64,000 nt of DNA, taken from a virus. The translations under genes and the position numbers were made by a program. Positions 1 to 64,000 of the stretch are shown here, in pieces (positions within the stretch are counted from its first letter, which is position 1; each line of letters starts with the position of its first letter). A model generated the notes under the pieces. The model was not told the origin of the DNA. It saw only the letters and a list, made by a program, of their open reading frames with translations, and ran no database searches. The stretch is taken from the IMG/VR virus record IMGVR_UViG_3300046008_000291, positions 96,001 to 160,000 of that record, one strand, 5' to 3'.

Positions 1-1660
1 TTTTCTCATGCTCTCTAGACATTTTTTTAAGTATACCCAATGAACTTTCAACTCCGCTACTGTCCATGCCGCTGTCAATAAGCTCATCAATGAATAATAA
101 GTTAATAGGATTGTATAAACTTTCCCAGACATCACGGAATGCCCACGATAAACTTAATATCAAGCGATTGCGTTCACCACGTGATAAGTTATCAAAGTCT
201 AGTTCACGGCCTAACTCTGTAATTTCTACACTTAAATCGTTTAAGAATGTTACTGTATGTGGCAATCCTATACGATCTAAGTATTGACTTAGGCGTGCGT
301 TTAAATGCGACAAGTTTTGATCAATAATACGTTTACGAATAAAGCTATCTTTGTTAGTTAATAGTTTCAACAAGAAGTCTTGATGTTCTTTTAACTTAAC
401 TAGCTCGTTCATAGTAGTATAATCAGTTTCTACTAATGCAGTCTGTGTCATCTCTTCGATTTGTTCATCATATGGATCAACTTCTGTAGCCTTAGCGGCC
501 AACTGTGTTTCTAAACTAGTAATAGAACCCTTGTGATGAAACGCATCTGCTTCTTTATCGTAATATACTCGAGGTTGCGCACCAAGAGGACCAATTTCTG
601 TTTTAGCACCTATCAGCGCCGTTAATTGTGTTTGATCAGTTTGGTACTGTGTAGTAGCAGTTTCGAGTGATGTACGTTTAGCCGCTAACACTTCTTCGTG
701 TTTGCTATCGTGAAAATGTTGACCGCAAGCATAACAAGTATGTGCTTCGAGGTCGGCAATTTCTTTAGTAACTTTATCTATAGTCTTTTGTTCACGGGCA
801 ATATCTGCTTCGCTACGCAAAATGGCCTTGGTCAAATCATCTAAGTCTTTACGCTGTTGGTTGTAAGCAGTAAGCGCAGTGTGTGCCGCTAGCTCTTGTT
901 CAATATCAATTTTACGTAGTTCTGTAAGGGCATTTTGTAGTTTTACTGTGTCATCTGCATGCTTGGTAGTCCACATAGTTTGCCGGCGTTTTAAGCTGTC
1001 AATTTGCTCTTGAATACGACCATTTGCGTCGGTTATAGCCTTAATATTGAACTCTTCTTGCTGTATTGCATCCTTAGTAGCACGACCCAACTCTTTAAGT
1101 TTTTCTGCCTTTTCACTTAAGACAGTGATACCAAGTAGCTGTTCAATAATTTCACGTTGGTCGTTAGATTTAAGACTAAGGAATGGTTCGGTGTAGGTAT
1201 TAAGCGCAACAATGTGTTTGAACATATTGTGCGACATGCTTAACAAACGTTCAATTTCAGCCTGTGTTTCTCTACTATCGCCTTGACTTTCGTCGGTAAT
1301 TTCTTTTTCTTCATCACCTACATAAAACTTCATTATGTTTGGCTTACGACCACGTTCAATCTTATAGTCTTGCCCGTTATGTTCAAATTCAACAGTAACC
1401 AACATGTTCTTACCGTTAGTTTTGTTAATTAAATTATCACGTTTGATATTGGTTAATGCCTGCCCAAACAGACTGTAGCTTAAGGCATTGATAATAGTTG
1501 TTTTACCAGTGCCATTACGTGCGCCACTATCATCGCCGCCTAAGTCAACGTTAACACCTAATACTAATGTCAGGTCGTTGCGGTCAAAGTCCACAGCTTG
1601 TGTTGCATTACCAACACTCATGAAGTTCTTGACTGTAAGATTTTTTATTTTAAATGTCAT
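1..1660 (-). CDS. gp46: Rad50/SbcC-like recombination endonuclease ATPase subunit (T4 gp46-like); C-terminal part runs off the window start
   Basis: Absent from the ORF track because it has no stop in the window. Manual translation from ATG at 1660 gives MTFKIKNLTVKNFMSVGNATQAVDFDRNDLTLVLGVNVDLGGDDSGARNGTGKTTIINALSYSLFG, with Walker A NGTGKTT, followed by a long coiled coil. Lies downstream of gp47. Confidence 0.93.
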   Translation of the reverse strand, partial: MTFKIKNLTVKNFMSVGNATQAVDFDRNDLTLVLGVNVDLGGDDSGARNGTGKTTIINALSYSLFGQALTNIKRDNLINKTNGKNMLVTVEFEHNGQDYKIERGRKPNIMKFYVGDEEKEITDESQGDSRETQAEIERLLSMSHNMFKHIVALNTYTEPFLSLKSNDQREIIEQLLGITVLSEKAEKLKELGRATKDAIQQEEFNIKAITDANGRIQEQIDSLKRRQTMWTTKHADDTVKLQNALTELRKIDIEQELAAHTALTAYNQQRKDLDDLTKAILRSEADIAREQKTIDKVTKEIADLEAHTCYACGQHFHDSKHEEVLAAKRTSLETATTQYQTDQTQLTALIGAKTEIGPLGAQPRVYYDKEADAFHHKGSITSLETQLAAKATEVDPYDEQIEEMTQTALVETDYTTMNELVKLKEHQDFLLKLLTNKDSFIRKRIIDQNLSHLNARLSQYLDRIGLPHTVTFLNDLSVEITELGRELDFDNLSRGERNRLILSLSWAFRDVWESLYNPINLLFIDELIDSGMDSSGVESSLGILKKMSREHEK

Positions 1661-1673
1661 AATTTCTCATCAT

Positions 1674-2375
1674 TTATTTTGTCAGGTGCTTTTGTATATT
1701 ATAATACCTTTTAGGATCATAGTCAATGAAATCACAGTTAGGTTTGACTATGGTATCTAACCATTCAAGTTGTACAGCAGAATGCGGCTGTGCCAATCCA
1801 GAGTCAAGGTCTTTGTACGTGCTAATTAATCTAAAGCTACTTAAATCTTGGTCTATCCAAGGTAAATTTTTAACAGCAATGGCCATCGGACCGTCGAAAT
1901 TAAAGTCATATGCTAGAGTAAACACAAAAGGTATATTTTTATTTTTTAATAGAGTTGATGCGGCTAACATATACGATTGACTGCGCTGAGTTGCTTGCCA
2001 TTCTTTAATATATCTATTATGATATTCTTTTATATATTGATTGTTGCTGGAACTAGTAACCCACCAATCTTGATTATTAGATTGCACAATATTAAAATGA
2101 TACACAGGATCGATCTTTGCCTGCTCTTGCCAAAATTCATCAGCTACTAAATCAATTCGTGCGGGTATAGTCCATTGAATAATTGCACAGTCGATATTTT
2201 CAGTTTCAATTGATTCTGCAACCTGCATTAATATCAACTCATTACTAGCACCGATTACAGATTTATTTTTAATCTGTAATGAATCCGACGTCATTAACTG
2301 TAATAACGTTGGCCATTTTTTAAAGTCGTTGTCGACTCCATTGCCGTCACTAATTGCTAATAAGGTTTTTTTCAT
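1674..2375 (-). CDS. Hypothetical protein, divergent SGNH/GDSL-like fold
   Basis: N-terminal LLAISDGNG, then WPTLL and NKSVIGASNELI, IIQWT, and C-terminal QPH. Same layout as the other SGNH-like paralogues, but the block I motif is atypical (SDG rather than GDS). Confidence 0.45.
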   Translation of the reverse strand: MKKTLLAISDGNGVDNDFKKWPTLLQLMTSDSLQIKNKSVIGASNELILMQVAESIETENIDCAIIQWTIPARIDLVADEFWQEQAKIDPVYHFNIVQSNNQDWWVTSSSNNQYIKEYHNRYIKEWQATQRSQSYMLAASTLLKNKNIPFVFTLAYDFNFDGPMAIAVKNLPWIDQDLSSFRLISTYKDLDSGLAQPHSAVQLEWLDTIVKPNCDFIDYDPKRYYNIQKHLTK

Positions 2376-3243
2376 TTATTTTAATAATTGCTTGTTGTAT
2401 TTGTTCAGTAGACTGAAACCAATTGCGATAGTCATATACTGGAATTTCAATATTATATCGTTTTTCTATACAATAGTTAATATATCCCTGTTCGTGTAGA
2501 TCAACTATATGAGATATATCAATATTTTTGTTATTTTCCAATGCAGATAAAATTAAATTGGCATGAAAGTATACACTAAAATATTTTGAATTAGCTGTAA
2601 ACCAATCGGCTAACACTAATGTTAACCTATCTTCATTGATTAGTTTCATACCCAACTGGTTGATTAATTTTTTTATAGTATTAATTGGCGATATTAACAA
2701 CTGTTCAAAACTCAAATTGATCGTTGATTCAGTTGGCTCCCAACCATATGACCAGTTGTGATACATTAAAGTAAAATCTTCTCGCTGAGCATAATCTTCT
2801 GCGGCATCGGACCAATTGTTTTGTACATGTTCGCTGTGATTGGCATTAAGATCCTGACATACAGCTTTGATTATGCAGGTTTGATATATTATAGGTCTAA
2901 CAGCAGGGTCGATTACTATGCGTACAATCTTAGCATTTGGAAATGTTAAGTTTATTTTATCGTAACAGTCGTTATTGATCCCATTGTCGCACAGGACTAC
3001 TACTTTATTATTCTTTGGGTCAATGTCGCAGTGCAGTTGGTATTCAGTCGGATCCATAAAATACGTATTGGTATACATTACAATACTATGACTGTTTCCG
3101 TCTTGACTAAAAGTTAATTCGTTATTTGATAATTTAACTGTTTGGTCTGCAAATTCACTTAATATATAGTATAGAAAATTTCCAAACCCACCAGAAGGGT
3201 AACTTATACAAATAATGTCGTTACTATCGGTGCAGAACCTCAT
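2350..3243 (-). CDS. Hypothetical protein, possible sulfotransferase-like P-loop fold
   Basis: 297-aa ORF. N-terminal ICISYPSGGFGNFL loosely resembles the sulfotransferase PSB loop (SYPKSG). Late LSFEQLL...TIKKL resembles the sulfotransferase C-terminal region. Weak similarity only. Confidence 0.35.
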   Translation of the reverse strand: MRFCTDSNDIICISYPSGGFGNFLYYILSEFADQTVKLSNNELTFSQDGNSHSIVMYTNTYFMDPTEYQLHCDIDPKNNKVVVLCDNGINNDCYDKINLTFPNAKIVRIVIDPAVRPIIYQTCIIKAVCQDLNANHSEHVQNNWSDAAEDYAQREDFTLMYHNWSYGWEPTESTINLSFEQLLISPINTIKKLINQLGMKLINEDRLTLVLADWFTANSKYFSVYFHANLILSALENNKNIDISHIVDLHEQGYINYCIEKRYNIEIPVYDYRNWFQSTEQIQQAIIKINEKNLISN

Positions 3244-4256
3244 AGATTCCTGTAGATGTCTAACAATAAGTTAGGATTATAATGATCACTGTTAATAGCT
3301 GTTAGTTGACTAGTTACAATAGTATCGATACTTTCAAATTGAATATTACCTAACATAATATCTGTGCCAATGTCAGTATGCTTGACTGGGATTAATGTAA
3401 GTTCACGTAGATTATACGTACCTACGAATGTTTCTTTAATAAACGTTGCTTCTTCGTACGAAATATCCACGTCGATGTTTACACGACAGTGCATGCCTTT
3501 TTGTAGTAGTGTTTCTGGTGTTTTTAAAATATTACTTAGGCTATAAACACGATACTTGGGCTGATCCGGCCAAGCATGAAACGTTGGCTCATTGCCCCAC
3601 TCTAATATCATCATGCCACGTTCATCGTCACCTGCATCTGCATAGTTGTGCGGAAACGCATTGCCTACATAGGTAATATTCTTACCTGTTTGACGTTTAT
3701 GAAAATGCCCACTGTATACATGATCAATGTGCCCGAAGTCTTCACGTCTAATCTCACCGTGTTCTGGCATCTGTACCATAGCATTCATGTAATAGCCTGG
3801 TAATTCAAAATGCCCAAACATATACTTGGCATTGATCTTAGGAATCTTTTTATGATCGTCGCCTACTAACCAGGGCACAATACTAACATCGCCCTCTTGA
3901 TAGAAGTCGTTGATAATTTCAATGTTAGGAATATGTCTAGCCCATTCAGCTGACTGTATATCACGCTTGTCACGATAATATAAATCATGATTGCCCGGAA
4001 TGAATATAACACGCTCAAAGGCTCGGCCCAACAACTCAAGTGCTGTTAGGCTGTAGTTTAACGTAATGATATTAATTGCCGCGCGGTTATTGTGCCAATC
4101 ACCTAACATAAAGCAAACATCACAACCTTCTTCTTTAGCTTTGCTAATAAACCACTTAACAAAGTTTAAACAATCATCGTTGTGTGTTTGACTATTTGAC
4201 TTTAAGCCAAAATGTATGTCAGTCAGAATTGCTGCTTTTTTAAATAAATTTGTCAT
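3240..4256 (-). CDS. gp47: Mre11/SbcD-like recombination endonuclease subunit (T4 gp47-like)
   Basis: Metallophosphoesterase motifs LTDIHFG, LGDWH, PGNHD, GHFE and SGHFH; adjacent to the gp46 homologue. Confidence 0.93.
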   Translation of the reverse strand: MTNLFKKAAILTDIHFGLKSNSQTHNDDCLNFVKWFISKAKEEGCDVCFMLGDWHNNRAAINIITLNYSLTALELLGRAFERVIFIPGNHDLYYRDKRDIQSAEWARHIPNIEIINDFYQEGDVSIVPWLVGDDHKKIPKINAKYMFGHFELPGYYMNAMVQMPEHGEIRREDFGHIDHVYSGHFHKRQTGKNITYVGNAFPHNYADAGDDERGMMILEWGNEPTFHAWPDQPKYRVYSLSNILKTPETLLQKGMHCRVNIDVDISYEEATFIKETFVGTYNLRELTLIPVKHTDIGTDIMLGNIQFESIDTIVTSQLTAINSDHYNPNLLLDIYRNL

Positions 4257-4262
4257 ATAATT

Positions 4263-4292
4263 AGTATACGTGAAATAACCTTAAGTTGTCTA
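4263..4292 (-). promoter_or_regulatory. Possible sigma70-type promoter for gp47 (TAGACA-18 bp-TATACT)
   Basis: Minus-strand TAGACA (4292-4287) and TATACT (4268-4263), ending 6 nt before the ATG at 4256. Confidence 0.45.
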
Positions 4293-4308
4293 GTGAAAGT
4301 TAGCCAAA

Positions 4309-5559
4309 TTACCTGTTGGAATGAAAATTATCCTCGCTTAAATCTGTAATAGGATCCCAATAAGGTTGTATTAATTTAAAATATTCCGGAAATGCATCGG
4401 CGAACTTCTGCTCACGATATAAGTCCTGCCGTTTAGTCCATATTACAAATTGTTTCCATAACATAGGATTATGTTCTTGTAAAGTCAAATAACCGAGCAA
4501 CTCTGTATTATTTGTCTGTGCTATTAAAGCAGTCTTGACTGATTCGGGTGCAATGTGTACTGCTAACCAAGCCGGACTGTTAACCATGTTAATATAATAA
4601 GGTCCAATTTTATCTTCAACCCATGCAGTCAATCGATCAATGGATCCTGCATTTAATACACTAACAGTAAGTGAGCCCATGGTATAAATTTCGCAATCCA
4701 TGGTACCTTTAAGTCCCAGTATATGATCAGCAACTAGATTCATTTCGTCCCATTTACCTGGCCATCGCAGATACTCAAATTCTTGTTCAAGCCCGTCGAT
4801 ACTCATAGCAATTTCAATACGTTTGAAATTATTCCAAGCACGTTTTAATCGTTCAGTTGGATGATTGGTACAATTGGTACTATAATACAAAGTAATGTTC
4901 TTGCTTAATCCCTGCTGAACCAGGTACTCTAATAGATCTAACTGCGTGGTATTCAAGAACGGATCACCACCAAAGAAGTCAATTTTTTCTAAATTATGGG
5001 CAATACTATAGTACTGACTAAAATCCATGTGCTTAGGTGGCAGCTTAGGGATGAATTTATTCCATTGTTCAATTTTACCATTGGATCGCTCTTCAGTCTT
5101 ATATTTTTCAAGATAATATAATCCTTCGGGTGTATATGAATTAGTATCCCACCCTCCGCAACTTCTACAGGCTAAATTACATACATTACTACTTTTAAAT
5201 ACTGCTGTTTTAGGCCCTTGTTGCCATTTACCACTACGAATAAAGTCCTCATAATCGTTAGGGAAATATTCAATTTGTCGCTGACGTAGACTTTTCTTAC
5301 CAGAATCTTCTTCGGCCCAACAACGGTGACAGGCACTTGGACGATCACCGTTGATAAATTCTGCCCTAAGTTGATTTAGTTCTGCACTGTCCCATCGTTG
5401 TTCTGGAGTTAGGTCACCGTGATGCCATTCGCCAGCACCAAACGCACACGGGCTATTACGCCCGTATGGGTTCTGCCTAATACTTTGAAAGGGTGCAATA
5501 CAAAAATTTGCCGGAGGCGTTTCTGGTATTAGTTGATGCAACTCAATGATTTTACTCAT
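4309..5559 (-). CDS. Radical SAM protein with N-terminal twitch/SPASM-like domain
   Basis: CNLACRSC (CxxxCxxC) and GGDPF; N-terminal FCIAPF...SPC and ACHRCW Cys motifs. Start reassigned to ATG 5559 (MSKIIELH), which overlaps the gp55 stop; the ORF-track extension to 5625 lies inside gp55. Confidence 0.88.
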   Translation of the reverse strand: MSKIIELHQLIPETPPANFCIAPFQSIRQNPYGRNSPCAFGAGEWHHGDLTPEQRWDSAELNQLRAEFINGDRPSACHRCWAEEDSGKKSLRQRQIEYFPNDYEDFIRSGKWQQGPKTAVFKSSNVCNLACRSCGGWDTNSYTPEGLYYLEKYKTEERSNGKIEQWNKFIPKLPPKHMDFSQYYSIAHNLEKIDFFGGDPFLNTTQLDLLEYLVQQGLSKNITLYYSTNCTNHPTERLKRAWNNFKRIEIAMSIDGLEQEFEYLRWPGKWDEMNLVADHILGLKGTMDCEIYTMGSLTVSVLNAGSIDRLTAWVEDKIGPYYINMVNSPAWLAVHIAPESVKTALIAQTNNTELLGYLTLQEHNPMLWKQFVIWTKRQDLYREQKFADAFPEYFKLIQPYWDPITDLSEDNFHSNR

Positions 5560-6445
5560 CTGCTCCGTGTCCGCCACCACCCCACGAACCACCGCCTTGA
5601 TTCTGTCTAGTATAACTAGGTGCAAAGTTATTCATCTCTAAGATGTCATCACGAATGTTTTGATTACGCTTTTCGATGTTTAGCACACGGGTGAAGCTGT
5701 TAGTGATAGCTGCTGTGTAATAGGCAAACGGATTGTCTGATTTACTTTCGTCAAACTGTAGGCCAATTTGACTTAGTTGTAATAATGCCTGACTGCGCAT
5801 TTCGTCATTGTAGGTGTACCCACGCCAGTTACTACGAGTAGCATAACGTTCACATAGCTTAACAAACATATGAGCTAACTTAGCAGTCATCTGACCGTGA
5901 TCTCTACTGAATTTACCAGTTTCTAAATCGCCCTTCCAGTGACTCTTGCCTACTATAACAGGAGTTAATTCTTCAGTTACTGAATAATGAAAGAATGGGG
6001 GAAAGTTTAGTTTAACGTACTTAGTAGCACCTTTGACCTTAACTGCCGGTTCATCATATTCAGTTTCAAATAAATCCTCATCGTAAGCTTCTTGAGCTTT
6101 GGCATCGGATTTTTTCTGTTTAACTTCGTCGATAGGTATATGTTCCCATGTCATGACACGGAATACAATATCAGTTACTGGAATATTTTCCACAGGAATT
6201 GCAAATTCGTCTAATTTGCGTTTGTTACCTAATAAAAGCTCGGCTTCTTGTGCTTCTTTAGCTAACCTAGTTGCACGTGTTGCTCTTGCTTCTGCTACGG
6301 ATTTTTTGTTTATTGCACTAACATTTGATACAATAGCATCGTATACGGTTACTTCTTTATTAATGAAGCTACAATATGCTAATTTACTTTTTGCTATTTC
6401 TTTTAATATGTCTTTGTTGTTGAGATAATTAATTTTACGAGCCAC
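5552..6445 (-). CDS. gp55: Late-transcription sigma factor (T4 gp55-like), with enlarged N-terminal region
   Basis: C-terminal NWRGYTYNDEMRSQALLQL...FDESKSDNPFAYYTAAITNSFTRVLNIEKR matches the gp55 family pattern. GTG start with an AAGGA SD. Syntenic with gp47/gp46. Confidence 0.85.
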   Translation of the reverse strand: MARKINYLNNKDILKEIAKSKLAYCSFINKEVTVYDAIVSNVSAINKKSVAEARATRATRLAKEAQEAELLLGNKRKLDEFAIPVENIPVTDIVFRVMTWEHIPIDEVKQKKSDAKAQEAYDEDLFETEYDEPAVKVKGATKYVKLNFPPFFHYSVTEELTPVIVGKSHWKGDLETGKFSRDHGQMTAKLAHMFVKLCERYATRSNWRGYTYNDEMRSQALLQLSQIGLQFDESKSDNPFAYYTAAITNSFTRVLNIEKRNQNIRDDILEMNNFAPSYTRQNQGGGSWGGGGHGADE

Positions 6446-6466
6446 AGTGTTTGGTTCCTTTTAATT

Positions 6467-6496
6467 AGTATAACATAATAGCATTGCACTATACAA
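6467..6496 (-). promoter_or_regulatory. Possible sigma70-type promoter for the gp55-gp47-gp46 operon (TTGTAT-18 bp-TATACT)
   Basis: Minus-strand TTGTAT (6496-6491) and TATACT (6472-6467) in the 125-bp divergent intergenic region. Confidence 0.5.
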
Positions 6497-6540
6497 CCTA
6501 TTTATGCGGACAATCTTTAACTGCTACTATTTCTCCGGTA

Positions 6541-6547
6541 ATAAATA
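6541..6547 (+). promoter_or_regulatory. T4-type late promoter (ATAAATA)
   Basis: ATAAATA 23 nt before the first structural gene, followed by a GAGG SD. The same motif recurs before most structural genes. Confidence 0.65.
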
Positions 6548-6570
6548 CACTATAACACAGAGGTTTTATT

Positions 6571-7809
6571 ATGGCTCTAAATCCTACAGACGCACCCGTA
6601 TACGACAATAGAGGCGGATATGTACCAGGTCAAGTCGAATCCACTAATGGTGGATACGATCCTTATGCTCCACAAAACTACACTGGCGCTTATGCTCCAA
6701 GTTTTGCCGGTGGGTATAATGGCGAACAAGTATTAAGCAGTGGTGGCGGATATAATCCCAGTAACCCAAGCGCATACTTAACTGGTACAGATTCAATTGG
6801 CGGCCAAGCTGCAGTATCTGAGAATTACAATCAGGGCGCAGATTTTAGAGGCGGTTTCTACGGAGATCAAGTTGAGGAAAGCGGCGGCGGGCATGATCCA
6901 TCAAAAGATGTCAACTCCTATGAATCAGAAGCCGCAAGACGAAGCCTATTACCAGATAATGCCGCTGCGGCCGCAACAAAAAGTGATCCTTCAATAGCCA
7001 TACAAGATACAAATGCTAGTTCTAGCGGTGCCGCATCGGATGATGACTGGCGAGTACGCATAAGTTTAGCAGACAAAGCAACTATCTTTTACAAAGCAAG
7101 TGGCGCAAGTCCTAATAATCTTATGGCTCCGTTAAGAGAAACTAACGGAGTTATATTTCCGTATACACCGACTATAACAGTATCGCATGTAGCTAATTAC
7201 AGTCCAACTACTCCAGTACACAGTAATTATTCACAACAATTTTACACCAACAGTGAAGTAAGTGACATTACTATCGGTGGAGAATTTACTGTACAAGGCA
7301 TCGATGAAGGAAAATATTTACTAGCGGCTATCTACTTTTTTAGATCAGCTACTAAAATGTTCTTTGGTAGTGGAGCAAATGCAGGTAATCCACCGCCAAT
7401 TGTATTCTTGGATGGATACGGTAGTCACTATTTCCCACATGTGCCTTGTGTGATAACTAACTTTACACACACTATGCCAAACGAAGTTGATTATATACAA
7501 ATTCCAGTAACAACAACTACATTAACAGAGTCAACTGTTACTCCTTCGACTCCTATGAGTGTAGTGAATCAACTTGATAATCAAGGCATGCAATTTGCAC
7601 CACAGTGGGGTAGTAAAAAAGCCACTGCTGAATCGACTGTATCATCTTACAAGACAGTAACATCGTCGACAAGGGTGCCAGCAGTAAGTACGATATCAAT
7701 TACATTGAAACCAATATACAGTCGTAAAAATCTGCACGATAACTTTAATCTTGATGCATTTGCCGCAGGCAGACTAATACAAACTGCTACTACAGGAGGA
7801 TTCCTATAA
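6571..7809 (+). CDS. Baseplate/tail-tube junction protein (gp48/gp54-like) with Gly/Tyr-rich N-terminal repeats
   Basis: First gene of the baseplate operon, directly before gp53. Core DWRVRISL...GVIFPYTPTI...HSNY...ITIGGEFT resembles tube-initiator proteins; assignment is partly positional. Confidence 0.5.
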   Translation: MALNPTDAPVYDNRGGYVPGQVESTNGGYDPYAPQNYTGAYAPSFAGGYNGEQVLSSGGGYNPSNPSAYLTGTDSIGGQAAVSENYNQGADFRGGFYGDQVEESGGGHDPSKDVNSYESEAARRSLLPDNAAAAATKSDPSIAIQDTNASSSGAASDDDWRVRISLADKATIFYKASGASPNNLMAPLRETNGVIFPYTPTITVSHVANYSPTTPVHSNYSQQFYTNSEVSDITIGGEFTVQGIDEGKYLLAAIYFFRSATKMFFGSGANAGNPPPIVFLDGYGSHYFPHVPCVITNFTHTMPNEVDYIQIPVTTTTLTESTVTPSTPMSVVNQLDNQGMQFAPQWGSKKATAESTVSSYKTVTSSTRVPAVSTISITLKPIYSRKNLHDNFNLDAFAAGRLIQTATTGGFL

Positions 7810-8114
7810 TGTCAGCGGTTACCTATAGTCAAACAAGTCCATATAGCAAAACAGACTCGTATGGATTCTTTTTAGATGTCACAACATTTAGAGATATACC
7901 GGCATTGGCTGCCGATGTAGTATATAGAATTGCTGCAACCTACAAATATCGTCCAGACTTGCTGGCATATGACCTGTATGGTGACAGTGCCTTGTGGTGG
8001 GTGTTTGCTATGCGCAATCCAAACACAATACAGGACCCGGTATTTGATTTCCTGCCAGGTACAACAATATTCATTCCTAAAAAAGAAACAATCATTGCGG
8101 CATTAGGATTATAG
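7809..8114 (+). CDS. gp53: Baseplate wedge protein, LysM-like (T4 gp53-like)
   Basis: YRIAATYKYRPDLLAYDLYGDSALWWVFAMRNP is the characteristic gp53/LysM motif; 101 aa. Confidence 0.85.
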   Translation: MSAVTYSQTSPYSKTDSYGFFLDVTTFRDIPALAADVVYRIAATYKYRPDLLAYDLYGDSALWWVFAMRNPNTIQDPVFDFLPGTTIFIPKKETIIAALGL

Positions 8115-8117
8115 TAA

Positions 8118-11100
8118 ATGGCACTTACAAAAGCTGAAATAGCTCAGCAAGCTCAACTTAAATTAGTAAATGATTTGTCTGCTGGCACTATAACGCAAGC
8201 ACAATTTCAAGCCGGAATCGCAAAAATAAATGCACAATTGTTAAAAGAACAAGCTCCGACACAAGATACAGTAACAAATAAATTAGCATCTACACCACCT
8301 GCGCCTGCAGGATCAGCAGCGCAGATTAATCAGCAATACACACAATATCAAGTCAAACTAGCAAATGATCTAAAAAGCGGGAAGATAACGCAGACACAAT
8401 TTCAGAACGAATTCGAAAAACTAAGGGCACAACAAAATGCAGCACTATCAAGAGTGCCCGCAGTTTCAAAAACTGAAGATGCAAGAATAGCAAATACGTC
8501 ACCGGCAACCGTTGCTGATGCTACTACATCAACTGCATCAGAAGTTACAAGTGGTGAATCAACAAAAGCAACTACAGCAAATAATAAAAAGAAAAAAGCT
8601 CCTATACCTAATCCGTTACTAGCCTACCCGTCTTATACCTACGGAATAAGTTTAGCATTACTAACAGTTAAAGAATATAATGATATTGTTAGCGATGTTA
8701 AAAATTACCAATCAAATCGCGTTATCATAGCCAGTGCAGGCAGATATAACATCGACGAAGGTGCATCAATGTTTAAACGTGCACCATTCTTTGCTGAAGA
8801 TTTTTACTTTGACAATCTTAATATGACTACGGTAATTGGCCTTAACGATCGTTCACGTTCAACTAATGCAATTAATTTTACATTTACTATTATTGAACCA
8901 TACGGGGTTACCTTATTAAATCGAATTCTTGACCTTAGTGCTGATATTGGTTCGTTGAACTATATAGCACAGCCATATCTATTACAGATTGATTTCTTTG
9001 GCATGAACGACGCTGGTGAGATTGTTGGGATTATCCCCGATCAAACAAAACGTATACCTATTCGTATTTTAAAAATGGATATAAAAGCATCTGCAAAAGG
9101 TGCAGAATATCAAATGGAAGCATGCCCATATAGTCATTCAGCCTATGATCTATCAACAGTTACTACGCCAGCAAACTTTGAAATAACAGCTGGCACGCTT
9201 GAAAGTTTCTTACAAAGCACTGTCGAGGAAACAGCATTTGCTGACGCAAAAAAAGAACGCGAAGGATTAATTGGCAAAAACGGTCAATTTCAACAGGGTG
9301 CCAACGGACTTCTAACAGTCAGGGGAGGAACAGGCGAAGTTGTTCCGTTAACTGCTATAGGAAATGCAAGTGCAGAATCTACTAATTCTATTAGAGGCAA
9401 AGATGCATTCTATAAAGTAAAATCATATGGTGGCGCTATTAGTGCATATTATGCAGATCTCGCCGCTAGAGAAAAAACAACAGTTGCTGACAAATACTAC
9501 TTTAAAGTTCACCCAGACATTATTAAAGATGGTGGCACTCAATTTAATCTTAACATTGAAACATTAAGTACAGCACAAACACCCATGGCCAGCGAAGAAA
9601 ACGGAATGTCTATTAGGGGCACTCCTGGAAATTTGGATCATGGTATGCGGGTATTTGCAATTAATACAGGTACAAGTATAGATCAAGTTATTGCCTTTGC
9701 AATGCGTCATACCAAGTACTTACAAGGACAAGTACAACCAGTTTCAAAATTTAAAGACGATGCAGAATATAAAAAATATCTTGAATCACAGGCCGATGAG
9801 CCGCTGAAATGGTATAAGGTTGTGCCGACCATAAAGTTAGGTGAATATAATATAACACAAGAAACATGGGCTCGTGAAATTACCTATCATATACTTCCGT
9901 ATACAGTATACAATACAAAAACACGTGAAGGACCGCAGGGAACGTGGACTGAACCGTGTAAACTACATAACTATTGGTACACTGGAAAAAACAATGATGT
10001 ACTTGATTTTAATGTTGAATTTAATGCACTGTATTATACTGCCGTTACGGCATATAGAGAAAACTTATCTAAGACACAGAATCTATTAATAGATGAAACT
10101 ACTAATGCAAAAATTACGCCGGAGTCGAGAGATGCTAATGCAGTAATGCCTCAGGGCAAGAAAAAGATTGTACTAAATTCACAACAACAATCAACAGGCG
10201 GCGCTGTAACAGTTGAAGCAATTGCACTAGCTGATATAGAAGCATCATTGTATACAACAGCCGGTGGCGATATGCTTCAGGCAAAATTAAAAATAATTGG
10301 CGACCCACAGTATATTAAACAAGATGATGTTTTTTATCCACCAGAAATGACTGTATTGTCGGATCAAGTTGATGGAACAGGAATAGAACCTCGATTAATT
10401 GCCAATGGTAGTCTACGTATGGACCAAGGTGAAATCTATGTACAGATAACAGTTAAAAGTCCAAGCGATATAGATGAAGCAACCGGGTTGATGAAGTTTG
10501 ATTCTAAATATTCAACGAGTTTATTTTCAGGAATGTATCGCATATTAACTGTTGAAAGCACATTCACCGGCGGAAAATTTGAACAAACATTGGATGTGGT
10601 ACGCTTACCTCGACAAACATCACTTGAACCAAAATATCCCTCAAAAACTGCTAATAAAGAACGTGAAGTTGAAGCAGTAACTCCGGCACCAACCGATGTA
10701 GCCGCGGCTAATGTTGCATCTACTGCAACAACAACCGGTGATGATAAAGCACCGGGTAGTGCACCAGTCGAAGATACTACACCACCAGTGCAAACTGCTG
10801 AAGAAAAGGCGTTAGCCAAAGTTGACGCAACTGCACCAGAGACTGCAATAACTACACAAACAGAACCAGTAGCAATACCGAGCCCAGTTCCACCAAGTGC
10901 AGAGAAATTAGCATTAAAAGCTACATCAGATCAAGCCAGAGCCGCAAGAGATCAGGCACAATCTGCAGCAAATGCTGCGTTAGATGCAGTTGCGCAAATT
11001 GAATCTAGAATTGAGACTATACGTGCTAACCTTGATAGATATCCCGACAGAGTAGCACGGGGAGTATTAACACAAGCCGAAGCTGACCCATTAATTGCTA

Positions 11101-11237
11101 ATAATCAACAATCCTTGGCTCTAGCACAGAATCAGTTAGCAACTGCACAAGCTAAGTATGCACCTTTAGATGCAGCCAATAAAGCCGCACAAACTGCATA
11201 CGTTAACGCATTAGATGCATATACAAGAGCGGCTTAA
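8118..11237 (+). CDS. Baseplate hub protein (gp27/gpD-like) with helical N- and C-terminal extensions
   Basis: Lies between gp53 and gp5. Hub-like segments FTFTIIEPYG, LKIIGDP and SGMYRILTVESTFTGGKFEQTL, with Ala/Gln-rich helical ends. Confidence 0.6.
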   Translation: MALTKAEIAQQAQLKLVNDLSAGTITQAQFQAGIAKINAQLLKEQAPTQDTVTNKLASTPPAPAGSAAQINQQYTQYQVKLANDLKSGKITQTQFQNEFEKLRAQQNAALSRVPAVSKTEDARIANTSPATVADATTSTASEVTSGESTKATTANNKKKKAPIPNPLLAYPSYTYGISLALLTVKEYNDIVSDVKNYQSNRVIIASAGRYNIDEGASMFKRAPFFAEDFYFDNLNMTTVIGLNDRSRSTNAINFTFTIIEPYGVTLLNRILDLSADIGSLNYIAQPYLLQIDFFGMNDAGEIVGIIPDQTKRIPIRILKMDIKASAKGAEYQMEACPYSHSAYDLSTVTTPANFEITAGTLESFLQSTVEETAFADAKKEREGLIGKNGQFQQGANGLLTVRGGTGEVVPLTAIGNASAESTNSIRGKDAFYKVKSYGGAISAYYADLAAREKTTVADKYYFKVHPDIIKDGGTQFNLNIETLSTAQTPMASEENGMSIRGTPGNLDHGMRVFAINTGTSIDQVIAFAMRHTKYLQGQVQPVSKFKDDAEYKKYLESQADEPLKWYKVVPTIKLGEYNITQETWAREITYHILPYTVYNTKTREGPQGTWTEPCKLHNYWYTGKNNDVLDFNVEFNALYYTAVTAYRENLSKTQNLLIDETTNAKITPESRDANAVMPQGKKKIVLNSQQQSTGGAVTVEAIALADIEASLYTTAGGDMLQAKLKIIGDPQYIKQDDVFYPPEMTVLSDQVDGTGIEPRLIANGSLRMDQGEIYVQITVKSPSDIDEATGLMKFDSKYSTSLFSGMYRILTVESTFTGGKFEQTLDVVRLPRQTSLEPKYPSKTANKEREVEAVTPAPTDVAAANVASTATTTGDDKAPGSAPVEDTTPPVQTAEEKALAKVDATAPETAITTQTEPVAIPSPVPPSAEKLALKATSDQARAARDQAQSAANAALDAVAQIESRIETIRANLDRYPDRVARGVLTQAEADPLIANNQQSLALAQNQLATAQAKYAPLDAANKAAQTAYVNALDAYTRAA

Positions 11238-11259
11238 TCAAAAATAAGGAAAGTAATAA

Positions 11260-13398
11260 ATGGCAATAGATCACAGAGTCGGTAGTAAAGTAGTTAAGCA
11301 TCTGCGCAGAGAAGATGCTGCCGCCACTAGAGTTGACCCGCACCCATACATTGGTATTGTTAAAAACAATCTTGACCCAACACGTGCCGGCCGACTACAA
11401 GTATGGGTTCCGGATTTAGGTGGCGACCCAGATGCACCATCAAATTGGCGCACAGTTAGCTATGCTAGTCCGTTTATGGGCACAACTGATATCGCATCAA
11501 AATATGCAAACAAACCCAATAGTGATAATAAATTTGTAAATGTTCCACATACCTACGGTATGTGGATGGTGCCACCTGACATCGGTGTTGAAGTAATCGT
11601 AATATTCATCGCAGGTGACCCGTTACGTGGATATTTTATTGCCTGTGTTAACTCGCATGTCAGTAGACACATGATGCCTGGTTTAGCCAGCAGTAATAAG
11701 ATTGATACATCGGGCGCATCGGCAGATACTAAAAAATCATATCAAAATGGGATTACTGCTCCAGTAGCAGAGTATAACGAAAATGATCTTACAGCTAGAT
11801 CAAATCCAAACTTTATTGACAATCCTAAACCAATACATGAACAACAATATAGTATATTAAAAACACAAGGGTTAGATAGAGATACTGCTCGCGGCACAAT
11901 TACCAGTAGTAGCCAACGTGAGAGCCCCAGTAATGTTTTTGGTATTAGCACACCTGGCCGACCGTATGCAGATGATCCGGCTAATAATCGCGAAGCATAT
12001 CTTGCCAAACAAAAAGCCGGAACCTTAACTGAAGACGATTATCGTTTTTCAACTCGTGTAGGCGGCCACACGTTTGTCATGGATGACGGTGCTGTAACGG
12101 GTGAAAATCAATTAGTAAGATTGCGTACTGCTGGTGGTCATCAGATAATGATGAATGACACTGCGACTGACAATACTTTGTATATCTCGCATAGTGATGG
12201 TACAAGCTGGGTCGAATTAACTAAAGACGGTGCGGTCAATATCTATACAAATAATGGGTTTAATGTAAGAAGTGAAGGGTCTATTAATTTACATTCAGAC
12301 AATAATATAAACCTTAATGCCGCTAATAAAATAAACATGAAATCAGGCAGTAAATTTCAAATTGACTGTGGTAGTTTTAACATGTTGTCTACTGGAGTAG
12401 TTACTGTTGGAGCGAACGGTACTATAGGACTACAAAGTGATTCACCTGTTAACATCGACGCCGCAAGTATATCAATGAAGGCAGCCGGAGATATTGCTCA
12501 CACTGGTGAATTGATAAAACAAAACAGCGGCGGCGCACAGTCAGTTAATAAGCCAAAAGAAATACAAATTAATAATTTGTCGGATGTGGTACTTAATTCA
12601 ACAGTTGGCTTATATACCAGCACCGGTAGTTTATCTTCGATAGTCACAGTTGCTCCTACGCACGAACCATATAGACGAAGTGCGCCATTGCCGTTTGCAG
12701 CGGCAGAATCAATTGGACAACAACCTGCTGAAACATATACAGGTAAGACTGATGCAACTAAAACAGCCGCCGGCATAGGAGTTAAAAATCCAGCCACCGA
12801 AGTTGATCTACGAAATCAACCTACCACTGACTGTTCAATTGGCGGTCTAACTTCTGCACAAATGACAGCGTACTATGCAGTTATAGGTAAAAGCGAAAGC
12901 GGATCTCCCGGACGTGGTGGACAAGCAAACGGTGAAAGCGGATATCGATGTATCAATAGTATCGGGTTCGTGGGGAAATATCAATTTGGATATCCTGCAT
13001 TACAGGATGCCAAACATGTTAAAATGTCCTGCGGTAGTAATGCACAGTTACGCAACCCAAATAACTGGATTGGCAAAGACGGCATTGATAGCTTAGAAAA
13101 ATTCCTAAACAGTCCAGCCATACAAGAAGCTGAGATGTGTGCTTATACCAAACGCAACTACAAAACATTATGTAATATTGGTACTGTGACTAAAGATACT
13201 CCTCTCGAAGATGTAGCGGGATTATTAGCAGTAAGTCACCTACTAGGCGCTGGCGGTGCTAAACAATGGCGCGGCGGTAGTGGTAAAACAGATGCTTTTG
13301 GTACTACCGGCGACAATTATTTTGCCAAAGGCAAATATGCTGTTGCAGTACTAGGACCAAAAATGGCCACACTAGATCAACCAATTAAATCCACATAA
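11260..13398 (+). CDS. gp5: Baseplate central spike (gp5/VgrG-like) with C-terminal lysozyme-like domain
   Basis: OB-fold IGIVKNNLDPTRAGRLQVWVPDL; beta-helix GGHTFVMDDG...RTAGGHQIMMND; C-terminal KSESG...NSIGFVGKYQFG muramidase-like motif. Followed by gp25. Confidence 0.82.
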   Translation: MAIDHRVGSKVVKHLRREDAAATRVDPHPYIGIVKNNLDPTRAGRLQVWVPDLGGDPDAPSNWRTVSYASPFMGTTDIASKYANKPNSDNKFVNVPHTYGMWMVPPDIGVEVIVIFIAGDPLRGYFIACVNSHVSRHMMPGLASSNKIDTSGASADTKKSYQNGITAPVAEYNENDLTARSNPNFIDNPKPIHEQQYSILKTQGLDRDTARGTITSSSQRESPSNVFGISTPGRPYADDPANNREAYLAKQKAGTLTEDDYRFSTRVGGHTFVMDDGAVTGENQLVRLRTAGGHQIMMNDTATDNTLYISHSDGTSWVELTKDGAVNIYTNNGFNVRSEGSINLHSDNNINLNAANKINMKSGSKFQIDCGSFNMLSTGVVTVGANGTIGLQSDSPVNIDAASISMKAAGDIAHTGELIKQNSGGAQSVNKPKEIQINNLSDVVLNSTVGLYTSTGSLSSIVTVAPTHEPYRRSAPLPFAAAESIGQQPAETYTGKTDATKTAAGIGVKNPATEVDLRNQPTTDCSIGGLTSAQMTAYYAVIGKSESGSPGRGGQANGESGYRCINSIGFVGKYQFGYPALQDAKHVKMSCGSNAQLRNPNNWIGKDGIDSLEKFLNSPAIQEAEMCAYTKRNYKTLCNIGTVTKDTPLEDVAGLLAVSHLLGAGGAKQWRGGSGKTDAFGTTGDNYFAKGKYAVAVLGPKMATLDQPIKST

Positions 13399-13405
13399 CC
13401 CTAGG

Positions 13406-13412
13406 ATAAATA
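13406..13412 (+). promoter_or_regulatory. T4-type late promoter (ATAAATA)
   Basis: ATAAATA ending 5 nt before the gp25 ATG. Confidence 0.6.
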
Positions 13413-13417
13413 TTATT

Positions 13418-13795
13418 ATGGCTATTTTATATAAAGGTTTCTCAACAGTAGGCAGAAATAAAAAGTTTCGTCTAACTGACTTTGAGTTAATTAAACAAGA
13501 TTTAATCAATCACTTTCAAATCCGCAAAGGTGAGAAGCTGATGAATCCTAATTTTGGCACTATTATATGGAACGTCTTATATGATCCGTTTACTCCTGAA
13601 CTTAAAAGTGCTATCATAGCCGACATTAAAGCAATTGCTGCCTATGACCCACGTGTGTCGATCGATAATGTTATTGTTACTGAGTATGAAACAGGCATTC
13701 AAATCGAACTTGAACTACGCTATCTACAGACAAATCAAACAAATCTAATGAATCTAAGATTCAACAATCAAAGCAGAACACTTACCGCAAACTAA
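13418..13795 (+). CDS. gp25: Baseplate wedge subunit (GPW/gp25 family)
   Basis: LIKQDLINHFQIRKGEKLMNPNFGTIIWNVLYDP...YDPRV is a typical gp25 signature; 125 aa. Confidence 0.92.
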   Translation: MAILYKGFSTVGRNKKFRLTDFELIKQDLINHFQIRKGEKLMNPNFGTIIWNVLYDPFTPELKSAIIADIKAIAAYDPRVSIDNVIVTEYETGIQIELELRYLQTNQTNLMNLRFNNQSRTLTAN

Positions 13796-13819
13796 TAAAC
13801 TACGTACTTTTTTCCTTAA

Positions 13820-13826
13820 ATAAATA
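13820..13826 (+). promoter_or_regulatory. T4-type late promoter (ATAAATA)
   Basis: ATAAATA 20 nt before the gp6 ATG, followed by an AGGA SD. Confidence 0.6.
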
Positions 13827-13846
13827 CATTATAACAGGAAATTAGT

Positions 13847-16800
13847 ATGGCTATTACCACAAGACAAACCGGTTTATTAGTTGCTGAAGATTGGACTCGC
13901 GTCTATCAAACTTTCCGCAATGCAGACTTCCAAAGCTACGATTATGAAACACTTCGTAAGTCGATGATTGATTATTTGCGCTTATACTATCCGGAAGATT
14001 TCAATGACTTTATTGAATCAAGTGAGTTCATTGCTCTAATAGATTTAATTGCATTCTTAGGACAAAGTCTAGCATTCCGCGGCGATTTAAATGCTCGTGA
14101 AAACTTTATGGACACTGCACAACGTCGTGACAGTATTCTTAAACTTGCTAAACTAATTTCTTATAATCCTAAACGTAATATTCCTGCTAGCGGACTTTTA
14201 AAAGTTGACAGTGTAAGTACAACTGAAACTGTCTACGACAGTAACGGTATTAATTTATCCGGTTTAGTAATTTCGTGGGCAGACTCAGCCAATGACAATT
14301 GGTACGAGCAATTTACCGCGGTGATCAATGCAGGATTAATGTCAGCTCAATCTATAGGTAAACCTAGCAACAGTCAATTGATTAATGGTATAATCAATGA
14401 CGAATATCAGATAAATTTAGTATCAAGCATCATTGCAACCTACAGTTTTACAACTAAAATTGAAGGCACAACTACTAAGTTTGAAATGACTAGCCCAACA
14501 AGTGCCGGTAAAACTTATATATACGAAAGTGCACCTCGTCAAAATCAACCATTTAATTTACTTTACAAAAATGATAACTTGGGCAATACCAGTGCAAATA
14601 CTGGATTCTTTACCTACTTCAAACAGGGCGAATTAAAATCACTTGATTTTACATTCCAAGAAAGTACACCAAATCGTGTGTATAGTGTCAATGTTGACAA
14701 TATCAATAACACTGATATATGGTTATACAGTTTAAATGCACAGGGCTTGCCAAATGCCTTATGGACACAGGTTCCAGCAGTAAACAACACCAATGTTATC
14801 TATAATAAAAGTACTAATAAATCTATATTCCAAGTCAACACTAGAGCCAGTGATCAAATTGATCTAGTATTTGGTGATGGTGCCTTTGCTAACATTCCAC
14901 AGGGCAATTATAGACTGTACTACCGTGTGAGTAATGGTGCTGATTATAAAATCACCCCAGATGAAATGCAGGGAATAGTTGTACCAGTTAATTATACAAG
15001 CCGTAGTGGCAGAGTTGAAACCTTGACTATTCGTGCTAGCCTGCGCTACACTGTGGCTAATGCTAGCTCACGTGAATCGCTGGAAGAAATACGTCAGAAA
15101 GCACCTCAACAATACTATACACAAGATCGTATGGTAACAGGCGAAGATTACAACATCTTACCTTACACATTGTTCAGTAACATACTTAAAGTTAAAGCAG
15201 TTAACCGTACAAGTTCTGGTATTAGTCGTTACTTAGATGTTATTGATACAACTGGAAAATATTCAAGTACTAACATCTTTGCAGATGACGGTGTATTATA
15301 TCGTGATCCGTTTGTAGGTACGTTTTCCTTTGATTATAACACAAAGAATGATATTTACAAAGCAATCTATAACAAAGTGAAACCCGTGGCGTCAGCACAA
15401 GAAACACTACATTTTTTCTATAGTAAATATCCTACTATCGTTATCAGTGACACACAGTGGCATTATTCAACAACAGTGGCCAACGGATCGACTGGTTATC
15501 TAGTTAATGCATCAGACATCATATTACAAGTTGGTGATGTAGTTGCTAATAATAACAAATACATAAAACAAAGTTCTATAATTAAATTCTCAGCAGGCAC
15601 TGGCAACTATTTTGATTCACGAAATACTATTGTATATAATGATACTCCGAGCAAGCCAGGCGACAAATATTTTATATATGCATCAGTTCAACAGATTGTT
15701 GGTGATGGAACCAATGGGGGCCTGGGTAATTTAGCCAATGGCTCTGGTCCGATTATCCTGGGCGAACAAGTGCCCGATGGTGCTATAGCTGTTGCAGTAT
15801 ATGCGGTGTTAAATACTGAATTTTCAACTGCGCTAGTGGATAGCATAGTAGGTTATGTACAGTCATATCAAGATTTTGGTCTGCGTTATGATATTGACAC
15901 TACATCATGGAAATTAATATTACCTAGTAATTTAAACACAGGTGATTTTAGTCTAACTGATGCAGGAAATACCAGTGGCGCCGCTTTAGATGCTAGTTGG
16001 TTGATCCGTTTTAAAACAGTAGGACAAACTTACACTGTGCTATATCGTGGACTTAATTATGTATTTGAAAGTGTAAAAGAAACTAATTTCTACTTTGACA
16101 ATACAGTTAAAGTGTTTGACCCTAAAACAGGTCTTACTGTACATGATAACATTAAAGTATTAAAGGTAAACGCCAATCCCGATGATTCAAATCCTCTAGC
16201 ATTGGATTATACATGGTACATTTATAAAAATATTATTGAAGTTGATGGTTACGAAAATCCTAATAAAATATTAGTTACGTTTTCTGATATAGATACCAAT
16301 GGTATATTAGATAATCCAGAATTGTTTGAATTAATTGTTAGCCCGGATGTTGATAGCAATAGCAAATATGTATACTTTCAAGCAACCTATGGATATGATA
16401 ATTTTGTTACACAAACGCTTGTCAGCAACGATCTTATCAATTCCTCTTATGCAACCCTGATAGCAGCGCAGGCAGTTAGTCAAACTTGGCCTATTGGACA
16501 ATTATTTTATATTGCAGCTGAGAATAAATTTTATCAGTCTGATGCAACCTACGTATTATCTGAGGTAACCGGATATACTGCTAAAGTTGGTCGTCAAGAT
16601 ATATATTTCCAATATCGTCATAATAGCCCTAACTATCGTCGTATCGATCCAAGCCCAAATAATATTATTGACTTGTATCTATTAACAAAACAATACGCCA
16701 CTGATTATACTGCATGGATACAGGATACTACAGGTGTAGTCGCTGAGCCAACGGCTCCAACCGTTGATGCATTGAGTACAGAGTTTAGTAGTTTGGAAAA

Positions 16801-17224
16801 TTATAAAAATTTAACAGATACTATCATTTATAACCCTGCTAAATTTAAACCAATATTTGGCGCCAAAGCAGCAATTTCATTACAGGCAACATTTAAAGTG
16901 GTAAAAAATACAAGTATAGTGGTCAGTGATAATGATATTAAAACTAAAGTCATTGATGCAATTAACAGTTACTTTGATGTAGCTAACTGGGACTTTGGTG
17001 AAACATTCTACTTCAGTGAATTGAGTGCGTACCTGCATAGTGTGCTTGCACCTAATATTGCAAGTATCACTATTGTTCCATCGAGTGAAACTGGCACATT
17101 CGGTAGCCTACTACAAATCAATGCAAACTATAATGAAATTATTGTAAGTGCTGCAACTGTGGACAATGTACAGATTATTAGTGCAATCACCGCAGCGCAA
17201 ATCAACCAAACTGTATTGGCTTAA
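13847..17224 (+). CDS. gp6: Baseplate wedge protein (T4 gp6-like), enlarged
   Basis: DFQSYDYETLRKSMIDYL...FIESSEFIALIDLIAF...ENFMDTAQRRDSILKLAKLISYNPKR; FGDG; ESLEEIRQKAPQQYYTQDRMVTGEDY; C-terminal YFDVANWDFGETFYFSEL. Confidence 0.9.
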   Translation: MAITTRQTGLLVAEDWTRVYQTFRNADFQSYDYETLRKSMIDYLRLYYPEDFNDFIESSEFIALIDLIAFLGQSLAFRGDLNARENFMDTAQRRDSILKLAKLISYNPKRNIPASGLLKVDSVSTTETVYDSNGINLSGLVISWADSANDNWYEQFTAVINAGLMSAQSIGKPSNSQLINGIINDEYQINLVSSIIATYSFTTKIEGTTTKFEMTSPTSAGKTYIYESAPRQNQPFNLLYKNDNLGNTSANTGFFTYFKQGELKSLDFTFQESTPNRVYSVNVDNINNTDIWLYSLNAQGLPNALWTQVPAVNNTNVIYNKSTNKSIFQVNTRASDQIDLVFGDGAFANIPQGNYRLYYRVSNGADYKITPDEMQGIVVPVNYTSRSGRVETLTIRASLRYTVANASSRESLEEIRQKAPQQYYTQDRMVTGEDYNILPYTLFSNILKVKAVNRTSSGISRYLDVIDTTGKYSSTNIFADDGVLYRDPFVGTFSFDYNTKNDIYKAIYNKVKPVASAQETLHFFYSKYPTIVISDTQWHYSTTVANGSTGYLVNASDIILQVGDVVANNNKYIKQSSIIKFSAGTGNYFDSRNTIVYNDTPSKPGDKYFIYASVQQIVGDGTNGGLGNLANGSGPIILGEQVPDGAIAVAVYAVLNTEFSTALVDSIVGYVQSYQDFGLRYDIDTTSWKLILPSNLNTGDFSLTDAGNTSGAALDASWLIRFKTVGQTYTVLYRGLNYVFESVKETNFYFDNTVKVFDPKTGLTVHDNIKVLKVNANPDDSNPLALDYTWYIYKNIIEVDGYENPNKILVTFSDIDTNGILDNPELFELIVSPDVDSNSKYVYFQATYGYDNFVTQTLVSNDLINSSYATLIAAQAVSQTWPIGQLFYIAAENKFYQSDATYVLSEVTGYTAKVGRQDIYFQYRHNSPNYRRIDPSPNNIIDLYLLTKQYATDYTAWIQDTTGVVAEPTAPTVDALSTEFSSLENYKNLTDTIIYNPAKFKPIFGAKAAISLQATFKVVKNTSIVVSDNDIKTKVIDAINSYFDVANWDFGETFYFSELSAYLHSVLAPNIASITIVPSSETGTFGSLLQINANYNEIIVSAATVDNVQIISAITAAQINQTVLA

Positions 17225-17227
17225 ATA
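17221..17227 (+). promoter_or_regulatory. Possible late promoter (TTAAATA) overlapping the gp6 stop
   Basis: One mismatch to ATAAATA; 27 nt before the giant gene ATG. Confidence 0.4.
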
Positions 17228-17254
17228 CTATATAACACTTGAGATTATAACGAC

Positions 17255-20200
17255 ATGGCGACAAAAAAGACTTCAAATTTTCTTCCTACCATATTTCAAA
17301 CCGATACTAACAATAAGTTTTTGTCGGCAACAATGGATCAGTTAGTAACTGAGCCAAATTTAAGAAATATACACGGCTATATCGGAAGAACATTTGCTCC
17401 AACTTATAAAAGTAAAGACAGCTATGTAATCGAAAATTCAGCTGAAAGACAAAAGTATCAACTTGAACCAGGTATTGTTGTTCGCAATGATCGACAAGAA
17501 ATTACATTTTTTGCCAGTTATACTGATCTGTTAAACAAAATTGAATATTATGGTGGGCTAACTGCAAACCATGATAGATTATTTGACGACGAATATTATA
17601 GCTTTGACCCACAAATATCATTTGATAAATTTATTAATTTTAGTCAATACTACTGGCTTGCAGATGGTCCAAACGCTGTTGATGTTAACACCAGCGGAGT
17701 TGATTTAGAAAAAACCTATAATGTTGTTCGTAATGTAAGTTCGTCTCGTTACGAGTTTACATCTACTAGCCCGACAAAAAATACTCTTACTCTAGCACGT
17801 GGTGGCCGATACACATTTGAAGTTGATCAATTGGGTAATCAATTCTGGATACAAACTGAATTAGGTGTAGATGGTCTAGTAAATGCAACTCCGACAGTTA
17901 GTACACGTGATGTATTCGGAGTTATTAACAACGGTGCAGACTCGGGTACAATTACATTTAATGTGCCGCAGGCAAGTGCCCAAGACAGATATGTGTTAAT
18001 GAATGTAGTGGCCAACGTAGAGTACGCAGTGCCTCTTGCCTATGCTGATATACAAAATCATACTGTTAGTCAATTCCTTGCTGCGTTTCCAGGCTATGCA
18101 GGTGTTGCTACTCAACTCAACGGTAAAACTGCAATATTCATTGATCAAAATTTATTAACAAACCGTGGTGAAGAAGCATGGACTGTACCTAATGTTTACG
18201 ATGGCAACGGTGATATTGTGTCTGGCTATAATGCCGGCGAGGTAATACCCGAGGCACAACGTTACGGAGTTTGGCGTGTACAATTTGCAGACAGTGGTGA
18301 TATCAACGATCCATTAATTCGATTGGCCTGTGTACAAGATGTACAAATCAACGAAAAGGTCTATATCAGATCTGGTGTAGTTAATGCCAATAAAGAATTC
18401 TTTAAAGATTATGATGGATTTTTTCATGTTGTTCCTGTGATATCAAGTATACAAGATACTTTGTACTTTCAAGATGGTAACAATCCGTCTATCTATGGTA
18501 CAATTAAACTAGTTGATATCGCTGGCTGGTCTATAGATGTTGAAAATGATATTTTAGGAAAAACTACATACACCAGTCCCAATGGAGTGGTATTTACTAG
18601 CGGATTGAAAATAAGATTTGGTACTGATGCTATCCCAGCAACATATCAGGATAAGGAATATTATGTAGAAGGAGTAGGGTCTGCTACAGGCATACAATTA
18701 GTTGATACAACATTATTAGTTACACCTGAACCCTACAATGATGAGATTATCACTAATTATCCATTGAATAGAATTAGTTTAAGTGCAGTTACTACAGATG
18801 TAATCCCTGCAGGTACTGTTATTAACATTGGCACTATTGAAGTTGAAGTATATTATGAAGTTACAGTTGGATCTTTGTACATTGTTACATTGAGCGATGT
18901 ATCTTCAATAGTAAATGGATCGGCTATAACTGGAACAGGCATTGCCAGCGGAACATCAGTAATCAATACACGTCGAGACACTGTGTATCCAGAATATATT
19001 ACCATTAACAGAGCTAGTGTAGATTTAAATGCATGGTCGAGAAATAATCGATGGTTCCATCGAGATATAATCACTGCCACTGCTACCTATAACAATGAAC
19101 AATATATATTTGACCAAGACCTTCGCGCACGTCGTCCAATTGTACAGTTTGAATCAGACCTGCAATTGTTCAATTACGGCAGGATTGGAAAAGCACCAGT
19201 TGATATATTAGATACTACAACACAAGATGCATTTAATAATTTGAATGGACAGGTATTTTCTGTAGCGTTTGGAGTCACATTATTTGATGGCATGCGAGTT
19301 ATATTTGCCAACGATGTTGATCCGTTGGTTCGTAATAAAATTTTTGTACTTAATTTAGTGCAAACTGCAATTGATGGTGAAGGATTATTAACTGGGCCCA
19401 AATATATAAATTTAAATCCAGCTGCCGATGGTGCAGTTGAAACTTACGATTCTGTAGTTATAACTGATGGTGTTTACAAAGGCACTCAGTGGTGGTACAA
19501 TGGTGATACTTGGATAGCTAGTCAGCAAAAAACTAGCCTACAACAAGATCCGTTATTTGACATGTACGATAGTGCTGAACAGAGTTTTTCGCTTTATCCG
19601 TTGAGTACGTTTACCGGCACACGATTATTTGGCTACAACAGATCAAGTACCGGCACTATTTCTGATTCAGTATTGGCCTTTCCGCTGACTTACACATCAT
19701 TCCAAACTCAGGGAAATATTGAATTCATCAATTACTTTGATACTGATACGTTTAGTTATGTAGCTAATCAAACTCAACTTACTGAACGAATTGCCACAGG
19801 GTTCCTACATCAAATAGTAGATAGATACACATCACTACCAAAAAATAATTGGAATACAGTTACTGAAAAAAATAATCAATATCAATTGATTACCTATGTA
19901 TACGATGGTATTAATAGTCCATTTAAAATTGATGTCACTGTACCAGATGCAGTTACGATACCATATGTTAAAGTTTATAAAAATAATGTATTCTTAAAAA
20001 CATCTCAATGGACTTTAACAAATGGAGCATTGACATTATCCACTGCACCTACTATAGGTGATAAGATCGACATTCTAGTCTATAGTAATGAAGTAAGTGC
20101 GCTTGGGCAATACCAGATACCAAAAAATCTAGAGCTCAATGCACAAAATACTGATTTATCAACATTGACATTGGGTCAAATCAGAAATCACCTAGTGGAA

Positions 20201-23200
20201 CTAAGTCAAAATAGTACAGAGTTAGTGGGTGATGTACTCAGTGATAGTAATCTTAGAGATATTGAGATTAAATCACAAGGCGGCACCATATTACAACACA
20301 GTGCACCTTTATCGAATGCAGCATTATTTTTAGTAAATGACAGCACAAACTTTATTGACGCCGTTCGTTACGCACAGCAAGAATATGCTAGATTTAAAAA
20401 TAAATTTTTAGAGTTAAGTGTAACTTTGTCTGGCATACAACCGACTGATCCTGTGGCCAGTGTTGATTTAATCATAACCGAAATTAATAAGATTAAAAAC
20501 AGTACGTTCCCTTGGTATTACAGTGACATGATACCGTATGGTACATTAAAAAATATTGTCAATGGCGTGGGCTATACAATATTTGACCCATTGGTTCGTT
20601 CATATGAAATTACTACAACATTCGATGCCCGTGCATTAAGTAATAAAGCAGTACTTGTTTATTTAAATGATGTACAGTTAATAATAGATATAGATTATAC
20701 ATTTGATACAGATCGTCCAGCAATAACGTTTACCGACACTGTTACTTTGGAAGTTGATGACAATGTTAAAATTGTAGAATATGCAGATACTAATGGATCT
20801 TATGTACCAGAAACTCCAACTAAGTTAGGGTTATATCCTAAATTTATTCCTGAGATCTTTTTAGACGATACCTATCGTACATCCATTAATGTTATTCGCG
20901 GCCACGACGGTAGCATAACACCAGCATTTGATGATTATAGAGATGAATTTTTATTAGAGTTAGAAAAACGTATATACAATAACATCACGCTGCGTGATAT
21001 CGGTAGCTATCAAGACATTTATAACGTAATGCCGGGTAAATTTAGAAATAATGATTATTCGATAAATGAAATAAATCAATTAACGTCTAAGAATTTCCTT
21101 ATATGGATAGGCAATAATAAAATTGATTTCACAGTCAACGACACATTTGACAGCAATGATCCCTTTACATGGAATTACAGCCGTTTTGTGGATCGAATTG
21201 ATAGTGAAGCATTACCAGGTAGTTGGAGAGCATGCTATCAATATTTCTATGATACATTACGTCCGCATTTAACTCCGTGGGAGATGTTGGGTTTCTCTAC
21301 CATGCCATCATGGTGGGTAGAAGAATACGGTCCTGCACCTTATACTGGCGGCAATAAATTACTATGGGACGACCTAGAAGCTGGATTGATTAAACAAGGT
21401 ACTCGCGCAGGTATAGATACAACCTTTGCACGCCCTGGATTGTCAGAAGTTATACCAGTTGATGCAAACGGATTTTTATTAAGTCCGGCAGCAATAATGA
21501 CTGCATCATTTAATGCTACTCATGCGGCAACTGCATGGGCAGTAGGACAACAGGGACCGGTCGAAACAGCGTGGCGCCACAGCAGTGACTTTGCGTTTGC
21601 TGTACAACAAGCACTGGCATTGGCTAAACCAGCCAAGTATTTTAGTCTATTAATGGATGTGTCACGTTATTCAAAAAATACTATGTTGGAGCAATATGTA
21701 ACTGATACCAATGATCACATTAAACAAACATCACTGACATTCAATGGTGACACATCAGCTGGCACTGTGGTTAGAACCGCCGGTTATATAAACTGGATTG
21801 CTGACTTTTTAATACATCAAGGTGTAGATCCTGCTACTGTTATTACTCCGCTGATATCACATTATCAAATTAATCTTGCATATAAACTGGCCGGATTTAG
21901 TGATCAAAAATATCTACAAATTTTAGCAGAACAAAGTTCACCGACCAGTACAAATGATAGTATTATTGTACCAAATGAAAATTATAATGTACATTTGTAT
22001 AAATCGACGCCTGTTGACAAACTAGTCTACAGTGGTGTGATTATTGAAAAGACCACAAATGGCTATAGTGTACGTGGGTATAATTTAGCTAACCCGTACT
22101 TTACTATTATTCCAAGTGTGATAAATTCAAATGCATACAAAATTACTGTATTAACTAATTCAGTAACAGTGTTTAAAGATTATCAAAACTTAAAATTAAC
22201 CGTACCTTATGGGTATGAGTTTAATAGCCAACAACAAATAGCTGATTTCTTAATTAGCTACGAAAGATATTTAATGGCGCAGGGTTTTACCTTCAATGAC
22301 ACAGATGAACAACTAGGCGAAACACGCAACTGGAAACTATCAACTAAAGAATTCTTATTCTGGGCACAGCAAGGTTGGGCACCGGGCAGTATCTTAGTAT
22401 TATCACCGGTGGCTAACACAATAAATGCAGTTACAGTTGGTGCAATCACTGATGCAATTACTGATAGTCAGCATGGTTCAAAAGTATTAGATCAAAATTT
22501 TGCCTTGGTTAAAACTACAAATTACAATGTGTTACGTAGCCCAACTGCATTTAAATTAACATTGACCAATGATGCAGTTATTGGCTATATTGAATTAAAT
22601 CTAGTACAATACGAGCATGTGTTAATTTTTGATAACACCACAGTGTTTAATGATATCATTTACAAACCTGAACTTGGTAATAGACAATACAGGTTAAAAT
22701 TGATTGGACAAAAAACCGCAGACTGGGATGGCAGTTTAAGTGCGCCAGGCTTCATCTACAATTCTGGCAACATAGATGCGTGGTCCAGTAATAAAGATTA
22801 TTTAAAAGGTGACCTAGTACAATATAAAAATCAATATTATGTTGCATTGAATAATGTTACTCAAACAACTAATGCTGAATTTGCCTTTGCTTATTGGAAA
22901 CAAATTGCCGCAAGTGAAATTAAAAAAGGGCTATTGCCAAACTTTGCCACCATTGCTGCTAAATCTCAGGTATATTATGATTCATATACAAATTTTAAAG
23001 ATGCGGATCAAATCAACTACAGCCATGGATTAATTGGATTTAAAACACGTCAATATCTGTCAGATCTTGGTTTAAGTGATACGACACAAATTGAATTATA
23101 CAAAGGATTCATTAAACAAAAAGGTTCTGCTAATGCAATTAATCAATTGACCAGTGCAGAATTTAATAATTTAAGCAGTGCCATAAATTTCTATGAAGAA

Positions 23201-26200
23201 TGGGCAATACGTGTGGGCGAATATGGTGCATTAGATACAAACCCATACGTGGAAATTGCACTCGATGAAAAAGCATTTTCAGTTAATCCTGCAACTGCTA
23301 CATTTGTAACTGATTCCAGCAGTGACGGTGTAACTACATTTAACAAATCACAATTATATAAATCAACCGAGCAGTATAACGGAATTATTGCATTAGATAG
23401 AGATGCACAAAGTGATTACAATAACGATATCACTACTGCTGGATATGTAAATATCGATGATGTTGATACTACTATATTTGATCTAGCCAACTTCACTGAT
23501 TTGAACAATCAATTATCTGCAATCGGTACTGGCTATACTATATGGTGTGCAAAAGACTTTTCGCAAAACTGGAATGTATATCGAGTAACAGAAACTGATA
23601 ATACAGTTACATCAGTGGCTAACTCGTTAGATGGATATGTAACATTTACCACCACTAATCCTCATGGATTGGTTGCTGGCGACATATTTTTAGTTCGTAG
23701 TTTTGCCACTGAGTTCGACGGCTTCTATCAAGTCGACAGTGTAATAGACCTTGATAACATATTAGTCAGATACGCAGGTGACACTTCACAACTAACTACC
23801 TTAGATGGCGACGGCATGTTGTTTATTCTAGACAGTGTACGTTTTAACTACATGGAAACTGCACGTTTATATACGCCGCCGCATCAATGGAAAGTCGGTG
23901 AAAAGATTTGGATCGATGAAGATGCGGAAACTAATGCTGTACAAGGCCAGCCATTTGGTACGCAACCAAGCGGTACATGGAAAGTATACGAAAAAACACA
24001 CCCATGGGAAATGGATCAACGTCTAGTTAAAACCAATGATATGTACATTACATTTAGTAATGTGGCACTGGCCAATGCAACTAGTACATTAACCATTGGC
24101 GGAAATGCTGTGACTAATATCACAACTATTACAGGTAATGCAGTGGGCATTATATCAAATTTCCTTACTAGTAGTAATGCATCTAATGTAAGCACAAGTC
24201 AGATAGTTAGTACTAATAATATATTTCCAGCAAACACTACAGTATCTTCATTAACAACTAATAATGAATATTCTGCAAACATAGGCTACGGTCAAGCATT
24301 AAAAATGATTGACAACATCGAGCAAACTATTTTTGTCGGTACCACTTTGTATGCAAACTTATCTGTTTCTACTAACACAGGTGCAGTAAATGTATTTGAT
24401 AAAAATACTTCAAATGTCTATACTGAATCGACAACTATAACACCTGATGGTGCAAATACATTTACTTACGGTTCGCACATTGATACAGCAGTTGATCCGT
24501 TCATTGATGATGGAGTTGCCGGAAGAGAAACGTTAGCAGTTAACGCACCAACAAGTTCTGGTGCCGGCGGCGCCGCTAATGTTGGTTTAATCTATACCTA
24601 TAATAAACTTGAAGGCGAAACTGTATGGAATAGAGGACAGGTTATTACAGGCAATGTTAGTGCTGTCGATGGACAGTTTGGCTATGGCTTTGCGTTTGAT
24701 GAGTTAGGCCACTGGTTGTATGTTGGCGCTCCGTACGAAGCAACTCCAAAAGTGTATGTATATGGCTTACAACGCTTTGTAACTAAAGCTACGGGAAATG
24801 TTACTACATCTGGTTCTGTATCTACAATAACAGTACCATTTACACCCGAAGTTACTAATGATGCAAATGCACTAGTTGTGACTAGCTCAACACGTACATA
24901 CATTCCAAATATTGATTACACATTATCTGGCACAACTATAACATTTATATCTGGAAATGTTAATGGTACACTAACAATTTCACAAGGTCCGTACTACACA
25001 TTAGTTAAAACTATTAACGGACCGGCGGGCAGTGAATTTGGTTTTTGTATTGATGCTAGTTTAAACGGTGCACAACTTGGTGTTGGCGCACCAGCTGACA
25101 GTGTAATTGGCTCTAGTGGCGACTTGCTCGATGAAGCCGGCGCAGTATACGCATACGATCGTGTTATCGAAGCATTTACCAGTACAACTGGTACAGTGTA
25201 TACCACAGTAGAAACAATTGCACCTGTGTATAAAGTAACTGTTGACGGAATTGAATTGCCTCGCAGCGAATATACTGCAACCCCGGGAACTAATACAGTT
25301 ACATTAAATGTTCCATTAGGTGTTGGTAAAGTTGTCAATGTTGAAACAAATGAATTTACTCTATTAGAAAGATTGATTGGCATTGACAGTTTAGATGGTA
25401 GTCTAAATGCTATTCAAGAAGGTGCACGATTTGGTACAGCCCTGACTATCTGTTCAAACAACTGCGCATTCTATATTGGTGCTCCTTATTATAATGCCGG
25501 TACAATTTACAATACTGGTGCAGTATGGAAATTCCATAACAGAGGAACCTTGTACGGTACTAACACAGGCTATACACAAAATCCAACGTTTACTCCAGGC
25601 AATACAATTCGACTAGATAACTTCCAAATTACTGTGACTGGTACAAGTTTAGATAGTTTAATCGAAGATATTAATGATGCTAACCTATTAGGTATCACCG
25701 CAGTTAATGAAAATGGATACTTAAGATTAGACAGTGATAAAACTGTAGCTAAAAATCGCTTACGTGTCTTATCAGGCAGTGGTACAGTGTATGAAGATGC
25801 AGGCTTGGCTATATTTGCGTTCATGCAGATTATTGTTAACCCATATCGTAGTAACAATGAATATTTTGGTACTAAAGTTATCTTGGCTCGCAATGCATAC
25901 ATGCTGGTTATTAGTAGTGAACGTGGAACAACAAAACATTATGCTACATTTGATGCGCATACAGACTTATTATATCCTAACGCACCTGAATATATTATTG
26001 ACACTGACCCAACCAGTCTAACCTATAACGAATTAATAGTAAATCCAGAACAATATCTATTAGATTCAACTAGCACACTGCACAATATTAACACAACACT
26101 CGATGATGATTCTACAGCACTATTAGACGAAGTTAAAGCAAGTGGTAGTGTTTACACATATGAATTATATGATGACCCACGTGACCATGTTGAGAATCCA

Positions 26201-29200
26201 GGACGTTATGCATTCTGTCAACAACTCGATCCAACAGATTTAAACTCAGGCGACGGATTTGGCGCGGCATTTGATGTAATCGGTGGACATATTGTAGTAA
26301 GTGCACCAACTGATGATACTACTATAGAAAATGGTGGCAGTATCTACTTGTTTAACAATCCGACTGGTCGTCGTGGTTGGAGTTTAATTAGATATCAAGA
26401 GCCACGTGTAGACATCGAATCAGTTACTAGAATGTATCTATACAGTAATTTAACAAATACTATTTTAACATCATTGGAATTCATTGATCCTGCCAAAGGC
26501 AAAATCCTCGGTCGTGCAGATCAGGAAATATCATACAAAACTGGCTATGATCCGGCAATATACAATCGCGGAACAAACACCGCAGTTAGCCTAAACGATA
26601 ATATATTCTGGAGTACTACTCAAGTTGGTGAAGTGTGGTGGAATCTAAGTCAACTTAGTTACATAGATTATGAGCAAGATACATTAACATATCGCAGTAT
26701 TAATTGGGGTAATTTATTCCCTGGATCAACTGTGGAAGTGTTAGAGTGGGTAGAAAGTATATATCTACCTAGTGCTTATGTTGCCAACGGTGGTGATGGC
26801 GTGCCTAAATATGCCGATGATAGTGCTTATGTTGAACTTGTTTATGTTGATCAAGTTACTAACATTATTAGTATTAAATATTTCTACTGGGTCAAAGATA
26901 AAACAACTGTTGATCCAACTAACGAAACTAGACAATTGACCACAACATCAATACAGGATATAATACAAAATCCAAAAAATCAAGGCATTCCGTATGCGGC
27001 AGTTATACAGAATAATTCAGTTGTTGTATATAATGTAGCTGATTATCTGTCTGCGCAAACTACTATATTGCACCTTGACTATAATACAGTTAAGAATACT
27101 AATATTATTCATAGTGAATATGAACTAGTACAAAAAGGAAATGCAGATAGTATAATATCTCCTAAGATTATTAATAAATTAATTGATAGTCTGGCTGGTA
27201 TCGATATACTGGGTGCAGAGGTGCCTGACCCAACACTAAGCGTTGCTGATAAATTTGGCTTAGGCACAAGACCACGTCAGGCTATATTTGCTGACAGAAT
27301 TGCTGCCTATGCTAACTTAGTAGAATATGCTAACAGTATTTTGATAACTAAACCGATTACAAGAAACTGTGACCTAACTACTATTAGTTCAGCTGAAGCA
27401 GAGCCTAGTTTTAAATTGGGAGAGTACGATTTAAAAATTGAAACAGAAATAGAATTAGATTATCTCGATGTGGCATTATTAACCGCAGGATACAAAGTTT
27501 TAGTAAATCAAGATACTACCCAGGATAATTTATGGGTATTATATGAATTGTCTGCGGATAAAACTTGGACCGCTATTAGAACACAAAGTTACAAAACCGA
27601 CTTGTATTGGGATTATGTTGATTGGTATGCGCCCGGTTATGGTACAGATACTCAACTTGAATATGTAGTTGACACATTAACTGATGCATTAAAATTACCA
27701 GTAGCAGTCGGCGATGATGTTTTAGTCAGAGTTGCCAACGGAGTCAATCGCGGATGGAATTTACTTGTTCTCAATGGCAATAATCAATTTGATGTAGTCG
27801 GTATACAAGACGGAACTATTCAATTAAAAACATCAAATGGTAATTTTGTTAACAATAAAACCCCAACTACTGAAATTCGTTATATAATTACTGCACTTAA
27901 AGATGATATTTTTGTTGGCGAGTTAGACACAGAATTTAATAAATTATTCTTTGTAATGATTAACTATCTATTCAATGAACAAAAATATGTTGACTGGATA
28001 TTTAAAACTAGTTTTATTAGTGTATCGCATAAATTGCGTTCACTATTACAATATCCTAATTATATTAAAGATAATCAAACGTATTATGAAAGTTATATTA
28101 CTGAGGTTAAACCGTATTCAACTAAAATACGTGAATACTCTATTAACTATGACAGTACTGATGAATTTGCAGGCAGTGTAACTGACTTCGATCTATCTCC
28201 ATATTACGATACGGATACTAAAATATTCCGTAGCCCTAGTGGTGAAGATGTAATCAAAGACGAGGCTCTATGGCAAACTGACACATACAATCAATGGTAT
28301 GCAAATAGAAATCATCGTGTTGAAAGTATCGTAGTAGAATACGGTGGAAGTGGCTACACATCAGAACCGATAGTTACTATTGTCGATGGTGGACTTGCAG
28401 CCACAGGCGCAACTGCCCGTGCAATTATTGATTTTGACTCAGGCGCAGTAACTAGCATTGAACTTTTAACATCTGGCAGTGGATATTATATAACACCGAC
28501 CGTGATTATTAATGGTGGATGCACTATACCTGCAACTGCGTATGCAATACTTAAAAACAAACAAGTTAGAAGTGTTAATACAACATTAAAATTTGATAGA
28601 GTTAGTTACACTAGTTCTGTGCAGGAATGGGCCGCTAACACTGCTTATACTGCTGGTGATATTGTAACTCATGTGGGTTCACTGGCCGGTGCTGTTCGTC
28701 ATGCATTTATAGTAAATGCAAACATAACATCGGGATCTACGTTTGTACACACTGAGGATTATACACGATACAGTTCGGCTAATTTTACCAATGCAAATGA
28801 TCGTATTGTAGGATACTACGAACCAACTGCTGCCATGCCTGCAATCGAAACGATTAATAAAGATATTACAATCGCGGCCTCTGTCACAAACTCCAATGTA
28901 TTATTTGTAACAGCCACTCCTGGATTGCATAAAAATATGACTATTAGCAGTAATTCTGCTAATGCAACAATAATCACTGAAGCAGTATCTGGAATATTAT
29001 TATTAAGTGGTAATATCTCTGCCAACGTCGGTGATTATTTAACTCAAACCAGGGTATCAAACATATATAATGTTACTAGCAATGTTGCTACATCATATTG
29101 GGCAAATGTATTTGTAACAGCTAATGTACAGATCCTCACAACTCTGCCTGCAATATTTGGAAATATAACCAATGCATATCGTGTAGGCGCATACTTAACT

Positions 29201-30769
29201 GAGCATGAGTTTAATTTAACCGATGTTATTAGTATTGTTGATAATTCAACAATCACAACTACTAGCGTTTACCCACAGGCAACTAATCTGACAGCATTAA
29301 AATTAGAACGCCCCCAAACACAAACTCAGGGCAATGTTCTAATTGCATCTTATAGAAATATGGGGCAATTACTACGCGGCATTGATTATCCGGGGGTACA
29401 AGTACAAGGAATCGAATTTAATCAAGCTCCGGAATTTGATGGAGCAACACCATTTGATAACGGCTTGTTTGATAATATTCAATACGATGTTGACGGCTTG
29501 CCTATGCTAGATGATGCTGCTGTTGACACAATTATACAGAGTAACTATACCGATTTAGCTCTTGGTACACGTGCTGAAGATATCGATGTTGTCGGTGGTG
29601 CGTATGTTGATGCATACAGTTCACATGCTCCAGAAGAAATGGTTCCTGGTATTGTATTTGACACACTAGACATGCAGGTCTATACTAAAATTAACGGTAA
29701 TGTTGATGTAATTGCCTATAGAATGTTTAGTAATATGATGCGTGAAGAAAGTTATTTACGTATTGCTGATGCACATGCAACAACACTTGCTTCTAATTTA
29801 GCAATAACCGACACTACAATTGTTGTGGCAGATGCAAGTAAGTTAACTGCACCATTTATCGACACAGTAGGATTAGGACAAATTGCTATCCCTGGCGTGA
29901 TATTTATTAATGGTGAACGTATAACTTATTACACACGTAATCTATTAACAAATACACTTGGGCAAATACGTCGAGGCACACAAGGTACAGGTACACCAGC
30001 ACTTTACACTGCTGGAACACTTATAACTGATGGTAGCATTGATCAACTTGTGCCAAATGTAGTTTCTAATATTTCACTTAGCACAATTACACCATATACG
30101 GTAACAACAACTCGTTCGTACTATCTTTCATTAACTGGTAACGTAAGTGCCAATGTTGGTGATGTAATAACACAATCTGTATCTGGTGCGTCGATGACAG
30201 TAGCTGGTATTGATTCAGTTGCAAGAGTGTTGTTGGTTATACGCAATAATACAAATAGTCTAACATATCAAAATAATGATGTAGCTCTAAGTGGAAATGT
30301 TACTGTAACTGCTGGTGATTATATAACACAATCATCGACTGGTGCTAATTTAACAGTATTAACAAGCGGTGCTAATGTTAGCAACATTTCATTAAGTTAC
30401 TATGGAATTACAACATTAACTACTGGTAAAGCTGGTAGTAATATTGCAATTAATGGATCTAATGTTGCAATCTATCCAACTACAATAACTAGCAATGTAT
30501 CACTTAGTTCAGCGATAATAATAAATGGAACAAGCACAGGTAATGTGTATCCATTAAGTATTGTGCCGGTTGGTAGAAACGATGCTGGCAACCCATTTGT
30601 TGATAGCAACGGTAACGTAACTATTGTAGCTAATATATCATTGCATACAACCAACGTATGGTATAATTTAGGTAGCGGAGTAGCAACAGATGGGACAGGA
30701 TTTAATGGAGCAACAACTGAGCAAGTGACATTCTTAAAAGCTAGCACAGCAACATTAATCGCACCTTAA
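17255..30769 (+). CDS. Giant (4504 aa) virion/baseplate protein at the gp7 position, with FG-GAP-like propeller, CBM-like and Asn/Thr/Ser-rich fibre regions
   Basis: Uninterrupted 13.5-kb ORF after gp6. Seven FG..GAP..G.VY repeats (about 24281-26355); W....Y..GD.V motifs at about 22781 and 28628; GSGY turn repeats. Confidence 0.8.
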   Translation: MATKKTSNFLPTIFQTDTNNKFLSATMDQLVTEPNLRNIHGYIGRTFAPTYKSKDSYVIENSAERQKYQLEPGIVVRNDRQEITFFASYTDLLNKIEYYGGLTANHDRLFDDEYYSFDPQISFDKFINFSQYYWLADGPNAVDVNTSGVDLEKTYNVVRNVSSSRYEFTSTSPTKNTLTLARGGRYTFEVDQLGNQFWIQTELGVDGLVNATPTVSTRDVFGVINNGADSGTITFNVPQASAQDRYVLMNVVANVEYAVPLAYADIQNHTVSQFLAAFPGYAGVATQLNGKTAIFIDQNLLTNRGEEAWTVPNVYDGNGDIVSGYNAGEVIPEAQRYGVWRVQFADSGDINDPLIRLACVQDVQINEKVYIRSGVVNANKEFFKDYDGFFHVVPVISSIQDTLYFQDGNNPSIYGTIKLVDIAGWSIDVENDILGKTTYTSPNGVVFTSGLKIRFGTDAIPATYQDKEYYVEGVGSATGIQLVDTTLLVTPEPYNDEIITNYPLNRISLSAVTTDVIPAGTVINIGTIEVEVYYEVTVGSLYIVTLSDVSSIVNGSAITGTGIASGTSVINTRRDTVYPEYITINRASVDLNAWSRNNRWFHRDIITATATYNNEQYIFDQDLRARRPIVQFESDLQLFNYGRIGKAPVDILDTTTQDAFNNLNGQVFSVAFGVTLFDGMRVIFANDVDPLVRNKIFVLNLVQTAIDGEGLLTGPKYINLNPAADGAVETYDSVVITDGVYKGTQWWYNGDTWIASQQKTSLQQDPLFDMYDSAEQSFSLYPLSTFTGTRLFGYNRSSTGTISDSVLAFPLTYTSFQTQGNIEFINYFDTDTFSYVANQTQLTERIATGFLHQIVDRYTSLPKNNWNTVTEKNNQYQLITYVYDGINSPFKIDVTVPDAVTIPYVKVYKNNVFLKTSQWTLTNGALTLSTAPTIGDKIDILVYSNEVSALGQYQIPKNLELNAQNTDLSTLTLGQIRNHLVELSQNSTELVGDVLSDSNLRDIEIKSQGGTILQHSAPLSNAALFLVNDSTNFIDAVRYAQQEYARFKNKFLELSVTLSGIQPTDPVASVDLIITEINKIKNSTFPWYYSDMIPYGTLKNIVNGVGYTIFDPLVRSYEITTTFDARALSNKAVLVYLNDVQLIIDIDYTFDTDRPAITFTDTVTLEVDDNVKIVEYADTNGSYVPETPTKLGLYPKFIPEIFLDDTYRTSINVIRGHDGSITPAFDDYRDEFLLELEKRIYNNITLRDIGSYQDIYNVMPGKFRNNDYSINEINQLTSKNFLIWIGNNKIDFTVNDTFDSNDPFTWNYSRFVDRIDSEALPGSWRACYQYFYDTLRPHLTPWEMLGFSTMPSWWVEEYGPAPYTGGNKLLWDDLEAGLIKQGTRAGIDTTFARPGLSEVIPVDANGFLLSPAAIMTASFNATHAATAWAVGQQGPVETAWRHSSDFAFAVQQALALAKPAKYFSLLMDVSRYSKNTMLEQYVTDTNDHIKQTSLTFNGDTSAGTVVRTAGYINWIADFLIHQGVDPATVITPLISHYQINLAYKLAGFSDQKYLQILAEQSSPTSTNDSIIVPNENYNVHLYKSTPVDKLVYSGVIIEKTTNGYSVRGYNLANPYFTIIPSVINSNAYKITVLTNSVTVFKDYQNLKLTVPYGYEFNSQQQIADFLISYERYLMAQGFTFNDTDEQLGETRNWKLSTKEFLFWAQQGWAPGSILVLSPVANTINAVTVGAITDAITDSQHGSKVLDQNFALVKTTNYNVLRSPTAFKLTLTNDAVIGYIELNLVQYEHVLIFDNTTVFNDIIYKPELGNRQYRLKLIGQKTADWDGSLSAPGFIYNSGNIDAWSSNKDYLKGDLVQYKNQYYVALNNVTQTTNAEFAFAYWKQIAASEIKKGLLPNFATIAAKSQVYYDSYTNFKDADQINYSHGLIGFKTRQYLSDLGLSDTTQIELYKGFIKQKGSANAINQLTSAEFNNLSSAINFYEEWAIRVGEYGALDTNPYVEIALDEKAFSVNPATATFVTDSSSDGVTTFNKSQLYKSTEQYNGIIALDRDAQSDYNNDITTAGYVNIDDVDTTIFDLANFTDLNNQLSAIGTGYTIWCAKDFSQNWNVYRVTETDNTVTSVANSLDGYVTFTTTNPHGLVAGDIFLVRSFATEFDGFYQVDSVIDLDNILVRYAGDTSQLTTLDGDGMLFILDSVRFNYMETARLYTPPHQWKVGEKIWIDEDAETNAVQGQPFGTQPSGTWKVYEKTHPWEMDQRLVKTNDMYITFSNVALANATSTLTIGGNAVTNITTITGNAVGIISNFLTSSNASNVSTSQIVSTNNIFPANTTVSSLTTNNEYSANIGYGQALKMIDNIEQTIFVGTTLYANLSVSTNTGAVNVFDKNTSNVYTESTTITPDGANTFTYGSHIDTAVDPFIDDGVAGRETLAVNAPTSSGAGGAANVGLIYTYNKLEGETVWNRGQVITGNVSAVDGQFGYGFAFDELGHWLYVGAPYEATPKVYVYGLQRFVTKATGNVTTSGSVSTITVPFTPEVTNDANALVVTSSTRTYIPNIDYTLSGTTITFISGNVNGTLTISQGPYYTLVKTINGPAGSEFGFCIDASLNGAQLGVGAPADSVIGSSGDLLDEAGAVYAYDRVIEAFTSTTGTVYTTVETIAPVYKVTVDGIELPRSEYTATPGTNTVTLNVPLGVGKVVNVETNEFTLLERLIGIDSLDGSLNAIQEGARFGTALTICSNNCAFYIGAPYYNAGTIYNTGAVWKFHNRGTLYGTNTGYTQNPTFTPGNTIRLDNFQITVTGTSLDSLIEDINDANLLGITAVNENGYLRLDSDKTVAKNRLRVLSGSGTVYEDAGLAIFAFMQIIVNPYRSNNEYFGTKVILARNAYMLVISSERGTTKHYATFDAHTDLLYPNAPEYIIDTDPTSLTYNELIVNPEQYLLDSTSTLHNINTTLDDDSTALLDEVKASGSVYTYELYDDPRDHVENPGRYAFCQQLDPTDLNSGDGFGAAFDVIGGHIVVSAPTDDTTIENGGSIYLFNNPTGRRGWSLIRYQEPRVDIESVTRMYLYSNLTNTILTSLEFIDPAKGKILGRADQEISYKTGYDPAIYNRGTNTAVSLNDNIFWSTTQVGEVWWNLSQLSYIDYEQDTLTYRSINWGNLFPGSTVEVLEWVESIYLPSAYVANGGDGVPKYADDSAYVELVYVDQVTNIISIKYFYWVKDKTTVDPTNETRQLTTTSIQDIIQNPKNQGIPYAAVIQNNSVVVYNVADYLSAQTTILHLDYNTVKNTNIIHSEYELVQKGNADSIISPKIINKLIDSLAGIDILGAEVPDPTLSVADKFGLGTRPRQAIFADRIAAYANLVEYANSILITKPITRNCDLTTISSAEAEPSFKLGEYDLKIETEIELDYLDVALLTAGYKVLVNQDTTQDNLWVLYELSADKTWTAIRTQSYKTDLYWDYVDWYAPGYGTDTQLEYVVDTLTDALKLPVAVGDDVLVRVANGVNRGWNLLVLNGNNQFDVVGIQDGTIQLKTSNGNFVNNKTPTTEIRYIITALKDDIFVGELDTEFNKLFFVMINYLFNEQKYVDWIFKTSFISVSHKLRSLLQYPNYIKDNQTYYESYITEVKPYSTKIREYSINYDSTDEFAGSVTDFDLSPYYDTDTKIFRSPSGEDVIKDEALWQTDTYNQWYANRNHRVESIVVEYGGSGYTSEPIVTIVDGGLAATGATARAIIDFDSGAVTSIELLTSGSGYYITPTVIINGGCTIPATAYAILKNKQVRSVNTTLKFDRVSYTSSVQEWAANTAYTAGDIVTHVGSLAGAVRHAFIVNANITSGSTFVHTEDYTRYSSANFTNANDRIVGYYEPTAAMPAIETINKDITIAASVTNSNVLFVTATPGLHKNMTISSNSANATIITEAVSGILLLSGNISANVGDYLTQTRVSNIYNVTSNVATSYWANVFVTANVQILTTLPAIFGNITNAYRVGAYLTEHEFNLTDVISIVDNSTITTTSVYPQATNLTALKLERPQTQTQGNVLIASYRNMGQLLRGIDYPGVQVQGIEFNQAPEFDGATPFDNGLFDNIQYDVDGLPMLDDAAVDTIIQSNYTDLALGTRAEDIDVVGGAYVDAYSSHAPEEMVPGIVFDTLDMQVYTKINGNVDVIAYRMFSNMMREESYLRIADAHATTLASNLAITDTTIVVADASKLTAPFIDTVGLGQIAIPGVIFINGERITYYTRNLLTNTLGQIRRGTQGTGTPALYTAGTLITDGSIDQLVPNVVSNISLSTITPYTVTTTRSYYLSLTGNVSANVGDVITQSVSGASMTVAGIDSVARVLLVIRNNTNSLTYQNNDVALSGNVTVTAGDYITQSSTGANLTVLTSGANVSNISLSYYGITTLTTGKAGSNIAINGSNVAIYPTTITSNVSLSSAIIINGTSTGNVYPLSIVPVGRNDAGNPFVDSNGNVTIVANISLHTTNVWYNLGSGVATDGTGFNGATTEQVTFLKASTATLIAP

Positions 30770-30806
30770 GTATACGGTAAATACAATAACTGTTAGTAGG
30801 ATTGAA

Positions 30807-30813
30807 ATAAATA
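30807..30813 (+). promoter_or_regulatory. T4-type late promoter (ATAAATA)
   Basis: ATAAATA ending 5 nt before the ATG at 30819; a second variant GTAAATA lies at 30777-30783. Confidence 0.6.
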
Positions 30814-30818
30814 AGTAT

Positions 30819-31493
30819 ATGGATAAAAAAATGCAAGATTTAACAATGAAAACACAAACAACTACTGCACCAGCTAAACAACCTGATGAGCGTGGTGGTA
30901 TACACCTTCAAGGTCATATTAAGATATTTGATCCTGAGACTAATGAAGTGTACGTAAACAAACGCAACGCTATTCATTATGAAAATATGAGTGAAGCAAT
31001 TGCACAAAGTTTAAGTAATAAAGGCACACAATTTATTACTGAAATGCATTTTGGTAATGGCGGTACTACAGTTGACCCCACTGGTGTTATTACATACTTG
31101 CCTACAAACACCAACGTACAAAATGCTGACTTGTATAGTCCACAATATTTTAAGATTATCGATGACACAAATGCTGCCAACGGTGACCCATTGCGTAATA
31201 AAATGGTAATTATACACACTCCTGGACAGATCTATAGTGACATTATTGTAAGTTGTTTATTAGACTACGGCGAGCCTAGCGGTCAAGCTGTGTTTGACAA
31301 CAGTCAAGACTTGAACGGTCAATTTGTCTTTGACGAACTGGGCCTAAAAGGATTTACATCGTCGGGTGAAGGACTTGGTAAACTATTGACACACGTGATT
31401 TTTAGTCCGGTGCAAAAATCCTTAAACAGATTGATTCAAATTGATTACACGGTGCGCATACAAACACTGACTAATTTAAGTACTACTGCATAA
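30819..31493 (+). CDS. Putative baseplate/fibre-attachment structural protein (gp8 position)
   Basis: 224 aa between the giant baseplate gene and the fibre genes; beta-rich, with MHFGNGG and FDELGL. Assignment is positional. Confidence 0.5.
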   Translation: MDKKMQDLTMKTQTTTAPAKQPDERGGIHLQGHIKIFDPETNEVYVNKRNAIHYENMSEAIAQSLSNKGTQFITEMHFGNGGTTVDPTGVITYLPTNTNVQNADLYSPQYFKIIDDTNAANGDPLRNKMVIIHTPGQIYSDIIVSCLLDYGEPSGQAVFDNSQDLNGQFVFDELGLKGFTSSGEGLGKLLTHVIFSPVQKSLNRLIQIDYTVRIQTLTNLSTTA

Positions 31494-31506
31494 CTAGGAT
31501 AATAAA

Positions 31507-32874
31507 ATGGCGTATATAATAAGAAAAACAAACGGAACAACACTTGGTACTATCCTAGATGGTACTGTAGATACTGCGCAGACTAGTTTAACATTAGTTG
31601 GTCGTAACTACAGTAACTACGGTCAGATAATGACTGATAACCTAGTATCATTACTTGAAAATTTTGCCTATGACATTGAACCAAGCAATCCATTAAGTGG
31701 GCAATTGTGGTGGGACACATCGGCTAAATTATTAAAAGTATACACTGGTACATATTTTAAAATTATCAGTAGTGCCACTGCGCAGAATAGTGATATAGTT
31801 GGTGCACCATCGACAGTAGTCGCAGGCGACATATGGTGGGATACCTATGCTGAACAACTATACGTATATGATGGCACAACTCCGTATGATGTCGATGGCT
31901 GGAAATTAGTTGGCCCAGTATGGAGCAAAGTAAACGGCAAGAGTGGTGCATTGTGGGAACAAATTACAGACACTGGTTCTGCAATTCATAATGTTGTATC
32001 ATTATACATAGATGGCACCCGCACAGCAATTATCAGCCAAGATAGTGAATTTACTCCAGGAACTGCGATTACTGGCTTTACCTCTATTAAAACTGGACAC
32101 AATTTACGTAGTACTCAAACACTTTGGGGTACTGCTAATAATGCTAGTTACTTAGGTGGTGTTATTGCTAGTAACTATTTCCGTACAGATATTAACAATA
32201 GTACTACTGGTAATCTACGTATTGTAAATGATAGTGGCATTACTATTGGTGCAGGATTAGATTTAACATTATCTGTATCTGGTGTAGATGCATCGATAAC
32301 AAATAATTCCGACGGTGATATTAATCTAGTTACAAACAGTACAACGTATCTAACAGTTAATGGTGCAACCGGAGTCGTTGAAGTGGCTGCTGACCCAACT
32401 ACAACATTGGGTGTTGCTACAAAAAATTACGTTGACAGTAGTTTTGTTGATGCAACTTTAACAGGAGTATCAACTGCAATTACTATGCCAGCATCAACAG
32501 CAAATACTGCGATTGCTACTACAGAATTTGTCGTTAATAATTCTGGTTTCTTAAAAAATAAAATATATCAAGCTAATAGTTTCTTAGAAATTATTGATAG
32601 TGGAACAGGTAGTGCAAATTTAGCAATAGATGGCACTAGTGTAATGACTGCTAGTGCAAGTGGTGTAAATTTACTCGCGGGTGCAACAGCAGCAACGCAG
32701 GCACAGACATATACCAGTACAGGTAATGCTGCAGTTGCAACTACACAATATGTAAGAACAGCCGGAGCATGGTGGGACGGCAGTGCTAAATTTGTTAGTA
32801 CAGATGCACCTGAGCTCGGAGTCAATGACACTGGATCACACGATGGCGATTTTTGGTTCCAATACACAGCTTAG
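31507..32874 (+). CDS. Tail-fibre-like virion protein (paralogue 1)
   Basis: N-terminal SLTLVGRNYSNYG...LLENFA...P.NPLSGQLWWDT repeated as VAGDIWWDT; Thr/Gly/Ala-rich shaft; TK.YVD fibre motif. Confidence 0.72.
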   Translation: MAYIIRKTNGTTLGTILDGTVDTAQTSLTLVGRNYSNYGQIMTDNLVSLLENFAYDIEPSNPLSGQLWWDTSAKLLKVYTGTYFKIISSATAQNSDIVGAPSTVVAGDIWWDTYAEQLYVYDGTTPYDVDGWKLVGPVWSKVNGKSGALWEQITDTGSAIHNVVSLYIDGTRTAIISQDSEFTPGTAITGFTSIKTGHNLRSTQTLWGTANNASYLGGVIASNYFRTDINNSTTGNLRIVNDSGITIGAGLDLTLSVSGVDASITNNSDGDINLVTNSTTYLTVNGATGVVEVAADPTTTLGVATKNYVDSSFVDATLTGVSTAITMPASTANTAIATTEFVVNNSGFLKNKIYQANSFLEIIDSGTGSANLAIDGTSVMTASASGVNLLAGATAATQAQTYTSTGNAAVATTQYVRTAGAWWDGSAKFVSTDAPELGVNDTGSHDGDFWFQYTA

Positions 32875-32879
32875 AACAG

Positions 32880-32886
32880 ATAAATA
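32880..32886 (+). promoter_or_regulatory. T4-type late promoter (ATAAATA)
   Basis: ATAAATA 20 nt before the ATG at 32907. Confidence 0.6.
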
Positions 32887-32906
32887 ATACATAATAGGTA
32901 AAGATA

Positions 32907-34172
32907 ATGTCATATACAGTAACCACAACAGCCGGCGCAACACTTACACGTATTACGGATGGTACGATTAATAATACCGTTACTAGTTTAACTTTAATCG
33001 GTAAAAACTATGCCGGATACGGGTTGTTCCTTAATGAAAATTATGTTAAGTTACTTGAAAATTTTGCAAACACATCCGAGCCGTCATACAGTCTTGATGG
33101 TCAACTATGGTATGATTCTACTAATAAAATAATTAAATTACGTAGAAATTCTTTGTGGAAAGCACTTACAGCAAGTACAAGTAGTTCTACAACTCCAGTG
33201 GATAACTATGTTGGCGATTTATGGTGGGACACTATTGTTTCACAACTCAAGGTATGGAGCGGAATAGAATGGGTAGCCATCGGACCAGCATATACATCGG
33301 CAGTAGGAACATCGGGCGCACTAGTTGAAACAATCTTAGACAGCAGTTCGATTAGCCATGTGGTTGTTAAATTTTATATTTCAAACACTGTGATTGCTGT
33401 ATTGAGTAAAGATAGTGAATTTACACCCCAAACATCAATTACTGGATTCACTACCCTTAAACCAGGATTAAATCTAATTAGTTCAACTTCATTGACTGGA
33501 GTACAATTTACCGGTAATGCTAGTAGTGCTCTGACACTTAATGGTGTTTCATCATACTTACGCAGTGATATTGATGCCACAGCTACTGGGAATTTAACCG
33601 TAGCCGCAGGATTGAATGTAAGTAGTGATTTAGAAGTTCGCACTCTTAGTGGTACTGTTAGTTTAACTAATGTAACAAATAATGGTGATTTGAATTTATG
33701 GGTTAATAAAGGTGGTGTAAATACCAAAGCCATCGGCATTAACGGTACAACGGCCGCAGTTACCTTACCTGGCAGTTTAGTTGCACAAGGTACAGCAAGT
33801 GTTACTGGTAATTTAACTACAACTGGCTATACATTAAGTCAAGGCATTACTATTGCATCAAACCATATATTACCAAACGCAACTAATACAATTAATATTG
33901 GTGCAAGTGGCACTAAATTTGCTAACATGTATGTTACTACATTAACAGGTAATGTAACAGGTAATTTAACAGGTAATGTAACAGGTAATTTAACAGGAAA
34001 TGTAACGGCAACCAACGTAACTGCCAGCGGCTACGTAAAAAATGCTGTATATGCAACAACTGTTGCACGTGATGCAGCAATAACTTCACCTACAGCAGGC
34101 ATGCAAGTATTTGTAACTGCTGGCACAACATTTTATGGATATACCGGTTCTGCGTGGGTAGCATTAAATTAG
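32907..34172 (+). CDS. Tail-fibre-like virion protein (paralogue 2)
   Basis: Same N-terminal pattern as 31507 (SLTLIGKNYAGYG...LLENFA...DGQLWYD...VGDLWWDT); TGN(V/L) repeats near the C-terminus. Confidence 0.72.
   Translation: MSYTVTTTAGATLTRITDGTINNTVTSLTLIGKNYAGYGLFLNENYVKLLENFANTSEPSYSLDGQLWYDSTNKIIKLRRNSLWKALTASTSSSTTPVDNYVGDLWWDTIVSQLKVWSGIEWVAIGPAYTSAVGTSGALVETILDSSSISHVVVKFYISNTVIAVLSKDSEFTPQTSITGFTTLKPGLNLISSTSLTGVQFTGNASSALTLNGVSSYLRSDIDATATGNLTVAAGLNVSSDLEVRTLSGTVSLTNVTNNGDLNLWVNKGGVNTKAIGINGTTAAVTLPGSLVAQGTASVTGNLTTTGYTLSQGITIASNHILPNATNTINIGASGTKFANMYVTTLTGNVTGNLTGNVTGNLTGNVTATNVTASGYVKNAVYATTVARDAAITSPTAGMQVFVTAGTTFYGYTGSAWVALN
33942..34007 (+). repeat. In-frame 12-bp tandem repeat (5.5 copies) encoding (L/V)TGN
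   Basis: tta aca ggt aat / gta aca ggt aat alternating, translating as LTGNVTGNLTGNVTGNLTGNVT. Confidence 0.95.
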
Positions 34173-34174
34173 TA

Positions 34175-34209
34175 TATAAATATTTTTTAATAATATATTA
34201 TAATAAATA
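34175..34209 (+). promoter_or_regulatory. Tandem late promoters: perfect T4 TATAAATA (34175-34182) and ATAAATA (34203-34209)
   Basis: Both lie in a 37-nt stretch with no G or C (34173-34209), upstream of an AAGGA SD and the ATG at 34240. Confidence 0.65.
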
Positions 34210-34239
34210 CATAAAGTGTAAACAGTTAAGGAAATAAGA

Positions 34240-35181
34240 ATGGCATACGCATCGGCTGGCTTAATACAAGCTACAGACTATAACTATCTAGCATGGGGCG
34301 GCACTCAAGGTACCTATACCAATGTTACTAAAAACATTGCGTATGTTATGGGTGTAGGCACAGGTGCCACAGGATACGGACAGACTATTAGTGCAATCAA
34401 TACAGTCTCTGCCGCTGGAACAGTAACAGCCACACAATGGAGTGGATTACTAACACTACTTAATGGCGCATTGGGACATCAAAGTGGTGCAGGTGCACAA
34501 TTAAGTGGTAACTATACTGCTGGACAGACTATTACATATTTTGCCAACGTAGCAACTGCGGTGACAACAATTAATACAAATGCGGCTTTATACAGTGCGC
34601 AAGGTGCTACAACTACTGGTGCTAACTTTGATGCAACTGTATCTAGTACAACTGGTTTAAGTAGTTATACAGTGAATCGTGTGGTAACTTTTGCTAGTGC
34701 GGATGCAGCACGTTATTTCTTTAATGCAGGTGGACAATTAAATTTAAGATTAAGTACAGTTAACTCAGCTGATAGTGGAGCAGAAAACAGTTTTGCTAGA
34801 CTAGTAACTGGTTTGGGCGGCGTTGGATTTAAAAATACTACAAACACTGGTCGCACTGGGTCTGGTATTACCTTAAATACCAACAATACAGCACTTGGTT
34901 ATAGAACTAACGTACTTAACACACCGGCTACTATAGTGCAAGTAACTGATACCACAGCAAGTTACACAGCAAGCACTGGGTATTTACAAGTGTATACAAG
35001 CAGTAGTGACACTACTAACGGCTCAAACGGATTAAACGTAGTTTTCCGCACTGTGTTCACTGTTGCTGACAAAACTTGGGATGATACATTAAGTTTAACC
35101 TACAGAATGGCAGTTGATATTGTATTCCCAGAATCAACATACTTAACAACTAACTCATGGGGTACACCAACCATTTCATAG
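34240..35181 (+). CDS. Putative virion fibre/structural protein
   Basis: 313 aa, Thr/Gly/Ala/Asn-rich with few charged residues; last gene of the late module. Confidence 0.6.
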   Translation: MAYASAGLIQATDYNYLAWGGTQGTYTNVTKNIAYVMGVGTGATGYGQTISAINTVSAAGTVTATQWSGLLTLLNGALGHQSGAGAQLSGNYTAGQTITYFANVATAVTTINTNAALYSAQGATTTGANFDATVSSTTGLSSYTVNRVVTFASADAARYFFNAGGQLNLRLSTVNSADSGAENSFARLVTGLGGVGFKNTTNTGRTGSGITLNTNNTALGYRTNVLNTPATIVQVTDTTASYTASTGYLQVYTSSSDTTNGSNGLNVVFRTVFTVADKTWDDTLSLTYRMAVDIVFPESTYLTTNSWGTPTIS

Positions 35182-35210
35182 TTGACAACTTAATACAAAT
35201 GTCTTATACT
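35182..35210 (+). promoter_or_regulatory. Near-consensus sigma70 promoter TTGACA-17 bp-TATACT
   Basis: TTGACA at 35182-35187, 17-bp spacer, TATACT at 35205-35210, immediately after the stop of the last structural gene. Confidence 0.85.
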
Positions 35211-35241
35211 ATAGGTAAGTTATTTTGACTTACCTATTTTT
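35211..35241 (+). terminator. Intrinsic terminator ending the late structural transcript
   Basis: Perfect 10-bp stem ATAGGTAAGT (35211-35220) / ACTTACCTAT (35228-35237), 7-nt loop, then a short T run to 35241. Confidence 0.65.
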
Positions 35242-35257
35242 ATGGCTAATTACTATT

Positions 35258-35575
35258 ATGACAACAGAAATTACTCAACTAGTTGCTCAAATTAAACAAG
35301 CAACGGATTATCAAACCAACAAACGCATACTTAAAGAAAAAATACAAACGGATTTACATGTTCCGTATAACAATGGACTCTTTAAAGTAACACCGGAACT
35401 TATAGCATTCCTATCAACTTGGACTGCTGATACTTTATATCTTGAAGATACCTACGAAAATCCTATAGAAATACAACGACTAGCATTTTTAGAATTGTGT
35501 CGGCAACACTATCAACAAGTTATGAACGAATGGCATATTCAATATGACGAAATCCGACGTGCCCGCAAAGTCTAA
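35258..35575 (+). CDS. Hypothetical protein (105 aa)
   Basis: ORF-track TTG start at 35225 falls inside the hairpin; ATG at 35258 is preferred. Overlaps the next gene. Confidence 0.7.
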   Translation: MTTEITQLVAQIKQATDYQTNKRILKEKIQTDLHVPYNNGLFKVTPELIAFLSTWTADTLYLEDTYENPIEIQRLAFLELCRQHYQQVMNEWHIQYDEIRRARKV

Positions 35576-36320
35576 AGGTGTTGTATTATTTGCTGTTAAC
35601 ACTGCCACAGTCGATTATGTTCGAATCGCTGAGCAGGCCGCACGTTTAATTAAACATACTCTAAACTTACCTACTACCATTATCACAGATCCGGGCGTAC
35701 CTAGTTTAAGTAACTATCGCACCGGCCATGCTGGCGGCACAGAATGGAAGAACGGTGGCAGATATCGTGCGTACGAACTTAGTCCCTATGATGAAACTAT
35801 CTTACTTGACAGTGACTACCTACAGTTAGATACAAGTTTATTAACCATACTCGAAACCACTGTCGATTATAAGTTAATGCACTACAACCAAAGCCCTCAA
35901 CAGTCAATGTCGGGCAACATGGGTCAGTTAAGTTTAGATTATGTATGGGCCACTGCTATAACATTTAAGCGTACAGATAAAACACAAATGTTATTTGATC
36001 TAGTTGGTCGTATCGAACGTAACTATGCTTACTATCAAAAACTATATCACTTAAGAGAACGTAATTTCCGCAATGATTATGCGTTTGCCATTGCCAACAA
36101 CATTATTAATGGGTACACTACTAACACTACACAAAGTATACCTTTTACCATGTTAACCTTGGATAAACTAATTAAAAACATTGAAATAACAGGCGAAAAG
36201 ATGATTATACGCGAAGAAAATTCTGCACATGTCATTGCCCTGCAAAACATACACGTAATGGATAAAGATTATTTGCTTAGTGAAAAGTTTGATCAATTGG
36301 TGGACACAGTATGCGCATAA
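35544..36320 (+). CDS. GT-A fold glycosyltransferase-like protein (GT8-like)
   Basis: KGVVLFAVN..VDYV..A; LSPYDETILLDSDYL with a DxD motif; RNDYAFAIA. Confidence 0.62.
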   Translation: MTKSDVPAKSKGVVLFAVNTATVDYVRIAEQAARLIKHTLNLPTTIITDPGVPSLSNYRTGHAGGTEWKNGGRYRAYELSPYDETILLDSDYLQLDTSLLTILETTVDYKLMHYNQSPQQSMSGNMGQLSLDYVWATAITFKRTDKTQMLFDLVGRIERNYAYYQKLYHLRERNFRNDYAFAIANNIINGYTTNTTQSIPFTMLTLDKLIKNIEITGEKMIIREENSAHVIALQNIHVMDKDYLLSEKFDQLVDTVCA

Positions 36321-37168
36321 CACCACATCAAGCACAGCAGGGGTTTATGACCATTGCGCAGAATACAGCAGAGGTTGATTACTTACAGCTTGCTTACGTA
36401 CAAGCAATGAGTATTAAACTGACCATGCCTGGCAGTTCGTACGCAGTAGCAGTTGATAAGAATACACTTGAACAGGTAACAGAACAACATCGAAAGGTGT
36501 TTGATTATGTAGTTACTATTGACAATGACCTAGCCCAAGACGAAACTTGGAAGTTATCAAATGAATGGCAGGCATTTTATCTCACACCATTCAAAGAAAC
36601 AATTAAACTCGAAAGTGACATTGTATTCACTAGAAGTATTGCGCATTGGTGGACTGCTTTTAGATTAAAGAATGTTGTACTAAGCACAGGATGTAGAGAT
36701 TATCAGCAAGAGTTAAGCGCATCACGAGAATACAGAAAGTTATTCGACGATAATGAATTGCCCGATACTTACAACGGGCTAATGTATTTTAGATACAGTC
36801 GTGAAGCCACTGAATTCTTTATGTTAGCAGAACAAATATTTAAAAATTGGGCCTATCTACGTGACAACGTATTACTTAACTGTCGCGATGATAATCCTAC
36901 TACCGATGTTGTTTATGCTCTAACTGCAAAGTTACTTGGTGTAGAAGATTGCACATTGCCCAGCTTAGATTTTATTAATTTTGTACATATGAAGCCGGCA
37001 ATTAACGCATGGACCAGTACACCCTGGCCTGAGTTAGTTGTATGCGAAACAGACTTACCAATGATACGTATTGCCAACACCAATCAATATCACCCCATAC
37101 ACTATCATGAAAAGTCCTGGGTAACACCTGAATTAATCAAGGAGTATGAACATGAACTCTTTAAGTGA
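36311..37168 (+). CDS. GT-A fold glycosyltransferase-like protein, paralogue of 35544 (GT8-like)
   Basis: QGFMTIAQN..VDYLQLA; LTPFKETIKLESDIVF (ExD at the DxD position); YNGLMYF; TDVVYAL; FVHMKP. Confidence 0.6.
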   Translation: MRITPHQAQQGFMTIAQNTAEVDYLQLAYVQAMSIKLTMPGSSYAVAVDKNTLEQVTEQHRKVFDYVVTIDNDLAQDETWKLSNEWQAFYLTPFKETIKLESDIVFTRSIAHWWTAFRLKNVVLSTGCRDYQQELSASREYRKLFDDNELPDTYNGLMYFRYSREATEFFMLAEQIFKNWAYLRDNVLLNCRDDNPTTDVVYALTAKLLGVEDCTLPSLDFINFVHMKPAINAWTSTPWPELVVCETDLPMIRIANTNQYHPIHYHEKSWVTPELIKEYEHELFK

Positions 37169-37502
37169 ATTTGAAAAAGCATTGGCCATGCTCAAACCCA
37201 TTGTAGAAGAAGTTAAAGAATATAGATTGCACTATGATGAACTTGGAATCATTACAATGTGTACAATGATCAATCACCCAACGGATACTAACTATATTGT
37301 TGTTAGTCGAGATGAATATGACAACTATTTCCGTTATACAATTGTAGATAATAAGCTGAAAAAGATTGACAACAACCCTGGTTATCGTGTACAATTAGCT
37401 AGTAGTACCACTGGCTACGCCACAGTAAAGAAACATGCAGGAATACTAATAGAACCAACTGACACCTATCAGGATATAGAATACTATGACACAAATCGTT
37501 GA
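37146..37502 (+). CDS. Hypothetical protein
   Basis: 118-aa ORF overlapping both neighbours; no recognisable motif. Confidence 0.7.
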   Translation: MNMNSLSEFEKALAMLKPIVEEVKEYRLHYDELGIITMCTMINHPTDTNYIVVSRDEYDNYFRYTIVDNKLKKIDNNPGYRVQLASSTTGYATVKKHAGILIEPTDTYQDIEYYDTNR

Positions 37503-38382
37503 TATAGCAGATTTAGCCTGCATCTATCTAAGCTACGATGAACCTAAGAAAGAAGAATTTTGGATCAAGATTCAAAACATGGTTCCGTGGGCTAAACGTG
37601 TAGATGGGGTTAAGGGCAGTGATGCTGCCCACAAAGCCGCGGCGGCTGCCAGCGACACCGAACGCTTTGTATTAATAGATGGCGATAACTTGCCCGATCC
37701 AGAATTCTTCAACCTGCAACTTACACTGGATGATACCAATCGAGATGTAGTATTCCGTTGGAAGGCTCGTAATCACATCAACGGACTTATGTACGGCAAT
37801 GGTGGCATGAGTTGTTGGACCAAGGACTTTGTCAACAACATGCGCACACACGAAGCCAGTGATGGTGCAGATGATACAGCTATCGAGTTTTGCTTTGACC
37901 CACGCTATTGGGCAATGAATGATTGCTACAGTACAACATACCCAAATCAAAGTTCATATCAAGCCTGGCGAGCTGGATTCCGTGAAGGTGTTAAGATGTG
38001 CTTGGATCGTGGCACAAAGCCAAGCCTTGGTGAATTTGAGCGACGTGTACACGCACGCAACTATGATCACTTGAGCATATGGCACAATGTGGGCATGGAT
38101 GTAGAGAATGGTGACTGGGCTATGTATGGTGCTAAACTAGGCACATATATGACCATGATTACGGATTGGGACTACAGAGAAGTACAGGACTTTGATGCAC
38201 TGAATCGTATCTGGGAGCAAAACAAAGTATTAAATCTAGTAGAAGAATGTAACGAAATGTCACATACATTAAGTGTAAAATTAGGATTGCCTGCTCCGCA
38301 TTTTACAGCGGCGCAGAGTAGATTTTTCAAACATCACTACAAGAGCGTATTTAAGAACAAAGGTATAATGTCGAGAGAATGA
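37486..38382 (+). CDS. Glycosyltransferase (GT-A, GT2-like)
   Basis: IYLSYDEP, VDGVKGSDAAHKAAA, FVLIDGDN (DxD), YGNGG, AWRAGFREGVKM. Confidence 0.68.
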   Translation: MTQIVDIADLACIYLSYDEPKKEEFWIKIQNMVPWAKRVDGVKGSDAAHKAAAAASDTERFVLIDGDNLPDPEFFNLQLTLDDTNRDVVFRWKARNHINGLMYGNGGMSCWTKDFVNNMRTHEASDGADDTAIEFCFDPRYWAMNDCYSTTYPNQSSYQAWRAGFREGVKMCLDRGTKPSLGEFERRVHARNYDHLSIWHNVGMDVENGDWAMYGAKLGTYMTMITDWDYREVQDFDALNRIWEQNKVLNLVEECNEMSHTLSVKLGLPAPHFTAAQSRFFKHHYKSVFKNKGIMSRE

Positions 38383-39251
38383 GATTACACGATACTAATT
38401 TAGTAAAGTATTTTTCATATATCCCAGAAGTTTGGCGAACTTATCCTGTTTATCCATATAATTTCATTGATCGAAATTCAAATACATTAGTGGTTACCAT
38501 TGGTGACAGCTGGACATTTGGTGCTGATATTTGTCTAGATGATTATGCAATGTCTCAGGAAAGATTAGACAAGATGTATGGAAACATCGTTGCATCTAAC
38601 TTGGGTGCCGACTTCTTAAGCCTGGGACAGAGTGGTACTTGTAATTTATATATAATTAATAAAATAACAGAATTAGACACCCTTATTCCGCAATTGGATT
38701 ATACTAATATTATAATCATATGCACATTTACCGAAGCATGTCGAACATTCGATGGACCGTTTGACAAACACAACGATTATGTCACGTGGTTTAGTAACCA
38801 AACATTTGATTCAGTTGATAAGTTTGATTCTATTATAAAATATCATAATGGACTACAACAGGATTCAATAGTTGAATTAGCTGCAAAATATCAACACGTT
38901 AAAGTAATAGTGGGTACTAACTTTGTTGATCCTATTGGCATGAATCCAGCTATAACAATCTTATCTAAAAGTTGGCTGCAGGTATACAGCGAACAAATAA
39001 TTAATCAAGAATATCTCGGTCATTGTTATATTATGTCGCATTGGGTATTGGACAAACTGCCCGGAATCATTACTGGATTTAAACCAGATATAGATCGAAC
39101 TTTATTATTGCAGTGGATGTGTGGATTAACTGAATCAGCAATGACACGAAAACAATTAGTATCAGACTCCTGTTATTTTAGAGGAATCAATCATCCACTT
39201 GCTGAAGGTCATCGAGTATGGGCTGATTATCTATTAGAGCAACTGCAATGA
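38379..39251 (+). CDS. SGNH/GDSL-like hydrolase or acyltransferase
   Basis: VVTIGDSWTFG (block I), LGQSGTCN, C-terminal NHPLAEGH. Confidence 0.65.
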   Translation: MRLHDTNLVKYFSYIPEVWRTYPVYPYNFIDRNSNTLVVTIGDSWTFGADICLDDYAMSQERLDKMYGNIVASNLGADFLSLGQSGTCNLYIINKITELDTLIPQLDYTNIIIICTFTEACRTFDGPFDKHNDYVTWFSNQTFDSVDKFDSIIKYHNGLQQDSIVELAAKYQHVKVIVGTNFVDPIGMNPAITILSKSWLQVYSEQIINQEYLGHCYIMSHWVLDKLPGIITGFKPDIDRTLLLQWMCGLTESAMTRKQLVSDSCYFRGINHPLAEGHRVWADYLLEQLQ

Positions 39252-40213
39252 ATACGTATACACTACAATTAGAAAATGATCAGTTGCACAATATTACTCC
39301 ATTTATTAAATTCTGCCGTGATCACGAACATACAGATATTAAGTTAATTGTAAATCAAGAATCACATTGCTTGCAATTTTGTGGAGTGTATGCAATACTC
39401 GATTTATTTACATTTACCTCAGTTACTATTGTCACTGCTAATGCTGTTGAATGCCACGATAGATATAGAATTGTTATTAATTGGGCATATTGGTTAAAAC
39501 AATCTAGAAAATTTAAAACATCAAATGACTATACGTGGAATCAAACAAAAATATTTGGATGTTTTTACGGAAGACCTAGTGCACCTCGGGTTGGCATTGC
39601 AGGCCATTTAGCGCAACATTATAATGACAAAAGTTTATTACAATTAAGATTTAATACAGACAGTGAAGATACACGCAAGTTGGTTGATATACAAAAACTA
39701 TTTGCCTGGGATATAACTGGCGCAGCTAAATTAGATCAGTTGGTGCAAAATAAAGAACAATATTTTCAACCTATACCTGCATACGAGTACACCACTGGTA
39801 GTTACGATTACAATAGTGATCTTAATAACCTATACAAAAATATTTTTGTAGATATTGTAGTCGAAGCTACAACTTTAGGTAATACATTTTATCCTACTGA
39901 AAAGATTGCACGTGCAATATTGTGTAGAAAACCTTTTATTGTCATGGCATCTAAATTTTATCTTGGCTATTTAAAACAAATAGGATTTAAAACGTTTGAT
40001 GAATATTGGCCCGAGCTATATGATAACGCAGATGGTAAAGCACGATATCTTGCTATCTTAGAATTAATTGATCGTCTGGCAAAATTATCAACAGCAGAGT
40101 TGGTAGAGTTAAATATTAAAATGCAACACACTATAGAATATAATCGTCAGTTATTAATAGCTCAACAATATAACAAGCAGGTTACAAGAATCATTCCGCA
40201 TTATGAAAACTAA
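39248..40213 (+). CDS. Glycosyltransferase-like protein (GT10 fucosyltransferase-like motif)
   Basis: VDIVVEAT...FYPTEKIARAILCRKPFIV resembles the GT10 YxTEK motif. Confidence 0.45.
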   Translation: MNTYTLQLENDQLHNITPFIKFCRDHEHTDIKLIVNQESHCLQFCGVYAILDLFTFTSVTIVTANAVECHDRYRIVINWAYWLKQSRKFKTSNDYTWNQTKIFGCFYGRPSAPRVGIAGHLAQHYNDKSLLQLRFNTDSEDTRKLVDIQKLFAWDITGAAKLDQLVQNKEQYFQPIPAYEYTTGSYDYNSDLNNLYKNIFVDIVVEATTLGNTFYPTEKIARAILCRKPFIVMASKFYLGYLKQIGFKTFDEYWPELYDNADGKARYLAILELIDRLAKLSTAELVELNIKMQHTIEYNRQLLIAQQYNKQVTRIIPHYEN

Positions 40214-41597
40214 AAGCGACTTTATGTCAACGGCAGAAGAAATGAAGGACAAGTTAGGTCCTGCACTCTGCTTGGCTAAATGGCAACAGGTAAGTCTACA
40301 CTTGCCTACAGGACTTACTAATAGTTGCTATCATCCACCGTTACATGAAATTGATAGTGCACCGCTAGTGTTTAACCCGGGTGCCTTACACAATACAGCA
40401 CATAAAAAACAACAGCGTAAACTTATGTTAGAGCAACAACGTCCAACAGAATGTAGCTACTGTTGGAGTGCAGAAGACAATAAGCAACTAAGTGATAGAC
40501 ACTATCGTAGTGGTGAGCCATGGGCAGCTGAACACTACGAAACTATAGTAAATGCACCTTGGGATCAAGACGTTGTACCAAGTTATGTTGAAGTAAACTT
40601 CAGTCACGGCTGTAACCTAGCCTGTAGCTATTGCAGTCCACAGTATAGTACAGAGTGGGGCAAAGATATTGACCGATGGGGAGCATATCCTACTAGCACT
40701 CCACACAATGCACCTGAACATTTTGAAGGCAGACGTAAGCCTATTCCTGTACGTGCGGAAAATCCCTATGTAGAAGCATTTTGGCGTTGGTGGCCAGAAC
40801 TGTACGGCAGTTTAAAACACTTCCGTATGACGGGTGGCGAACCCCTGATGGATAAGAATACGCATCGTGTGTTTGATTACATACTTGCCCTGCCTAAGAG
40901 TGATCTACACGTTGACGTAACCAGTAACTTTAGTGTGGATAGTAATCTGTTTAAGAAATACATAGATAAAGTTAAGCAACTATGTGAAGGTGAACGCATT
41001 GAACATTTTATGCAGTATGTTAGCCTAGACACAGGCAACAGCGAGCATGCAGAATATATTCGCGACGGTCTACATTATTTTAGATGTATGTCTTATGCGC
41101 ATCAATTTCTAACTGACATTCCTTATCGCAATAGTCTAACGTTTATTATCACAATGAATAATTTAAACATACTAGGATTGCGACAATTACTTGAATCGAT
41201 ATTAGAGATGCGTAAAAAATACAGTTCGACCTATCAACGTGTATGGTTTGATACACCGTTGTTACGCAGTCCAACATATCAAAGTTTACAAATATTACCA
41301 GCAAGTTATGTTCGCATATTAGAAGATGTTGTTACCTTTATGCGAGCAAATCAGGCAGACGAAACAGCTGATAACTTCGAAGGCTTTAAAGATTATGAAA
41401 TACAACGTATGGAACGTAATGTTGAATGGATGAAACAAGGTTGCGAACTTGCCGCAGACTATGTTACAATACAAAGAGCAGACTTTTATAAGTTCTTCAA
41501 TGAATACGATAAACGCAGAGGATTAATATTTTTGGAAACGTTCCCACAAATGAAAGAGTTTTGGCAGGAGTGCAAATATCATGCCGAAAATAGCTAA
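40203..41597 (+). CDS. Radical SAM protein with N-terminal twitch/SPASM-like domain
   Basis: CNLACSYC, TGGEP; N-terminal LCLAKW...SCYHP and ECSYCW. Confidence 0.9.
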   Translation: MKTKSDFMSTAEEMKDKLGPALCLAKWQQVSLHLPTGLTNSCYHPPLHEIDSAPLVFNPGALHNTAHKKQQRKLMLEQQRPTECSYCWSAEDNKQLSDRHYRSGEPWAAEHYETIVNAPWDQDVVPSYVEVNFSHGCNLACSYCSPQYSTEWGKDIDRWGAYPTSTPHNAPEHFEGRRKPIPVRAENPYVEAFWRWWPELYGSLKHFRMTGGEPLMDKNTHRVFDYILALPKSDLHVDVTSNFSVDSNLFKKYIDKVKQLCEGERIEHFMQYVSLDTGNSEHAEYIRDGLHYFRCMSYAHQFLTDIPYRNSLTFIITMNNLNILGLRQLLESILEMRKKYSSTYQRVWFDTPLLRSPTYQSLQILPASYVRILEDVVTFMRANQADETADNFEGFKDYEIQRMERNVEWMKQGCELAADYVTIQRADFYKFFNEYDKRRGLIFLETFPQMKEFWQECKYHAENS

Positions 41598-42957
41598 CGA
41601 AACAGATTTAGAATATAAGCGCAGAGTAATTGACATTAAGTCAGAATCATTCTGCGCGGCTAAATGGTATAACGCTACTATATGGTTAGGGTCAGGACAG
41701 ACTACCAGCTGTCATCACCCATTGCCGCATGCTATTGACCTAGAAGCAATTAAAACTAATCCCAGTGCTATCCATAACACTCCGCAAAAGAAATTAGAGC
41801 GTAAACAGATGCAGGTAGGTGATCGTCCTAGCGGATGCGAATACTGCTGGAAGATTGAAGACATGTATAAAGATCCTAAGTATGATGGGGTTGATGTACC
41901 AACTCCTATTAGTGATCGTGTGTACAAAACTGTAATTTATAACGATGAGGATTTAAACTATGCATACAATTTACCTTCGGATCAAGATGTTAACCTCCGG
42001 ACTTTGGAAATCGCCTTTGACCGCACTTGTCAGTTTGCTTGTAGCTACTGTAACCCTGCATTTAGCACTACTTGGGTTAAAGACATTCGGAATAACGGTG
42101 CCTACACCGATTTGGTGTCGGATGGACGTAACCACTTTACTCATACTCATGATAGCAATCAATTGTTTAAGCTCGATGAAGTTAATCCTTATGTCGAAGC
42201 GTTCTTCAAATGGTGGGAAACAGACCTGCACAAGACGTTAAAAGAACTGCGCATCACAGGTGGCGAACCGTTAATGTCAGGATACACCTGGCGTCTAATA
42301 GAATGGTTTCAAAAGAACAAAGGACAAAGTACTACACGTCTTGCTATCAATAGTAATTTAGGATTTGAGAAAGATAAATTAGAGAGGTTATTAGATGCTA
42401 CACAAGGTATCGAATTGGATTTGTACACTAGCAATGAATCGTGGGGCCGTCATGCAATGTATATACGTGATGGCTTGGATTGGGATCAATGGGTTAGCAA
42501 TGTACAGTATCTATTGGATAGCAAGAAACTGCGAGGCCTACATGTTATGTGTACCATCAATGCTCTATGCTTACTAAGCCTTACTGATTTGTTATGGATG
42601 ATAGTAAAACTTAAACGCACTTATGGCAAGGATGCAATTAACTTTAGTCTAAACATCTTACGATTCCCTAGTTTCCAAAGTCCGTTGATCTTGCCTATGG
42701 AGATACGTGAACAAATGGCCGAAGACCTACAACAATTTGGCGAAGCGGCACACAGTGAACTACACGAATCTGAATATAATCAATTGACTAGATTGATTGA
42801 GTACTTACAGACTGTAGACAGCCCACACAGTGGAGCACTATCACGTGAGATTTTACAACGTGACTTTAAGAACTTTTATCAGCAATACGACCAGCGGCGT
42901 GGTCTAGACTTTAAATATACATTTACACAATTAGCGGACTGGTACGACACACTATGA
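41581..42957 (+). CDS. Radical SAM protein with N-terminal twitch/SPASM-like domain
   Basis: CQFACSYC, TGGEP; N-terminal FCAAKW...SCHHP and GCEYCW; close paralogue of 40203. Confidence 0.9.
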   Translation: MPKIANETDLEYKRRVIDIKSESFCAAKWYNATIWLGSGQTTSCHHPLPHAIDLEAIKTNPSAIHNTPQKKLERKQMQVGDRPSGCEYCWKIEDMYKDPKYDGVDVPTPISDRVYKTVIYNDEDLNYAYNLPSDQDVNLRTLEIAFDRTCQFACSYCNPAFSTTWVKDIRNNGAYTDLVSDGRNHFTHTHDSNQLFKLDEVNPYVEAFFKWWETDLHKTLKELRITGGEPLMSGYTWRLIEWFQKNKGQSTTRLAINSNLGFEKDKLERLLDATQGIELDLYTSNESWGRHAMYIRDGLDWDQWVSNVQYLLDSKKLRGLHVMCTINALCLLSLTDLLWMIVKLKRTYGKDAINFSLNILRFPSFQSPLILPMEIREQMAEDLQQFGEAAHSELHESEYNQLTRLIEYLQTVDSPHSGALSREILQRDFKNFYQQYDQRRGLDFKYTFTQLADWYDTL

Positions 42958-45512
42958 GCGATGAGCCAAGCAAGAAATTAACAGTACATCATAAAAATCA
43001 CAATTACAATACTCGTAAACCTGTGTATATACATGAAGATGATTTAACAGAAGATCATACATATAAATTAATAGAAAGTAAACATTTCTGTATGATACCA
43101 TGGACACACATGCACAGTATCCCTGACGGTCGTGCATACCCTTGCTGTCTGGGTGAAATGCATTTGCCAATTGGCAACTTTAAAGAAAACACCATGGCCG
43201 AAGTATGGAACGGCACTCCATATAAACAGATGCGCATAAACATGCTTGAAGACAAGCCGAGTAAAGAATGTACTCGTTGTTACGAACAAGAAGACAACGG
43301 GTTCTTTAGTATGCGTAACAGTCAAAACAAAAACTTTGGCCATCATATTGCCCTGGCAGATAAAACTAATGCCGATGGCAGTTTAGATGACTTTAAACTA
43401 CGCTACTATGACATACGCTTCTCTAATCTATGTAACTTCAGTTGCCGCACCTGCGGTAGCTTGTTCAGCAGCAGTTGGTTTGCGGAAGAAACTAAACTGT
43501 TTGGTAAATTAAATCATCCGCAAATTATGTTTTCTGGTAAAGATAAAAATGATATGTGGGAACAGATGCAGGAGCATATTCCGTACCTCGAACAGATATA
43601 CTTTGCTGGTGGCGAACCACTGATCATGGAAGAACACTATCGCATCTTAGAAGAACTAGTGCGTCGTGAAATGTTCCATGTTAGACTAGTCTATAACACA
43701 AACTTTAGTCATATGCGTCTTAAAGATAAGATGGTATTTGAGTATTGGAAACTGTTTGATGTGGTAAGTGTAGGTGCTAGTTTAGATGATTCATATCTTC
43801 GTGGAGAATACATTCGCAAGGGTCAAGACTGGGCAGAAACAGTAGAAAATCGTCGCAAAATGATTGAAATTTGCCCCAATGTTGACTTTTATGTTAGTAG
43901 TACAGTCAGTATACTCAATGCCTGGCATTTAACAGAATTCCATAAAGAATGGGTCGAGCTTGGCCTGATTAAAGCCAAGGATTGGAACGTAAACATTTTA
44001 CAGAGTCCAGAGCGTGATCGTATTGACGTGTTGCCTATACAATTTAAAGATCGTATTAAGCAACGAGTCGAAGAACATATTGCATGGCTAGAACCACAGG
44101 ATCAATTACAGCGAGCAGTGTCCGGTTATCGAGCTATTATCACATTTATGTATCAAGATGATAAGAGTCATTTATTAAAAGAATTCTTTAAGGTCAATGA
44201 TCAAACAGACGAGATGCGTAAGGAAACTTTTGAAGAAGTATTCCCTGAGTATCAAGAGTTGCGTGATCATTTAGGCATTAACAAGACGCATGATAATATC
44301 TGTATGTTACCCTGGGTTAGTATAGAAGCAAGTCCAGTGGGTACAGCTCGTCCATGTTGTCTAGCCAAAGACGAAATTACCAAGAGTGATGGTACTCCGT
44401 ATAAACTTAGAGAAAGTTCATTGGCTGAGATTTATAATAGTGAATACATGCAGGACCTGCGCCAACAATTCCGCCGCGGTGAAAAACCAGCGACGTGTAA
44501 TCGTTGTTGGAGTGAAGAAGATGCTGGTATAGTTAGTAAACGTATCAACAGTAGAATTAGACTTAAAGAGTTTTATCCTATTGTAGACTGGCGTAATGAT
44601 ACACCTGATCAACTATGGTTCATTGATCTTAAACTGGGTAATATTTGTAATCTTAAATGTCGTATCTGCGGCAGTTGGAGCAGTAGTAAATGGGCCAAGG
44701 AAGAAATTGACTACGAAGCTATAAAATATAAAGACGTGGAAGGATATGACCGTAAGCAACACGGAGCATACATGTTCCTACAAGAAGGTACGTGGCCCAG
44801 AGACAATGATATATTTTGGGATAACTTAAAAGCACTACTGCCAAACATTAAGTATTTTGAATTCACTGGTGGTGAACCATTCTTAATTGAAGAACACTTT
44901 AAACTATTGCGTTATGCAGTGGAGCACGGTTACAGTAGTCGTATTGATATACATTACAATACCAACGGCACTGTGTATCCTAACGATGAAGAAGTTGCCC
45001 TATGGAGTAAATTTAGAAATGTTGAAATTGCAGTTAGCATTGACAACACCGAAGCACGTTTTGAATATGAACGTTATGGCGCAGTGTGGGAAGAAGTAAC
45101 AGCCAATGTTGTGAAATTTAATGCCATGCGCACTGATTTAATTGCCACACAGGTCTGCATGACTGTGAACATACAAAATGTTTATTATCTACCTGAACTA
45201 TGTGATTGGGTCAATACCCAGGATTTTGACATGGTGCATTTTAATATGCTACATGACCCACATGTTATGTGTATTAACCGTATGACACCTGCGGCGCAAC
45301 GATTAGTTATAGATCGATTAACTGCTTATCCATTCACAGTTAAACATCGTGTTGAGATCGATAAAATAATTCAGTTTATTGAAAACGGCTCGGGCAGTGA
45401 TGGCACTGAATTCCTACGTAAGATGCAGGAAACTGATCAATACCGTAATCAAAGCATGTTAACCACACATAGAGAAATTGCACTAGCAATGGGATATCAT
45501 GACACCATCTAA
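42954..45512 (+). CDS. Double radical SAM protein (two twitch+rSAM units fused)
   Basis: Unit 1: FCMIPW..PCC, CTRC, CNFSCRTC, GGEP. Unit 2: ICMLPW..PCC, CNRC, CNLKCRIC, GGEP. Confidence 0.9.
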   Translation: MSDEPSKKLTVHHKNHNYNTRKPVYIHEDDLTEDHTYKLIESKHFCMIPWTHMHSIPDGRAYPCCLGEMHLPIGNFKENTMAEVWNGTPYKQMRINMLEDKPSKECTRCYEQEDNGFFSMRNSQNKNFGHHIALADKTNADGSLDDFKLRYYDIRFSNLCNFSCRTCGSLFSSSWFAEETKLFGKLNHPQIMFSGKDKNDMWEQMQEHIPYLEQIYFAGGEPLIMEEHYRILEELVRREMFHVRLVYNTNFSHMRLKDKMVFEYWKLFDVVSVGASLDDSYLRGEYIRKGQDWAETVENRRKMIEICPNVDFYVSSTVSILNAWHLTEFHKEWVELGLIKAKDWNVNILQSPERDRIDVLPIQFKDRIKQRVEEHIAWLEPQDQLQRAVSGYRAIITFMYQDDKSHLLKEFFKVNDQTDEMRKETFEEVFPEYQELRDHLGINKTHDNICMLPWVSIEASPVGTARPCCLAKDEITKSDGTPYKLRESSLAEIYNSEYMQDLRQQFRRGEKPATCNRCWSEEDAGIVSKRINSRIRLKEFYPIVDWRNDTPDQLWFIDLKLGNICNLKCRICGSWSSSKWAKEEIDYEAIKYKDVEGYDRKQHGAYMFLQEGTWPRDNDIFWDNLKALLPNIKYFEFTGGEPFLIEEHFKLLRYAVEHGYSSRIDIHYNTNGTVYPNDEEVALWSKFRNVEIAVSIDNTEARFEYERYGAVWEEVTANVVKFNAMRTDLIATQVCMTVNIQNVYYLPELCDWVNTQDFDMVHFNMLHDPHVMCINRMTPAAQRLVIDRLTAYPFTVKHRVEIDKIIQFIENGSGSDGTEFLRKMQETDQYRNQSMLTTHREIALAMGYHDTI

Positions 45513-46584
45513 TACATTTTGTTCAGCACCATGGATGAATAGGTATATTAATCCTATCGGTGAAATGTCACCTTGTTGTTTTACTACTAATATTGAAACT
45601 GAAGCAGACATAGCAGGTCTTAAACAATCATTTATAGACGGAGAACAAGCCCTAGCTTGTAAGTATTGCTGGCATAACGAACAGCATGCGATGCCTAGCC
45701 CAAGACTTGATTTCAATGCCGCCGCTGGTGGTAAACTATCATTTGATGACGATGTATATTCTACGGCAGAAGTTAATCAGTTGTCGATTAACATAGGCAA
45801 TTATTGTAATGCCGAATGTATCATATGTAATGGTATGTCTAGTAGCAAACGAAATAATTGGTTAAAGCATCATAATAGTAAATTTCATAAAATTCATACT
45901 ATACAACGTGCTAACGATAACATTGATGATTTACCGTACTTGAACATCAAGACGCTGACTTTGCTCGGTGGCGAACCGACTATACATCCATCTACTTATA
46001 AAATTTTAGATTACTATATTAATAAAGGAATCTCAAAAAATATTTCTATTAGTCTAAATACAAATGCAAGTAAATTAGATCCGAGTCTATTAGATAAATT
46101 AAAATTATTTGACATCCTGTCGATTACCCTGAGCATAGACGGCACCGGGTCATATTTTGAATATCAGAGAAGACCAATTAAATGGAAAATTGCAAAACAG
46201 GTAGCCGAACAATGGATGACTGCCGCCGACAATATTGTAATAAATTATGTTGTCACAGCAGTTAGTATATGGGGCTTTAATGAATTTCTCACATGGTTTT
46301 CTACATTGCCACAGTATGTATTAGATAAAAAACCTACGGTAATTTTAACTCCTGTGGGAAATAATCCTTGTTTATCACTAGCTGTATTAAACGACGAACA
46401 ACGAACTAATTGGATTGATCAAGCAACTGATCACCCACTTAAACAACAGATAATTAATATCATTAACTCTACGGTATATGATAAATCATTGTTACCTCAA
46501 CTAGCTGACAAAGTCAAACTTGAAGATACCACGTCGAAAATAAAATTTGCAGATATATTCCCCAATTGGGATTTAAATGGATAA
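45499..46584 (+). CDS. Radical SAM protein with N-terminal twitch/SPASM-like domain
   Basis: FCSAPW..PCC, CKYC, CNAECIIC, LGGEP. Confidence 0.88.
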   Translation: MTPSNTFCSAPWMNRYINPIGEMSPCCFTTNIETEADIAGLKQSFIDGEQALACKYCWHNEQHAMPSPRLDFNAAAGGKLSFDDDVYSTAEVNQLSINIGNYCNAECIICNGMSSSKRNNWLKHHNSKFHKIHTIQRANDNIDDLPYLNIKTLTLLGGEPTIHPSTYKILDYYINKGISKNISISLNTNASKLDPSLLDKLKLFDILSITLSIDGTGSYFEYQRRPIKWKIAKQVAEQWMTAADNIVINYVVTAVSIWGFNEFLTWFSTLPQYVLDKKPTVILTPVGNNPCLSLAVLNDEQRTNWIDQATDHPLKQQIINIINSTVYDKSLLPQLADKVKLEDTTSKIKFADIFPNWDLNG

Positions 46585-47866
46585 ACCGCAAACACTTTGT
46601 CTAGCACCTTGGGTACATACATATCTTAGTCCGCAGACTGAGCGACGTATGTGTTGTGCTAGTCGCGAGCCTGCGCAGAACTTTGAACAGTATATAGATA
46701 CCAAGGCCGGCACTGGTAAGTATATTCCTATTACACTTGAAGAACATTGGAATAGCGAGCACATGAAGTCAGTGCGCCAGCGTATGATGGCAGGTGAAAC
46801 ACTACCTGAGTGCGAAGTGTGCAATGACAAATTGTTAAACACATCCGTTTACCGTAGTTATTTTGATAGCATGTTTGGTCATAAGTATGATAGTATATGG
46901 GACACAACAGACGCAGACGGTGCTACCACAATGCGCCCAGTCAGTTGGGATTATCGATTTAGCAATCTATGTAACTTCAAGTGTCGTATGTGCGGTGATA
47001 TGTTGTCTAGCGCATGGGAAACTGAACAGAGACAACACAACATGATCAACTGGAGTAATCCAAAGAATAATTGGATGCTACCAGAAATAAGAGATCAAAT
47101 ATCAGCATTCCAAGACAATCAAATTGAAAAAGAGTTTGCTGAAGCTGTTGAAAATCATCAAGTAGAAGAAGTATATTGGGTAGGTGGAGAGCCACTAATG
47201 TATGAACAACATTGGCGTTATATGCGACGCATTGTTGAATTAGGAGATGGTAAAAATGTCTATGCTCGTTACAACACAAACCTCAGCCGTGTCACTTACC
47301 GTGGGGCCAATCTGTATACTGATATTCTTAGTGGGCTACGTGATTGGCAGATATGTGCAAGTCTTGATGGTACGCAAGAAATTGGAGAATATATTAGAAC
47401 AGGACTTGACTATAATTCATGGCTTACAAACTTCCGTGAAGGAGTTAGAATTGCAAGTCACAGACGCCAAATGCGAATTGACTTCACTCTCACACTGCCC
47501 GGCATGTTTGAAGTCACAAACATTACCCAGCTTGCTGAAAAAGAAAACGTAGATATCTTGGCTAAGGTTGTTTTTAGCTTTAGCCCTGATATTATCCTTA
47601 GTCCACTTGCACTCCCACGCGAGTTATTACATCCATGGTTAGATGAGCTAATCCCACAAACTTCTGGAGCAATGCAGGATATACTTGTGCAGTTAAAATC
47701 ACGACCAACGTTTGACGAGCAATGGCCCGATATATACAAAGTAAGTCTTGCAGAGGGCAAGGCTCGTGTGCTACGACTAGAAAGTATACGTAATGATACA
47801 CTTACACTAGCAGACATATTAAAAGAGAGACCGGCTGTATATGAATGGTACCAAAACATTGCTTGA
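46577..47866 (+). CDS. Radical SAM protein with N-terminal twitch/SPASM-like domain
   Basis: LCLAPW..MCC, CEVC, CNFKCRMC, VGGEP. Confidence 0.9.
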   Translation: MDKPQTLCLAPWVHTYLSPQTERRMCCASREPAQNFEQYIDTKAGTGKYIPITLEEHWNSEHMKSVRQRMMAGETLPECEVCNDKLLNTSVYRSYFDSMFGHKYDSIWDTTDADGATTMRPVSWDYRFSNLCNFKCRMCGDMLSSAWETEQRQHNMINWSNPKNNWMLPEIRDQISAFQDNQIEKEFAEAVENHQVEEVYWVGGEPLMYEQHWRYMRRIVELGDGKNVYARYNTNLSRVTYRGANLYTDILSGLRDWQICASLDGTQEIGEYIRTGLDYNSWLTNFREGVRIASHRRQMRIDFTLTLPGMFEVTNITQLAEKENVDILAKVVFSFSPDIILSPLALPRELLHPWLDELIPQTSGAMQDILVQLKSRPTFDEQWPDIYKVSLAEGKARVLRLESIRNDTLTLADILKERPAVYEWYQNIA

Positions 47867-48941
47867 TCAACTTGAAATTGATCTAAAGAATGATGCAACA
47901 GGAGAATTACTGACAGTATATATTGATGTATTTGACAGTTCGCTCGGCCGTAAATGGTTATCGGCATTAAACAATCTAATAGAAAAGAACTATCACCTTG
48001 AGAAGAATTTTTGTTTTCATGGATTTGTTGAATCTGAACGTAATGCAGAATATATAACTGATCAAATTAATCAATCAATTGCAGCAATTAATCAGGCAAA
48101 TCTCGGCTATCATATCAACGATCATTTCACGGTGGCTAATACCATAGTGCCGGGAGAGATTGGCGAATTTCTCGAAGGCGGAAAACTAGTACACGATAAA
48201 TTAAATCAACTACATAGATATTTCGAAGATCTGCAGGGAGTTAGCGGTCACATGTCGGGTTATTACAATCAAGCTGATGACAGTACAAAATGGCATATCC
48301 GACAGTTAAATTTATTATGTCACGAATACGAATCTCTAGTACTAAGCATGCGCAAAGCTGTGCATGCACCCGAATGGCGTCGTCCTAGTCAATTGATGTG
48401 TTGGTTAAATGCACCACGCTTTGTATTAGACGCGGACGATTTTGAATTATTTGGAATTGAAAGTTTAAATCGTCCGGCTGGCGGCGTATTTGTAGGAGTT
48501 AATAAAGCTATTGGCAAACATCATTATGAAGTCTTTCGTGATGAAGGCGGTGCAGGCCATAGGATTGATGAATTGACTACATCAGCAATGCGCTCGCAAA
48601 CAGAAGCAGCAGGTGATTTTGATATTGAATGGGCAATTAGTCCGGGCCAGTACGATTGGATGAAAAAAGAATTAGCAGATTTTACTCAATGGTTAATAGA
48701 CAATGGATTCGACCCCGACGATAAATCATTAACTATAGGACACCCACAGGTAGGACAGGTTGATCTACAGCGAACATTCGGATCACAAGACCATAATGTA
48801 ATATGGTCACAACTGGGCCTACATCTAAACGTATATAAGTTGAGAACTAGTCAAGCGTCTGCCATTTATGAATATAATTGGTCAGATTCTGATTATCGAG
48901 ATCAACAGATACTACAGATTAAACGAGGACAAATAGCCTAA
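47841..48941 (+). CDS. Hypothetical protein (366 aa)
   Basis: Long ORF overlapping both neighbours; LNQLHRYFE and LNLLCHEYE His/Glu motifs; no family recognised. Confidence 0.75.
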   Translation: MNGTKTLLDQLEIDLKNDATGELLTVYIDVFDSSLGRKWLSALNNLIEKNYHLEKNFCFHGFVESERNAEYITDQINQSIAAINQANLGYHINDHFTVANTIVPGEIGEFLEGGKLVHDKLNQLHRYFEDLQGVSGHMSGYYNQADDSTKWHIRQLNLLCHEYESLVLSMRKAVHAPEWRRPSQLMCWLNAPRFVLDADDFELFGIESLNRPAGGVFVGVNKAIGKHHYEVFRDEGGAGHRIDELTTSAMRSQTEAAGDFDIEWAISPGQYDWMKKELADFTQWLIDNGFDPDDKSLTIGHPQVGQVDLQRTFGSQDHNVIWSQLGLHLNVYKLRTSQASAIYEYNWSDSDYRDQQILQIKRGQIA

Positions 48942-49759
48942 TGATTTTATTATCCGGCGGCGATAGTTTTACCTATGGTAGTGAACTTGCTGATGGAGTG
49001 TCGCCACATGACCCTAACGGTACAGAACCAGCATACCCGATTGTCAGTCAGAGTACTTTTCCTGCACTACTAGCTCGAGACTTTGGTATGCACTATGAAT
49101 GTGCAGCCTACCCGGGATTTAGTAACAGTGCAATTCGACGTACTGTAATGAATAGCTGTGAAAGTCTGTTAGACGTAGGGTTGGTAATAGTAACATGGAC
49201 ATTTCCTGGTAGATACGAATTTAGATTTGATTATAACACAGGAGAACGATGGGGTAACTGGTATAATTTAAACCCTTGGTCTATAATAGATAATGTAGAA
49301 GACATAAAAAAAGAATTTAAAACTGATAATACAACAATATTACAACATCATACTAATCATTTGCTACGAGCCAAACAAACAGGCACAGCAGATTTTGCTA
49401 AAACATTTTACAAACATGTTGGTTCAACTGCCTATTGGGAAACATACAATTCACTAGTAGAAATAATTATGTTACAGCAATACCTACAGTTAAAAAAGAT
49501 ACCATATATATTTTCCATGGTTGATGAAGCATTGTTAAATAACTGTACATATCTAATGAATGATGAAAATATAATAACATTGTATAATCAACTTGATTTC
49601 GATCGATGGGCAACCTTTCCGAATAATCAAGGATTTTTTACATGGGCTCGAGATTTTAAATATCCATTTGCCACAACTCATCCATTAGAACCAGCGCACA
49701 TTGATGCTGCAAAGTATATTCGGGAGAACTACAATGAATTGGTTAAAGACTTTATATAA
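48941..49759 (+). CDS. SGNH/GDSL-like hydrolase or acyltransferase
   Basis: LSGGDSFTYGSEL, AYPGFSN, VTWT, THPLEPAH. Confidence 0.68.
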   Translation: MILLSGGDSFTYGSELADGVSPHDPNGTEPAYPIVSQSTFPALLARDFGMHYECAAYPGFSNSAIRRTVMNSCESLLDVGLVIVTWTFPGRYEFRFDYNTGERWGNWYNLNPWSIIDNVEDIKKEFKTDNTTILQHHTNHLLRAKQTGTADFAKTFYKHVGSTAYWETYNSLVEIIMLQQYLQLKKIPYIFSMVDEALLNNCTYLMNDENIITLYNQLDFDRWATFPNNQGFFTWARDFKYPFATTHPLEPAHIDAAKYIRENYNELVKDFI

Positions 49760-49835
49760 CAGAATTAAATTAGAAATAACTTATCGTAAAAAATTAAAAG
49801 CATTACGTAAGCGTGATCCATTTATCTATAAGTAA
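49734..49835 (+). CDS. Small basic protein (33 aa) MNWLKTLYNRIKLEITYRKKLKALRKRDPFIYK
   Basis: Manually translated; fills the only gap in the operon, and its TAA overlaps the next ATG (TAATG). Confidence 0.7.
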   Translation: MNWLKTLYNRIKLEITYRKKLKALRKRDPFIYK

Positions 49836-50485
49836 TGCGAATATTAACCATTGGCGATAGCTTTACCTACGGCGATGAACTAGTTGATATTCAGCAGGCA
49901 TGGCCGTATGTATTACAAAATAAGTTATCCTGTGAGTTAACAAATTTAGGAAAGCCTGCTACAGGTAATACCAGCATGGTTCGAAATGTAGTAGAACATG
50001 CTAGAGATTATGATTTAATTATCGTCGCCTGGAGTCATTTTGCCCGTATTGAATTTGCCGACGAGCATGGCATTTTTGATACATGGCCCGGACATCGTGG
50101 CGTGGCGTTTACTAATAATATTGCATATAGAATGGAGTTGTTAAATTATATAAATCGTCACCACAACGATGAATATTTGTATAAACAATATCTATTGAAT
50201 ATAATTTTATTACAAACTTATGCAGATCACCTAGGCAAAAAATTGCTTATGCTTAATACGCAGATTAATTGGAATAAACTATCAGAAGATTCATACATGG
50301 AAAAGTTTGCATCTACGATTAATCGAATCGATACTCAATATTTTATTGGATGGCCAAATGAATCGATGATGGAGTGGACATTTGGCACTCCCAAAGGACC
50401 AAACGGTCACTTTTTAGCAGCAGGACATACAATAGTAGCGGATAAAATTTATGAATATATTAGGCATCTCGGCTGGGTTTCATGA
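49835..50485 (+). CDS. SGNH/GDSL-like hydrolase or acyltransferase
   Basis: LTIGDSFTYGDEL, NLGKPATGN, VAWS, GHFLAAGH. Confidence 0.68.
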   Translation: MRILTIGDSFTYGDELVDIQQAWPYVLQNKLSCELTNLGKPATGNTSMVRNVVEHARDYDLIIVAWSHFARIEFADEHGIFDTWPGHRGVAFTNNIAYRMELLNYINRHHNDEYLYKQYLLNIILLQTYADHLGKKLLMLNTQINWNKLSEDSYMEKFASTINRIDTQYFIGWPNESMMEWTFGTPKGPNGHFLAAGHTIVADKIYEYIRHLGWVS

Positions 50486-51950
50486 CGCAGCTGTAACAGT
50501 CATTCAAAATGACGAAATTGTATTTGCTGGGCATAGTGAACGCTACAGCAAAATTAAACATGACCCAAACTTATGTTCAAGTTTACTAGCAGATGCAATT
50601 TTAGAATCGGGTGCATATCCACATCAAATAGCCTACTATGAAAGACCTTGGGTTAAGAAGACACGTCAACTCTACGCTGGCCAATACAGTGAGCTAACCA
50701 AAGGCTGGAGTGTACGCAATATGATTTCCAAGGCTGCACCGTGGTTCAATCATCGAGACATTCCACTTAAAACATACAATCATCATTTAAGTCATGCGGC
50801 CGCAGGCTTTCAAACAAGTCCGTTTGACAATGCAACAGTTGTGGTAATTGATGCTATCGGTGAGTGGGACACTATTAGTATTTGGACAGCAAAGTATGTC
50901 AATGGTAAGGCACAATATACAAGAGTATGGCGCCAATTATACCCACACAGTATCGGCTTGATGTACAGTGCGTTTACCAAAGAAGTTGGACTTAAACCCT
51001 TAGACGAAGAATACATTCTAATGGGCATGGCTGGTTGGGCACAAAAAAATACAGGACGATTGAGTGACGAACTTTCTAATTGGTTAGTTGATCACGAGTT
51101 TGATCTGACATTAAAACACAATCTACATATCGGCCTGCCCGAGAATGACATGCGAGCTCGCTGGAACGACTTCGAAATTGCCGCGGCAGCTCAGACATTA
51201 GCGGAACAATTGATACATAATATTATGTACAAGGCAATGAAGTTAGCACCTAACCGTAATTTAGTATATGCTGGTGGCGTTGCTCTTAATTGTAGTGCTA
51301 ATAGAGACTTGGGAGAATACTTTGATGAAATATGGATTATGCCTAATCCTGGTGATGCTGGTAGCAGCCTTGGAGCGGCGGCCTTGGCACACGGGGGTCG
51401 ACTTAATTGGAATAATGCTTTTCTTGGCCATAATATTAGTGGCCCTTATCCTGTCACCGATGTTGTCTCCGAATTAATGACCAATAAGATCGTTGGTGTT
51501 GCTAGCGGTCGTGCAGAATTTGGACCAAGAGCATTGGGTAATCGTAGCCTATTGGCGGACCCGCGCGGTCATGATATTAAAGATCGAGTTAACTTAATTA
51601 AACATAGACAAAAGTTTAGACCTTTTGCTCCTATCATACTTGAAGAATTCGCCGATGAATATTTTGAAATGCCCAACGGCTTTGCCACAAGCAGATATAT
51701 GCAGACAACTGCAAAATGCTTGCGTCCTGATGAATTTCCTGCTATAATACATGTTGATGGTACAAGTCGAGTACAGACTGTTCCACGAGATGGCAGTGGT
51801 ATACGTGAACTATTATGCTTATGGTATACTTGGACGGGTTGCCCGATGTTGCTTAATACAAGTTTAAACATCAGAGGCGAGCCCATGGTAAATGATCGCG
51901 CTGACGCAGATCGCTTTGAAGAATTATACGGAGTTCGTGTTTTATCATGA
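50451..51950 (+). CDS. Carbamoyltransferase (NodU/CmcH/TobZ family)
   Basis: GISAGFHDAAV, HHLSHAA, DAIGE, GGVALNC, GRAEFGPRALGNRSLLADPR, FRPFAP, LLNTSLN. Confidence 0.93.
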   Translation: MNILGISAGFHDAAVTVIQNDEIVFAGHSERYSKIKHDPNLCSSLLADAILESGAYPHQIAYYERPWVKKTRQLYAGQYSELTKGWSVRNMISKAAPWFNHRDIPLKTYNHHLSHAAAGFQTSPFDNATVVVIDAIGEWDTISIWTAKYVNGKAQYTRVWRQLYPHSIGLMYSAFTKEVGLKPLDEEYILMGMAGWAQKNTGRLSDELSNWLVDHEFDLTLKHNLHIGLPENDMRARWNDFEIAAAAQTLAEQLIHNIMYKAMKLAPNRNLVYAGGVALNCSANRDLGEYFDEIWIMPNPGDAGSSLGAAALAHGGRLNWNNAFLGHNISGPYPVTDVVSELMTNKIVGVASGRAEFGPRALGNRSLLADPRGHDIKDRVNLIKHRQKFRPFAPIILEEFADEYFEMPNGFATSRYMQTTAKCLRPDEFPAIIHVDGTSRVQTVPRDGSGIRELLCLWYTWTGCPMLLNTSLNIRGEPMVNDRADADRFEELYGVRVLS

Positions 51951-52348
51951 GAATATTAATTTGTGGTCTGCCAGGCTCGGGTAAAACTACACTAGCACAT
52001 GCATTATCAACATTGATAGATTGTATATGGTACAATGCTGATGCAGTTAGAAGCAAGTATAATGATTGGGATTTTTCTGAAGAAGGCAGACTACGTCAGG
52101 CAACACGTATGAAAAAGTTAGCCGATGACAGCAACGGTCACATTGTATGTGACTTTGTTGCTCCTACCAAAGAGATACGTGATATCTTTGATGCTGACTA
52201 TGTTGTATGGATAGATACAATTAAACTAGGTAGATTCGAAGATACAAATAAAGTATTTGAGCCACCGGAGCATTACGATATACGGGTAACAGAACAAGAT
52301 GCCGCACGTTGGGCAGCTATTATTGCCAAGGAAATAAATGAAGCCTAA
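51947..52348 (+). CDS. Adenylyl-sulfate (APS) kinase-like P-loop kinase, short form
   Basis: GLPGSGKTT, NADAVR, DWDFSEEGRLRQ, DFVAP and FEPP resemble CysC motifs; only 133 aa. Confidence 0.7.
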   Translation: MRILICGLPGSGKTTLAHALSTLIDCIWYNADAVRSKYNDWDFSEEGRLRQATRMKKLADDSNGHIVCDFVAPTKEIRDIFDADYVVWIDTIKLGRFEDTNKVFEPPEHYDIRVTEQDAARWAAIIAKEINEA

Positions 52349-52760
52349 ACACCAAACAGCACACATGCGAGCCGCACATATCTACGCTGAACTAAGCACA
52401 GCACGTAGACTTAAAGTGGGCGCACTTGTAGTTAAAGATGATAGAATTGTATCAATTGGCTACAACGGTATGCCCAGTGGATGGGACAACAACTGTGAAT
52501 ATGATTTAGAAGATGGAAATATTAAAACTAGACCGGAGGTATTACATGCAGAAACTAACGCACTTGCGAAATTGGCTAGAAGTACTGAGTCTGGTCTTGA
52601 TGCTGATTTATTTGTTACTCATAGTCCTTGCTTGGATTGTGCCAAGCTCATATATCAGAGTGGTATTAAACGAGTATTCTATGCTACTGCTTACCGCGAT
52701 AATTCCGGGATTAATTTCCTTAAATCTTCGGGTATTGACGTAGAGCAACTAGATGTTTGA
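52338..52760 (+). CDS. cd: dCMP deaminase
   Basis: KVGALVVKDDRIVSIGYNGMPSG, HAETNA, SPCLDC (zinc deaminase motifs). Confidence 0.92.
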   Translation: MKPKHQTAHMRAAHIYAELSTARRLKVGALVVKDDRIVSIGYNGMPSGWDNNCEYDLEDGNIKTRPEVLHAETNALAKLARSTESGLDADLFVTHSPCLDCAKLIYQSGIKRVFYATAYRDNSGINFLKSSGIDVEQLDV

Positions 52761-55161
52761 TGTGTTCTACACGGGCCCAAAGCCTGGCTTATTTCCATTT
52801 GAACTGCCAGCTGATACACTAGCGGAAGCTGCTAGTTTAAGTCGTACTAAGTTTTTTTGGTTCGTCGATGGACAAAATGATTACACAGGATTTGATTTTA
52901 ATTTTCAGGCAGTGCCTTGGGAAGAACATCAAATACACACATGGCCAAATCAATGGCAGGTTGACGGAGGTGTATATTTTGCTAACAAATATACTATACA
53001 AGATCGTATACATAATTACCATTCAGACACCTATACACATCGACTACCCAACTTAGATTATTGGGATTATCGTGACTGTGACCCTGCTAGTGTAGATCAA
53101 CGGTGGGCACCAGATCCATTGGATCCTCCTTACATCTATCAGTTTCCTGTTAAGTGGGGGCGCGAGCAAGTAGATGGACCACGGTATTGCGTACCAGGTG
53201 CCGCAGAAGTAAAATACCTATACGACTTTACAGCAGAGTTTAATCCACAGTTAGAATTATGGACTGTACCAGAAGAAATTAATGCTGAAGATATTGATTT
53301 TACCTGGCGACCTGATCCTGACCATCCTCCTTACATCTATCACTTTAGTTCAGAGTTCCAAGTGAGTTCTGGATTAACCTATACAGTGCCTGGTGCAGTC
53401 GATGTCAAGTTTGTGGACATGATGCCCACTAAGACGGGCAATGCTATACAGGTCTTGGACATATTCTTTATTGATAAAAGCAATGCCAGCGCGGCTGTGC
53501 GTTATGAAATGTTAGTAGATGAATATCCGCATGCACAAAAGATACGCTATGCCAATTCAATGATGGATACTATTGCTCGATGTGTTACACGCAGTAAGAC
53601 CAGTAAGTTTTGGATAGTCAGTAGTGAAAACATTTACACAGACTTTAACTTTAGTTGGCACGCTGAACCTTGGCAAGGCCACATGATGCATGTGTTTGGA
53701 TCACAGCATCAAAAGTGGAGCGATACCTACTTAATTAATCGCAGTGAATTTACTCGCTGTAGGGCGTGGGCTCGGAATCTAGAAGAGTTTCCTAATCTGC
53801 ATTTTGTCACAGATCAGCCTGTGTATATTCCTGATGACCTGCATGACATATACTTTGTTGATCACGGTAATGACAATGATCAACTTGAACAACTGCAAAA
53901 GAAACACCCCGATATCAAATCAACTCGTTATGTTGATAACTACCTCGATACCTTTAAGCGTATTATGTCAACTGCTTCAACAGAACATGTATGGATAATC
54001 AGTAGCCTATGTGATTATACACGCTTTGACTTTAGTTGGCAACCGGAACCCTGGCAGAAAGAAATGATACATGTGTTTCCTAGTGCTAACCAAGCTCGTG
54101 GTGATACATTCTATATACATGTTGAATCATTTAAACAACAGATGGTTGAACTTGCTCTGTTAGATTGGTTCAACGTTATTAACTACTGTGAAGAACAGCG
54201 TGTTCCAAGACTACCTATGCCCGTGCATACTTACCAAGGAGATAATTTAATCACTGCGGTTAGCGAACACGAGTTTAAACATCCATATACTTGGTTTTGT
54301 AAACGAGATCGTGGTATAGTGTATAACCCTAGCATTTGGTACGCAAAAGATAAGAAAATCGTCTCGTTTACGCCCGATAATAGCTATGTTTTGGCACCGA
54401 GAGAGGCCAAAAACTATATCAGTACACAAGTATACTATTATCCATATATTGATAAAATACCGACGTTTTATAGCCCTCAACAGGATATTATTTTTATCAG
54501 TTATGACGAAGTTGAAGCCGATGCTAACTGGGCCAAGCTAGGTAGTAAATATCCTAATGCTAAAAGACTGCATGGTGTAGAGGGAATGGAAAATGCTCTA
54601 CGTGCGGCTGCTGAATTAAGCGAAACTGAATGGTACTACGCTGTATTTGCTAAAACAGAAATACATCCTGGGTTTGAATTTGATTTTAGTCCTGATTACT
54701 TTCAATTGCCCAAGCATTATATATTCTATGCACACAATGAAGCCAACGGATTAGAGTATGGTTATGCAGGAGTTATATTATACAATGTTAACCTTGTTAA
54801 GACTGTGACTGAATTTGGTATTGATTATACTATGAGTGCACCGCATGCTGTTATACCTAAACTAAGTGCTATTGCACATATAGGCGCAACTCCGTATCAA
54901 GCCTGGCGCAGTGCATTTCGTGAATGTGCAAAACTTGCACAGATACATGAAGAAACTGGCTGTATTGAAACTAAACATAGACTACACACATGGACAACCA
55001 CAGCCCGTGGGCCTAATGCTGAATGGATATTAAAAGGTGCCAACGATGGTGTTGCCTTTTATTCAGCCAATAAAAATTCCCATCAAACACTTAAACAAGC
55101 ATTTAGATGGGAATGGTTAGCTAGGCAGTTTGCGGAATTGTATCCCGAAGTTGATCGATAA
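52753..55161 (+). CDS. Multi-module glycosyltransferase-like protein (tandem degenerate GT-A repeats)
   Basis: Four modules of type DI(F/Y)F...A...S.T..FW.V....Y..F.F.W; the last (IFISYDE...YGYAGV...AWRSAFRE) is paralogous to 37486; two WxPDPxxPPYIY repeats. Confidence 0.65.
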   Translation: MFDVFYTGPKPGLFPFELPADTLAEAASLSRTKFFWFVDGQNDYTGFDFNFQAVPWEEHQIHTWPNQWQVDGGVYFANKYTIQDRIHNYHSDTYTHRLPNLDYWDYRDCDPASVDQRWAPDPLDPPYIYQFPVKWGREQVDGPRYCVPGAAEVKYLYDFTAEFNPQLELWTVPEEINAEDIDFTWRPDPDHPPYIYHFSSEFQVSSGLTYTVPGAVDVKFVDMMPTKTGNAIQVLDIFFIDKSNASAAVRYEMLVDEYPHAQKIRYANSMMDTIARCVTRSKTSKFWIVSSENIYTDFNFSWHAEPWQGHMMHVFGSQHQKWSDTYLINRSEFTRCRAWARNLEEFPNLHFVTDQPVYIPDDLHDIYFVDHGNDNDQLEQLQKKHPDIKSTRYVDNYLDTFKRIMSTASTEHVWIISSLCDYTRFDFSWQPEPWQKEMIHVFPSANQARGDTFYIHVESFKQQMVELALLDWFNVINYCEEQRVPRLPMPVHTYQGDNLITAVSEHEFKHPYTWFCKRDRGIVYNPSIWYAKDKKIVSFTPDNSYVLAPREAKNYISTQVYYYPYIDKIPTFYSPQQDIIFISYDEVEADANWAKLGSKYPNAKRLHGVEGMENALRAAAELSETEWYYAVFAKTEIHPGFEFDFSPDYFQLPKHYIFYAHNEANGLEYGYAGVILYNVNLVKTVTEFGIDYTMSAPHAVIPKLSAIAHIGATPYQAWRSAFRECAKLAQIHEETGCIETKHRLHTWTTTARGPNAEWILKGANDGVAFYSANKNSHQTLKQAFRWEWLARQFAELYPEVDR
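53123..53342 (+). repeat. 19-bp direct repeat ATCCTCCTTACATCTATCA (53123-53141 and 53324-53342)
   Basis: Exact copies encoding the PPYIY core of two internal protein repeats. Confidence 0.9.
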
Positions 55162-56107
55162 AATCCTGCGCTAATAACCAATCAAGATATGCAGGAATGC
55201 CCTGTTCGATATCCCATACAGGTGTATAGTCTAGCATGTGTTTAATCTTATCGCTGTTAAGTGTATCGCGATTAGGATAAAACGCATCATGTGGTTTAAT
55301 AATAATTTCACCACCTAATCTTTGTTGTACAAGTTCAGCGGCTTCTAAAATAGTGCGCCCACGGCCACGTGTACAGTTAAAGATTTGATTAACTGCTGCC
55401 GGATTCAATGCGGCTTCTGTAAAATACCCTGCAACATCTTCTACAAAACTAAAATCTAGTCGATTATCTGGACCCTGTACTGTGATAGCACCATTGCGCA
55501 ATGAACCTGCAGCCATTTGACTTATAACACGTACTACCATATCGCGTGTACCATACAAAGCACTTGGTCGCATAATAACATATTCTAAGTCATGATCCTG
55601 TGCCCAGATCTTAACCATACGCTCACCTTGCAATTTGTAACTACCGTATAGGGTTAATGGATCACAGTCAGCAGTTTCATCCGGTGCGGCAGTTTTAAAT
55701 TCACCGTAGACCATACTACTAGACGCAAATACAAGTCGTTTAACGTGATGTTGTGTGCAATTTAATAATATGTTAGCAGTAGCACTAACCATGTTATTGG
55801 CGGCATCAACAGGATTACGGTGCACCATCTTAGCATTGGGATATGTTGCCACATGAATAACAACATCTGGTTTAAAATCATTAAACACACCATTAATAAA
55901 CAACTGATCTTCGATGCGTCCTTTGAATACTTGGTCGGCATCAGCTAGTGCAATACGCTGTGCCAGTACTGGGTTATATTCCCAGTCTGGAAATGTATAG
56001 TATTGATGATAGCAGTCCACTACACCGATAGTATGTCCTAATGCTTTGAGTTTACTACTGGTATGACTACCAATAAAGCCGTGTCCGCCTAAAATTAATA
56101 TTTTCAT
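55121..56107 (-). CDS. NAD-dependent epimerase/dehydratase (extended SDR)
   Basis: GGHGFIG, ASSSMVYG, YGSYK (YxxxK), RPSALYG, DFSFVED. Confidence 0.92.
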   Translation of the reverse strand: MKILILGGHGFIGSHTSSKLKALGHTIGVVDCYHQYYTFPDWEYNPVLAQRIALADADQVFKGRIEDQLFINGVFNDFKPDVVIHVATYPNAKMVHRNPVDAANNMVSATANILLNCTQHHVKRLVFASSSMVYGEFKTAAPDETADCDPLTLYGSYKLQGERMVKIWAQDHDLEYVIMRPSALYGTRDMVVRVISQMAAGSLRNGAITVQGPDNRLDFSFVEDVAGYFTEAALNPAAVNQIFNCTRGRGRTILEAAELVQQRLGGEIIIKPHDAFYPNRDTLNSDKIKHMLDYTPVWDIEQGIPAYLDWLLAQDFIDQLRDTIPQTA

Positions 56108-57162
56108 TTGAATGTCCTTAATGCATTAGTGATAGTGTTAATTTCTTCATCGGTTAATGTGTGTTGACAGGGTATGCCTAGACTACGTTCACTTAACCAT
56201 GTGCTATTATGTAATACAACATCACACAGATATAATTCTTCTTCGTGTACCAGTGGTTGGTAATACACTTGACTATCAACTCCGTGGGCTGTTAAATGAT
56301 CTCTTAATTGCTGTCTAACTTCTAAATCTGCACATCGAATAATAAATTTATGCCAGGTATGTTGACCTCTAGTAGTGGGAGCAATTAGTCTATCACTGGT
56401 AATGTTTATTATAAACTCTTCTGCTATGGATTGTCTACGGTCACGCCATTGTTGATGATGATCGACACAACACAACACCTGTGCCGCTTCTAGGCTACTC
56501 ATCATACTATTAGCACCAGCAGTAATAGCCACATCGCTATTGATGTTCTTACCATGTGTGCGCCACTTACGTGCCCACACAGCAAATTCATCATCATCTG
56601 TTAGTATTGCACCGCCACTGCCAAATGCTGGAATTGTTTTTGTTGGACTAAAGCTAACTGCACTGGCTATACCCTGGGCAAGACTACTACGACCTTGTCT
56701 ATCAAACGTTTCTATGCTTTGTGCAGCATCCATAACAAACGGAATGTCTAGGTCAGCTATCTTATCATAATCTTGTGCTAGTCCAAACAGGTCAACACCT
56801 ACAATACCATTTAATCCGCCAATGTCATTTAGTTTTACATGATAGTTAGCATCCACATCAAGGAATATAGGAACTAGTCCGGCTCGTTCGATGGCATTAA
56901 CTGTGGCAATAAATGTATAGCTAGGTACACCTATAAGAGATTCTTCAGGGAAATGGTACTCTAAAATGCAACGTAAGGCGTCTGTACAGCTAGCAACTGT
57001 GATAGCATGCTTGCGACCACTATAATCGCATAACCACTGCTCTAACGCTAAAGTGCTAGGACCTTTTTGAGCCCATCCTTGACTGGCAACTAGATCCATA
57101 CCGGCAAGTGCGGCATGTCTGATCTCAGACCAGATACGATCTAATTGAAATAGCTTGATCAT
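56104..57162 (-). CDS. DegT/DnrJ/EryC1/StrS PLP-dependent sugar aminotransferase
   Basis: SCTDAL, YTFIATVNAI, DAAQS, SFSPTKTIPAFGSGGA. Confidence 0.92.
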   Translation of the reverse strand: MIKLFQLDRIWSEIRHAALAGMDLVASQGWAQKGPSTLALEQWLCDYSGRKHAITVASCTDALRCILEYHFPEESLIGVPSYTFIATVNAIERAGLVPIFLDVDANYHVKLNDIGGLNGIVGVDLFGLAQDYDKIADLDIPFVMDAAQSIETFDRQGRSSLAQGIASAVSFSPTKTIPAFGSGGAILTDDDEFAVWARKWRTHGKNINSDVAITAGANSMMSSLEAAQVLCCVDHHQQWRDRRQSIAEEFIINITSDRLIAPTTRGQHTWHKFIIRCADLEVRQQLRDHLTAHGVDSQVYYQPLVHEEELYLCDVVLHNSTWLSERSLGIPCQHTLTDEEINTITNALRTFK

Positions 57163-57800
57163 TTAATACAACGATACCGAACTTCGAAAGATTCTGCATA
57201 GGTACTACCCAACATCTGTCCACGTAGTGCAGATTGGCCTTTGATATTGTGCAGTAATGTATCACTAAAGTAGCTATCATAACATTGGATAGCTTGAATT
57301 TTTGTATCGATGTATGGAGCAATGTCTACAAATATATTAGGTACGAATTCCTTGTTACGATTAGTATAAGGTCCGCCTTCCATGCACCATAGTTCGCCTT
57401 GATAACGACGTAGACTACTGTTGACGATATGGAAAGTATTTACATGATCCTGATGATGATCGCCCGGGCTGTGTGTGATGACTAAATCATACTCTTTGCC
57501 CTGCATGTAGGAATCAAGTTGTTCTACAGTGGCACTATCCCATTCCAATACAGGGCGACCAGTTGCATCTAATCGATTATTGAGAAAGGTAAACTTAGTA
57601 CCAATGACCCGTTCACTTGCTGAATATTCAGCAACCATTTTATCCTTGTCACGCCACACGCTTGGACGCGGCACATTGTCATTACGTGCTACTACAATAT
57701 CAAATTCTGCACCTTGATCACGGAATTTTAATAACGTACCCAAGCAACCTAATTCAATATCATCTGGATGTGCGCCCACTGCTAAAATACGTTTATACAT
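57159..57800 (-). CDS. PIG-L/LmbE family N-acetyl-sugar deacetylase
   Basis: VGAHPDDIELGC and HHQDH zinc motifs. Confidence 0.92.
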   Translation of the reverse strand: MYKRILAVGAHPDDIELGCLGTLLKFRDQGAEFDIVVARNDNVPRPSVWRDKDKMVAEYSASERVIGTKFTFLNNRLDATGRPVLEWDSATVEQLDSYMQGKEYDLVITHSPGDHHQDHVNTFHIVNSSLRRYQGELWCMEGGPYTNRNKEFVPNIFVDIAPYIDTKIQAIQCYDSYFSDTLLHNIKGQSALRGQMLGSTYAESFEVRYRCIK

Positions 57801-58656
57801 TTAATTTCCTTGACATTAATTCTACCGTTTGTGTTACTCTTAACATATGATCCATATCTGCTCTTGGCTTATCACCACTATCAACACAGCGCATAAAGTC
57901 TTGTATCTGCGCTTCTAGTGGCGACTGCTTGGGATTAAGCTGCACCACCGAAGTCTTTGCTTCTTTAAGATTGCCCTCGGCATACCCGCCTTCAGTAATA
58001 TGCAACGCTGTGTCATCTAACCATATCTGGCATTCATCACAGGTAATAACAAATTCTCTAACTTTAGTAGGCCACTGCCATCCTAATATTATTGTAGCAC
58101 CTTTATTAGGATATGTCAATCCAAATTGTGCATAATCATATTGCGGACTATTATTTAAATGAGTACCGTTCCCGTCAATAGTCAGCGGTAAACTATTGGT
58201 TAACTTATCGATTACACTGATATCATGCGGAGCCAAGTGCCAGGCTAGATCTATATTAGTCTGTAGTCTACCCCAATTTAGTCTGCGACTTTCTACGTGA
58301 CGCACATTTAATGTTGACACAAGTTTTAACATATATTCTATGTTTGGTTGGAATAAAAGTATATGACCAGCTTGGTAGACTAGGTCCTGTGATCTAGCTA
58401 GCTCATTTAATTCTTGTTGTTCCGCTACGCTCATACAAGTAGGTTTCTCGCACAATACGTGAATGCCCTGTTCAAGATACCATTTGGTCATTGTGTAATG
58501 TTGATCGGCTGGTGTGGCAATAATAACAGCATCTAATGTTTTATTCTGCCAACTGTCGCCGTTCTTAATATCCATGATGACAATAATAGCCTGATTACTA
58601 GCACTATTAACAATTTTGCTACCCCAATAACCTGCACCTGCTATGCCTAGTTTCAT
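57793..58656 (-). CDS. Gfo/Idh/MocA family oxidoreductase
   Basis: GIAGAGYWG, IATPADQH, VLCEKP, LAPHD. Confidence 0.92.
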   Translation of the reverse strand: MKLGIAGAGYWGSKIVNSASNQAIIVIMDIKNGDSWQNKTLDAVIIATPADQHYTMTKWYLEQGIHVLCEKPTCMSVAEQQELNELARSQDLVYQAGHILLFQPNIEYMLKLVSTLNVRHVESRRLNWGRLQTNIDLAWHLAPHDISVIDKLTNSLPLTIDGNGTHLNNSPQYDYAQFGLTYPNKGATIILGWQWPTKVREFVITCDECQIWLDDTALHITEGGYAEGNLKEAKTSVVQLNPKQSPLEAQIQDFMRCVDSGDKPRADMDHMLRVTQTVELMSRKLNV

Positions 58657-59708
58657 TTGAATTCTCTTTTAACAGTAGTGGCAATTAATTCAACTTCACT
58701 ATCAGTTAGAAACTGATGTGTAGGTATGGCTAAATTCATTCGACTATAATATTCTGTATTAGGCAACTGAGCATTGATATTATATGCAGGCTGTTTGTAG
58801 GCAAGATTGCTGTAATATCTACGTGATTCGATATCTTTTGCTTTAAGTGCGGCTTCGATTTGTTCTGACTGTTCACTTAATACAATATATTGATGCCGTA
58901 CATTGTACCCTTGCGCAAATTGCGGAATAACCTCAAACAAGTTTTTAAATTGTTCGTCGTAGTATGCAGATATTTCTCTGCGACGACTGTTCCATTGATC
59001 TAAATGTGGTAATTTGTTATCAAGTAATTCTGCTTGTATACTGTCCAATCGACTATTATATCCTACATGACTGACATTGAATTTACTTTCTTGTCCGTGA
59101 TTGCGTAGCTTTTTAATAGTAGCGGCATAGTCTGCATTGTTAGTAGTAACTGCACCACCATCACCCAAGCAACCTAAATTCTTAGTAGGATAGAAACTAA
59201 AGCAGGTTAGATCAGTAACACTGCCAACCATGCGATCTTTATATCTGGCACCAGTGGCCTGTGCCGCATCGCTGATAGTAGCTACTGGAAACTTAACCTT
59301 ATCCCAATCACATGGCTGACCAAACAGATCCACACCGATTATGGCCTTGGTACGACTATCTACAGCAGCCAAGGCATCATCCATGTTCATGGTTAGATAT
59401 TGATCAACATCAACTAGGCGTATCTCTGCACCTAAGTTAGCAATAACTTCGTATGAGCTTAACCAAGTAAGTCCTACAGTAATAACATTGTCGCCGGGCT
59501 TAACACCTACTGCATCTAAACTTAATCGTAGTGCGTCTGTGCAATTGCCTACGGCAATAGCATGTTCTGCTTGTGTATAAGCGGCAAAGTTGCTTTCAAA
59601 GTCGCGCACTGCTTTGCCTAAAATAAAGTCCTGTCTAGTTAATGTGCCTGCACATAATTTATCTAAACTATGTTCGCGCTCATAATGAAAATCACTTAAT
59701 TTAATCAT
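58653..59708 (-). CDS. DegT/DnrJ/EryC1/StrS PLP-dependent sugar aminotransferase
   Basis: GNCTDAL, DAAQATGA, SFYPTKNLGCLGDGGA, YNSRLDSIQA. Confidence 0.94.
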   Translation of the reverse strand: MIKLSDFHYEREHSLDKLCAGTLTRQDFILGKAVRDFESNFAAYTQAEHAIAVGNCTDALRLSLDAVGVKPGDNVITVGLTWLSSYEVIANLGAEIRLVDVDQYLTMNMDDALAAVDSRTKAIIGVDLFGQPCDWDKVKFPVATISDAAQATGARYKDRMVGSVTDLTCFSFYPTKNLGCLGDGGAVTTNNADYAATIKKLRNHGQESKFNVSHVGYNSRLDSIQAELLDNKLPHLDQWNSRRREISAYYDEQFKNLFEVIPQFAQGYNVRHQYIVLSEQSEQIEAALKAKDIESRRYYSNLAYKQPAYNINAQLPNTEYYSRMNLAIPTHQFLTDSEVELIATTVKREFK

Positions 59709-60667
59709 ATTTTATAATACTCAGAATTAATAAACCAGTTATAATATTTGTAAAAACCTTGTTCTACATCTACTGTAGGTGTGTAGCCTAAATCTTGTTG
59801 AGCACGGCTAATATCTAATTGACCGCGTTTAGGAAAACTCAAATCTCGTGGACCAACTACTAATTGCCCTTGACCGGCAATTTTAATAGCAAGTTCGGCA
59901 GCATCTTTAAGTGTCCATTGACGTTGCTCACTGCGTGTGATATTATAGATGTTACCATTGGCCTTATCAAGTGTTGCGGCCAATACAATACCTTGAGCAG
60001 TATCTTCTACATAGGTAAAGTCCAGAACTTCATCTGGACCATGCACCTTAAGAGTCTGACCTCGCATGGCAGCCAGCATGAACTTACTGACCACACGGTC
60101 TTCGACATCCCACTCACCATATACAGCACTAGGACGAATAATCACATGCTCAAAGCATCCACGTCGACTATAGTCTTCTACAAGTTTCTCGCCCATGTAT
60201 TTCATAATACCATATTGGCCCTGCGGAGTACAATGAGCTGATTCTGTAACATCTGAGGTAAAGTCACCGTATACCATACTAGAACTTATATAGACAAACT
60301 TTTTAATATTATGTTCTTTGCTTAATTCTAGTAGGTTGATCAACCCAGTAGTCATAACTTCACTGGCTAGTGCAGGATCTTGTTCTACTACTTTTTGTCT
60401 AGGAAAGCTGGCCATATGAATAATCACATCTGGCTGTTCAGTAGCAAACAAGCTGTTTAATCGTGTTTGGTCACGTATATCAATTTTATACGTTTCGCTG
60501 GTGTAGCGAGTGCGTCTGTGCGCAGCCAAGTATATAATCTCTGCAGTAGGGATAAAACCGTAGTTAGTAAATGTGTCTACTACAACACATTCATGACCTA
60601 GTGCTTCTAAGAAACGTGTAACATTGTGCCCAATAAAGCCAGCACCACCTGTGATAAGATATTTCAT
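59705..60667 (-). CDS. NAD-dependent epimerase/dehydratase (extended SDR)
   Basis: TGGAGFIG, ISSSMVYG, YGIMK (YxxxK), RPSAVYG, DFTYVED. Confidence 0.93.
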   Translation of the reverse strand: MKYLITGGAGFIGHNVTRFLEALGHECVVVDTFTNYGFIPTAEIIYLAAHRRTRYTSETYKIDIRDQTRLNSLFATEQPDVIIHMASFPRQKVVEQDPALASEVMTTGLINLLELSKEHNIKKFVYISSSMVYGDFTSDVTESAHCTPQGQYGIMKYMGEKLVEDYSRRGCFEHVIIRPSAVYGEWDVEDRVVSKFMLAAMRGQTLKVHGPDEVLDFTYVEDTAQGIVLAATLDKANGNIYNITRSEQRQWTLKDAAELAIKIAGQGQLVVGPRDLSFPKRGQLDISRAQQDLGYTPTVDVEQGFYKYYNWFINSEYYKI

Positions 60668-60825
60668 CTACCGCGGCCCGCTGATTTTTTAGTAGGCTTG
60701 TTACTAGCAACTTTACCTTTAGGTGTGCCCTTGCCAGTATCAACGGTTAAGTTGGTATGAGTGATGTTTTGTTCTGCTTGTTTCTTTTCTAATGCCTGCT
60801 TGACTAAATCTTTAAGTGATGCCAT
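60664..60825 (-). CDS. Small Lys-rich protein (53 aa)
   Basis: Manual translation MASLKDLVKQALEKKQAEQNITHTNLTVDTGKGTPKGKVASNKPTKKSAGRGR; AAGGA SD; stop overlaps the next ATG (ATGA). Confidence 0.72.
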   Translation of the reverse strand: MASLKDLVKQALEKKQAEQNITHTNLTVDTGKGTPKGKVASNKPTKKSAGRGR

Positions 60826-60845
60826 TGTTCTATTCCTTAGATAGT

Positions 60846-61142
60846 TTATAAAAATCTTAGTGCATAATCTGTATATTGTATTTGAGACACGTCACCGTAG
60901 AATACAATTTGTTTTAGATCGAGCATATAATTATCGTCAGCAGCCCACTGTAACTTTACTCCGTTGTCTTCTACCCATTGTGCCTGCGGCGTAAGATTAA
61001 ATTTTTCTGCCACCTTACGAAATATTTCGTATTCACTGGCTTCATTATTAGGCACTGAGCCGATGAAAAATCGAACACGTCGAGTGTTTTCAGTCTTAGA
61101 CTGCCATTGGTGCTGATATTGGTGCAAGTGAGTTATAGCCAT
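60846..61142 (-). CDS. Hypothetical protein (start uncertain)
   Basis: Fills the gap between thyA and the 53-aa ORF; the first codons overlap thyA, so the true start may be later. Confidence 0.5.
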   Translation of the reverse strand: MAITHLHQYQHQWQSKTENTRRVRFFIGSVPNNEASEYEIFRKVAEKFNLTPQAQWVEDNGVKLQWAADDNYMLDLKQIVFYGDVSQIQYTDYALRFL

Positions 61143-61974
61143 CTAGTCTAAAGTCTTCCATGGTAAATTTAGTAATATCAGTAACAGCTGGATTGATCCA
61201 AAGTTGTGGTGCAGGTAAGGGTTCACGTGATAGTTGTTCTTTTACCTGATCTACATGATTCAAATATATGTGTGCGTCACCGAGTACGTGAACAAACTCG
61301 CCTACCCCAAGGCCACACACTTGGGCTACCATATGCGTTAGCAGGCTGTAGGACGCTATATTAAAAGGCACGCCTAAAAACATATCGCATGATCGTTGAT
61401 ACATTTGACACGACAACTTATTATCTGCACTTACGTAAAACTGTGCAAAACAATGACACGGTGGTAGAGCCATAGAGCTTAATTCTCCCGGATTCCACGC
61501 AGTTAATATGTGTCTACGTCCATACGGATCTGTTTTGATATTGTGAATAAGTTCTGCTAATTGATCTATTTCTACTGGCTCACTTTCACTCGAGCTAACC
61601 CAACGTTTTAATTGTGTACGCCAGTGACGCCACTGTACACCGTATACACGACCTAGATCACCCGGAAACTTAGCATTGGGTTTCCAATATGGTGATGTTG
61701 CATTGTCTGTCCATATAGTACGTTTACCACTATCGCGTGTACCGTGTAGTATTTCTGCTAGTCTGCGTTCATCACCACTACCTTCAATAAACCAAAGTAG
61801 TTCACTGAGACAGGCTTTGAATGCTAGTTTTTTGGTAGTAACAGCTGGAAAGCCCTTGCTCAAGTCATAGCGTTGTTGCATACCAAATATGCCAATTGTG
61901 CCAGTGCCTGTGCGATCTTCTCGTACAGTGCCATTATTTAAAACTGTATGTAATGCGTCAAGATATGTTTTCAT
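61096..61974 (-). CDS. thyA: Thymidylate synthase
   Basis: GFPAVTTKK, YGVQWR, ALPPCH, YQRSCDMFLGVPFNIASY, HIYLNH. Confidence 0.97.
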   Translation of the reverse strand: MKTYLDALHTVLNNGTVREDRTGTGTIGIFGMQQRYDLSKGFPAVTTKKLAFKACLSELLWFIEGSGDERRLAEILHGTRDSGKRTIWTDNATSPYWKPNAKFPGDLGRVYGVQWRHWRTQLKRWVSSSESEPVEIDQLAELIHNIKTDPYGRRHILTAWNPGELSSMALPPCHCFAQFYVSADNKLSCQMYQRSCDMFLGVPFNIASYSLLTHMVAQVCGLGVGEFVHVLGDAHIYLNHVDQVKEQLSREPLPAPQLWINPAVTDITKFTMEDFRLDGYNSLAPISAPMAV

Positions 61975-62653
61975 GTGTAATTAGATATTCAAAAAGTTTT
62001 CGATGGGCATGCCGATTTGGGTGTCTTCCGTCGGGCCAAAATAATTCTTTATTATCAAAAATTGAGTCCTGTAATGTTTTATTATATATTAGATTGTCCA
62101 AGCTGTCAACATCGAAATGCCGCCAGGATTGATCGATCCAGTCCGAAAACCAAATTTTAGGATGAATAAACGCGGGCATTAACAATTCGGGTATGCTGGG
62201 AATAACAGGAGATAAATTTGTATACTGTTCAATTAATTCTAGATTTAATTTGCTACATCCGCCTAGGCATATAATTTTTTTATCAAATGAATTTAATATT
62301 TTATAGGTATTATCTATTAGACTATTCTGTTTGGTAAGTAAATTCTCAAATGTATCAACCCATTTATCTCCATATGGACGTAGATCGCGGATAGGATCTG
62401 TTTGAAACCATATAATATGATCGTAGCATCGTAACTCTAATTGTTGTAATTTTACTAATATTTCTTTATTAGATGCACCACCTTGGGAAATATTAGTAAC
62501 AGCATGACCTAGTTCTAATAGATAGTACTCTAAACCACGGTGAGTAATAATATAAGACTCATCTAATTCATCACCATCTTCCCACTTCCGTTCGCCGGCT
62601 CCCCACCCCCATTCGCCACACCCCCACGAATCGCCTGCAATTAATATTTTCAT
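61958..62653 (-). CDS. SGNH/GDSL-like hydrolase or acyltransferase
   Basis: LIAGDSWGCGEW, NISQGGASN, WFQT, DGRHPNRHAH. Confidence 0.68.
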   Translation of the reverse strand: MKILIAGDSWGCGEWGWGAGERKWEDGDELDESYIITHRGLEYYLLELGHAVTNISQGGASNKEILVKLQQLELRCYDHIIWFQTDPIRDLRPYGDKWVDTFENLLTKQNSLIDNTYKILNSFDKKIICLGGCSKLNLELIEQYTNLSPVIPSIPELLMPAFIHPKIWFSDWIDQSWRHFDVDSLDNLIYNKTLQDSIFDNKELFWPDGRHPNRHAHRKLFEYLITHENIS

Positions 62654-63156
62654 TATTTAAAAAACATTACTCGATCCCACGTTTCGTAGGTGCAGTTGTC
62701 ACCGGGCTTAACTGATTTAATTTGAAAGCATGCCAGCATACTTTCCAACTGAATACGTGTGTCAGTAAACCAAGCACCTTTGATTCGTGTAAGTAATACT
62801 CTATCAACAATACTTTCTGTTGCTTCGTATAACTGTCGACCACCAATAACATACACATCTTTAGAGGGATTATCCTTTTGTAACTGTAGTATATTCTCTA
62901 CAGGGTTACTAGGAATCCATTTAACCAGGTGTTGATATTGTTGTGCTACATGTCGGCTACTAACAACATAGTTTTCACGATTGGGCAATGGCTTAGGCAT
63001 CTTAGGATCATCCCAAGTGTTACGACCCATGACTACAATATTACCTGTAGTGTGTTGAGCAAACCAACGCATATCTTCTTTATTATGTGGCCAAGGCAAG
63101 GTACCTCTGTTACCAATACCTCCAGTATTGGTAGAAGCTAAAATTGATATAATCAT
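62653..63156 (-). CDS. folA: Dihydrofolate reductase
   Basis: GGIGNRGTLPW, EDMRWF, VVMGRNTW, PLPNRENYVVS, VIGG. Confidence 0.95.
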   Translation of the reverse strand: MIISILASTNTGGIGNRGTLPWPHNKEDMRWFAQHTTGNIVVMGRNTWDDPKMPKPLPNRENYVVSSRHVAQQYQHLVKWIPSNPVENILQLQKDNPSKDVYVIGGRQLYEATESIVDRVLLTRIKGAWFTDTRIQLESMLACFQIKSVKPGDNCTYETWDRVMFFK

Positions 63157-63509
63157 AGGTTCTTAAGTACCTTGTCTGTCTCGGGTTGAACAGCGCCAAC
63201 TACTTTATCAATGTCAATAAAGAAGTCTACAGTTTCAATATACTCGTCTAGGTCTTGAAACTTAGCATTGAGCAAATCTTCAATATCATCTGGGTCCTGT
63301 CCGTCATCGAGTAATTGTTTAACATCAATTGAAAGGTCAGTGCCATCAACGAGCTTAACGATAATACGTTGTAGCACGGTAACTGGCACTTCCTTTTTAT
63401 CAACGTCTCTAACAATATCTTGCCAACGTTTCTTAACACTCATGTTAAGTTTCTTGCCTGGTGTAGCTTTACGCCGCGGCTTTTTTGGTTGTGGTAGGTT
63501 TTCTGGCAT
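63153..63509 (-). CDS. Hypothetical protein (basic N-terminus, acidic C-terminus)
   Basis: 118-aa ORF overlapping both neighbours in the operon. Confidence 0.7.
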   Translation of the reverse strand: MPENLPQPKKPRRKATPGKKLNMSVKKRWQDIVRDVDKKEVPVTVLQRIIVKLVDGTDLSIDVKQLLDDGQDPDDIEDLLNAKFQDLDEYIETVDFFIDIDKVVGAVQPETDKVLKNL

Positions 63510-64000
63510 TTGTTTTCTTCGCAGGAGTTGTTGTTGTAGTTGCTTTTGCTACTTTTGCCTTAGTTACCTTAGGTGCTAGTGCGTTTGCTTCTTCTTTTAA
63601 TCTTTTAGCTTCAGCCAATAAACTCTTAGCTTCAGATTCCATTTTATTGGCCTGTGCTATGCGTTGATTTGCAATATCAGCATCGGACAATACACCATCT
63701 GTGTTAACACTAGCTGATGTAGTATTTACACTTTCTGCCGTAGTTCTTGCCGGCTCACCTAACTCTCTACCTTCCCATCTTTGCCCTTGATCTGCCTTGG
63801 CTAATTTTTCAGTTGCGGCTTCACCTTTAGCAATTTCATTTAGTAAAGTGTTTAATTCATCTAAGCGTACTGAACTAGCTGAAGTTGGTGTTACAATAAC
63901 TTGGTTAGTTGGTACTTTTGACATCAACCCACCGCGGTGAATTGTAGTTAAACAATTTTGACCATCTGCCATAGTATGACGGAATAGTGCATCAGCAAAG
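63469..64000 (-). CDS. Hypothetical protein, N-terminus outside the window; coiled coil with Lys/Thr/Ala-rich tail
   Basis: Frame is open to the window end; ORF track shows 63469-63972. Confidence 0.7.
   Translation of the reverse strand, partial: FADALFRHTMADGQNCLTTIHRGGLMSKVPTNQVIVTPTSASSVRLDELNTLLNEIAKGEAATEKLAKADQGQRWEGRELGEPARTTAESVNTTSASVNTDGVLSDADIANQRIAQANKMESEAKSLLAEAKRLKEEANALAPKVTKAKVAKATTTTTPAKKTNARKPTTTKKAAA

Follow-up and report, generated by a model that had tools for sequence, protein, structure and literature searches.

A conserved block behind the tail fibre genes

What does a phage make with the run of glycosyltransferase-like, radical-SAM, and sugar-nucleotide genes that lies beside its tail fibre genes? 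We studied such an island in a 64,000-nucleotide stretch of viral DNA (the window), which belongs to an IMG/VR record 105 kb long and about 29% complete, from a T4-core jumbo phage. The phage origin is evident from homologues of gp46/47, gp55, gp5, and gp6, and the nearest baseplate relatives are Atu_ph07 and 121Q. A sequence-only reading had proposed that the phage builds a modified amino-sugar glycan, and had allowed that the contig might be a chimera with a bacterial O-antigen locus. The region is not a chimera. The block occurs again in viral contigs, 14 in all, and lake metagenomes from 17 studies have it too; this lineage is common in lakes and fresh water. The island genes recur together in these contigs; in the cultured Ralstonia jumbo phage RsoM2USA, the block is present but reduced and split. 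The earlier reading is partly supported: the phage does encode enzymes for sugar-nucleotide tailoring, along with several proteins of glycosyltransferase fold, in a conserved block by the fibres. Most likely, the island makes an extensively edited sugar decoration within the cell, with a putative product and a putative target.

Across relatives, the order giant protein, fibres, small protein, two GT8-like genes, GT-A gene, and radical-SAM gene is kept with enzymes that are only 30-45% identical, and genes 361-348 of RsoM2USA keep it too. We count both observations in favour of glycan tailoring. Also, the variable slots (copies of the 39248 family, the size of the radical-SAM array, and the sugar module; genes are named by their first coordinate) behave like a diversifying surface-related locus, which argues in the same direction. 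The suggestion that the island is one single system is not supported: in RsoM2USA, a glycosyltransferase/radical-SAM unit lies about 93 kb from a radical-SAM/peptide/carbamoyltransferase unit, and the sugar genes are part of a converging nucleotide-metabolism run.

Nor is the claim that it lacks precedent. Glycosyltransferase/radical-SAM islands by tail fibres have been described genomically in pelagimyophages (PMC7029224), and PMC5332604 describes 12 radical-SAM genes in one T4-like viral genome; both are uncharacterised. Like the host recognition cluster of pelagimyophages and cyanomyophages (PMC7029224), ours is a hypervariable island on T4-type tail fibre genes that contains glycosyltransferases, sugar-nucleotide genes, and radical-SAM cassettes. 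The window's phage is of a different lineage, a jumbo phage, and unlike that cluster or the P-SSM2 locus, its island has a fixed syntenic core, an N_Twi radical-SAM array, and a micropeptide-coupled carbamoyltransferase. Around the P-SSM2 carbamoyltransferase lie genes for heptose and nucleotide sugars, with a tail-fibre-like gene nearby, which favours glycan tailoring.

The plus-strand run extends from 35225/35243 to 55161 and the convergent minus-strand run from 55121 to 60667, with an extension up to 60825 by a basic 53-codon ORF (60664..60825, minus strand), which our sequence reading couples to the first SDR by an ATGA overlap. As claimed, the genes of both runs overlap at almost all junctions, and the runs meet tail to tail with a 41 nt overlap. 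Directly behind the last fibre gene we read a sigma-70-type promoter (TTGACA-17-TATACT; 35182..35240, plus strand) that is interlocked with a 12-bp hairpin and T run (folding energy -12.9 kcal/mol). This element is identical in loci L009 and L014, and L016 and L017 have different TTGACA-17-TATACT/TATAAT promoters at the same position. A sigma-70-type promoter at the island start in three lineages counts for glycan tailoring. The phage's late motif TAAATAC does not occur at the island start (35182..35240). RNA contigs stop at 35166-35202, and one DNA contig spans the promoter site. The island thus forms an early-type transcription unit of its own, outside the late structural operon, which weighs against glycan tailoring.

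A hydropathy scan of 25 island ORFs found no apparent membrane-bound protein: 23 lack a 19-residue hydrophobic segment, and 39248 and 41581 have single weak hydrophobic windows. Similarly, a family search of the island ORFs detected no flippase, polymerase, or initiating transferase. Both results are in favour of a cytoplasmic tailoring system.

Genes of the island

The first gene of the plus-strand run encodes a small soluble protein of about 110 amino acids (35243..35575) that matches no Pfam or PHROG family; its conservation is 30-97% across L009-L017, and the RsoM2USA counterpart, RsoM2USA_354, has 29%. Of the five glycosyltransferase-like proteins that had been proposed, four are backed by profile or fold. 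Two (35544-36320 and 36311-37168, plus strand) are paralogous GT8-like (glycogenin-like, GT-A) candidates: a joint profile of them and their homologues matches glycogenin-1 (GT8) over profile positions 8-112 (E = 7.5e-6), and their orthologues are RsoM2USA_353 and _352. After a 118-residue protein with no family match (37146..37502, plus strand), found in close and mid-distance relatives, comes a core gene for a candidate with the GT-A fold (37486..38382, plus strand). Its AlphaFold model (pLDDT 76) aligns with GT-A enzymes over residues 3-156 (VIA-align Z 9.5). Among the top Foldseek rows GT2-type enzymes predominate, though every row is weak (E at least 1.8e-3), and the model's fold neighbours include the PBCV-1 capsid glycosyltransferase and STIV A197. 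The DxD residues (D65 and D67) are invariant, and the gene is present in 14 of 14 related loci as well as in RsoM2USA (RsoM2USA_350, 41% identical). The fourth candidate, an 802-residue multi-module protein (52753..55161, plus strand) found in all relatives, ends in a GT-A domain: residues 578-730 are homologous to 37486 (family profile, E = 2e-22; no other module gives a significant match). This domain has no DxD, as its consensus reads FAK at the expected position, which counts against glycan tailoring. The fifth, 39248 (39248..40213, plus strand), belongs to a very large family that has no name and is a candidate glycosyltransferase at best. The family has 11,666 cluster representatives (E <= 0.001) and 1-3 copies per island in relatives; no Pfam family was found in 32 members, nor any PDB sequence match, which again tells against glycan tailoring.

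The array (40203..47866, plus strand) consists, as had been read, of five tandem radical-SAM genes with six domains, starting at 40203, 41581, 42954 (a fused pair), 45499, and 46577. All exceed the curated cut-off of NCBIfam NF033640 (N_Twi_rSAM; 199-715 bits against 170), as does a seventh N_Twi radical-SAM gene outside the island, between gp47 and gp55 homologues (4309..5625, minus strand; 256.6 bits), whose promoter has the exact box GACAACTTAA in common with the island promoter. All seven radical-SAM domains of the window have a Cys-rich N-terminal twitch module before CxxxCxxC; within the array, CxxxCxxC, the GGEP glycines and proline, and the N-terminal Cys ligands are invariant. Across phage lineages the paralogues form five orthologous clades (SH-aLRT 95-100), so the duplications are old and each copy has been retained, which counts for glycan tailoring. 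The 42954 fusion corresponds to two separate genes in L015 and L016, and array size in relatives ranges from 5 to about 11 domains. The name of the NF033640 family is silent on such an array of orthologous paralogue lines tied to glycosyltransferase-fold genes, and our literature search found neither a studied member nor a named reaction. The suggested parallel with BtrN is not supported, as these genes belong to an N-terminal-twitch family and a PDB profile search gave no BtrN-type structure. The wider aminoglycoside parallel fares no better: no 2-deoxy-inosose-synthase-type (DHQ_synthase) Pfam domain is present in the 25 island ORFs scanned. Bacterial N_Twi radical-SAM genes are found in non-sugar contexts, which counts against glycan tailoring.

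Several genes had been overlooked: a dCMP deaminase, two small proteins, a micro-ORF, and 47841 (47841..48941, plus strand). The last encodes 366 residues modelled by AlphaFold (pLDDT 73) as a cyclophilin-like beta-barrel with a helical insert; the model aligns with cyclophilin-fold chains (VIA-align Z 10.3), and Foldseek, ESM Atlas, and PDB sequence searches gave no match. Three SGNH-like proteins had been named, and by motif all three are candidates. The first (38379..39251, plus strand) has GDSW near its N-terminus and HPLxxGH near its C-terminus. It was seen only in the window's own strain: it has no homologue in loci L009-L022 and is present in an independent assembly (L023). The second (48941..49759, plus strand) has an invariant GDS...N...H, and the third (49835..50485, plus strand), its paralogue, has a weak DUF6071 match; they have in common an invariant N-terminal GDS and a weak PDB match to the GDSL family (E = 0.017).

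The third SGNH-like gene lies between the micro-ORF and a NodU/CmcH/TobZ-type carbamoyltransferase (50451..51950, plus strand), which HMM annotation confirms with both domains (Carbam_trans_N 136.7 bits, Carbam_trans_C 160.7 bits) and which is 47% identical to RsoM2USA_199. The micro-ORF (49734..49835, plus strand) has 33 codons, a Shine-Dalgarno site upstream, a stop that overlaps the next ATG, and an invariant C-terminus, ...RKRDPFIYK. The stop immediately follows this motif in 111 of the 120 viral loci that have it (the ORFs are mostly 33-51 residues). The proposed APS-kinase-like protein (133 residues with a P-loop; 51947..52348, plus strand) has APS_kinase as its best Pfam match above the cut-off (29.9 bits against 21.1), but the match is partial and under every NCBIfam cut-off.

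Annotation also bears out the amino-sugar nucleotide module on the minus strand (55121..60667): SDRs at 55121 and 59705, DegT aminotransferases at 56104 and 58653, a PIG-L deacetylase at 57159, and a Gfo/Idh/MocA oxidoreductase at 57793. The best NCBIfam names (4,6-dehydratase/GalE-like, DesI-like, BshB1-like, UDP-GlcNAc 3-dehydrogenase-like, and PseC-like) are every one under the equivalog cut-off. This version of the module is common only to the window and G002; other relatives have a 59705-type SDR and one DegT.

What the island may make

We hold with moderate confidence that the region works as a composite system for glycan tailoring in the cytoplasm, with a phage-made acceptor. We infer the chemical steps, their order, and the acceptor. 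The island of this widespread freshwater phage would comprise three separable units: a fibre-adjacent core (small protein, two GT8-like and one GT-A transferase, N_Twi radical-SAM enzymes, and the multi-module GT-A-like protein); a cassette of 33-residue micropeptide, SGNH-like protein, and carbamoyltransferase, linked to further radical-SAM paralogues; and, on the converging strand, an exchangeable module that supplies sugar nucleotides. The module might yield an amino-dideoxy or diamino hexose by 4,6-dehydratase and 3-dehydrogenase steps, two transaminations, and one de-N-acetylation. Early in infection, soluble transferases would build the activated sugars into a short glycan on a phage-supplied acceptor; the best candidates are the fibre or giant virion proteins, with the micropeptide as second choice. 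The five anciently diverged radical-SAM paralogues might each perform a different radical step on the acceptor, the SGNH-like enzymes might attach acyl groups or take them off, and the carbamoyltransferase would provide a carbamoyl group.

There are parallels among other viruses. Chloroviruses and mimivirus encode the glycosylation of their capsid or fibrils, and giant viruses encode amino-sugar pathways for virion glycosylation. To our knowledge, neither these systems nor that of mycobacteriophages includes radical-SAM enzymes, a carbamoyltransferase, or a micropeptide. In all of them, virus-encoded soluble glycosyltransferases act on virion proteins in the cytoplasm; for our island, the glycan is a predicted one. 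(For virion glycosylation in mycobacteriophages, see Freeman et al. 2023, as cited in PMC12619734.) On the other side, the virion proteins of our phage show no enrichment of N-x-S/T sequons; one fibre is an exception (z 2.3), with a signal due to a tandem repeat. Also, we know of no product, acceptor, or activity for any homologue of the island, which again counts against glycan tailoring.

That the micropeptide is invariant suggests that some of the island, at least, works on a peptide, and this too counts against glycan tailoring. The micropeptide might be the substrate or scaffold of a RiPP-like glycopeptide or cofactor made by the phage, which we consider unlikely. The carbamoyltransferase would act on the C-terminal FIYK, by the logic with which HypF, a YrdC/Kae1-type carbamoyltransferase, carbamoylates the C-terminus of HypE; N_Twi enzymes would cross-link or edit the peptide and the GT-A enzymes would glycosylate it, as in mycofactocin. 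The micro-ORF is under purifying selection at the protein level, as its residues are constant despite synonymous codon changes (10 loci including RsoM2USA). A carbamoyltransferase lies downstream on the same strand in 94 of the 120 viral loci (within 250 nt in 69), and in RsoM2USA the micro-ORF accompanies a 41581-type radical-SAM gene and the carbamoyltransferase, apart from the glycosyltransferase unit. Small peptides are commonly matured by SPASM/twitch radical-SAM enzymes, and the weak secondary NCBIfam matches of our radical-SAM genes are to peptide maturases. Like mycofactocin and PQQ-type pathways, the island has radical-SAM enzymes with auxiliary clusters next to a very small peptide whose C-terminus is invariant, and glycosyltransferases take part in mycofactocin synthesis. 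But compared with these and with HypF-HypE, family searches of the island found no RRE/PqqD-like partner or peptidase, and DPFIYK is unlike the mycofactocin, PQQ, and HypE precursors. We know of no peptide substrate for the N_Twi family, and the cyanophage and pelagiphage carbamoyltransferases that we examined (loci of P-SSM2, HTVC008M, and C48C1) have no such peptide. The micropeptide might also serve as a subunit or translational leader rather than a substrate.

Slightly less probable still is that the soluble transferases work at the inner membrane face on host LPS core or O-antigen precursors. Such envelope remodelling could exclude superinfection or reduce the loss of progeny to debris, and the same role was proposed for the pelagimyophage host recognition cluster, where GT8, a family found mainly in LPS biosynthesis, is the commonest glycosyltransferase family and O-chain modification was favoured (PMC7029224). 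The early-type promoter and the resemblance of the sugar-nucleotide enzymes to O-antigen pathway enzymes fit this. However, membrane-associated, flippase, and ligase components were not detected in the island, its fibre-adjacent position is strictly conserved, and the core is kept despite probably widely different hosts (a soil Ralstonia phage and lake phages), so a phage-supplied acceptor fits better than a host-specific one.

We doubt strongly that independent auxiliary genes with no common product have simply piled up behind the fibres in a hypervariable dump. The split in RsoM2USA, a sugar module that lies in a different operon and is swapped among relatives, and mosaic identity along the island would all suit such a dump, but the order and translational coupling of the glycosyltransferase and radical-SAM core persist down to 30-45% identity, and five paralogue clades are retained together.

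It is very improbable that the transferases, kinase, and carbamoyltransferase put a modified sugar on phage DNA bases to evade restriction: phage DNA glycosylation with diverse glycans exists (Pyle et al. 2024, as cited in PMC12619734), a deaminase and P-loop kinase lie within the island, ThyA and DHFR adjoin it, and expression looks early, but hydroxymethylase and deazaguanine genes were not seen, the window's record and three related records (one 62% complete) have a single ThyA-family gene and a fourth has none, and the window's ThyA passes thymidylate-synthase equivalog cut-offs and has DHFR as its partner, in keeping with ordinary dTMP synthesis. The dCMP deaminase itself (52338..52760, plus strand; dCMP_cyt_deam_1, E = 3.4e-22) has a recombinant identity pattern, being 100% identical to its L012 counterpart whereas its neighbours are 64-71% identical, and is probably a nucleotide-metabolism passenger.

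A probable tailoring island behind the tail fibres

The main interest of the island, the block at 35.2-60.8 kb behind the tail-fibre genes, lies in the N_Twi radical-SAM family (NCBIfam NF033640) and in a cassette of a micropeptide and a carbamoyltransferase. Not one gene of the island core has a demonstrated function or has been characterised. The sequence-only reading, a phage-encoded glycan-tailoring system, was right in kind as regards tailoring capacity, but neither its analogy to aminoglycosides nor its picture of one system held. Its gene inventory stands overall, with the families confirmed by Pfam and NCBIfam, and it had overlooked three genes: a dCMP deaminase (52338), a cyclophilin-like-barrel protein (47841), and a micro-ORF (49734-49835). 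(We name genes by their start coordinates in the window.)

The window corresponds to 25172-89171 of a 105,119-base IMG/VR record whose completeness is 29% (CheckV). Its phage origin is confirmed by genes for a gp46/gp47-type SbcCD, a gp55-type late sigma factor, a gp5-type hub, and a gp6-type wedge, and by a 4,504-residue protein and four fibre-like proteins encoded upstream of the island. The giant protein is a single ORF (17255-30769) between the baseplate wedge and the fibre genes, and it is partly homologous to the virion protein ORF361 of RsoM2USA, a cultured Ralstonia jumbo phage. Among cultured phages, the wedge is most similar to those of the jumbo phages Atu_ph07 and 121Q (about 35% identity), and a megablast search with 20.8 kb of window DNA gave no matches to cultured phages. 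The moraphages (PMC12619734) are apparently a distinct lineage.

The island consists of a run on the + strand, with ORF coordinates 35225/35243-55161, and a converging run on the - strand (55121-60667, plus a 53-codon ORF up to 60825), and genes overlap at almost all of the junctions of both runs. The 53-codon ORF (60664-60825, - strand) is lysine-rich, has a Shine-Dalgarno site, and shares an ATGA overlap with the first SDR gene of the sugar module. At standard thresholds, the seven ORFs at 35225-40213 have no matches in Pfam or PHROGs, and ten unfamiliar island proteins have none in PHROGs. The 366-residue protein at 47841-48941 (+ strand) is conserved, with numerous invariant residues (His, Trp, and Cys), and is predicted to form a cyclophilin-like barrel that carries a long helical insert; no relatives of it turned up in Pfam, in the PDB (by sequence or profile), or in the ESM Atlas. 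The protein described as APS-kinase-like is indeed a P-loop protein, with a partial match to that family in Pfam and scores under all of the NCBIfam cut-offs. This P-loop kinase and the dCMP deaminase (51947-52760) are 99-100% identical to their counterparts in the related locus L012, while the flanking genes are 64-71% identical, which suggests a recent recombination inside the island.

The objection that the contig could be a chimera is answered by the identical gene order in independent ENA and Logan assemblies. Also, 97-99% of the sampled words from 40203-49759 are present in freshwater or lake metagenomes from 17 studies, and relatives of the fused radical-SAM gene (42954) occur in 14 viral contigs. 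The genes do recur together in related phages: a small protein, two GT8-like proteins, a GT-A protein, and the radical-SAM array are kept down to 30-45% identity, and closer lineages continue after the array with the 47841-type protein and the carbamoyltransferase. The number of radical-SAM domains reaches about 11 in some lineages, and the fused gene is two separate genes in loci L015 and L016. All of the lineages examined have the island behind the fibres, with variable content; in the deep lineage L021, a giant protein and fibres again lie directly upstream.

RsoM2USA carries a mini-version of the island, in the order giant protein (361), SDR (358), fibre-like protein (355), small protein (354), two GT8-like proteins (353 and 352), GT-A (350), N_Twi radical SAM (349), and GT-A (348). 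A second unit, about 93 kb away, contains a radical-SAM gene (202, 50% identical to 41581) and a carbamoyltransferase (199, 47%). RsoM2USA thus separates the glycosyltransferase and radical-SAM unit from the carbamoyltransferase unit, which does not support the picture of one system. The authors of the RsoM2USA genome listed ORF361 and ORF356 as virion proteins and did not mention the radical-SAM or carbamoyl genes. Since this phage is cultured and its island is reduced and split, the question is experimentally approachable.

In the literature, the island comes closest to the host recognition cluster that is linked to the fibre genes in marine T4-type phages and is defined as a variable, fibre-contiguous island with glycosyltransferases and radical-SAM cassettes (PMC7029224). 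The island resembles the clusters of pelagimyophages and cyanomyophages in all of these respects, although the window phage belongs to another lineage. Solving the island would explain the sugar, radical-SAM, and carbamoyl genes that are kept beside the fibres in T4-type aquatic phages.

Radical-SAM paralogues and the micropeptide cassette

The five radical-SAM genes, with six domains, were confirmed, and all belong to NF033640, the closest catalogued family, above its curated cut-off of 170 bits. Per protein, the five island genes score 199.8-715.3 bits and an outlying copy scores 256.6 bits; scores per domain on the DNA are 197.5-393 bits. The cysteines of the CxxxCxxC motif for the SAM cluster (C132, C136, and C139) are invariant, and they are preceded by an N-terminal Cys-rich twitch module in which C8, C79, and C82 are invariant (five of the seven domains have PCC, and types 40203 and 41581 have one Cys).

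In a likelihood tree of 58 domains, there are five well-supported orthologous clades (40203, 41581, 46577, and both halves of 42954), and copies 45499 and 4309 are long-branch singletons. Each of the five clades spans phage lineages, so the duplications are older than the lineages and every copy was retained. This argues for five different steps rather than for gene dosage. Solving the island would assign a first reaction to a radical-SAM family that is catalogued and unstudied.

Homologues are not rare: a metagenome protein search with one of the radical-SAM genes gave at least 8,000 homologue candidates. Sugar genes are absent from the surroundings of the N_Twi gene at two bacterial loci from metagenome-assembled genomes. 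For example, on a Crocinitomicaceae contig (L027, 31-8481), the neighbours of the N_Twi gene are two PhyH dioxygenases, a B12 radical-SAM protein, a cytochrome c, a UbiA prenyltransferase, a WelO5-like halogenase, and an FGE-sulfatase-like protein. This looks like a small-molecule tailoring cluster rather than a sugar locus. Among cultured phages, the KVP40-like Vibrio phage K566 has a cluster of four divergent N_Twi-type genes (8956-15698 of its locus), with no island-type glycosyltransferase or carbamoyltransferase nearby.

The NodU/CmcH/TobZ-type carbamoyltransferase was found to have both of its domains: Carbam_trans_N scores 136.7 bits and Carbam_trans_C scores 160.7 bits, against gathering cut-offs of 24 and 27. 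Its score for the NodU equivalog (NF041651) is 157 bits against a cut-off of 1000, so it is a member of the superfamily and not NodU itself. The micro-ORF (49734-49835, + strand) has 33 codons and is unannotated; a Shine-Dalgarno site accompanies it, and the next ATG overlaps its stop codon. Conservation extends to ten loci, RsoM2USA among them, and its invariant ...RKRDPFIYK is encoded by codons that vary synonymously. A survey with a back-translated pattern found the motif in at least 120 viral contigs. Among the matches listed, the motif directly precedes the stop codon in 111 of 120 contigs, mostly in ORFs of 33-51 codons, and a carbamoyltransferase follows on the same strand in 94 of 120, within 250 nt in 69. 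RsoM2USA is the only cultured phage with the micro-ORF, which is unannotated there (record positions 125894-125986). No DPFIYK-type micro-ORF was found in the loci of C48C1, P-SSM2, HTVC008M, or K566.

As in RiPP and peptide-derived cofactor pathways, where a precursor peptide with a conserved core is expected next to the maturase genes, a 33-codon ORF with an invariant C-terminus adjoins the candidate maturase genes. Pfam searches of the scanned island proteins (with E <= 10 for the unknowns) found no leader peptidase and no RRE or PqqD-like domain, a search that a divergent RRE could escape. One candidate product would be anchored on the peptide: the micropeptide would be carbamoylated on its C-terminal DPFIYK, edited by the five N_Twi lines, and glycosylated with the phage-made amino sugar, to give, at an early stage of infection, a RiPP-like glycopeptide or cofactor. 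We think that this is unlikely. If it were true, it would provide the first reaction and substrate for NF033640.

Sugar genes and the target of the chemistry

The two SDRs, two DegT aminotransferases, Gfo/Idh/MocA oxidoreductase, and PIG-L deacetylase of the sugar module were all recovered by Pfam and NCBIfam. The best NCBIfam names are 4,6-dehydratase/GalE-like for the SDRs, PseC-like and DesI-like for the aminotransferases, UDP-GlcNAc 3-dehydrogenase-like for the oxidoreductase, and BshB1-like for the deacetylase, and all of these matches are under the equivalog cut-offs. This version of the six-gene module is shared with virus record G002 only. In other relatives, a 59705-type SDR and a single DegT are retained, with ThyA on one side and the big GT-like protein on the other, which suggests that the building block they share is an amino-dideoxy-hexose. 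The proposed parallel with butirosin-type aminoglycosides finds no support, as no DHQ_synthase-type domain, which a 2-deoxy-scyllo-inosose synthase would have, is present in the 25 island ORFs scanned. The likeness to BtrN goes as well: the twitch domain is N-terminal and not C-terminal as in BtrN-type enzymes, the family is NF033640, and there is no BtrN-type structure among the PDB profile matches.

As for the five GT-like proteins, the assignment is supported for 35544, 36311, 37486, and one domain of the 802-residue protein; 39248 has no Pfam or PDB anchor. A profile built jointly from 36311, 35544, and their homologues matches glycogenin-1 (GT8) over about 105 N-terminal positions (E = 7.5e-6). 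This family has an invariant D103 and no match to Glyco_transf_8 or any other Pfam family at the gathering score, with a weak lead to Mannosyl_trans3 (E = 0.012). The AlphaFold model of 37486 (pLDDT 76) aligns to GT-A chains (Z = 9.5, rmsd 3.4, 139 aligned), with sugar nucleotidyltransferases of the same fold scoring only slightly below GT-A enzymes; D65-x-D67 is invariant, and the match to Pfam GT2_3 is weak (E = 0.018). Residues 578-730 of the 802-residue protein are homologous to 37486 (E = 2e-22), with the DxD replaced. Four modules could be seen in the consensus of this protein, but there was statistical support for just one. The 39248 family has 11,666 cluster representatives, 32 members of which were scanned with no match to a Pfam family, and its TEK motif may resemble GT10 fucosyltransferases. 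Sequence and profile searches of the PDB with 37486, 39248, and 47841 gave nothing useful. The three SGNH-like proteins have no Pfam matches, and the description holds at the level of motifs: 48941 and 49835 have an invariant GDS and a C-terminal His, and their best PDB profile match is a GDSL protein (weak, E = 0.017), while 38379 is SGNH-like by motif alone.

Where would this chemistry act? In a hydropathy scan, 23 of 25 island ORFs lacked any hydrophobic segment, and 39248 and 41581 had single weak windows; family searches of the island ORFs found no flippase, polymerase, or initiating transferase. The chemistry would therefore be cytoplasmic. The host-envelope route is favoured for the islands of pelagimyophages (PMC7029224), yet modification of the host envelope, though possible, fits poorly here, as the island core is conserved across phages whose hosts probably differ widely. 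DNA is a weak candidate for the target: hypermodification based on hydroxymethyl-pyrimidines would call for a pyrimidine hydroxymethylase (a second ThyA-family gene) in addition to thymidylate synthase or in its place, whereas there is one ThyA-family gene in the window's record and three related ones (G000-G003) and none in G005 (records that are 29-62% complete), and the window's ThyA, with a DHFR nearby, scores above the thymidylate-synthase equivalog cut-offs. Solving the island would show whether the particles of large phages are glycosylated, or whether such phages produce modified peptides or alter the surfaces of their hosts. Enrichment of N-glycan sequons in the virion proteins was not supported overall.

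Promoters and transcript boundaries

ATAAATA has seven + strand copies in the window, each directly upstream of a structural gene, and the shorter TAAATAC also precedes genes 17255 and 30819. The (A)TAAATAC sites upstream of structural genes are at 6541, 13406, 13820, 17222, 30778, 30807, 32880, 34176, and 34203. This motif is like a late promoter. The T4 consensus TATAAATA has 1 copy in 64 kb, versus 11 expected, and so is strongly avoided elsewhere.

Neither ATAAATA nor TAAATAC is present at the start of the island. Instead, there is TTGACA-17-TATACT, interlocked with a hairpin terminator, and this arrangement is identical in close relatives; in loci L016 and L017, the equivalent place is taken by other promoters of the sigma-70 type. 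Sigma-70-type promoters of the island kind are frequent in the putative early region of the record. A consensus scan of 44-64 kb for sigma-70 promoters and terminators gave counts equal to those in shuffled sequence.

Contigs from RNA libraries cover 34000-53999 fully; these are assembled contigs from one lake sample, from which transcription, strand, and level are not provable. The RNA contigs break at 35166-35202, where their depth falls about two-fold and which a DNA contig bridges. This is a weak hint of a transcript boundary at 35.17-35.20 kb.

Finally, the 10-base box GACAACTTAA occurs within 4263-4292 and within 35182-35210, and the 105-kb record has no other exact copy of it. At both sites, it covers part of a sigma-70-type promoter, overlapping the -35 element and the beginning of the spacer. 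The first of these promoters belongs to the lone radical-SAM gene (4309-5625, - strand), which may be co-regulated with the island.

Follow-up and report, generated by a model that had tools for sequence, protein, structure and literature searches.

The auxiliary cluster of radical SAM enzymes serves as an electron relay in BtrN and anSME and as a substrate-binding site in MoaA, and the cysteines of the auxiliary cluster of BtrN are spaced C-x17-C ... CxxC. The NCBIfam model NF033640 (N_Twi_rSAM, "twitch domain-containing radical SAM protein"), a 'subfamily'-level model without assigned function and with a curated cut-off of 170 bits, describes a large radical SAM family for which neither a reaction nor a solved structure is known. 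In the literature, no paper on NF033640 and none giving the family a function was found. A phmmer search at E<=1e-10 retrieved 2427 clusters (50% identity), and a Pfam scan of the longer family members revealed extras limited to TPR, pentapeptide and tandem fusions. In aquatic T4-like phages, radical-SAM cassettes have been mentioned in the tail-fibre hypervariable region (PMC7029224), and 12 radical SAM genes have been reported for one T4-like genome (PMC5332604). The window analysed here, 64,000 nucleotides covering positions 96,001 to 160,000 of the IMG/VR record IMGVR_UViG_3300046008_000291, is part of a T4-like jumbo phage genome of about 320-375 kb from an uncultured giant lake phage and harbours seven old, intact copies of N_Twi_rSAM, designated modules A to G.

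Modules A to F are encoded on the plus strand by five consecutive genes which are tightly packed or overlap at their ends, and all array ORFs as well as the copy at 4309 are open. Module A (40203..41597, 464 aa, 273.5 bits against NF033640, SC-YHP subtype) is followed by its sister module B (41581..42957, 458 aa, 286 bits, SC-HHP subtype), by an ORF of 852 aa and the PCC subtype (42954..45512; 393 and 334 bits), by module E (45499..46584, 361 aa, 199.8 bits), which is the shortest of the copies and whose slot in the array is variable, and by module F (46577..47866, 429 aa, 285.7 bits, MCC subtype), the most conserved copy. Since the 852-aa ORF contains two SPASM and two Radical_SAM stretches (Pfam), it is a fusion of module C (about 42954-44243) and module D (about 44244-45512). 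The initial annotation had described five consecutive genes with a common layout; the layout was borne out, but the number of genes does not equal the number of modules, as the array comprises six modules and, with the copy at 4309, seven. This dispersed module G (4309..5625, minus strand, 438 aa, 256.6 bits) carries GGDP instead of GGEP in the seven-way alignment, as the initial annotation had stated, and adjoins a metallophosphoesterase gene and a weak sulfotransferase match in the neighbour scan. An alternative start of module G at 5559 would give a smaller overlap with the upstream gene.

All seven modules matched NF033640 above its curated cut-off, with 197-393 bits in near full-length alignments (model positions about 1-398). 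In the Pfam order, SPASM (PF13186, residues 8-110) precedes Radical_SAM (PF04055, from about 97-150), and the seven-way alignment contained four invariant N-terminal cysteines (C23, C42, C84 and C87, numbered by the first gene), with the CxxxCxxC triad (C137, C141 and C144) located C-terminal of them. The resulting spacing is C-x17/18-C ... CxxC, then CxxxCxxC, then GG[ED]P; the latter two hallmarks of radical SAM proteins are invariant in all seven modules, and apart from the triad and GG.P only a few more positions are invariant. The auxiliary domain is of the twitch type, with four invariant cysteines only and none invariant after the CxxC, and the second-cluster motif CxxCx5CxxxC was not found in the seven-way alignment. 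The C-terminal auxiliary domain of canonical SPASM/twitch enzymes is lacking, as every one of the seven modules has its auxiliary domain at the N-terminus and the last 100 residues are cysteine-free helices by alignment and AF2 model. The earlier placement of the auxiliary cysteine domain ahead of the core is thus confirmed by Pfam order and cysteine positions; the domain permutation which had been proposed from it is real in the sense of an N-terminal twitch, but it is not new, being already curated as NF033640. Likewise, a D..R...F(P) tail was found by alignment in most copies, as noted before, and is absent in the 46577 copy. The pair at 40203 and 41581 (SC[YH]HP) proved as distinct as had been proposed, with 33-35% mutual identity and about 18-20% identity to the rest. 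It belongs to a clade of 140 phage sequences (support 0.999) which is phage-only within the sample analysed. An affiliation with MoaA, PqqE or another characterised family, which the initial annotation had regarded as the case against its proposal, was found for none of the modules: MoaA, PqqE, QueE, NirJ, AhbC/D, viperin and anSME-like maturases all remained below their curated cut-offs, and the best NCBIfam matches other than NF033640 reached 15-46 bits versus cut-offs of 130-650.

The AF2 model of module F (pLDDT 95.2, pTM 0.92) has a beta-hairpin (strands at residues 14-17 and 23-24) and then helices at 54-83, all before a core of alternating strands and helices which aligns with radical SAM cores at Z 11-12. 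Among solved structures, sequence and fold searches of the PDB returned generic radical-SAM core matches and nothing closer. The fold Z scores were 12.2 for SkfB, 11.9 for BlsE, 11.8 for CteB and for MoaA and 11.2 for anSME, with lower values for DesII (9.3) and AprD4 (7.4). BlsE was the second-best PDB match by sequence (E=4e-6) as well as by fold, and the nearest structural and sequence neighbours include SkfB, CteB, SuiB, TigE and anSME. Sugar-acting enzymes are not favoured over peptide maturases by these searches, and apart from the common core, no module is linked to BtrN, NeoN or AprD4 by sequence or by fold.

Relatives of the 46577 gene were detected on at least 597 IMG/VR contigs, and 80 of these phage loci were compared. 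The orthogroups of A, B, C, D and F are each present in 64-77 of the 80 loci in a fixed order (A in 64, support 1.0; B in 72; F in 77), with 60-75% identity within and about 20-35% between orthogroups. Orthologues of module E occur in 5 other loci only, and the C-D fusion is seen in just 8 of the 80. Complete relatives of 320-374 kb carry 6-11 copies per genome. The paralogues, as judged from these sequences, are old and individually conserved, and one distinct job per paralogue, as the initial annotation had proposed, would therefore fit. The fixed order of the array among glycosyltransferase-like, SGNH-like, carbamoyltransferase and NDP-aminosugar genes in the 80 loci counts as approximately one observation, because all loci come from one phage lineage. 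A megablast search of GenBank phages gave no match to the array, and in cultured phages tblastn retrieved only genes of 21-24% identity, in Vibrio jumbo phages and Ralstonia phage RsoM2USA, with uninformative contexts.

Upstream of the cassette, a sigma-70-like promoter (TTGACA-17-TATACT) abuts a 12-bp hairpin with a T run (35182..35237, plus strand) and marks a unit boundary; terminator and promoter occupy the same place in related loci. The late-promoter core ATAAATA lies 12-60 nt upstream of structural genes, was found ahead of none of the genes in 35.2-64 kb and seldom precedes an array gene in 70 relatives (6 of 61 occurrences). In one sample, contigs obtained from RNA libraries (X12, X18) span 30-49.9 kb completely, with a break near 35.17-35.20 kb; these libraries may contain DNA and are blind to transcription starts and expression levels, and the contigs are no more than compatible with transcription of the region. 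The cassette appears to be a unit read by host sigma-70, with presumably early or middle timing, and to be distinct from the late virion genes that directly precede it.

Family-level evidence for a sugar context comes from a NodU/CmcH-type carbamoyltransferase (50451..51950, plus strand; Carbam_trans_C 160.7 and Carbam_trans_N 136.7 bits), present in 73 of the 80 loci, and from an NDP-aminosugar operon (55121..60667, minus strand; Pfam, NCBIfam) encoding two SDR epimerases/4,6-dehydratases, two DegT aminotransferases, a PIG-L deacetylase and a GFO-type 3-dehydrogenase. All enzymes of this operon are below the NCBIfam equivalog cut-offs, so that these matches do not fix the exact sugar. At the level of motifs, further evidence comes from three SGNH-like proteins and three with a D.D motif. 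A pair of small proteins encoded at 35544..37168 (plus strand; D.D-type motifs LDSD and LESD), syntenic in 32-39 loci, are candidate GT-A glycosyltransferases by motif and matched neither Pfam nor PHROGs. A GT2-like protein with the motif LIDGDN (37486..38382, plus strand; 69 of 80 loci) has its nearest Atlas cluster named 'Glycosyltransferase 2-like' (score 0.99), but its hhalign comparison with real GT2 was not significant (probability 0.12). It is homologous (BLASTP E=4e-14) to part of an 802-aa protein with internal repeats and a similar C-terminal domain (52753..55161, plus strand; 64 of 80 loci), for which Pfam, PHROG and PDB gave no match. Pfam GT2 and GT8 were not matched on the contig, no glycosyltransferase reached Pfam, PHROG or profile thresholds in the cassette, and glycosyltransferase identity is suggested by the motifs and the one Atlas cluster name. 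The SGNH/GDSL-like proteins comprise one with a GDSW motif and no family match (38379..39251, plus strand; 2 other loci only) and two paralogous ones (GGDSFTYG, IGDSFTYG; 48941..50485, plus strand; paralogy E=2e-7), the second with a weak Lipase_GDSL_2 match (E=0.003). A small APS-kinase-like P-loop kinase (51947..52348, plus strand; Pfam APS_kinase E=6.7e-7) follows the carbamoyltransferase gene. A conserved partner with invariant His/Glu residues, whose start overlaps the end of module F (47841..48941, plus strand), is present in all 80 loci; its AF2 model (pLDDT 86.7) resembles a cyclophilin-like barrel (VIA) with a helical insert at a Z of about 9, near noise level, and no PDB sequence, Atlas or Foldseek match was obtained. 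Ten neighbouring unknowns had no match to PHROGs or Pfam.

Partner genes of the phage cassette recur in independent neighbourhoods in bacteria. In a Bacteriovoracaceae locus, a stretch of 7 kb holds an N_Twi gene together with genes for a GDSL protein and for a carbamoyltransferase homologue (30% identity, E=1e-68), the carbamoyltransferase and N_Twi genes lying about 4 kb apart. A Bacteroidota locus combines four N_Twi genes with a weak match to GT22 and with genes for a GDSL-like protein and a fusion of methyltransferase and GT2.

The explanation that we place first, with about an even chance of being correct, is the tailoring of a glycan or glycoconjugate by radical chemistry, step by step. 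Membership in the family, the pattern of cysteines, the confidence of the fold, the conservation of the orthogroups, the synteny and the bacterial recurrence of partner genes are shown by the results above; cluster binding, the glycan substrate, the types of reaction and the timing are what we infer for it. Each module would bind the SAM-cleaving [4Fe-4S] cluster through CxxxCxxC and a single all-cysteine auxiliary [4Fe-4S] cluster through the four N-terminal cysteines, in a twitch-type domain which precedes the barrel rather than trailing it. Because all four predicted ligands of the auxiliary cluster are protein cysteines, an electron relay would be likelier than a substrate-binding site. 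The old paralogues would have separate jobs and perform successive, different radical steps on one sugar-bearing molecule, with dehydrogenation, epimerisation, deoxygenation and C-C chemistry as candidate steps, and the substrate would be made and decorated by the cassette, namely by the NDP-aminosugar operon, the glycosyltransferase-like and SGNH-like proteins, the carbamoyltransferase and the kinase. Against this explanation count the lack of a cassette glycosyltransferase above any threshold, the origin of the synteny from a single lineage, the bacterial neighbourhoods with other kinds of partner described below, and the fold and sequence searches that show no preference for sugar-acting enzymes. 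More tentatively, and with somewhat more doubt than belief, it is proposed that an abundant lineage of lake jumbo phages carries a fixed five-enzyme radical-SAM 'editing line', with up to 11 modules per genome and a host-type promoter, which performs several radical transformations new for the family on a phage-made aminosugar glycan or glycolipid decorating the virion or remodelling the envelope of the infected cell.

An alternative is that the modules are protein maturases working post-translationally on a protein of the phage or its host, in the manner of anSME, SkfB and other twitch/SPASM enzymes with polypeptide substrates; fibre or virion proteins whose genes lie immediately upstream would be possible targets. 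Peptides or proteins are the substrates of most characterised SPASM/twitch enzymes, the best neighbours listed above include such maturases, and the array lies directly downstream of fibre-like genes. Additionally, in one Bacteroidota locus N_Twi genes adjoin the gene of a secreted protein that is fibre-like and carries a Peptidase_S74 chaperone and a T9SS tail, and PhyH-type oxygenase partners would suit protein hydroxylation. However, the similarity is that of the generic core only (Z 11-12) and no better than for BlsE or MoaA, terminator and promoter divide the array from the fibre genes, and the array is without late-promoter motifs. Moreover, neither Pfam nor NCBIfam revealed an RRE/PqqD-type domain in any module (RRE-independent maturases exist), and no small Cys/Ser/Thr-rich ORF for a precursor peptide is present inside the tightly packed array. 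Protein maturation is considered unlikely on this balance.

Tailoring of a lipid, a glycolipid or a diffusible small molecule, either in a pathway resembling secondary metabolism or in remodelling of host envelope lipids, is given a rather small probability. Bacterial family members are found with UbiA prenyltransferase, fatty-acid hydroxylase, PhyH dioxygenases, WelO5-like and other Fe/2OG oxygenases, B12 radical SAM methylases and methyltransferases, and these neighbourhoods would be in keeping with lipid, small-molecule or protein substrates. The set of DegT, PIG-L, GFO, carbamoyltransferase and radical SAM genes in the phage resembles aminoglycoside-type tool kits, and the apparent early expression would suit host remodelling. 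The phage cassette, however, contains no recognisable lipid-handling or cyclitol-forming gene, and the phage has none of the oxygenases and B12 enzymes found alongside bacterial family members.

Glycosylation of DNA is common in T4-like phages, and some pathways of thymidine hypermodification involve radical SAM enzymes. Although these precedents, the early-type promoter and a dCMP deaminase and P-loop kinase in the same operon with ThyA nearby would suit hypermodification of DNA or nucleotides, with radical SAM, kinase, deaminase, carbamoyltransferase and sugar genes decorating phage bases against restriction, this is very unlikely: the thymidylate synthase scores above the cut-off of the equivalog model for true ThyA (358 vs 327 bits), the contig and five 92-100% complete relatives contain no second TS-fold (hydroxymethylase) gene (two of the five have no TS-fold gene at all), a TGT/DpdA gene was not found in these five relatives, neither of these two routes is thus supported, and the dCMP deaminase occurs in only 24 of 80 loci, a count limited by the 10-kb flank.

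If the more tentative proposal of an 'editing line' is true, every orthogroup would represent a carbohydrate radical-SAM activity that is new, and with the twitch at the N-terminus the auxiliary cluster would be wired to the active site in a new way. As fixed sets of five or more in lake phages, the orthogroups are sequence-defined candidates for enzyme discovery, and the co-encoded NDP-sugar operon suggests substrates to try. The identity of the product would explain why giant aquatic phages spend about 8 kb or more on oxygen-sensitive Fe-S enzymes and would reveal a sugar structure made in infection.

Neither the family, which is catalogued, nor the occurrence of such cassettes, already mentioned in papers, is new. 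All seven modules match NF033640 end to end, with the same domain order, the four-cysteine N-terminal domain and CxxxCxxC; compared with the family in general, the locus is distinguished by a fixed phage array of five orthogroups, one two-module fusion and the A/B clade, phage-only in our sample. BtrN, a 2-deoxy-scyllo-inosamine dehydrogenase, is alike in the pattern of one four-cysteine auxiliary cluster (predicted here) and in the aminosugar context, but its twitch domain is C-terminal and it is not among the sequence or fold matches of the modules; the relation is one of analogy, not membership. With anSME (AslB-type; JGI labels some homologues 'AslB'), SkfB, CteB and SuiB, the modules share the core of the superfamily and, by their Pfam SPASM match, an auxiliary domain that is rich in cysteines and homologous, whereas SPASM enzymes have two C-terminal auxiliary clusters (7-8 Cys) and the modules a single predicted, N-terminal one, and neither an RRE nor a gene for a precursor peptide was found with the modules. 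BlsE, DesII and AprD4 are radical SAM enzymes with sugar nucleosides or aminosugars as substrates and match the modules in the core only, not as orthologues. The phages of PMC7029224 and PMC5332604 have multiple radical SAM genes near glycosyltransferase-type genes and tail fibres, as found here; those genes were mentioned without family assignment, architecture or function, and in contrast to the hypervariable cassettes of PMC7029224 the core array described here is conserved.

Five open, closely packed and partly overlapping reading frames make up the array on the plus strand at 40203-47866, and a dispersed sixth related open reading frame is located on the minus strand at 4309-5625. In the module ORFs a SPASM-type Fe-S domain precedes the Radical_SAM domain in Pfam searches. 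Because the 852-aa ORF at 42954-45512 contains two copies of each domain, it was interpreted as a two-module fusion, and therefore the window holds seven modules in six genes: A (40203-41597), B (41581-42957), C and D (the halves of 42954-45512), E (45499-46584), F (46577-47866) and G (4309-5625). The tandem array and the 4309 copy reported in the initial annotation were thus confirmed, except that the count has to be corrected, since its five genes amount to six modules. All seven modules matched the NCBIfam family NF033640 ("N_Twi_rSAM, twitch domain-containing radical SAM protein") with 197-393 bits at near full-length coverage, the curated cut-off being 170 bits, and all were far under the respective NCBIfam cut-offs of characterised equivalogs (MoaA, QueE, NirJ, viperin and peptide maturases). 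The domain-permuted family proposed from the sequence is real, with the SPASM-type domain N-terminal to the core in Pfam, and is already curated as NF033640; a literature search on NF033640 and the N-terminal twitch domain retrieved no paper. The modules are new members of this catalogued family inside a conserved phage cassette, which comprises the array and flanking sugar-type genes at about 35.2-60.7 kb. T4-type baseplate, late-sigma and virion genes are encoded in the window, and the source is an IMG/VR virus record of 105 kb with a CheckV-estimated completeness of 29%.

When the seven modules were aligned, the cysteines shared by all of them were limited to four N-terminal ones (C-x17/18-C and, after a gap, CxxC) and those of the CxxxCxxC triad. 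GG[ED]P and a small number of core residues were likewise invariant. A wider set of 58 diverse homologues kept both the CxxC pair and the triad without exception, and the first two cysteines were at least 90% conserved. Because no further cysteine follows the CxxC, the auxiliary domain is assigned as a twitch domain (one auxiliary cluster) and not as a full SPASM domain (two clusters). The AlphaFold2 model of the 46577 protein (module F) was very confident (pLDDT 95.2, pTM 0.92) and consists of a beta-hairpin with helices, an alternating strand/helix core and a cysteine-free helical C-terminal region; we infer that the four N-terminal cysteines converge beside the active site. Structural comparison by Foldseek, and by VIA across the full set of PDB representatives, aligned the generic radical-SAM core only, with VIA Z-scores of 12.2 for SkfB, 11.9 for BlsE, 11.8 for CteB, 11.8 for MoaA, 11.2 for anSME, 9.3 for DesII and 7.4 for AprD4. 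The best PDB match in profile searches had E=6e-7, and no solved structure of the NF033640 family was found by PDB sequence profile, Foldseek or VIA searches.

At least 597 IMG/VR contigs carry a gene for a relative of the 46577 protein, and a word-based search yielded at least 8000 significant metagenomic homologues. Modules were counted by HMM within 10 kb of the 46577 relative in 80 retrieved loci, giving five modules in 44 loci, six in 22, seven in four and eight in one. A tree of 415 modules resolved five orthogroups (A, B, C, D and F) with members in 64-77 of the 80 loci each, with strong support for A, B and F (0.995-1.0) and weak support for C and D (0.56 and 0.27). The median identity was 53-74% inside an orthogroup versus approximately 18-35% among paralogues, and judged from these sequences the paralogues diverged long ago and each has been conserved in its own right. 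Among the sampled sequences, A and B are sister groups within a phage-only clade with a support of 0.999, which bears out the earlier separation of the 40203/41581 pair, marked by SC[YH]HP, as a distinct subfamily. The 45499 gene (module E) occupies a variable slot and has orthologues in just five other loci, and the C-D fusion occurs in only eight of the 80. Five relatives of 320-374 kb, which are 92-100% complete, each encode 6-11 family members, five of them in the array and the rest dispersed.

The gene order was kept across the 80 loci: a fibre-like gene is followed by two small D.D-motif proteins, the 37486 protein, modules A, B, C and D, variable extra modules, module F, the 47841 protein, two SGNH-like proteins, a carbamoyltransferase, a P-loop kinase, in some cases a dCMP deaminase, an approximately 800-aa protein and finally NDP-sugar genes. 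Family-level matches were obtained for a NodU/CmcH-type carbamoyltransferase, two DegT aminotransferases, two SDR dehydratase/epimerases, a PIG-L deacetylase and a GFO-type dehydrogenase; because all of these fall under the equivalog cut-offs, the exact sugar cannot be named. On the minus strand at 55121-60667 the SDR enzymes and the DegT aminotransferases are paralogue pairs with 38% and 29% identity, respectively. Three SGNH-like proteins were recognised by GDS(F/W) motifs, one of them with a weak GDSL_2 match. The assignment of putative glycosyltransferases is weak, based on D.D motifs spotted by eye and on the name of a single neighbouring Atlas cluster, "Glycosyltransferase 2-like"; the Pfam GT2 and GT8 profiles had no match on the contig, and hhalign against a genuine GT2 was not significant. 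The 802-aa protein encoded at 52753-55161 (plus strand) matches no known family, has three internal repeats of the type F(W/F).V..(Q/E)N.YT.F(D/N)F.(W/F)...PW...H.(F/W)P and shares its C-terminal domain with the 298-aa protein of 37486-38382 (E=4e-14). The 366-aa protein of 47841-48941 (plus strand), whose start overlaps the end of module F, was kept in all 80 loci and had no family, PDB or Atlas match. Its AlphaFold2 model (pLDDT 86.7) contains a beta-barrel aligning to cyclophilins (Z about 9) and a long helical insert (residues 67-177, approximately), on the helices of which the invariant residues H125/E129 and H161/E162/E164 could form a metal site. Outside the cassette, the dispersed 4309 module is followed on the minus strand at 1674-4256 by a metallophosphoesterase and a weak Sulfotransfer_3 match (E=2e-5), which hints at a link of this copy to sulfation or phosphoester chemistry.

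The T4-type late-promoter core ATAAATA was four-fold depleted in the window (9 observed, 37.5 expected). All seven plus-strand copies (6541, 13406, 13820, 30807, 32880, 34176 and 34203) stand 12-60 nt upstream of structural genes, and none lies within 35.2-64 kb; the motif behaves as the late-promoter core of the phage. Among these virion regions, two paralogous virion-type proteins (41% identity) are encoded at 31507-34172 (plus strand), and a single 4504-aa ORF spans 17255-30769 (plus strand) between the baseplate and fibre-like genes and may be the counterpart of a giant protein of the VrlC type that PMC7029224 mentions in pelagimyophages. Of 61 ATAAATA copies inside the arrays of 70 relatives, only six had an ORF start at a distance of 80 nt or less. 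Directly downstream of the fibre-like gene, a near-consensus sigma-70-type promoter (35182-35210, plus strand, TTGACA-17-TATACT) is immediately followed by a 12-bp hairpin that carries a T run (35211-35237, plus strand), and a terminator with a -35/-10 pair of differing sequence is found at the corresponding junction in related loci. From the ATAAATA distribution and this promoter/hairpin arrangement, the cassette is probably an early or middle transcription unit apart from the late virion operons. A transcript from the promoter would start inside the 5′ arm of the hairpin and therefore lack the full stem, so that late transcription reading through from the fibre gene would halt at the hairpin and early transcripts would continue. 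In one lake sample the region is covered by RNA-library contigs with a break at about 35.17-35.20 kb, which is compatible with such a unit but no proof of it.

Among bacteria the family is uncommon, with carriers in 3 of 201 sampled Bacteroidota genomes, and where it is present it tends to occur in several copies. In a MAG of the predatory Bacteriovoracaceae nine copies pass the cut-off; B12 radical SAM genes lie between them, also in a 21-kb stretch that contains five of the nine. In one locus of this MAG an N_Twi gene occurs together with a GDSL protein, a fatty-acid-hydroxylase-family protein and a carbamoyltransferase that is 30% identical to the phage homologue over 585 residues. In a Bacteroidota locus four N_Twi genes are accompanied by a GDSL-like protein, by a fusion of a methyltransferase with GT2 and by a weak GT22 match. 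Among the independent evidence for a substrate that bears sugar, this recurrence of carbamoyltransferase, SGNH and GT partners outside the phage lineage is the strongest. The most likely role of the array, to which we give about an even chance, is to tailor a glycan or glycoconjugate by successive radical steps. The initial annotation had proposed different radical steps on a shared glycan or nucleotide; its observation held, and its interpretation is partly supported, for a family that was already curated.

A less likely role is protein maturation. In its favour, maturases make up most of the closest enzymes of known function, and fibre genes adjoin the array; against it, neither an RRE nor a precursor-like ORF was found, and a probable transcriptional boundary lies between the array and the fibre genes. 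A lipid or small-molecule substrate is suggested by some bacterial loci only. On one Bacteroidota chromosome two copies are flanked by five PhyH-type dioxygenases and a WelO5-like enzyme and adjoined by a T9SS-secreted protein with an endosialidase-chaperone domain, and other bacterial loci contain PhyH dioxygenases, WelO5-like enzymes, a UbiA prenyltransferase, methyltransferases or a secreted fibre-like protein; such neighbours would suit a lipid, small molecule or protein as substrate. DNA hypermodification received no support from the two routes tested, since the thymidylate synthase scores as a true ThyA with 358 bits (cut-off 327), no second TS-fold gene is present on the contig or in the five near-complete relatives (canonical ThyA in three, no TS-fold gene at all in two of 344 kb and 99-100% completeness), and a TGT/DpdA gene is absent from all five relatives.

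Genome surveys have described an aquatic T4-like phage with 12 radical SAM genes (PMC5332604) and pelagimyophages with radical SAM cassettes next to GT8 genes in a tail-fibre hypervariable region (PMC7029224). The modules resemble BtrN, NeoN and AprD4 by analogy only, in the aminosugar context and the four-cysteine twitch domain, and no membership criterion placed them with these enzymes.
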